The notes under the pieces were generated by a model. It saw nothing but the letters and a program-made list of their open reading frames with translations. It made no database searches and was not told where the DNA came from. Of a stretch of DNA of 17,625 bases, positions 1 to 17,625 are shown in pieces (position 1 is the stretch's first letter; every line of letters begins with the position of its first letter). The stretch is from an uncultured archaeon (lineage in GTDB: Archaea > Altiarchaeota > Altiarchaeia > IMC4 > SCGC-AAA252-I15), in NCBI GenBank assembly GCA_902384455.1, contig CABMCB010000005.1:1-17625 (forward strand), read 5' to 3'. Made by a program: the position numbers and the translations under genes.

Positions 1-1596
1 TGGGAGGTTTTCGGGGAGGTTGGAGTAGTCTTCTTCTGTTATGGGTAGTGCGGTGTAGCTTGTGGGAGGGTTGCCTATTATCCCAACAGACAGGTCTTTT
101 CCTGTCAGGAATTCTTCCACCAGAACAGGTTTGTCGTAGCCGAGTTTTTCCCTGATTTCCATTATGGCGTCCAAAAGCTCTTCGGCGTTGTTGACGACGC
201 TTCTCTGGGTTATCCCGAAGCTGTTGTCGCCGAAGTTAGGTTTGACGAGAGCGGGAAAATCAAAAGGCAGTTCGAAAGTAGTGTCCTCCGGGTTGATGAA
301 AAAAGCTTCAGGAACAGGAATGCCCATCTCGCTGGACACTCCTCTGACAAGAGACTTATCGTAGCAGTGCGCAAGGCACTGCGGCCCTCCGCCCGAGTAC
401 GGCATGCTAAGCGCCTCAAGCATGGCAGGCACATGAAGCTCCTTGCGCGGGTCGTTAGTGTAGCCCTCGTCGCAAAGATTCAAAACGTAGTCCACGCTGC
501 CCTTCAGCTTAATCAAATCCGAAAGAAGCGTGTCGTGGTTGTTGAGGTACTCGAACTGATAGCCTGGAAGCTCTCTCAGCGCGGTCTTAAGCTGGTCTAT
601 AGTGAAAAAGTCGTCGTCGTCAAACACAGAAGTCGGCTTCAAAGCATCCAGCTTATTGGGATCGCCCATGACAACAGCGACCTTCTTCACGCACTCCTTC
701 TGCCTGCGCTTCAAAGGCGTCCAATCCTTCCGCACAACAGCATACGCAGTAATACGCCGTTCAGACGCGCCGTTCACCTGAGATTTCACGCCGCCTGTCG
801 CAGTGTTTTCGTGTATCGCGCAATCGGAAAGTCCGGCGGCCTTCATCAGGTCGGTGAGGTTGTCTTTGGTGTACAGCCGTTCGGCGTAGAATTGGTCTGA
901 AATGAGGCCTTTTTCCACGTGTGATACTACGTCTCTTGTTATCAGCAGGTGTCCGTCTATTGATAGCGAGCGTTCACGGCAGACGAAGTGTTTGTTGTCT
1001 ATCCATTCCCACGTTTTGGGTTGGTAGTGTTCTTTCAGGTGTTCTCCATCTGATATGTCAAGTATGAGCCTGCCCCACGGCTTAAGCACCCGGTGCATTT
1101 CTTTGAGGATTCTTAGGCCGTCTTGGGCTGTTTCGAAGTAGCTGAAGCTGTTGCCCAACAGCAGCACGGCGTCGAATGTATCGGGGGCATAGGGGAGTTT
1201 TCTTGCGTCGCCTTCCCTGAATTTGACGTTCAGTTTTTCTTTTTTGGCTGTTCCTTTGGCTTTTTGGATTAGGTGGTGTGAGCGGTCGAACCCTTCCACC
1301 TGGCTGTATCCTCGTCGGGCTAGTTCAAGAGAGTGTCTGCCGTATCCGCAGCATAAGTCTAGTATTTTGTCGTCTGGGCTTATTCTTGCGGTTTGCGCGA
1401 ACGCGTCTATTTCCCTTCGGGTTATCGCCTGTTCTTCGGCGCTGTCTGCGTCCGTTTTGATGTATGTTTTGCTGAATATTCTCCTCCAGCATTCAGGCAG
1501 GACGTGTTCTTCCAGGTTGTGCACGGGACCGAGCGTCTTCTTTGTTTGCCTTCCGTTTTTCCTTTGGTTTTTGTCTGGGATCGGTCTTTCGTTCAT
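1..1596 (-). CDS. Class I SAM-dependent methyltransferase fused to a D-Ala-D-Ala-ligase-like ATP-grasp domain (3' end beyond window)
   Basis: Not in the ORF track. Manual translation from ATG at 1596 is open to base 1 (532 codons): MNERPIPDKNQ... The N-terminal part has SAM motif I ILDLCCGYGRHSLELARRG, plus EGFDRS, FREGDARKLPY, FDAVLLLGNSF and VLKPWGRLILD. The C-terminal part has Ddl-like motifs VLNLCDEG, LEALSMPYSG, YDKSL, FPALVKPNFGDNSFGI and VLVEEFLTGKDLSVGIIG. Confidence 0.9.
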   Translation of the reverse strand, partial: MNERPIPDKNQRKNGRQTKKTLGPVHNLEEHVLPECWRRIFSKTYIKTDADSAEEQAITRREIDAFAQTARISPDDKILDLCCGYGRHSLELARRGYSQVEGFDRSHHLIQKAKGTAKKEKLNVKFREGDARKLPYAPDTFDAVLLLGNSFSYFETAQDGLRILKEMHRVLKPWGRLILDISDGEHLKEHYQPKTWEWIDNKHFVCRERSLSIDGHLLITRDVVSHVEKGLISDQFYAERLYTKDNLTDLMKAAGLSDCAIHENTATGGVKSQVNGASERRITAYAVVRKDWTPLKRRQKECVKKVAVVMGDPNKLDALKPTSVFDDDDFFTIDQLKTALRELPGYQFEYLNNHDTLLSDLIKLKGSVDYVLNLCDEGYTNDPRKELHVPAMLEALSMPYSGGGPQCLAHCYDKSLVRGVSSEMGIPVPEAFFINPEDTTFELPFDFPALVKPNFGDNSFGITQRSVVNNAEELLDAIMEIREKLGYDKPVLVEEFLTGKDLSVGIIGNPPTSYTALPITEEDYSNLPENLP

Positions 1597-1665
1597 TTTA
1601 TATGCTAAGGCAGAGTTCGAGTGCTGTTAGAGAAATTAGCCTCACGGCAGCGGCAGTCAGAAAGC

Positions 1666-1745
1666 GGGTGATGCCTATCGGTTGCTTTCGCGTTTTTTTT
1701 GGTAAATCTGGGCTTTACCATACAGGGCACAGTAAAGCATCACCC
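1666..1745. repeat. Nested inverted repeats (structured intergenic element)
   Basis: GGGTGATGC (1666-1674) / GCATCACCC (1737-1745) is a perfect 9-bp pair. TGGTAAA (1700-1706) / TTTACCA (1714-1720) is a perfect 7-bp pair. GCTTTAC (1712-1718) / GTAAAGC (1732-1738) is an alternative 7-bp pair. Confidence 0.6.
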
Positions 1746-1799
1746 CCATGTTTAGTTATGCTCGTCTCCTCATAAATACTCTCTCCTAATTCAGTCAGA

Positions 1800-2471
1800 A
1801 TGAAGTCCGATTTCATAGTGGCGTTCGACCTTGACGGCGTCATACTCAACAGCAAGACTGCTTATGTGACGGCCTTCAGGAATTTTATGACGTCTTGCGG
1901 CCACGTGCGTTCCGAGGCGGATGTTCTGTCCGTCATAGGTCCTCCTGCGCAGGATGTTTTGCGGAGTCTTTTCCCTGCAGGAGAACCTGACGTTGAGCGT
2001 AAGGTGCGGGAGGGTGATGCGGCTGTTGATTTGTTTGCGTTGTCTTCTGGGGGTCAAGGTCTTGTTGTTGCGGTGCCTGGTGCGGCGGATGTTTTGCGGG
2101 AAGTTAGAAAGTTGGGTTGTGTTACTGCGGTTGTCACCAACAGCAAGCGGAACTTCATTGACGCGACGTTTCCTCGTTTCGGGTTGTCCGGTCTTTTCGA
2201 CAGGGTTCTTCCGGTCGGTGAGGGTCCTAAGGAGGTGCGTCTTAGGCTGCTTTTGAGTGAGTACGGCGTTTCGTCTGAGAGGATGTTTTACGTCGGGGAT
2301 TTGAAGAGGGACGCTGACGTTGCCCGCGCGGTGGGCGCTGTTTCTGTGATTGTTTACAATGAGTACAGTTGGCTTTACCCTAACGAGGATAAGGTTCCGG
2401 GTATAGGCGCCGATTATGTCGTAAGCAGTCTTTCTGGGATTCTACCATTACTTGAAGAAGCTGTACACTAA
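1800..2471 (+). CDS. HAD-superfamily hydrolase (phosphoglycolate-phosphatase-like, subfamily IA)
   Basis: Motif I FDLDGVI, motif II VVTNS, motif III Lys (GPKE), motif IV YVGDLKRD. TATA-like ATAAATA at about 1772-1778. Confidence 0.88.
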   Translation: MKSDFIVAFDLDGVILNSKTAYVTAFRNFMTSCGHVRSEADVLSVIGPPAQDVLRSLFPAGEPDVERKVREGDAAVDLFALSSGGQGLVVAVPGAADVLREVRKLGCVTAVVTNSKRNFIDATFPRFGLSGLFDRVLPVGEGPKEVRLRLLLSEYGVSSERMFYVGDLKRDADVARAVGAVSVIVYNEYSWLYPNEDKVPGIGADYVVSSLSGILPLLEEAVH

Positions 2472-2825
2472 GACAACAGCGATTGATGTGGAGGCGTAGA
2501 ATACGAACATTACTTCATAGAAGTCCGTCTTTAGCCTGATCTTGTAGAGGTAGTATGAGATTGACCATAAACCCAATATGGTGCCTGCATTGAGGTACAC
2601 GCGGACCCACTCCGCAAGCCCCCCGAATTCCGCGTACATTATCTGCCACATAAGCACGGCATTCAGAAACATCCCTATGCGCCCCACACGGTGCTTCATG
2701 CTCTCCTGGACGCAGACGTAAAGAACGACGCCAATCAAAATGAACGCCAGCTCCCTGGGTATGACAGTGAACTCACCAATCCACAGCGGCCTGTTAATAA
2801 GCCACTCAAGAGGTGATAAAGTCAC
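2448..2825 (-). CDS. Hypothetical membrane protein (~125 aa, ~4 TM helices)
   Basis: The hydrophobic part of the 2448..2909 ORF begins at GTG 2825, which overlaps the purQ stop (GTGA), consistent with translational coupling. Four hydrophobic segments. Its 3' end overlaps the HAD gene convergently by 24 nt. Confidence 0.7.
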   Translation of the reverse strand: MTLSPLEWLINRPLWIGEFTVIPRELAFILIGVVLYVCVQESMKHRVGRIGMFLNAVLMWQIMYAEFGGLAEWVRVYLNAGTILGLWSISYYLYKIRLKTDFYEVMFVFYASTSIAVVLVYSFFK

Positions 2826-3634
2826 TTTTTCTTTTTGAGGTAATCCACTAAACTCTGAAACACAGCGAACCCGTCGCCTAATCCGTCGGGGTTTCCGGTG
2901 CGCGTCCAATCAGCGTGCTGAATCCTGGAAACAACACGCTCAGGATGAGGCATCATACCAAGAACATTCCCCTCCGGATTACATATGCCCGCAATATCAT
3001 CCAAACTCCCATTAGGATTCCACGGGAACCCCCCAGCAGCCGCGCCATCCGGCATACAATACCTAAACACAACCTGCCCATTCTCACTAAGCAACTTAAG
3101 AGCTTCCTTACTCCTACCCCCAAACTCAAGACGCCCCTCCCCATGAGCCACAGGAACCTGAATAACAGAACCCCTCTGAAAGCGGCCGGTGAAAGCGCAG
3201 TTTCCATCGAGCCGCAAATAAGTCGGGCGGCATTCGAACCTATTCTGCATGTTTATGGAAAGCACAGCGTCCGGGACGTCGGTGATGCCTTTGAACGCCG
3301 GAAGCATTCCCGCTTCAACAAGAACCTGGAAACCGTTGCATATGCCGCCGACAGGTCGGCCGTCTTTAACGAATTCTTTGAGTTCCGGCAGTAACCTGCT
3401 TTTGATTCGCGCGGCGAAAATCGCTCCTGCTCTTATGTAGTCTCCTGCGCTCCATCCGCCCGGAATCATCAGCACCGAGTAGTCTGATAGGCGGCGTCTT
3501 CGCTCCGGGGGGCAGTCGCCTGTGAACTGTTTAAGGTGGACTTTTTCGGCGGACAGTCCTGCTTTAGTTAGCGCGTGCCACATCTCCTCTTCGCAGTTGG
3601 TTCCTTCTATGAGGAGTACGGCGGCATCTGTCAT
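2822..3634 (-). CDS. purQ: Phosphoribosylformylglycinamidine synthase subunit PurQ (glutaminase)
   Basis: GTNCEEE, IPGGWSAGDY, catalytic GICNGFQ, VAHGEG, NPNGS, GMMPHPER (His-Glu). Confidence 0.96.
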   Translation of the reverse strand: MTDAAVLLIEGTNCEEEMWHALTKAGLSAEKVHLKQFTGDCPPERRRRLSDYSVLMIPGGWSAGDYIRAGAIFAARIKSRLLPELKEFVKDGRPVGGICNGFQVLVEAGMLPAFKGITDVPDAVLSINMQNRFECRPTYLRLDGNCAFTGRFQRGSVIQVPVAHGEGRLEFGGRSKEALKLLSENGQVVFRYCMPDGAAAGGFPWNPNGSLDDIAGICNPEGNVLGMMPHPERVVSRIQHADWTRTGNPDGLGDGFAVFQSLVDYLKKKK

Positions 3635-3719
3635 GGTTTAATGGTTGTCCTACGCCACATAAAAATGCGCATATTTTACAGCCATAAAATATTTAAGGGC
3701 GATTAACCCATCTTCAACC
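3635..3719. promoter_or_regulatory. Divergent archaeal promoter region purQ / ino1
   Basis: TTTTTATG on the - strand (3665-3658) lies about 25 nt before the purQ ATG. ATATTTAAG on the + strand (about 3689-3697) lies about 25 nt before the ino1 ATG. A near-palindrome TAAAAATGCGCATATTTTA sits at 3660-3678. Confidence 0.5.
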
Positions 3720-4811
3720 ATGCCTAAGAAGTCTATTCGGCTTGCGATAGTGGGTGTCGGAAACTGCGCAAGCAGCTTAATCCAGGGTCTCACTTACTAC
3801 AAGGACGTTAACGGCAACAGCCCTCCGGTTCCGGGCCTCATGCACAATATCCTCGGTGGCTATCACATACGCGACATAACTCCTGTTGCAGCATTCGACG
3901 TGGACAAAAACAAGGTGGGGAAAGATTTGGCTGACGCTATTTTCGCTGCGCCAAACTGCACGGTGAAGTTCAGCGACGTGCCTAAAACAAACGTCATAGT
4001 GCAGAAAGGCCCTGTCCTTGACGGAGTGGGCTCCACCACTAAAGATGCCTTCCCTGTGGACGCGCGCCAGAAGCCAGTCGACGTTTCAAAAGCGCTTAAG
4101 GACGCAAAAGCCGAAGTGCTCGTCTGCTACCTACCGGTCGGAAGCGAAGAAGCAGTCCGCTACTACGCCCAATGCGCATTGAACGCGGGATGCGCCTTCG
4201 TAAACGCCATACCCGTATTCATATCAAGCAACCCCGAGTGGGCCAAGAAATTCGAGGATAAAAAACTCCCCGTAGTCGGAGACGACATCAAAAGCCAGGT
4301 AGGCGCCACAATAGTCCACCGAACCCTCACAAAACTCTTCGTAGACCGCGGAGTAAAACTCGACAGCACATACCAGCTCAACGTCGGAGGAAACACAGAC
4401 TTCATGAACATGCTGGAGAGAACCCGGCTCAAAAGCAAAAAAATAAGCAAAACACAAAGCGTACAAAGCCAGCTACCAACGCAACTCCCGCCAGAAGACA
4501 TACACATAGGCCCAAGCGACTACATCCCCTGGATAAAAGACAAAAAAATCTGTTTCATAAGGATGGAAGGCCGCAAGTTCGGCGACGTTCCCATAAACAT
4601 AGAACTCCGCTTGGACGTGGAAGACAGCCCCAACAGCGCCGGCGTCATGGTTGACGCCATACGGTGCGCAAAGCTCGCTCTTGACCGCGGCGTCGGAGGC
4701 GCACTCACGTCGCCGTCAAGCTACTTCATGAAGAGCCCTCCCATACAGTACAGCGACTCAGTAGCTCGGCAGATGGTCGAGGAATTCATAAGCGGAGCAA
4801 GACAACGCTGA
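3720..4811 (+). CDS. ino1: Myo-inositol-1-phosphate synthase (prokaryotic type)
   Basis: [11 protein letters not shown] Rossmann start, [48 protein letters not shown]. Confidence 0.96.
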
Positions 4812-4815
4812 AAAA

Positions 4816-5436
4816 ATGATAAAGTCCCGCGTCAACACGGAATGGGCAAGCGTCAGGCTGGGCATAATATTCTCCCACATAGGTCTATCCCCCAACTCAT
4901 GGACCCTACTCTCGATAGTGCCCTCTGTTGCCGGATTCATACTCCTCGTGAAAGGAAACCTTCTGGCCTCCCTTGTTTGTTTCCTTGTTGCGGGGCTTTT
5001 GGATGCGGTTGACGGCGCAGTCGCAAGGGTGACGGGTGCGGTGACTAAATACGGCGGATTCCTTGACGGAATAGTTGACCGTTACGTTGAGATTCTTCTG
5101 TACTTAGGTTTGGGATTCAACCTGGCGGGACAGGAAACGCCGTTTATGCCTCTTTATGCGTGGCTTGTTTTGCTCGTGTTCGGCGCCACGATGACAAGTT
5201 ACGTGCGCGCCTACGCCGACCACAGACGCGTCGTGACAGACGCAGAAGACCACAAGAAAATGGGCGGCCTATTTGAGCGCGGAGAGCGGATGACCTTAAT
5301 CTATTTAGGTCTTTTTGCCGGTGCGTTCGACCCCCGTTACATCGTATATTCGATAGTTGCAGCCGCTGTTTTGTCAAACTTCACAGTTCTTCAGCGCATC
5401 GTTTATGTGCGCAAAAAAGCCGGCGGAAGCGTCTAA
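4816..5436 (+). CDS. CDP-alcohol phosphatidyltransferase, probably archaetidylinositol-phosphate synthase
   Basis: Signature LDAVDGAVAR...GGFLDGIVDR, SPNSWT helix, SYVRA and GLFERGER, multiple TM helices. It starts 4 nt after ino1. The substrate is inferred from gene context. Confidence 0.88.
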   Translation: MIKSRVNTEWASVRLGIIFSHIGLSPNSWTLLSIVPSVAGFILLVKGNLLASLVCFLVAGLLDAVDGAVARVTGAVTKYGGFLDGIVDRYVEILLYLGLGFNLAGQETPFMPLYAWLVLLVFGATMTSYVRAYADHRRVVTDAEDHKKMGGLFERGERMTLIYLGLFAGAFDPRYIVYSIVAAAVLSNFTVLQRIVYVRKKAGGSV

Positions 5437-5462
5437 CTCCCCTATAACGCGTCACAGCAGCC

Positions 5463-5470
5463 TTTTTATA
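5463..5470 (+). promoter_or_regulatory. TATA box for the coiled-coil/panE operon
   Basis: TTTTTATA 26 nt upstream of ATG 5497, consistent with a leaderless archaeal transcript. Confidence 0.5.
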
Positions 5471-5496
5471 GTGATTTGGCTGTATGTATAATCCAC

Positions 5497-5817
5497 ATGT
5501 CGTCACAGTACACGCCGGCACAGCTTTCTCTGCTTTTGGTTGAGAAGCACAAGAAACTTCTGAACGAATACAAGTCTGAGCACGAGAGCATCAACAGGCT
5601 GACTCTCCTGCAGGAGAAGCTCGACCAGCTTAGGCACTGGAGGAAAGACGGTTACGCAACCGAAAGCGTCCTCGAAGCCGAGAAGCAGACTAAAGAAGAG
5701 TTGTCCCGGCTGAAGAAAGAAGTCGGCGCGGCAAAAACAAGCCGGCACATCAAATTCCTACAAAGTAAGATTCAGGAGCACCAAGAGGCGCTTGCATACT
5801 GGAGCGTGAAGAAATGA
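5497..5817 (+). CDS. Small helical/coiled-coil hypothetical protein
   Basis: ATG 5497 (MSSQYTPAQL) fits the TATA spacing better than TTG 5476. Charged heptad-rich sequence. ATGA overlap with the next gene. Confidence 0.75.
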   Translation: MSSQYTPAQLSLLLVEKHKKLLNEYKSEHESINRLTLLQEKLDQLRHWRKDGYATESVLEAEKQTKEELSRLKKEVGAAKTSRHIKFLQSKIQEHQEALAYWSVKK

Positions 5818-6782
5818 CGGACAAAGACCTGAAAGAGACGCTCGAAACCTACCGAAAGCAGATTCAAGCTAAAGACAAGAAAATAAAGGACATCAAGAAG
5901 CAGCTCATCGTCTACCAAAAAGAAGCCGGGGACTTGCGCATCAAAAGAGACCAGCTTAACGCCCAAGTCAAAGAGATGTCCACGCAAGCCAAAGTCTTCA
6001 GAGAATCCCGCGACCAGCTAAACGCCAAGGCCGCAGAACTACGCAAGAAACGGAAGGATCTTCTTGACGAAATAAAGAACTTGGGCGGAAACATAAAGGA
6101 AAGCAAGACCAAGCGGGATGAACTCAACAAGAAGGCAAAAGGAAGCGACGACCAGCTTGAGCGCCTGTTCGAGAGAAACCTCAACACCTTAGTTCTGAAG
6201 GACATACCTCTCACCAAAGAAATCCAGCTTTACGAGCAGGTTTGCGAAGTCATGGGGCGCATGGGCTCGGCCAAAGAAGCGTCCCAACTGCATAAAGCAG
6301 TAGTCTCATCGTTCCAAAACATTCAAGGCTTAAACGGCAAGCTTGATGCGATATCCAAGGAGTTGCATGAAGTCGCAGATGAAGCCAACCTAAACCACCA
6401 GTCCGCTCTCGACTTGTACACTAAGGCCGACGCGGTGCGTAAGGAGGCGGATGGCATCCACAAGCAGCTTATTGAGCGTTATGAGGTCATGAATCCTTAT
6501 CGCGAGCAGATTAATGCGCTTCTTGGCGAGATTGACGTGATTAGGCAGGAGATGGCGCCGTTCCAGGATGAGTCTGACAAGCTTCGTACTGATCGCGAGA
6601 ATGAGAGGAAGATGATGACTGCTCAGGAAGTTAAGGAGAAGCTTGCGCAGAAGAAGCGCGTCAGCTTGGATGACTTCCGCATATTGTTGGAGCAGGAAGG
6701 CATGCCTCTTGGCGATGAAAAGCAGGAGAAGGACGCAGAGTCGAAGAAGTCCGAGTCTCCCGCCGAAGAAAAGTCAGAATGA
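5814..6782 (+). CDS. Archaeal coiled-coil protein (COG1340-like)
   Basis: Repeated RDQLN/RDQLN/RDELN heptad motifs, long K/E-rich coiled coil, C-terminal KEKLAQKKRVSLDDF. ATGA overlaps on both sides. The family call is from recollection, not a search. Confidence 0.75.
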   Translation: MTDKDLKETLETYRKQIQAKDKKIKDIKKQLIVYQKEAGDLRIKRDQLNAQVKEMSTQAKVFRESRDQLNAKAAELRKKRKDLLDEIKNLGGNIKESKTKRDELNKKAKGSDDQLERLFERNLNTLVLKDIPLTKEIQLYEQVCEVMGRMGSAKEASQLHKAVVSSFQNIQGLNGKLDAISKELHEVADEANLNHQSALDLYTKADAVRKEADGIHKQLIERYEVMNPYREQINALLGEIDVIRQEMAPFQDESDKLRTDRENERKMMTAQEVKEKLAQKKRVSLDDFRILLEQEGMPLGDEKQEKDAESKKSESPAEEKSE

Positions 6783-7708
6783 GGGTCGCCGTCGTAGGCG
6801 CAGGGGCTGTTGGAGGATATTTCGGTTCCCAATTTTTGCGCGCAGGATTCGACGTAGATTTCTACGCGCGCGGAAAGCATCTTGAAGCATTAAGGCGGCA
6901 TGGTCTTGTGCTCCTTGAAGGCGGCAAGAAAACCCTATTCAAAGTCAAGGCGTACGACAAGCCGCCTAAAGACGCTGTAGCCGACCTGATACTTTTCACA
7001 GTAAAAGGATACAACACGGATTCCGCGCTGAAGAAATATCGCTCCGTCGCGTCTCCCTCCTCAATCGTTTTAAGCCTCCAGAACGGATTCGGAAACCGCG
7101 AAAAAATAGCCAACAAATGGGGTCATCCAGAACGCATCGTGCCTGCCATGACCCGCATAGGCGTCGAAGTCACACACCCCGGAACCATAACATACAGCGG
7201 ACTAGGCATCATATACTTCGGCGCCGAAACACCCAAACAAAAGAAAGCCGCCGAAACAATCAAGCAAATTCTTGAGGCCGCAGAAATATCTTTTTCTTTT
7301 GAGCGCGATATTCGCCGTATACTTTGGCGCAAGTTTATGTGGAACGTAGCGTTCAATACGGTTTCTGCGGTTACGGAGTCCACCATGGGGGAGATGCTTT
7401 CAGACCCTGCGGTACGGCGTCTTCTTGAGGATGTGACTAAGGAGGCGGCTGCGGTTGGGCGTGCGGAAGGAGTCAAAATAACCGACGCGGACGTTTTGGG
7501 CGTTGTAGGTCCGCGCCCCAAGTTCTCGGCATTCAGGACGAGCATGCTCCAAGATTACCTTGCCGGAAAACCCCTCGAAACAGAGACATTAAGCGGTGCA
7601 TTAATCCGGAAAGCAAGAGCGCGCAAAATATCCGCACCCAAAACTGAGGCATTGCACGCTATACTAACCCACAAAACAGCTCTCCGCAAGGGTTCGTCAA
7701 GCCGCTAA
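6779..7708 (+). CDS. panE: 2-dehydropantoate (ketopantoate) 2-reductase
   Basis: VVGAGAVGGYFG, FTVKGY, SLQNG, WRKFMWN (catalytic Lys), TSMLQD, PLETE. Confidence 0.9.
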   Translation: MRVAVVGAGAVGGYFGSQFLRAGFDVDFYARGKHLEALRRHGLVLLEGGKKTLFKVKAYDKPPKDAVADLILFTVKGYNTDSALKKYRSVASPSSIVLSLQNGFGNREKIANKWGHPERIVPAMTRIGVEVTHPGTITYSGLGIIYFGAETPKQKKAAETIKQILEAAEISFSFERDIRRILWRKFMWNVAFNTVSAVTESTMGEMLSDPAVRRLLEDVTKEAAAVGRAEGVKITDADVLGVVGPRPKFSAFRTSMLQDYLAGKPLETETLSGALIRKARARKISAPKTEALHAILTHKTALRKGSSSR

Positions 7709-9109
7709 ATTAACCGGCTCGTTTCTCGGGTTAGGCGGCTTCTGCCCGCTAAGTATTGCGATGAGATTGTCTAAGGCCACTCCAGTCATGGCTTCAAGGC
7801 GGATTTCAGGCGTGTTGGATGCAGTGTGCGGAGTCTGAAGGAAAACAACACCCCCCTGTTTGGCGGCCTCATAATAGTCGCTGGGCCGCACCCACTCGTC
7901 GTTGTCTACGTCAGTTGAGTAGTGTACTCGGCCTTCGCGTAGGGCCTTTAACATTGCGTCTCTATCCACTAGGGGTCCTCTTCCGACGTTTATGTCGACT
8001 TGTCCTTCTTTTGCTGCTGCTAGCGAGGATTCTCCGACTATTCCCCGTGTTTTTTCATTCAGGTCTACTGCGATTATCACGTAATCGCATTCCCTAAACA
8101 AAGTTTCTTGGTCGACTTGCCTTGGTCTTTGAGGGTCTGGGATGGTGTCGTCTTTGAGGACTATGCGTTTCATCGCGGTGCTTCCCTTCATTATCCCGTG
8201 TAGGACGTCGATTTTAGCGCTTGCATCAGCGAGGTCCGTCACAAGAAGTTCGCCGCCTCCGGTTTTGTCCGGGATGAAAGGCGCAAGCTTTGCCGCAGCA
8301 TAAGCCCCAACCTGTCCTAGGCCCAGGAATCCGACCTTACTCCCTGCAAGAAGTTTGTGGCGTCCGAACTCCATTGAACACCCAGTCTGCCTGCCGTAAA
8401 AAACGTCATCAAACCCTTCAGCAAGATTAATCACCATGTTAAGAGTGTGGGCGGCGGCCATCTCCGAAACGGGTTCCATGAGCGCGCCTGGGGCGTTGGT
8501 GCACCAGATTCCTGCTTCTGCGGCTGCTGCTTTGTCTTTCATGTCGTCGCCTGTTCCGCATGAGACGAATCCTCTGACTCCTTTTCTGGCTCCGGCGGCG
8601 ACGGTTTCTCCATCGACTTTCTCCAGGAAGTTTAGTACCACGTCTATTTGCCCTTCGTGGTCTCTTATGACTTTAGCAAGCTGGCGTTCGTTGAGCGGGG
8701 TAGCGTGAGTGTACATGACTACGTCGCAGTGCTCCTCAAGCCACCTGTATTTTTCCTTCACGGCGGGGTCTCTTATTATGTCTGATGGAGGCAGTTCGTA
8801 AGTTGAAAATACGGTCCCTAGTTTCTGTCCCGTTGCGTTGCGGCGCACAATGTAGTTGCCTAATTCTTCGTCCGGGACAATCTCCTGCCCCACAGGCCTG
8901 CTCATAGCTTGCTTTAGTACTTCAGAGGCGAGGTCCGGGCGTTTAAGGGCGCTTCTCATGAATACCTGCGCGTTTGGGTCGCGCATTGCGCTCTCAAAAA
9001 TTATCCTAAGATTCTGCTGTTCCTGCGTCTGCGCCGGCATAAACTGAGGCGGCTGCCCTGAACTTTGGCTACCATCGTCTCTTCCTTGATTTCCTTCCGC
9101 TAGTACCAT
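7697..9109 (-). CDS. D-isomer-specific 2-hydroxyacid dehydrogenase (glyoxylate-reductase-like) with N-terminal extension
   Basis: GIWCTNAPG, GFLGLGQVG (GxGxxG), INVGRG (Arg), TDVDNDE (Glu), TPHTAS (His), KPPN tail. Start placed at ATG 9109 because a GGTGA Shine-Dalgarno precedes it; the alternative ATG is 9127. Confidence 0.82.
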   Translation of the reverse strand: MVLAEGNQGRDDGSQSSGQPPQFMPAQTQEQQNLRIIFESAMRDPNAQVFMRSALKRPDLASEVLKQAMSRPVGQEIVPDEELGNYIVRRNATGQKLGTVFSTYELPPSDIIRDPAVKEKYRWLEEHCDVVMYTHATPLNERQLAKVIRDHEGQIDVVLNFLEKVDGETVAAGARKGVRGFVSCGTGDDMKDKAAAAEAGIWCTNAPGALMEPVSEMAAAHTLNMVINLAEGFDDVFYGRQTGCSMEFGRHKLLAGSKVGFLGLGQVGAYAAAKLAPFIPDKTGGGELLVTDLADASAKIDVLHGIMKGSTAMKRIVLKDDTIPDPQRPRQVDQETLFRECDYVIIAVDLNEKTRGIVGESSLAAAKEGQVDINVGRGPLVDRDAMLKALREGRVHYSTDVDNDEWVRPSDYYEAAKQGGVVFLQTPHTASNTPEIRLEAMTGVALDNLIAILSGQKPPNPRNEPVNLAA

Positions 9110-9158
9110 AAAATCACCGTGATGCATACTATACGGAAATCAAAAGAAATAAATCTGT

Positions 9159-10298
9159 TCAGTCGCTAAAGTACTCCACTTCCTCTTCGTCTAACTTGTA
9201 TATTTCAGCCACCTCTTCAACGGAAATTTTCTTGTTCTTGATGAGCGTCTTATACAAGGGAATATACTCCTTCTCAACCTCCCTGCCTGAAGCGTGAAGC
9301 AGACCGCCCATCTTGCCTGCTATACCCCTCCTAAGATTGCGCTCCCCTCGGCTACGGCTCAACTCAATAAGCACGCTTGGAAACTGGTAGCGCGCGAACT
9401 TCGTCTTGCCCTTATGCGCGACGACACCAGCAGTCATCAACTCATTAGCGTACCTCAAAAAACCCCAATACTGCCGCCGCTTAATCCTGCCTAAAAAAAC
9501 ATCCGCCCGCGAAAGCTCACGATACACCGCCGGAAAACGCTCAGGCTCAGCCAAAACATTAGGCACATTCTCATCAATCCACAAAAGAACATGGTCCGGC
9601 TGCTCAGCAACATCATAAGTAGCCTCAACCGCCCCCTTCAAAGACGTAGCGCCAAAAACACCCGACAAAGCAAAATACAAATCCTTCTCCCGATCACGCC
9701 CCCCAACACCCAAAACATCCCCAACCCTAACATGATCCCTACCAACCGCAACATTCTCCAAATCATTCACAGCAGCCCGAACATCACCACCCACCGCCTC
9801 AGAAATAGCCTTAACCGCATCAGCATCCACAACCAAACCCTCCTTACGAGCCACAGCAACAACATGATGCGCAACAGACGCCGAAGGAGGCCTACGCAGC
9901 TCGACCGCGACACAAAGTTTCTTAACCGAAGTCAGCCTCTTGCTTTTGGGGTCGTCCGTGGTTAATATTACCGGGTTTCTGGTTTTAGCAAGGGCCTCCG
10001 CAAGCTTCTTCAGGTTTCCGAGGCCGTCCACCTGGTCCACAAGTATGAGACGTCTGCCGCCAAACAGCGAAGCAGCCTGAACCAACACGTCCCATTGCTC
10101 TTCGTTTTCGTCCGTGAGGCGGACAAGCTCCATGTCCTTCTCATGCGCGGTCACTTCGGCCAAAAGCGTTTTTCCTGTTCCTGTGGGGCCTGATATCAGA
10201 AGCGGCTTCTTTCCGTCCCACTCTGAAAGGTCCTTAGCCGCCTTAATGTGCCCAACGACGTCTGCATATCGCCGGGGCTTATGTTTTTCAGTCCACAT
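9159..10298 (-). CDS. rfcL: Replication factor C large subunit (compact, divergent)
   Basis: MWTEKHKP start, Walker A GPTGTGKT, Walker B region LVDQVD, GGDVRAAVNDLE, WIDENVP, LSRADVFLGRIKRRQYWGFLRYA. Confidence 0.92.
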   Translation of the reverse strand: MWTEKHKPRRYADVVGHIKAAKDLSEWDGKKPLLISGPTGTGKTLLAEVTAHEKDMELVRLTDENEEQWDVLVQAASLFGGRRLILVDQVDGLGNLKKLAEALAKTRNPVILTTDDPKSKRLTSVKKLCVAVELRRPPSASVAHHVVAVARKEGLVVDADAVKAISEAVGGDVRAAVNDLENVAVGRDHVRVGDVLGVGGRDREKDLYFALSGVFGATSLKGAVEATYDVAEQPDHVLLWIDENVPNVLAEPERFPAVYRELSRADVFLGRIKRRQYWGFLRYANELMTAGVVAHKGKTKFARYQFPSVLIELSRSRGERNLRRGIAGKMGGLLHASGREVEKEYIPLYKTLIKNKKISVEEVAEIYKLDEEEVEYFSD

Positions 10299-10342
10299 GA
10301 GCGCAACAACAACTTATTTAATGCCCCCTCTATTTATTACCG
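10299..10342. promoter_or_regulatory. 44-bp divergent promoter region rfcL / membrane protein
   Basis: AT-rich boxes TTATTTAAT (10314-10322) and TATTTATTA (10331-10339) lie between head-to-head start codons. Confidence 0.45.
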
Positions 10343-11278
10343 ATGGCCTACGAGGTTTTGCTTGCCGGCGTGGACGTTACGCCGCAATTTGAGATAGCTA
10401 AAAACGCGCTTTTGAATTACATCGTTATCGCGCTGTCGTTTCTGATACTGTTCCTTTTCGGTTATTTCATCGGCGCAGTAATAGCAAGCGTCCTAAAGCG
10501 CGTGCTCACAGTGTCGGACCTTGAGAAGTCGCTTGTCCAATACGGGGCGGTAACAAGCAAGACGTGGGGCTCAATAATCCAGTTCGTAGCCACATACGTC
10601 AAATGGTACTTGACAGTCGGAGTACTCACAATACTAAACATCCAAGTCCTACTGTGGGTATTCCAGTTCCTAAGCAGCCTATTCTGGTTCATAATGCTGT
10701 CGATACTGGGCATACTCGCAGGCGGAGTATTCTACAAGCTGGTGAGAGAATTCCTAATCGACATCGGCCTGGAGGAACACCTCAAAAAACACAACCTAGC
10801 AGGAGCATTCGGAGGAATGTCTCTCCTCGGAATACTCGCAAGCATAGCCAAATGGTACATAACCCTCATATTCGTCTCCACCGGCATAGAACAACTGCTG
10901 CCTGGCCGCCCCGGAGAAGTGCCTCCAGCATTAGTCCTCTTCGTCAGGCAGCTGATGAACTACGTGCCCCACGCAATACTGGGAACACTCGTGCTTCTTG
11001 CCGCGATGCTTCTGGCCAGATTCTCAGCGGAAAACATCCGCCGCCGAAACATGGAAGCAGGCGGCATAATAGCAGGATGCACAGAAATAATGATAATGTT
11101 CTTCGGCATAGTGCTCGCACTACCCAAATACGGGGTGGAAGACGTCTCAGTGCTAACCGACTCATTCAAACTGCTCACCCTCGGAATAAGCCTGGGGCTA
11201 GGCCTAGCGTTGGGTCTTGGACTCAAGGATGCCGTAGCGATAGTGAGCAAAAACCACGTCGCCAAGAAAACAAAGTAA
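10343..11278 (+). CDS. TM_helix-repeat (CmpX/MscS-associated) multi-pass membrane protein without the MscS cytoplasmic domain
   Basis: Internal repeats (...IASVLKRVL..DLEKSL...VKWYL vs ...FYKLVREFL..GLEEHL...AKWYI) and an MscS-TM3-like ending LGLALGLGLKD. Confidence 0.72.
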   Translation: MAYEVLLAGVDVTPQFEIAKNALLNYIVIALSFLILFLFGYFIGAVIASVLKRVLTVSDLEKSLVQYGAVTSKTWGSIIQFVATYVKWYLTVGVLTILNIQVLLWVFQFLSSLFWFIMLSILGILAGGVFYKLVREFLIDIGLEEHLKKHNLAGAFGGMSLLGILASIAKWYITLIFVSTGIEQLLPGRPGEVPPALVLFVRQLMNYVPHAILGTLVLLAAMLLARFSAENIRRRNMEAGGIIAGCTEIMIMFFGIVLALPKYGVEDVSVLTDSFKLLTLGISLGLGLALGLGLKDAVAIVSKNHVAKKTK

Positions 11279-11342
11279 TAGGGCCGGCTAACTTAAACAT
11301 CCCCTCTTAAAACCAGTCCTTGAAAATAACATAGTAGAGACG

Positions 11343-11894
11343 ATGAAACTCTCGCTCCCAAACTACTGGACCCTCTTCGAAGTCGCCGTCTTAGCAGTCA
11401 TCATAATCACGGCAATACACACACTGCCAGGAATCCTCCCTCAAACAATCACCTTCGGTATAGCCCTATTCCTTCTTGTCGGCCTCGCAGCAGGCGCGAC
11501 GTTCGCGTACATGCTCCACCACCAATACACAACAGAAACGCTAATACAGCTCCACCCCAACGAACACATAATACTGGAGAAAGGCGACGACATAAACGGC
11601 GTATACGTGATGCCAAGAGGGCCGGACGGCAAACCCCACAGCAGATTCCCAGCAACACGCGCCAAAATATACCTGACTAACCTGGGCATCATCACAGAAC
11701 AACCAGGAAGCGGAATAATAACGTTCTTCATACCCCTGTTCGCAATACGCCACATAGGCCACGAAGGAAACTACCTGATAATACAGTCCTTCGACGCAGA
11801 CGACGAATTCATACAGCTCGACCTCCTCACAGGCCCAGACACAGAAATCTGGTTCCAGAACGTGATGAAAGCGGTAGCCCAAACAACCGCCTGA
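11343..11894 (+). CDS. Hypothetical membrane protein: 2 N-terminal TM helices plus a possible PH/GRAM-like domain
   Basis: Two hydrophobic helices, then LHPNEHIILE, KIYLTNLGII, IPLFAI and a C-terminal WFQNV helix, a pattern typical of prokaryotic PH-like folds (inference). Confidence 0.68.
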   Translation: MKLSLPNYWTLFEVAVLAVIIITAIHTLPGILPQTITFGIALFLLVGLAAGATFAYMLHHQYTTETLIQLHPNEHIILEKGDDINGVYVMPRGPDGKPHSRFPATRAKIYLTNLGIITEQPGSGIITFFIPLFAIRHIGHEGNYLIIQSFDADDEFIQLDLLTGPDTEIWFQNVMKAVAQTTA

Positions 11895-11931
11895 GCTTTT
11901 ATTGCGAGAAACGAAAGTCCTATATTTCTCG

Positions 11932-13356
11932 ATGAAACAACAGCAGACACAACAAAGGAAAGACGACTTCTTCAACGACCTCACAGAATTCTCAAAAAAA
12001 ATACTGGCGGAAAAAGAAGTCCTCGTAATAGGCCACCACGACTGCGACGGCATCACCGCGACAGCCATAGCAGTAGACTTCCTTAGGTGGGGGAACGTCA
12101 AAGCAGACTTCATGAGCATAAAGCAACTCGACAACCACGCAATGCAAAAAATAAGCCACCTAACCAACAGCACACTACTATTCGTCGACCTCGGAAGCGG
12201 CCAACTACCCGCGCTCGAAGAGGCCGGATTCACAAACTTCTACGTCATAGACCACCATCCGCCAGAACGCCCCGACGACCCACGCCAAATCAACCCCCAC
12301 CCCTACGGATTCGACGGCGGATTCGAAGTCTCAGGCGCAGGAATGGTGTACCTGGTAGCCCGCCAGGCAGGCCGCCGTGAAATGGCGCACGCCGCAGTAG
12401 TGGGGGCGGTAGGAGACATGCAGGACTCCGGCGGAAAACTCCACAGCCTAAACCGCCTGATACTCGACGACGCAATAGAACAAGGAACCATAGCAGTCAA
12501 ACACGACCTACGGCTGTTCGGAAGGCAAAGCCGCTCACTGCCACAGATGCTCGCATACAGCAACGACCCCTTCCTACCCCACCTAACCGGAAACCCATCC
12601 GCATGCGAAGCATTCCTAAAAGAAATCGGCGTGAACACACGCCAGAACGGAACCACAAAATCCTACGTCGACCTCACACACCAAGAAAAAGAACACCTCA
12701 CAACCCAACTATACATAAACCTGCTCGACGCAGGCACACCAGAATTCCTAATACAAAGAATGGTCGGAGAAGTATACACACTACTCAAAGAACCCCTCCA
12801 CTCAGAACTACGCGACGCACAAGAATACAGCACAGTACTAAACGCATGCGGCCGCCACGAAAACGCGGAAACAGGCGTCGCAGTGGTATTGGGCGACAGG
12901 CAAAGCAAATGGGCGGAAGCAAAAAACATGCTGAACTACCACCGCGAAATGCTAAAACAAGGCATAGACTTCGTAACCCAAAACGGAGCGGAAACACACC
13001 CACACCTCTACTTCTTCAACGGAACAGGCAAAATCTCGGAAAACATAATCGGCATAGTCGCAGGCATGGCATACGGAGCACGCGTAATCAAAACAGACAA
13101 ACCAGTGCTAGCACTAGCCGAAGACAAAGACGACCTAAACTCATACAAAATAAGCGCCAGAGCCACATGGGACCTAGTACACCGCGGAATACACCTCGGA
13201 GACGCAATGAGAAACTGCTCCCGCCAACTCGGAGGCGAAGGAGGCGGCCACGACATAGCAGCTGGAGCCCGAGTACCCAAAGAGCAACTTCAAAAGTTCA
13301 TAGAACTAGTGGACGACACATTCAAGCAGCAACGTGAAAACAAAAACCAAGCATAA
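11932..13356 (+). CDS. recJ: RecJ-like DHH/DHHA1 phosphoesterase (GAN / Cdc45-RecJ family)
   Basis: HHDCDG, FVDLGSG, IDHH, GAVGDMQ, central insertion RLFGRQSR...DPFLPHLTG, LNACGR, ISAR, GGGHDIAAGA. ATG 11932 preferred over TTG 11902. Confidence 0.92.
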   Translation: MKQQQTQQRKDDFFNDLTEFSKKILAEKEVLVIGHHDCDGITATAIAVDFLRWGNVKADFMSIKQLDNHAMQKISHLTNSTLLFVDLGSGQLPALEEAGFTNFYVIDHHPPERPDDPRQINPHPYGFDGGFEVSGAGMVYLVARQAGRREMAHAAVVGAVGDMQDSGGKLHSLNRLILDDAIEQGTIAVKHDLRLFGRQSRSLPQMLAYSNDPFLPHLTGNPSACEAFLKEIGVNTRQNGTTKSYVDLTHQEKEHLTTQLYINLLDAGTPEFLIQRMVGEVYTLLKEPLHSELRDAQEYSTVLNACGRHENAETGVAVVLGDRQSKWAEAKNMLNYHREMLKQGIDFVTQNGAETHPHLYFFNGTGKISENIIGIVAGMAYGARVIKTDKPVLALAEDKDDLNSYKISARATWDLVHRGIHLGDAMRNCSRQLGGEGGGHDIAAGARVPKEQLQKFIELVDDTFKQQRENKNQA

Positions 13357-13402
13357 AACCCTCCGACAATATTTTTCCGTCCGCCCACCATTAATCCCTA
13401 CA

Positions 13403-14317
13403 ATGAAGATTCTAAACGCCGCCCTCCTGCTCGTCCTCATAGCGTCCTCAGTCAACGCGGTAGACATATCCATATTCGACGACCTGACAAGCAACGCGCT
13501 ACTTACGGAAAACATCACTCTCACATTCACCCCGGCGGAAAATACATACTCCTTCCACATACCAGACGGCGTCCAAGACGTATCCGCATACGGCGGCAGC
13601 ATAACAAACAACACATTCACACCAGACAACAAAACATGCGGATCACCCTGCATAGCAACAATCTCCTACACGCAAACCGACGCCCTAGAAAGCATACCAA
13701 ACAACAGAAAACGAGTAAACCGAATATACCTGTTTCCCGCAGAAGTAAGAAACTTCACTGTAACAATAGCACTACCACCCGAATACGTCCTGGACGCACC
13801 ATCAAGATCATACGCCATAGTCCCCCCCGCATCAACCCTCTCAACAGACGGCACCAGAACCTACATCACATGGACAAGCCAAAACCCACAACTGCCCCGC
13901 GCATACATACTACTACTATCCAAAATCAATAACCACGACGAAGACGGCCTTCAAAGCCTAACGTCAGAACTACTCGAATGGCAAACATACGCAGTAAGCG
14001 CAGTATTCGCCTGCTTCGGCTTCATCGCAGGACTCCTATACAACAAACGCAAGAAAAAAGAAGAAGGCACAACAATAGAATCAATACCCGACTCAGTGCT
14101 CACCCCCGACGAAAAAACAATAGTAACGACATTAGAAGAAAGCGGCCGCATAAACCAGAAGGAGATAGCGCGTAAGACGGGTTACTCTAAGGCTAAGGTT
14201 TCGGCTGTTGTGGCTAATCTTGAGGGCAAGAGGGTGGTTGAGCGGGAGCGTGCCGGGCGGTCTTACATCGTGCAGATGGCTAAGAAAGTAGTTAAAGAAC
14301 GGCGTAAACAGCATTAA
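13403..14317 (+). CDS. Membrane-anchored winged-HTH protein (signal peptide, extracellular beta domain, TM helix, cytoplasmic wHTH; COG2512-like)
   Basis: Signal peptide MKILNAALLLVLIASSVNA, beta-rich ectodomain with N-x-S/T sequons and a CGSPC pair, TM YAVSAVFACFGFIAGLLY followed by NKRKKK, then wHTH LTPDEKTIV...INQKEIARKTGYSKAKVSAVVANLEGKRVVERERAGR. Confidence 0.85.
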   Translation: MKILNAALLLVLIASSVNAVDISIFDDLTSNALLTENITLTFTPAENTYSFHIPDGVQDVSAYGGSITNNTFTPDNKTCGSPCIATISYTQTDALESIPNNRKRVNRIYLFPAEVRNFTVTIALPPEYVLDAPSRSYAIVPPASTLSTDGTRTYITWTSQNPQLPRAYILLLSKINNHDEDGLQSLTSELLEWQTYAVSAVFACFGFIAGLLYNKRKKKEEGTTIESIPDSVLTPDEKTIVTTLEESGRINQKEIARKTGYSKAKVSAVVANLEGKRVVERERAGRSYIVQMAKKVVKERRKQH

Positions 14318-14357
14318 TTCAGCCTTTAAATGTGTTTTTTCTATTTAAACGCAATTC

Positions 14358-14494
14358 TGAACCGTCGTGAACCTTAATAACCTGTTTTGTTATCAAAAAG
14401 GCCTTCTTTCAGTTGTAAGTTGGAATGGTTTGTGTAAAGAATTAAATACTCCCCTTCACGCATTCAAATTCCAGTTCGCTTCAATTCAAGCGAA
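14358..14494 (+). promoter_or_regulatory. Promoter with candidate operator sites upstream of the secreted-protein/apbE operon
   Basis: TGAACC direct repeats at 14358 and 14368 (TAACC at 14378). TATA-like ATTAAATA at 14441-14448 with a purine-rich BRE-like sequence before it. Perfect inverted repeat TTCGCTT-N6-AAGCGAA at 14475-14494. Confidence 0.5.
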
Positions 14495-14505
14495 TCCAAT
14501 AAAAA

Positions 14506-15216
14506 ATGACAAACAAAAAAAGGATTGGAAAATTACTCATACTCCTAATGATTTTCGGGCTGGCGTTGTCTCAGATAGCTGCCGCAGAAGGAGATGATTA
14601 CACCGAAAGAGAACAAGCGAACGAAAACAGCTTGCTAATAGAACCGAATTCAACCGATCAATCGCAAGACGGTTATACGCATAATGCGACAGAACAAAGA
14701 GTCAATGAGCATGAAACGGAAGAAGAGGACGACTACACATACGTCAAACCCAACCCATCGCAGGACCCTAACGCAGACGACGACCACGACGGAGTATCAA
14801 ACAGATACGACCTCTACCCCGGCTACGACGACGGCCACTTCACAGGTGTGGACGACGATGACACAGATTACTCAAACAGAACCATCATAGAAAATTCCAG
14901 TAAACAAAGAGAAAACAATTCCTCCGGCAAAAACGAAACATCCGACGCAGAAGACATAAAAGAAGGCACTCATCCGGCAGAAAACCGAACAGCGGAAAAA
15001 AACACACCTCCCCTAGAAAGCCAAACAACAGAAGATCAAATCCCGTTGACAGAAAATCCAGTAAGCAAAGAAGAAACAACAACCCCCTCAGTCATAAACC
15101 CCACAGACACACAGAACACGACGGCATCCCAGACTGAAGCAAACGCAGACGGAAACACAAACACCCCCGCCCCAGCAACAAATGATAACACCCCCACCAC
15201 CAGCCAGCAACAATAG
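14506..15216 (+). CDS. Secreted acidic low-complexity protein with a TSP3-like Ca-binding motif; the frame continues past TAG 15214-15216 to 15393
   Basis: Signal peptide MTNKKRIGKLLILLMIFGLALSQIAAA, motif DPNADDDHDGVSNRYDLYP, D/E/T/N-rich sequence, nine N-x-S/T sequons. Confidence 0.8.
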   Translation: MTNKKRIGKLLILLMIFGLALSQIAAAEGDDYTEREQANENSLLIEPNSTDQSQDGYTHNATEQRVNEHETEEEDDYTYVKPNPSQDPNADDDHDGVSNRYDLYPGYDDGHFTGVDDDDTDYSNRTIIENSSKQRENNSSGKNETSDAEDIKEGTHPAENRTAEKNTPPLESQTTEDQIPLTENPVSKEETTTPSVINPTDTQNTTASQTEANADGNTNTPAPATNDNTPTTSQQQ

Positions 15217-15393
15217 CCAGACCAAACGCCTCAAAAAGAACATAAGACCCAAACAACCATTTCAACGCCAAACGACGCACAACCAGAAACAACCCCCCCC
15301 CCAAATAACCATCAAACCTCCGCCCTAAACACACTGCTACGCTACTTAGGCCAAATGCTAGAACTATTCGGATTCAAAACCAACCCTGCATAG
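15217..15393 (+). pseudogene. In-frame C-terminal continuation of the secreted protein beyond an amber codon
   Basis: 58 sense codons (PDQTPQKEHKTQTTISTPNDAQPETTPPPNNHQTSALNTLLRYLGQMLELFGFKTNPA) end at TAG 15391-15393, 4 nt before the apbE ATG. Confidence 0.7.
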
Positions 15394-15397
15394 GAAA

Positions 15398-16261
15398 ATG
15401 GACTACGACATATCGCAAACAACGCACCTAATGGGCGGAGACCTACGCATAACAATAACCTCACCGCACCCGCAGAAAGCATTACAAGCGATAAACGCCG
15501 CATTCCAAGAAGCAAAGCGACTCGAAGGCATTTTCAGCGTCTACGACCCCCAAAGCGAACTATCCCGCCTAAACAAAGAACGCACGCTGACCGTAAGCAA
15601 AGACCTCCGCACAGTACTATGGCGAGCCCGATGGCACGCGGAAATATCGGGCGGACTGTTCAACCCAGCAATAGGAAACGAAATAATAGCGGCAAAAAAC
15701 TACATACAAAACGGCGGAACACCACCTCATAAACCCATCCACGACGGACACTACCGGAAAATAAAATTCGACGGCAAAACAGTCTCATTAGGACACGCCC
15801 CATACACAATAGACCTGGGAGGAATAGCCAAAGGATACATAGTAGACAAACTCGTAGAAACCCTCAAAAAAGAAGGAACAAAACAAGGCATAGTCGACGC
15901 CCGAGGAGACATACGCGTCTTCGGACCACGCCCCATAAAAATCCAGGTGGAAGACCCGCAAGACTCCAAAAAAAGCAAGCACACATTCATGCTGAAAGAC
16001 GCCGCAGTCGCAACATCCGGCAACTACCGGCAACACAGAGAAAAAACCGGCCACATAATAAACCCATTCAACACCCCCCCTCAAATACTTTCCGCATCAG
16101 TCATCAAAGAAACATGCGCCGACGCAGACGCACTAACCAAAACCATATTCAACCTACCGCTGGCAAAAGCAATATCCGCGATCAACCACGGAGTCATAAT
16201 AGCATCCGACGGAAAAGTACACGCAAAAGGCATAGCAGCCGCGACCACGGAGGCGGCGTAA
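15398..16261 (+). CDS. apbE: FAD:protein FMN transferase (ApbE family), no signal peptide
   Basis: HLMGG, FSVYDPQSELSRLN, GLFNPAIG, IDLGGIAKGYIVD, GDIR, VATSGNY, HIINP, ADALT. Confidence 0.95.
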   Translation: MDYDISQTTHLMGGDLRITITSPHPQKALQAINAAFQEAKRLEGIFSVYDPQSELSRLNKERTLTVSKDLRTVLWRARWHAEISGGLFNPAIGNEIIAAKNYIQNGGTPPHKPIHDGHYRKIKFDGKTVSLGHAPYTIDLGGIAKGYIVDKLVETLKKEGTKQGIVDARGDIRVFGPRPIKIQVEDPQDSKKSKHTFMLKDAAVATSGNYRQHREKTGHIINPFNTPPQILSASVIKETCADADALTKTIFNLPLAKAISAINHGVIIASDGKVHAKGIAAATTEAA

Positions 16262-17097
16262 TGAACCTCCCGGAAAAAATCCTGTTGTCCATAGCAATCA
16301 CGACATCCCTGCTACTAATCTACTTCACCCTATACATGACGTCAGACACACCATACGTCTGGTACTTCACCCGAGCCACAGGACTTCTAGCCGCAGCACT
16401 CCTCACAACCTCCATCTTCACAAGCATAATAAAAAAAACATTCAAAACCAACGCGCCACAAAAACTACTCCACCTCCACAAATGGACATCGATAGGCGCA
16501 CTAATCACAGTATTCCTACACGGCACCTCAGTAATATTCGACCACTACCAATGGAAACTCGGCATAACAAACGTCCTCGGCCTTGATTACCACAACCGGT
16601 GGGTGGCGCTGGTGTCTGCAGGAAGCATCGCTTTCTATCTAATGGTGATAGTCGCGCTAACATCCATCACGCCATCAATGATGCGCAGGGTGGGCGTAAA
16701 ATGGCGGCTGATCCATTACGCAAGCTATGTAGTGTTTTTGCTGGGCTACATTCATTCGGTCAACCTGGGGACTGACGTGCGGCATTCGTTCTTTTCGGTC
16801 ATGGTTTTGCCCGCCTTCCAGGCGACTTTCTTAGCGTTTATAGTGCTGTTCATAACACGCATAGTAAAGACGAATTCGATTTTTCAAACCAACTTGGATA
16901 CGGCGGCGTTCGCCATAGTATTGGGGCTAATACTCTTTACTTTGCTGTCTGCCTTGCTGACGTCAGTTGAAACACTGCAGATGACAGACAGCTTACGGCA
17001 GAACATCACGGAAGTATCGCAGAACATGGCTTCTTTGCAACAGGAAGGGGATGTGCTATCTCGCGTCGTATCAGCAATCACCGGGGGCGCAAAATGA
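16261..17097 (+). CDS. Ferric-reductase-like / MsrQ-like heme-b transmembrane protein with a C-terminal TM and coiled-coil extension
   Basis: ATG 16261 overlaps the apbE TAA and follows GGAGG. Motifs WYFTRATG, LHLHKW, FLHG, ALTS, WRLIHYASY...YIHS (four heme-ligand His positions). About 7-8 TM helices. Confidence 0.88.
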   Translation: MNLPEKILLSIAITTSLLLIYFTLYMTSDTPYVWYFTRATGLLAAALLTTSIFTSIIKKTFKTNAPQKLLHLHKWTSIGALITVFLHGTSVIFDHYQWKLGITNVLGLDYHNRWVALVSAGSIAFYLMVIVALTSITPSMMRRVGVKWRLIHYASYVVFLLGYIHSVNLGTDVRHSFFSVMVLPAFQATFLAFIVLFITRIVKTNSIFQTNLDTAAFAIVLGLILFTLLSALLTSVETLQMTDSLRQNITEVSQNMASLQQEGDVLSRVVSAITGGAK

Positions 17098-17625
17098 ACG
17101 TTCAGAAAATAATTCTCGCAGGATTCATGACGATGCTTCTTGGCGTAAGCATTTTCTCATGGGCTTATGCTGCGTATGTGCAAGAGCAGACGAAAGAGGT
17201 TCGAACCCAGCTTTCAGACATGCAAAACCAGTATCAGCGCCTAGCCCTCACAACAGAATTATTGAAGCGGCAGAAACAGGACCTCCTAAGCATAATTAAC
17301 CAAACACGCGTACAAAACGGCGGCTCACAAAAAGGAATTCCTGCCTTAGACCCACTGTTAGCAGACGACCCCCCTGCCGCAGACCCCGCAATAACAGATG
17401 ACCCACCGGCGACAGACCCTTCAACAGCAAATGACCCCACAACCACATCCATAACCAATACAGATCCGACAACGCCCACAACATTAAAGACGACCTCAAC
17501 TACAACCCCCAAATCAACAACCACAAAAACCACAAAATCGACAACCACAACAAGCTTGAAGGCAACCACTACTTTACCCTCCCCAACCACGACCACCACT
17601 TTAGCGTCCGCCCCCACAACCACCA
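17094..17625 (+). CDS. Membrane-anchored protein with coiled coil and Asp/Pro/Thr-rich stalk (3' end beyond window)
   Basis: Not in the ORF track. ATGA overlap with the previous gene. Translation: MNVQKIILAGFMTMLLGVSIFSWAYAAY-VQEQTKEVRTQLSDMQNQYQRLALTTELLKRQKQDLLSII...DPPAADP...TTSTTTPKSTTTKTT..., open to the window end. Confidence 0.85.
   Translation, partial: MNVQKIILAGFMTMLLGVSIFSWAYAAYVQEQTKEVRTQLSDMQNQYQRLALTTELLKRQKQDLLSIINQTRVQNGGSQKGIPALDPLLADDPPAADPAITDDPPATDPSTANDPTTTSITNTDPTTPTTLKTTSTTTPKSTTTKTTKSTTTTSLKATTTLPSPTTTTTLASAPTTT
17349..17447 (+). repeat. Three degenerate 33-nt (11-aa) coding tandem repeats
   Basis: DPLLADDPPAA / DPAITDDPPAT / DPSTANDPTTT. Confidence 0.65.

Follow-up and report, generated by a model that had tools for sequence, protein, structure and literature searches.

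Replication leaves strand-compositional asymmetry in bacterial chromosomes, as GC and TA skews between origin and terminus, and in mammalian N-domains, whose sawtooth skew jumps upward at origins. The stretch of Altiarchaeota DNA analyzed here (17,625 nt in total; the window) and its genome (G000) carry a pattern of similar shape: an excess of G+T on one strand over A+C on the other, involving both GC and TA skew, arises in a sharp upward jump and then falls gradually. It differs from replication skew in that (i) its scale is 0.1-4 kb, as against 10^5-10^6 bp, (ii) its start points number in the thousands, every one of them a word of four letters, (iii) the word differs by genus, and a non-palindromic word is one-sided, and (iv) silent sites are near saturation. 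Somatic hypermutation, with its error-prone patch repair after targeted deamination, and MutH, which directs mismatch repair by a nick at GATC, resemble it in a one-strand entry point, the resynthesis of hundreds of bases (which in the archaeon would be part of the proposed mechanism) and strand-biased mutations as a by-product; here, however, the footprint spans the whole genome and belongs to evolutionary time, the two transitions contribute equally, and searches for AID/APOBEC-type or MutH-type genes found none. Primases of phage T7 and the bacterial DnaG enzymes are sequence-specific. NEQ395 of Nanoarchaeum equitans is described as sequence-specific as well (PMC10250227). Such primases parallel the archaeal case in that a short template word, varying by lineage, sets the start of synthesis, but the primase here is of the ordinary two-subunit type and its word specificity is only a candidate property. 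No description of a mutational footprint of primer sites was found in the literature searched.

A compositional likeness exists to GRINS. The accessible portion of the source (PMC8256042) reports strong, correlated GC and TA skews, which change abruptly within 1 kb and are maximal at third codon positions, together with an amino-acid shift (Gly/Val versus Pro/Thr); its authors put forward error-prone replication on the keto/amino axis, without a known mechanism. GRINS are defined there as repeats (>80% identity, >500 bp) within bacterial gene clusters, with a link to gene conversion. The archaeal blocks share the abrupt skews, the third-position peak and a shift in amino-acid use (Val versus Thr/Ile/Asn), but they are single-copy and genome-wide, and they are anchored at a short word with fixed polarity, which is absent from that portion of the GRINS description (PMC8256042).

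At third codon positions of the window, the fraction of G/T on the + strand (K3) alternates between approximately 0-10% and 80-95% in blocks of 0.1-3.5 kb, which flip within genes and on both coding strands. The blocks were segmented with a 3-state HMM on third positions (Table 1). Keto skew (G+T-A-C) ranges from -0.66 to +0.56 in 100-nt bins, and GC and AT skews are opposite in sign within blocks (-0.52 and +0.45, respectively, in 9601-9900). In the RFC large-subunit-like gene (RFC-L), K3 is 0.00-0.08 across 9459-9908 and 0.56 beyond, while codon positions 1 and 2 hold approximately 0.4-0.6 G/T, the signal being confined to position 3.

Table 1. Composition blocks and GGCC anchors of the window. 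Paired K3 values of anchors compare 40 third positions to the left and to the right of GGCC.
Feature	Position	Strand	Observation
GGCC anchor	838..841	.	neutral -> G/T-rich; K3 0.38 -> 0.80; HMM UP edge 9 nt off
G/T-rich block in minus-strand methyltransferase/ATP-grasp gene	850..1480	+	HMM K state, K3 0.80-0.85, 6-codon break
GGCC opening HAD-gene G/T-rich block	1899..1902	.	keto jump +0.28; HMM UP edge 38 nt off
G/T-rich block, plus-strand HAD hydrolase gene	1940..2402	+	K3 0.79; coding strand G/T-rich
A/C-rich block in minus-strand PurQ, terminates at GGCC 3184	2903..3179	+	K3 0.08
GGCC anchor	3184..3187	.	K3 0.05 -> 0.53; HMM UP edge 5 nt off
A/C-rich block in myo-inositol-1-phosphate synthase gene	4103..4646	+	K3 0.15
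GGCC within the 4103..4646 block	4509 and 4569		raw keto jump +0.35 at 4569
GGCC anchor	6425..6428	.	K3 0.38 -> 0.80
G/T-rich block	6464..6656	+	K3 0.88
A/C-rich block in PanE gene, terminates at GGCC 7276	7153..7261	+	K3 0.03
GGCC anchor, bias on both flanks	7276..7279	.	K3 0.10 -> 0.70
G/T-rich block	7357..7465	+	K3 0.86
GGCC anchor	8456..8459	.	K3 0.38 -> 0.82
G/T-rich block in minus-strand 2-hydroxyacid dehydrogenase gene	8486..8672	+	K3 0.89
A/C-rich block in minus-strand RFC-L gene (coding strand G/T-ending, 83-codon run)	9426..9939	+	K3 0.05
GGCC anchor, right end of RFC-L block	9889..9892	.	K3 0.00 -> 0.42
Long A/C-rich domain spanning four plus-strand genes, short interruptions	10747..14155	+	third-position K3 and HMM
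GGCC inside the 10747..14155 domain	10904, 11201, 11832, 12031, 12370, 12850, 13246		each a brief rightward upward blip only
GGCC anchor (gcGGCCgc), strongest switch of the window	14144..14147	.	K3 0.07 -> 0.80; HMM edge 11 nt off
G/T-rich block	14158..14284	+	K3 0.86
A/C-rich domain, terminates at GGCC 16579	14730..16581	+	K3 0.09-0.14
GGCC anchor	16579..16582	.	K3 0.20 -> 0.60; HMM edge 2 nt off

The block pattern in silent codon letters is real and not due to chance. Against 1000 within-gene synonymous-codon shuffles, with the variance between 25-codon blocks as the statistic, no shuffle was as high as the observed value in 11 of the 17 window genes, and at most one was in 13; block variance was not significant for orf183, ApbE and orf177 (1000 shuffles each). 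The longest run of G/T-ending codons in RFC-L compares with 15.6±3.4 in shuffles, of which 0/1000 reach 83. Separately, orf183 and ApbE were seen to be A/C-ending throughout.

The first-pass annotation had described these alternating blocks, with about 80 consecutive G/T-ending codons in RFC-L, as independent of gene boundaries and orientation, and as neither ordinary codon bias nor single-origin skew. Most of this holds: the synonymous-codon null is rejected, gene borders are ignored by flips in mid-gene, and residual autocorrelation is gone within ~10 kb (skew domains are 1-10 kb long). Nor is amino-acid composition the cause, since the bias sits at third positions. The HMM recovered most of the blocks listed, and three are weak or different: two described as G/T-rich (4960-5180 and 16600-16960) show almost no third-position bias, while that from 17380 to the end is indeed A/C-rich, but owes this chiefly to codon positions 1 and 2 in the gene of a low-complexity protein rich in Thr and Pro. 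Independence from orientation is partial, since both coding senses are affected but A/C-rich coding strands are in 4:1 surplus genome-wide (of 21,429 30-codon windows, 2485 have a coding-strand K3≤0.15 and only 588 a K3≥0.85).

The switch points were also checked for a shared motif, and upward edges share GGCC while downward edges are without it. In the window, 13/24 upward (A/C to G/T) HMM edges lie ≤30 nt from GGCC (18.3% expected; P=8e-5), versus 3/26 downward (G/T to A/C) edges. An unbiased scan of the keto jump at every 4-mer in the whole 2.41-Mb genome gave a mean of +0.069 for GGCC (n=8428) and +0.018 for the runner-up words, all of which overlap GGCC; no 4-mer had a marked negative jump, and GGCC is the sole 4-mer with this property genome-wide. 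As z values of the scan are inflated by overlapping windows, the case is built on rank and replication. Genome-wide, 45-53% of sharp upward switches occur within 20 nt of GGCC, versus 15% of random points and 0-5% of sharp downward switches. There are 404 sharp upward and 231 sharp downward switches, hence a sawtooth; the blocks do not switch freely, as first proposed, but form a polar series. Mean K3 across GGCC rises from 0.441 to 0.524, reaches a plateau by ~18 nt and decays over ~500 nt, with a profile symmetric with respect to coding orientation. GGCC is missing from the vicinity of about one in two sharp upward switches. A model with equal weight per GGCC accounts for r2=0.057 of 300-nt K3 variance, gene orientation for 0.133 and both for 0.189, and most of the placement and strength of the blocks lies outside it.

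The effect extends over the whole genome: keto skew has an SD of 0.192 in 200-nt windows (n=12,011), compared with 0.122 for purine skew and 0.071 for the binomial expectation. At third positions, the SD of purine content is an ordinary 0.054 and that of K3 is 0.158, so the process acts along the transition axis. Both transitions move equally: T/(T+C) from 0.354 to 0.437 and G/(G+A) from 0.524 to 0.609.

Related Altiarchaeota of the same order show the sawtooth at other 4-letter words, each with a replication in fresh sequence: GCGC, GATC and the non-palindromic GAGC. GCGC leads all 256 words in G008 (+0.103, n=1017). Three leading words led again in fresh sequence of the same genome, namely GAGC/GCTC in G015 (37 kb, then 133 kb), GGCC in G016 (80 kb, then 144 kb) and GATC in G022 (60 kb, then 400 kb). 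Congeners share the word (G007 is led by GAGC and G026 by GATC), two words thus being common to members of one genus each; in all, seven genomes have the pattern, with four different words, all of the form G-N-N-C. These anchors are not avoided (O/E 0.75, 0.85, 1.02 and 0.87); six genomes, G000 among them, do strongly avoid GATC (O/E 0.14-0.29), and there it shows no jump. GAGC acts one-sidedly: the word-bearing strand is G/T-rich 3' of the word, with a keto skew at 1945 half-sites of +0.042 downstream and -0.006 upstream, which rules out both a plain double-strand break at the word and recombinational import. The bias sets in ≤6 nt from the word in G008 and G015/G007; its decay length is 150-500 nt, and word density is ~1 per 250-285 nt. 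The footprint is thus polar, and its anchor words change between lineages.

The local strand-specific mutational process linked to repair or replication that the first-pass annotation had suggested remains the best fit. In the form that we favor, with roughly even confidence, a nick or primer at the word would serve, on a defined strand, as the starting point of DNA synthesis that is not mismatch-corrected. The blocks would be an inherited footprint of transitions, in which G and T accumulate on one strand (C>T, A>G) and A and C on its partner. Once launched from this nick or primer, which would be specific to the site, the process would proceed 5'->3' away from the word, its bias fading over hundreds of bases; GGCC, being palindromic, would be active on both strands and so leave the + strand A/C-rich leftward and G/T-rich rightward. 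Low-fidelity synthesis evading mismatch correction would let the new strand accumulate G·T wobble mispairs. Spontaneous deamination affects C far more than A; the equal shift of both transitions therefore fits G·T mispairs, and not obviously spontaneous deamination, which suggests mispairs rather than damage as the cause of the bias. NucS/EndoMS, which removes G·T mismatches, is encoded in 24/31 genomes, including 4/5 positives; were it to act on the tracts, A·C errors would be the ones to survive, which would invert the assignment of nascent and template strands. In favor of uncorrected synthesis, canonical MutS was found in only 2/31 genomes; against it, a Y-family polymerase is present in just 2/5 positives, and PrimPol in G000 alone among positives.

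Damage could nevertheless enter through replication. Were priming or excision to take place at the word, the strand on its 3' side would be exposed as single strand for longest, like a lagging-strand template between primers, and would undergo C>U and A>hypoxanthine deamination, the classical mechanism of replication skew at Okazaki scale. We regard this as possible but doubtful. The polarity fits, the word-bearing strand being G/T-rich on its 3' side, as do the decay length, close to word spacing, the G-N-N-C form, from which a copied primer would begin with G, and the mostly A/C-rich coding strands, as if head-on/lagging-template exposure dominated. Adenine, however, deaminates far slower than the equal shift of C/T and A/G sites would demand, and the 1-10 kb skew domains would need very frequent changes of fork direction. 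Sequence-specific priming is documented for a cellular archaeal primase, that of Nanoarchaeum equitans (PMC10250227), but PriS is ordinary here and PriL separate in 4/5 genomes searched, unlike the monomeric sequence-specific type, and a core enzyme would need a new word per genus.

A concrete form of the favored explanation, which we consider rather unlikely, is that an enzyme of restriction-modification type, or one that depends on modification, introduces a nick or excises at the word it recognizes, whether this is methylated, hemimethylated or carries another modification, and long-patch repair rewrites the strand. The words resemble restriction sites and vary by lineage, the asymmetric GAGC works on one strand, and G000 encodes several N4/N6 DNA methylases and an island of a PLD-nuclease/helicase with an Eco57I-type methylase. 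Against this, the anchors are not avoided, whereas GATC is avoided without a jump; G016, which also uses GGCC, lacks a close homologue of the G000 C57 methylase; and congeners have the word in common, so that a short-lived mobile element is not what determines it. The first five sawtooth genomes recognized yielded no C5 methylase. Searches of sawtooth genomes for MutH and R.PabI were also negative, as was that for Vsr in G000, where alone it was sought, and DndC was found in 0/31 genomes.

Transcription, acting via transcription-coupled repair or by leaving the non-template strand exposed, is improbable as the cause of the asymmetry and at best its second component. Gene orientation does contribute a second component, which favors A/C on the coding strand: K3 correlates with orientation (r=-0.41, 1-kb windows), in keeping with the 4:1 surplus, and mean coding-strand K3 is 0.43-0.47 in sawtooth genomes and 0.49-0.54 in most others, although G009, G013 and G020, without a sawtooth, also have 0.44. 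Orientation nonetheless accounts for just 13% of the variance, the word acts symmetrically relative to transcription, and the bias flips within genes and is found in both senses (RFC-L and HAD codons are G/T-ending, those of RecJ A/C-ending). Least probable of all are assembly chimeras, sequencing damage or recombined GGCC-cut foreign DNA: the assembly is a metagenome bin of 103 contigs, but chimeras at switch points are unlikely, as the pattern keeps to third positions with ORFs and domains intact, switches lie inside ORFs whose products align full-length with orthologues, the word marks upward edges only (import would mark both ends), GAGC is one-sided, seven genomes use four words, and 0/75 internal repeat pairs (≥250 bp) involve this contig.

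If, as we favor, error-prone synthesis starts at the word, selection would purge the protein-altering changes, so that silent sites come close to saturating and proteins under weak constraint may shift in composition.

Strand composition in the window switches strongly and block-wise, as the first-pass annotation had described from borders placed by eye: the keto skew (G+T-A-C) ranges from -0.66 to +0.56 across 100-nt bins. The gene of the RFC large-subunit-like AAA protein (RFC-L, minus strand) shows where the signal sits: the G/T fraction of the + strand at third codon positions (K3) is 0.00-0.08 over 9459-9908 and 0.56 from 9909, and at the other two codon positions it remains around 0.4-0.6 throughout. 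The run of about 80 codons ending in G or T that had been noticed in this gene is borne out (83 such codons, vs 15.6±3.4 expected). When synonymous codons were shuffled 1000 times per gene, the observed between-block variance was never reached in 11 of the 17 window genes and was reached by at most one shuffle in 13; three genes were non-significant, two of which (orf183 and ApbE) are A/C-ending all along. The third-position signal and the shuffling result thus rule out amino acid composition as the cause of the blocks, with one exception: the block from 17380 to the contig end is A/C-rich as claimed, in part through positions 1 and 2 of a Thr/Pro-rich low-complexity protein. HMM segmentation on third positions recovered nearly all blocks seen by eye, assigning 36% of these positions to an A/C state, 15% to a G/T state and 49% to a neutral state. 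Genome-wide, keto skew measured in 200-nt windows has a standard deviation (SD) of 0.192, vs 0.122 for the purine skew and 0.071 expected from sampling alone, and K3 has one of 0.155, vs 0.057-0.059 for the corresponding fractions at positions 1 and 2.

The window is a complete contig (C5) of a 2.41-Mb Altiarchaeota bin (G000; 103 contigs, 92% complete), and its gene content is ordinary archaeal housekeeping, including PurQ, myo-inositol-1-phosphate synthase, CDP-alcohol phosphatidyltransferase, PanE, RFC-L, a RecJ/GAN-type DHH protein and ApbE. Orthologues of the RecJ-like protein carry the source label Candidatus Altiarchaeota/Altiarchaeales; the nearest is only 59% identical, and no close relative of the bin was found in the collections searched. 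Stop codons are scarce in the skewed blocks, and shadow ORFs lie over real genes (Table); their translations are nonsense, rich in Arg, Pro, Thr and His. Such stop-poor blocks, with many long shadow ORFs in the genome, are a hazard for gene callers. In both low-complexity proteins of the window the A/C richness extends to codon positions 1 and 2, and their composition may have been shaped by mutational pressure.

Table. Positions of features in the Altiarchaeota bin (contig C5 is the window)
Feature	Position	Strand	Details
GGCC	C5:838		block border at about 860
GGCC	C5:1899		block border at about 1900
GGCC	C5:3184		block border at about 3180
GGCC	C5:4569		block border at about 4560
GGCC	C5:4965		block border at about 4960
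GGCC	C5:6425		block border at about 6430
GGCC	C5:7276		block border at about 7270-7290
GGCC	C5:8456		block border at about 8480
GGCC	C5:9889		block border at about 9900
GGCC	C5:14144		block border at about 14150-14160
GGCC	C5:16579		block border at about 16590-16600
Shadow ORFs (159-248 aa)	C5:10564-11310; 12603-13337; 2915-3394	+	over real genes
Shadow ORF (159-248 aa)	C5:11541-12233	-	over real gene
Fusion protein	C5:1-1596	-	class-I SAM methyltransferase domain fused to D-Ala-D-Ala-ligase-like ATP-grasp C-terminus; ORF leaves contig end
Two low-complexity proteins	C5:14506-15216; 17094-17624	+	secreted-looking, Thr/Asn/Asp/Pro-rich, without Pfam match
Serpin	C18:60192-61529 (L149:2193-3530)	-	full-length, PF00079, E 8e-123, in an archaeal genome
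PrimPol-domain ORFs (675-770 aa)	C10:9488-9919; C59:74143-74619; C69:18786-19205		
MutS domain V match	C92:51260-51610		in 685-aa ORF; among 31 genomes only in G000 and G019
Methylase locus	C71:218054-220400 (L015)		Dam-like methylase fragment, 309-aa ORF and 297-aa PF01555 methylase in a row
Defence-like island	C94:32160-39709 (L151)		1071-aa PLD-nuclease/SF2 helicase; 1069-aa Eco57I/MmeI-type methylase with TaqI-like specificity domain; 363-aa PF01555 methylase

The upward switches (A/C-rich to G/T-rich) share a word. When all 256 tetranucleotides were scanned in G000 with no word presupposed, the mean keto jump at GGCC (+0.069, n=8428) stood far above that of any other word. The next-ranking words, at +0.018, overlap it, no second word came out of scans of 5-mers and 6-mers lacking GGCC, and none of the 256 marks downward switches. 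There are 404 sharp upward and 231 sharp downward switches in this genome; 45-53% of the upward change points lie within 20 nt of GGCC, vs 15% of random points, and 0-5% of the downward ones do. In the window, 13 of the 24 upward HMM edges are within 30 nt of GGCC (18.3% expected, P=8e-5), as are 3 of the 26 downward edges. The first-pass annotation had suggested testing the switch points for a common motif; the upward ones have it, and eleven of the borders placed by eye lie no more than about 25 nt from a GGCC (Table). At the word mean K3 steps up (0.441 before it, 0.524 after it), a rise that fades over about 500 nt, and in the long A/C domain at 10747-14155 a short upward blip lies to the right of every internal GGCC. 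An extended motif, M-GGCC-K, was rejected as a composition confound, since the preference at +1 is no stronger than at +2 to +6.

Equal-weight GGCC positions explain 5.7% of the K3 variance in 300-nt windows, gene orientation 13%, and the two together 19%. K3 is correlated with gene orientation (r=-0.41), A/C-rich coding strands being four times commoner than G/T-rich ones in G000, and the residual domains are 1-10 kb long (residual autocorrelation drops from 0.30 at 5 kb to 0.13 at 10 kb). From the low share of variance explained by GGCC, the orientation correlation and these domains we conclude that an orientation-linked second component exists and that the activity of the sites must be very uneven. 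A transcription-associated asymmetry following the coding strand along the whole gene is excluded, as the bias flips within RFC-L, PurQ, PanE, DUF7343 and others.

DNA was also sampled from 20 related genomes; since overlapping windows inflate the z values of the word scans, weight was placed on the same word ranking first in independent DNA. Most sampled relatives have a keto-skew SD below the purine-skew SD and no anchoring word. An anchor ranked top in four: (i) GCGC in G008, from the family of G000 (n=1017, +0.103; all eight NGCGC/GCGCN 5-mers score alike); (ii) GAGC with its complement GCTC in G015 (37 kb, replicated in fresh 133 kb); (iii) GGCC in G016 (80 kb, replicated in fresh 144 kb); and (iv) GATC in G022, from a different family (60 kb, replicated in fresh 400 kb). 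Congeners with a common word are G007 (GAGC) and G026 (GATC), where it ranked first of 256 in each case, and all four words (GGCC, GCGC, GAGC, GATC) have the form G-N-N-C. The gene-level SD of K3 is extreme in G000 (0.158); G008 and G015 reach 0.10-0.11, and most other genomes lie at 0.02-0.08. In two congeners of G016, G013 (140 kb) and G004 (55 kb), any effect of GGCC is weak at best (z of 1.6 and 2.2), and the signal is absent from the DNA sampled of G029 (415 kb), G009 (112 kb) and G020 (57 kb). Weak effects could be missed in the eleven genomes sampled at 14-20 kb (G001, G002, G007, G010, G011, G012, G021, G024, G026, G027 and G028), of which G007 and G026 turned positive with more DNA.

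The non-palindromic GAGC reveals a polarity: on the word-bearing strand G/T is enriched 3' of the word for about 150-600 nt and the 5' side is flat (1945 half-sites; keto skew +0.042 downstream and -0.006 upstream). Palindromic words accordingly correspond to two back-to-back half-sites. This one-sided action indicates that the event takes place on one particular strand, and it rules out both a simple double-strand-break model and the import of restriction fragments. A primer-length "dead zone" was considered because K3 in G000 reaches its plateau only about 18 nt away from GGCC; it is not general, since in G008 and G015/G007 the bias is already full 6 nt from the word. The broader proposal of the first-pass annotation, a local strand-specific process rather than ordinary codon bias, stands, sharpened to a polar process anchored at a word that varies by lineage. 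The resulting sawtooth is real, strong and unusual, and the different words in relatives are the new part of the finding.

The shift across GGCC is equal at C/T sites (0.083) and A/G sites (0.085), T/(T+C) and G/(G+A) co-vary in 60-codon windows (r=0.63), and third-position purine content is not over-dispersed. In strongly biased windows 4-fold sites are 92% A+C or 92% G+T, and proteins are affected as well: from A/C to G/T windows Val rises from 5.9 to 11.9%, and Thr and Ile fall from 8.7 and 7.9%, respectively, to 3.7%. The equal, co-varying shifts, the near-saturated 4-fold sites and the altered protein composition identify the footprint as that of a strongly biased transition pressure which has acted over a long time and passed through the filter of selection, and not of one hypermutation event. 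That both transitions shift by the same amount speaks for mispairs rather than spontaneous deamination, and it excludes kataegis-like clusters of cytosine deamination in single-stranded DNA, which would produce C>T only. Judging from sequence alone, the same polarity would arise by three routes: the strand that starts at the word may gather G·T mispairs, it may lie exposed as single-stranded template, or its partner strand may gather A·C mispairs. The substitution spectrum of 53 paralogue pairs, too diverged (64-87% identity) for a direction to be read, is coherently skewed for both transitions and class-changing transversions.

Candidate enzymes were sought mainly in the five genomes G000, G008, G015, G016 and G022 (the five positives), and all gene absences rest on bins that are 67-97% complete. 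A monomeric fused PriS-PriL primase of the NEQ395 type was rejected: the PriS ORF of G000 (388 aa) is ordinary, matching the PriS model only, plus an HhH insert, and a separate PriL (PF04104) is present in four of the five genomes searched, namely the four relatives, and was not found in G000. A common engine of the Y-family polymerase or PrimPol type was rejected for its presence in only two and one of the five positives, respectively; the PrimPol ORFs of G000 (Table) are probably primase-helicases of integrated elements, and among the 30 relatives only G005 has this domain. NucS is nearly universal and MutS nearly absent in the order. Phosphorothioation by Dnd systems, whose consensus words (GAAC/GTTC, GGCC, GATC) have the form G-N-N-C, was rejected because none of the 31 genomes gave a dndC match (TIGR03183, E<=0.001). 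Deamination of m5C with Vsr/Mig-type T:G repair was rejected likewise, as no C5 methylase (PF00145) was found in the five positives identified at that point (71-97% complete) and no Vsr (PF03852) in G000, the sole genome searched for it. The MutH family has no match in the five positives; neither has R.PabI, which also has none in any control genome, so that this search says little.

The anchor words are not avoided as classical restriction targets would be: observed/expected ratios (O/E) are 0.75 for GGCC in G000 (0.57-0.91 in relatives), 0.85 for GCGC, 1.02 for GAGC and, in G022, 0.87 for GATC. Six genomes, G000 among them, strongly avoid GATC (O/E 0.14-0.29; 0.14 in G000), and no jump occurs there. 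The methylase locus on contig C71 we take to resemble a DpnII-type GATC restriction-modification cassette, its profile-tested part being the PF01555 methylase only. A methylase on C57 was rejected as the GGCC determinant because G016 has no close homologue, and a "methylase" on C18 because each of the five genomes searched, even the negative G029, has it as a conserved core gene. CTAG is under-represented in several of the relatives (O/E 0.21-0.60), and ACGT in G029 (0.18).

Strand skews serve to locate origins and to infer mutational mechanisms, and are normally weak and chromosome-wide. The sawtooth resembles origin-associated jumps in shape, the G+T skew rising abruptly at a start site (GGCC) and then declining, at a thousand-fold smaller scale: origins number one or a few per replicon with domains of at least 10^5 bp, whereas G000 has 8428 GGCC words and domains of 1-10 kb. 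Word-anchored skew is not described in the literature searched, which offered only GRINS and general work on skews and primases. According to the available portion of their description, GRINS are bacterial repeats (>500 bp, >80% identical to another region) in which GC and TA skews are correlated at third positions and change abruptly, amino acid use shifts, and the mechanism is not explained (PMC8256042). Intense correlated GC and TA skews with a third-position maximum are found in G000 too; however, its blocks are single-copy, and the portion of the GRINS paper available describes no anchoring word (PMC8256042). Self-BLAST of G000 gave 75 repeat pairs of at least 250 bp, none involving contig C5. 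One cellular archaeal primase, NEQ395, provides a precedent for priming at specific sequences, according to the corresponding portion of PMC10250227.

The word-anchored sawtooth is a lead on the unexplained GRINS skews. Also, G000 breaks an assumption of practical relevance: codon-usage, gene-calling and binning tools presuppose homogeneous composition, and this genome has shifted amino acid use and many shadow ORFs. A near-saturated skew tied to a 4-letter word, with fixed polarity and variation by lineage, leads to a testable claim, that of a site-specific start of synthesis or excision in archaea. Tentatively, a priming or nicking activity may be common to the order, always directed to G-N-N-C with the word switched between genera, and uncorrected starts of synthesis, thousands per chromosome, may have brought silent sites near saturation. 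If true, such sequence-specific priming or nicking would constitute a hitherto undescribed DNA-transaction system and hold the mechanistic key to the GRINS-type skews of bacteria and phages, and the genome sequence itself could conceivably be a record of where DNA synthesis starts.

Follow-up and report, generated by a model that had tools for sequence, protein, structure and literature searches.

Flavinylation clusters of the MsrQ-like kind are described, in the available portions of the survey by Meheust et al. (2021, eLife, PMC8238504), as mainly actinobacterial and as including an FMN_bind protein; they were collected only if the ApbE or FMN_bind protein had a signal peptide or lipobox, and they have been proposed to be linked to iron reduction. 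The same source gives the ApbE site as [S/T]GA[S/T], which the stalk tail described below resembles. In the ApbE-flavinylated FMN_red proteins, the flavin is attached to a disordered extension at the C-terminus, as co-expression and Ser/Thr-to-Ala mutants have shown (Huang et al., 2024, mSystems, PMC11334425).

Here we have analysed a contig of 17,625 nucleotides from an uncultured archaeon (the window), which ends in a set of genes for a membrane regulator, an acidic secreted protein, an ApbE, a cytochrome b and a Thr-rich stalk protein. We have found no publication describing this ApbE-cytochrome-stalk operon. An earlier note, made from the sequence alone, had proposed that these genes form a module in which electrons pass out of the cell to a flavin on the stalk, an interpretation that is partly supported by our results. 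The reading that we consider best, with a probability of roughly 0.6, is an MsrQ/NOX-like electron exporter whose carrier is a flavin on a fold-less tail. As part of that reading, and with the same reserve, the region would consist of one regulator gene and a four-gene operon, serving electron transfer across the membrane to a flavin on a flexible tether.

Gene content and layout

ORF calls and junction sequences bear out the five co-oriented genes of the earlier note at 13403–17625, at the positions it gave. The window being the entire contig, the fifth gene is cut at 17625. The features are as follows:

13403..14317, + strand: membrane-spanning one-component regulator (wHTH), from Pfam DUF7343/MarR and an AlphaFold model
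14318..14505, no strand: spacer of 188 bp, from the end of the regulator gene to the start of the four packed genes
14506..15393, + strand: secreted acidic protein, its frame interrupted by a TAG at 15214–15216, from translation
15398..16261, + strand: leaderless ApbE-family protein, predicted FAD:protein FMN transferase, 287 aa, from Pfam ApbE
16261..17097, + strand: seven-helix cytochrome b of the Ferric_reduct (MsrQ/NOX/STEAP) family, 278 aa, from Pfam and a model
17094..17625, + strand: stalk protein, 3' end missing, from translation and the family profile
17598..17609, + strand: T-L-A-S (aa 169–172) in the Thr-rich linker of the stalk, from a MAFFT alignment

Immediately past the stop at 14317, the spacer holds a T6 run and TTTAAA-type boxes, and the G+C content of the window reaches its minimum around it (0.443 in the segment 14001–15000); it probably combines the terminator of the first gene with the promoter of the operon. 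Downstream, the acidic-protein frame ends in a TAG (15391–15393) that is followed, after 4 nt, by the ATG of apbE at 15398; apbE and the cytochrome gene overlap in TAATG (16259–16263), and the cytochrome and stalk genes in ATGA (17094–17097). The stop at 15393 from which the earlier note counted does exist, but the frame leading to it passes through the TAG at 15214–15216, which went unmentioned there.

Pfam backs the identities claimed for the wHTH protein, the ApbE and the Ferric_reduct cytochrome b (E 1.8e-14, 5.7e-52 and 7.3e-11, respectively). The ApbE match (PF02424) reaches 177.3 bits, against a curated cut-off of 25.6, over profile positions 1–256 of 266. The solved ApbE/Ftp structures 1vrm (1.7e-19) and 4xdt (1.1e-16) are matched too, and the blocks DLGGIAKGY, ATSGNY, HIINP and DADAL align with both. 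These active-site blocks (GxxAKGY, TSG.Y, H-I-I-[DN]-P, [AD]DA[LA]), in which certain residues are presumably the catalytic ones, are common to 27 cluster ApbEs and 5 lipoprotein ApbEs, and we regard the window protein as a member of the ApbE family and a predicted transferase of FMN to Ser/Thr. A genome-wide search found no other ApbE in this genome. The protein has no signal peptide: only 10 residues stand ahead of the conserved GG, and an upstream start is impossible. A hydrophobic leader is likewise missing from all related cluster ApbEs whose start is intact. The window ApbE falls outside the signal peptide or lipobox definition of an extracytosolic ApbE (Meheust et al., 2021), and the bacterial style of extracytoplasmic flavinylation from which the earlier note argued does not apply, the enzyme being leaderless in every member. 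It belongs to a clade of the 27 cluster ApbEs, which a 99/94 branch separates from the lipoprotein ApbEs of the same archaeal family.

The cytochrome matches Ferric_reduct (PF01794) with 42.6 bits, against a cut-off of 28, over positions 1–120 of 121. MsrQ itself was rejected, the NCBIfam MsrQ equivalog giving 20.3 bits against 130. Four histidines are invariant in 11/11 cytochrome sequences, and their pairs, H73/H87 and H152/H165, lie within the model helices 67–93 and 145–170; from sequence and model, we predict a di-haem protein with two His pairs on two TM helices. The model has seven helices (the last at 211–277; pLDDT 74.8), with a long helix running from TM7 to the C-terminus. To judge by the basic loops KKTFKTNAPQKLLHLHK and RRVGVKWR, the N-terminus faces inward and the C-terminal helix lies outside. 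With this model, Foldseek gave no match at E <= 1e-3 (best STEAP1, 3e-2, and SpNOX, 4e-2). A second structural comparison found cytochrome b561 (Z 13.2), Dcytb (12.2), SpNOX (11.9) and STEAP1/2/4 (about 11), all of them di-haem membrane proteins, at Z values that a helical-bundle arrangement alone can reach.

The regulator comprises a signal peptide, an all-beta ectodomain (aa 20–174) with a Cys pair, a TM helix (aa 193–220) and a cytoplasmic MarR-like wHTH (aa 235–297). Its DUF7343/MarR match (PF24034) spans aa 233–292 and scores 53.7 bits, against a cut-off of 27.6; MarR_2 is matched at 7.9e-08. In the AlphaFold model (pLDDT 82.9), residues 228–304 match MarR structures (Z about 11, rmsd 1.3–3), and the modelled ectodomain matches the luminal domain of ribophorin I/OST1 (6s7o_E; Z 13.8, rmsd 2.8, 154 aligned). 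By profile and fold, it is a MarR-like winged helix protein and a putative DNA binder.

The acidic protein combines a signal peptide, a D/E-rich region, a single D.D.DG....D.YPG repeat of the thrombospondin type 3 kind and a T/P/Q/N-rich part; past the in-frame TAG, it ends in a hydrophobic C-terminal motif, ..LLRYLGQMLELFGF... It is rich in His, Asp and Glu and has repeats of a Ca-binding type. No family in Pfam or NCBIfam matches it, and the TSP_3/TSP3_bac hits of the Atlas (scores 0.78–0.80) serve as a lead only.

Conservation of the cluster and of the stalk tail

Altiarchaeota and DPANN archaea share the gene set, in an arrangement that chance would hardly produce: 37 other loci have the genes in this order, and six further Nanoarchaeota genomes all show FNR-ApbE-Fre-stalk. 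ApbE stands directly upstream of Fre, the cytochrome, in all 29 loci with at least 900 bp of upstream sequence, and of the 38 loci 31 include a stalk gene, with six of the remaining seven ending at a contig boundary. Gene order in relatives, which the earlier note had offered as a point on which it could fail, thus held (29/29 and 31/38). The cluster itself is rare and patchy (4/61 Altiarchaeota and 7/301 Nanoarchaeota genomes searched), and ApbE-Fre adjacency occurs in three of the eight ApbE-bearing genomes of the same family. The two outer members claimed for the cluster belong to it as well. The regulator gene is found in 13 of 38 loci, and in 13 of 18 with upstream sequence of at least 1300 bp; its full-length orthologues, 24–32% identical, adjoin the cluster in DPANN loci. 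The acidic-protein repeat DDDHDGVSNRYDLYPG and the C-terminal motif match the cluster acidic proteins of DPANN loci (e.g. ..FLKFLKLFGLA and ..LSWLGL..), while a profile built from the DPANN members did not reach the window's protein. In the DPANN relatives the clusters also include a ferredoxin and an FNR-like gene (a NOX-type FAD/NAD module of the FAD_binding_8/NAD_binding type); neither is in the cluster of this genome nor in the Altiarchaeota versions, and a stand-alone FNR-like protein of 233 aa is encoded on another contig of this genome (C72).

The stalk protein, which matches no Pfam family, consists of an N-terminal signal anchor (aa 6–27), a Q/L-rich helical segment (aa 31–82) and a Thr/Pro-rich linker (from aa 83 to at least 177, with 37 Thr in 95 residues). 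The position of its gene and the ATGA overlap are those of the relatives' stalk genes. The original stalk profile did not reach it at 1e-4; with a tail-free profile (first 85 residues of 89 family members), no ORF of the genome scores better than it does (E 0.0022, 18.2 bits; next 0.19). A single TM helix is predicted in 88 of 89 stalks, 83 of 89 carry more positive charge on its N-terminal flank than on its C-terminal one, and the protein is predicted to be bitopic, N-in/C-out.

Beyond anchor and helix, the sole conserved feature of the stalk is its C-terminal [TS]-x-A-S. A T.AS end closes 32 of 34 stalk ORFs of the loci, and all 31 stalk-bearing loci have at least one such tail. In a search of 1.84 billion proteins, 89 of 95 representatives end in [TS]-x-[AG]-S, a count biased toward the motif since the profile included the tail positions: 79 are TxAS (58 TRAS, 9 TSAS, 4 TGAS, 4 TAAS, 2 TKAS and 2 TQAS), 8 SRAS and 2 TRGS. 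As background, the 3578 ORFs of this genome with a length of 100 aa or more yielded 8 with the pattern at their end, and the loci yielded 1 among their 422 ORFs other than stalk genes. The consensus is P-R-R-V-T-R-A-S-COOH; R at −6 and −3 makes it basic, the Asp with which the full D-x-x-[ST]-G-A-[ST] motif begins is missing, and in 68 of 89 tails Arg stands in place of the Gly of the known site. The conserved Ser/Thr tail that the earlier note had suggested looking for is thus near-universal at the C-terminus of the relatives, TGAS included, but the window's own end is missing. The window T-L-A-S lines up with the T, A and S that are invariant among the family tails and may be an internal copy of the T-x-A-S site, like the internal VTSASG, ITSASQ, VTGASG and YTRASG of the relatives' paralogues, although such a word can also arise by chance in a T/A/S-rich stretch. 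Contig C77 opens with a Thr-rich frame ending in ...ITRAS, a T[RGS]AS end having only one other occurrence among 6661 ORF ends in the genome. No sequence overlap joins it to the window's contig (C5); the join is a candidate, and C77 is likely to hold the missing end of the stalk, as the only likely continuation.

A proposed electron path and its alternatives

We infer from these sequences that the stalk is flavinylated, and that its T-x-A-S residues probably hold a tethered flavin carrying electrons out of the cell. ApbE would move FMN from FAD onto the last serine of the tail, as well as onto the internal copies of longer paralogues. The cytochrome would receive electrons at its cytoplasmic face, in the DPANN relatives from the cluster-encoded FNR-like flavoprotein and ferredoxin, and in this organism from a donor encoded elsewhere, for example the FNR-like protein of C72, and would pass them through its two haems to the tail flavin. 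Pairing of the stalk helix with the extra C-terminal helix of the cytochrome would keep the two side by side, and the long linker would let the flavin reach acceptors tens of nanometres off the membrane. The likeliest guess for the acceptor is a metal that the acidic protein binds, be it ferric iron or another; a role in metal reduction or uptake is a guess too, drawn from the Ferric_reduct membership of the cytochrome and from the His/Asp/Glu richness and Ca-binding-type repeats of the acidic protein. Points against the proposed path as a whole are the break of the acidic-protein gene by a TAG in this genome, the rare and patchy occurrence of the cluster and the departures of the tail from the full ApbE motif. 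The wHTH protein would sense an outside signal through its Cys-bearing ectodomain and control the operon. Because ApbE is cytoplasmic, the tail would be modified before or during export of the C-terminal part; with a leaderless enzyme and a stalk C-terminus predicted outside, the model requires export of an already flavinylated tail, for which we know of no precedent.

Another reading keeps the flavin tail on the cytoplasmic side. The stalk would then be N-out/C-in or unexported, its FMN, made in the cytoplasm, would feed the inner haem in place of a NOX-type FAD domain, and the outer haem would reduce an external acceptor directly. The absence of a leader from all ApbE members and the basic tail fit such an arrangement; the Altiarchaeota versions, having no FNR and ferredoxin genes of the DPANN kind, would profit from another entry module, and published flavinylated FMN_red proteins also bear their site on an unstructured C-terminal extension (PMC11334425). 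However, in the DPANN clusters a NOX-type FAD/NAD module is already encoded, the charge bias of 83/89 stalks points to N-in/C-out, and the seventh helix of the cytochrome puts its C-terminal helix opposite the N-terminus, on the side that the basic loops mark as outside. Thr/Pro-rich linkers, moreover, are typical of extracellular stalks. We consider this arrangement unlikely.

Alternatively, the T-x-A-S tail could be a docking or processing signal or carry another modification (glycosylation, phosphorylation), with ApbE acting on a loop of the cytochrome, on the FNR-like partner or in FAD/FMN handling. Some ApbE/Ftp proteins are annotated as FAD-handling enzymes, and the frequent Arg and the lack of an upstream Asp would be explained; the available portions of the literature on ApbE sites, moreover, contain no modification of the very last residue. 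Against this stand three observations: (i) the stalk, a fast-evolving protein always encoded beside ApbE, has this tail as its one invariant feature; (ii) the exact known site, TGAS, forms 4 of the 95 tails, and the site recurs internally in paralogues (VTGASG, VTSASG); and (iii) the invariant columns of the cytochrome alignment hold no conserved [ST]GA[ST]-type word. To our minds, these make a role of the tail other than flavinylation improbable.

The window contains no D..[ST]GA[ST], as the earlier note had stated, and the four such words in the whole genome are at chance level. FMN_bind (PF04205) is absent from the window and from all 11 cluster-bearing genomes (this one and 10 others), the control genomes giving matches; it is found in three of five family genomes with a lipoprotein ApbE. 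That ApbE serves a conventional target elsewhere (an Rnf/Nqr subunit, fumarate reductase or a NosR-like protein), its place beside the cytochrome being incidental, is very improbable: a target could be unassembled in a genome that is 91.9% complete, and in same-family relatives Rnf genes are accompanied by an ApbE of a second kind, but FMN_bind, RnfD/NqrB and DUF2271 find no match in this genome, the Rnf-linked ApbEs form a separate, leader-bearing clade and ApbE-Fre adjacency holds in 29/29 loci, and the Rnf/Nqr target by which the earlier note could have been overturned is not borne out.

Comparison with known systems

The electron exporter with a tethered flavin that we favour shares features with several described systems and departs from each. 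(i) As in the MsrQ-like clusters (PMC8238504, available portions), apbE shares its cluster with the gene of a di-haem membrane protein of PF01794, here with a TAATG overlap and with adjacency in 29/29 loci, and the donor would be cytoplasmic and of the NAD(P)H type, encoded in the DPANN relatives by a separate FNR-like gene and in the published clusters often by a fused NAD-binding domain. In contrast to them, the host is archaeal, the ApbE is leaderless, FMN_bind is absent genome-wide, the cytochrome continues in a long extension of an additional, seventh helix, and a tail without a fold is presumed to act as the acceptor. (ii) As in FMN_red (PMC11334425, available portions), the site, a candidate one here, lies on a C-terminal extension outside the FMN_bind fold; however, in FMN_red the flavin folds back into a flavin-binding pocket that the globular enzyme already has, whereas the stalk is made of anchor, helix, linker and tail, with no flavin-binding domain. 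(iii) The lipoprotein ApbE associated with Rnf in the same archaeal family (loci L016 and L021, with RnfG) is of the same enzyme family and has the same catalytic blocks, but it forms a separate clade (the 99/94 branch), has a Cys-bearing leader and is linked to a canonical FMN_bind substrate, RnfG (site DAITGAT). (iv) With the NADPH oxidases, ferric reductases, STEAP proteins and cytochromes b561 (SpNOX 8qt6, STEAP4 6hcy, Dcytb 5zle), the cytochrome has in common the Ferric_reduct family and the predicted two His pairs on two helices, the Z values of 11–13 being within reach of helical bundles as such, and the FAD_binding_8/NAD_binding-type module of the NOX-type enzymes has its match in a separate gene of the DPANN relatives. 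We know of none of these enzymes with a covalently tethered flavin or an ApbE partner. Their outer haem passes electrons directly to O2, Fe(III) or ascorbate radicals, whereas in the system proposed here the outer haem would hand its electrons to the flavin of the stalk tail.

Gene order and distribution of the cluster

The window is the complete contig C5 (17,625 bases) of a 2.41 Mb source genome that is 91.9% complete. The five plus-strand genes that the earlier note had read from 13403 to the contig end, with their tight junctions, were confirmed on the sequence, the fifth being interrupted by the contig end. Neither the acidic protein nor the stalk has a family match in Pfam or NCBIfam.

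Features of the window
upstream of 13403: RFC-like AAA+ protein (archaeal housekeeping)
upstream of 13403: DHH/DHHA1 nuclease with a DHH-CID domain (archaeal housekeeping)
upstream of 13403: myo-inositol-1-phosphate synthase and CDP-alcohol phosphatidyltransferase (archaeal housekeeping)
upstream of 13403: ketopantoate reductase (archaeal housekeeping)
upstream of 13403: GATase_5 (CobB/CobQ-like) glutamine amidotransferase domain protein (archaeal housekeeping)
from 13403, plus strand: wHTH regulator, 304 aa, with a Pfam DUF7343/MarR wHTH match (1.8e-14) at its C-terminus
to the stop at 15391-15393, plus strand: acidic protein, separated by 4 nt from the next gene
from the ATG at 15398, plus strand: ApbE (Pfam, 5.7e-52), joined to the next gene by TAATG at 16259-16263
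from that junction, plus strand: cytochrome (Pfam Ferric_reduct, 7.3e-11), joined to the next gene by ATGA at 17094-17097
from that junction to the contig end, plus strand: N-anchored stalk protein, incomplete

Also upstream, 11343-11894, flanked by the DHH nuclease gene and one resembling a mechanosensitive channel, encodes a protein of 183 aa that has two membrane helices at its N-terminus and no assigned family, its Wzz match being sub-threshold. The strand composition switches from A/C-rich to G/T-rich at 14144, in the wHTH gene, and at 16579, in the cytochrome gene, both times just after a GGCC site and with a keto skew going from about -0.3 to +0.2 (100-base windows).

Relatives of the cluster were sought at several depths. 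ApbE is present in 8 of 20 other genomes of the same family and in 0 of 20 genomes from the order's other families. In three of the same-family genomes a leaderless ApbE gene overlaps a Ferric_reduct gene, behind which come small N-anchored proteins with the termini ...VTSAS, ...VTGAS, ...VTRAS and ...TTRAS; in five, the ApbE carries a leader with a Cys and is either next to Rnf genes or on its own. Scanning one genome per species with an alignment of the cytochrome gave 10 loci, in Altiarchaeota, Nanoarchaeota, Woesearchaeota, Aenigmatarchaeota and three MAGs that bear a Methanosarcinales label, and a metagenome scan gave 29 loci, two of which, with a match length of just 21 residues, were discarded. 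Profile searches over 38 loci, the window counted in, returned a usual order of wHTH (divergent), acidic protein, ferredoxin, FNR-like protein, ApbE, cytochrome and stalk.

Gene content of the 38 loci
ApbE immediately 5' of the cytochrome: 29/29 loci having 900 bp or more upstream
stalk: 31/38
ferredoxin: 14/38
acidic protein: 14/38
FNR-like: 13/38
wHTH: 13/38 (13/18 with at least 1300 bp upstream)

The gene order is conserved in the relatives, both for the ApbE-cytochrome adjacency and for the stalk. The seven loci lacking a stalk match are the window itself, five others ending at a contig end, and L064, a locus rejected as the same system: its Fre match is weak, a stalk is missing and its ApbE belongs to the lipoprotein clade. 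Also set aside were two genomes from a different Altiarchaeota family (G059, G060), their Ferric_reduct protein being differently built and unaccompanied by ApbE. The gene set is rare: it was found in 4 of 61 Altiarchaeota genomes and, within the Nanoarchaeota phylum, in 7 of the 301 genomes sampled; all six newly found Nanoarchaeota genomes have the order FNR-ApbE-cytochrome-stalk, with tails TRAS or SRAS.

The stalk family and its C-terminal motif

A T.AS terminus is found on 32 of the 34 stalk ORFs of the loci, and every stalk-bearing locus (31/31) has at least one stalk so tailed. A stalk profile of 9 sequences, run exhaustively with HMMER against 1.84 billion representatives (E <= 1e-3), returned 95 proteins. 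The tail columns included in the profile bias these hits somewhat, although the score is owed mostly to the N-terminal anchor and helix.

C-terminal residues of the 95 stalk representatives
TRAS: 58
TSAS: 9
TGAS: 4
TAAS: 4
TKAS: 2
TQAS: 2
SRAS: 8
TRGS: 2
other: 6

As background, such a terminus is found on 8 of the 3578 ORFs of this genome that reach 100 aa and on 1 of 422 non-stalk ORFs of the loci. The last eight residues of the family have the consensus P-[PR]-R-V-T-R-A-S. The ApbE site described in the excerpted text of PMC8238504 is [S/T]GA[S/T], with the final residue modified; compared with it, the stalk tail retains the [ST], the A and the terminal S, whereas the canonical G is found in a minority and the upstream Asp is absent. 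A PGF-CTERM/archaeosortase-type sorting signal was considered as the identity of the tail and rejected, because the motif ends the protein with no hydrophobic helix behind it.

The six representatives with other tails include two long paralogues, P0073 and P0088, in which the motif recurs internally, 2 and 5 times. Second stalk paralogues in two relatives (L027:5150-5764 and L030:5693-6376, in genomes G006 and G013) and P0088 carry two to five internal tail words (VTGASG, YTRASG, VTSASG, ITSASQ), and in one paralogue an acidic tail replaces T-x-A-S. To judge from these words, such paralogues may be multi-flavinylated tethers. A word-index homologue search with the stalk profile returned just three proteins, all of its own family, its 7999 candidates being swamped by low-complexity words.

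The stalk of the window consists of a signal anchor (residues 1-30), a Q/L-rich helix (31-82) and a Thr/Pro-rich linker (83-177) with 37 Thr per 95 residues, a composition that the A/C-rich strand bias may partly explain. The first stalk profile and the acidic-protein profile both missed the corresponding genes of the window at 1e-4 or 1e-2. With a profile of the N-terminus (first 85 residues, 89 members) the window stalk became the top-ranked ORF of the genome (E 0.0022, the next being 0.19). A T-L-A-S within the linker (17598-17609) was aligned by MAFFT with the family tail, as a weak match.

A candidate for the missing end lies on another contig of the genome, C77, which opens with a Thr-rich frame ending ...TTTTTVITRAS; the product of the next gene starts MARIHARKKGKSKSKPP, and we take it to be ribosomal protein S15. 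The contig ends have no common sequence, and this frame is likely to be the end of the window stalk because, the C77 fragment apart, T[RGS]AS ends just 1 of 6661 genome ORFs of at least 60 aa. Thr/Ser/Pro-rich frames stand at many contig ends of this genome (C19, C20, C24, C32, C46, C55, C71, C76 and C77), and therefore the assembly breaks where surface proteins have linkers of low complexity; C20 opens on S/T linkers between repeated Cys-rich modules, and at the end of C32 lies a T-rich protein that is membrane-anchored at its C-terminus.

The earlier reading of the operon as an extracytoplasmic flavin module is, then, largely borne out by the relatives; flavinylation, the tail of the window's own stalk and the side of the membrane are inferred.

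The enzyme, the cytochrome and the accessory proteins

The ApbE of the window has no leader: 10 residues precede the conserved GG, and an ORF start further upstream is impossible. No cluster ApbE with an intact start has a leader either, and the window's genome encodes a single ApbE. Searches of this genome for FMN_bind, RnfD/NqrB and DUF2271 gave no match, the control genomes being positive for these families; DUF3570 gave none there or in the control genomes. FMN_bind is found in 0 of 11 cluster-bearing genomes versus 3 of 5 family genomes with a leader-bearing ApbE. Four D..[ST]GA[ST] words occur within the 894 kaa of ORFs of the genome, about the chance expectation by a rough estimate from residue frequencies, and one of them falls in a 1503-aa ORF that we take to be a glutamate-synthase-like protein.

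In a maximum-likelihood tree, from which ApbE ORFs shorter than 250 aa or starting at a contig edge were excluded, a branch with 99/94 support splits 27 cluster ApbEs from five leader-bearing ones (plus that of L064). The branch of the window's ApbE is long (1.58) and basal in the cluster clade. Both kinds have the catalytic blocks in common, and the residues D50, S53, E54, L55, K100, D139, R169 and Q212 are invariant in, and private to, the cluster clade. At two loci of the same family (L016 and L021, in G010 and G015) a leader-bearing ApbE adjoins Rnf genes whose RnfG has a canonical DAITGAT site. The two kinds of ApbE occur together in no genome examined.

In the cytochrome, all 11 of the sequences compared have H73, H87, H152 and H165. 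Its model (pLDDT 74.8) has seven helices, the last of which spans 211-277, so TM7 is modelled as extended by a helix of about 35 residues. Foldseek with this model returned nothing at E <= 1e-3, its top rows being STEAP1/4, SpNOX, NOX5, NOX2 and DUOX1. In VIA the best scores were for b561 (Z 13.2), Dcytb (12.2), SpNOX (11.9) and STEAPs (about 11), values that helical bundles can reach anyway; all of these neighbours are di-haem transmembrane reductases. The N-terminus is predicted to lie inside and the C-terminal helix outside, because basic loops follow helices 2 and 4.

As for the electron donor, Pfam matches in one DPANN cluster identify the extra genes as Fer4_15 and FAD_binding_8/NAD_binding_1/NAD_binding_6, and the latter is, by its domains, a dehydrogenase module of the NOX type that has a gene of its own. 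The ferredoxin and FNR-like genes are absent from the Altiarchaeota clusters, the window's included. Elsewhere in the window's genome, C71 encodes a homologue of single-cluster ferredoxins, and there are two FNR-like ORFs: one is PyrK, adjoining PyrD and PyrF, and the other, on C72 (L076:2208-2909, minus strand), is a stand-alone 233-aa protein with FAD_binding_6 and NAD_binding_1 that matches a profile of the DPANN cluster FNR-like proteins at 1.5e-28. We consider this second protein a candidate cytoplasmic donor for the cytochrome.

The model of the regulator (pLDDT 82.9) comprises a signal peptide, an all-beta ectodomain (aa 20-174), a TM helix (aa 193-220) and a wHTH domain resembling MarR proteins. 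The modelled ectodomain (window 13460-13924) resembles the luminal domain of ribophorin I/OST1 (6s7o_E: Z 13.8, rmsd 2.8, 154 aligned) and also the N-domain of M1 aminopeptidases (Z about 10-11.5). Orthologues with 24-32% full-length identity lie divergent beside the DPANN clusters, with a Cys pair conserved in the ectodomain.

The acidic proteins of the clusters share a signal peptide, a D/E/H-rich stretch and a hydrophobic C-terminal motif, and have D.D.DG....D.YPG repeats; that of the window has one repeat, lacks the usual WDFSDDF word, and is tied to the family by the repeat and the C-terminal motif only. Its frame contains an in-frame TAG at 15214-15216, and the 58 codons past it, to the TAG at 15391, encode ..LLRYLGQMLELFGF.., the hydrophobic C-terminal motif of the relatives. 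Aragorn found no suppressor tRNA in the window's genome, so the TAG at 15214-15216 is a truncation, a sequencing error or a site of low-level read-through. In the Atlas, the acidic proteins lead to thrombospondin type 3 repeat families, as a lead.

Topology, proposed mechanism and known systems

Topology was assessed on 89 of the 95 stalk representatives, the six without the tail being left out. All except one (88/89) have one TM helix; the net charge is about +2.4 before this helix and -0.6 after it, the N-flank being more positive in 83 of 89. The stalks are therefore predicted to be N-in/C-out, which puts their tails on the side where the cytochrome has its C-terminal helix. A leaderless ApbE and an outside-facing tail are thus predicted to be in topological conflict.

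Three resolutions can be envisaged. The one we favour is that the tail would be modified in the cytoplasm and then exported, because (i) the stalks are short, so that the bulk of the chain is already synthesised by the time targeting can be complete, and (ii) the site is on the last residue out of the cytoplasm. Possible too is a tail that remains inside, where the leaderless enzyme would meet it, and serves as electron entry point; the flank charges point the other way. A further possibility is that ApbE gets outside by an unspecified route.

Under cytoplasmic modification followed by export, a leaderless cytoplasmic clade of ApbE would attach FMN to the C-terminal serine of a small protein with a signal anchor before its tail is exported, and the FMN-bearing tail would be drawn through the export channel, its last residues leaving the cell last. 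Tiny-genome cells without a flavin exporter would in this way place a redox cofactor outside on a fold-less tether, tens of nanometres long and wired to a NOX-like di-haem cytochrome. In this member of the Altiarchaeota, the Thr-rich stalk would take electrons through the envelope to an acceptor outside the cell, for example mineral iron or a partner cell. We put the tethered-flavin reading of the operon, drawn from sequence, at about 60%; that the leaderless ApbE tags the last serine in the cytoplasm and the tail is then exported as an outside tether wired to the cytochrome is a tentative proposal, and rather an unlikely one taken as a whole.

If true, a protein made up of just anchor, helix, floppy linker and four-residue tag would represent a new class of ApbE substrate and a minimal natural 'flavin tag' of practical use. 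It would also explain orphan ApbEs and give DPANN and Altiarchaeota a concrete device for electron export; little is known of the energy metabolism and surface chemistry of these archaea. The leaderless enzyme and the outside tail raise the question of how a cofactor-bearing peptide crosses the membrane.

ApbE-made flavoproteins are the known prokaryotic means of wiring redox chemistry outside the cytoplasm, and to our knowledge all published ApbE substrates are folded flavin-binding domains. In the literature we found no paper linking ApbE to DPANN or Altiarchaeota or describing tail-only acceptors, and the supplementary tables of PMC8238504 may list such clusters without comment. According to the excerpted text of that survey (Meheust et al. 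2021), clusters were gathered only where a signal peptide or lipobox was present, and genomes with an orphan apbE (4%, 670 genomes) were left unexplained. Its 'MsrQ-like' flavinylation cluster is the closest published system, and differs, as there described, in being mostly actinobacterial and in having an FMN_bind partner. Flavinylation of an unstructured C-terminal extension has been shown for FMN_red enzymes (Huang et al. 2024; PMC11334425, likewise excerpted), where the flavin goes back into a folded pocket, whereas the stalk has no such fold. Judged from its sequence, the operon is placed among the ApbE/MsrQ-like electron-transfer systems.
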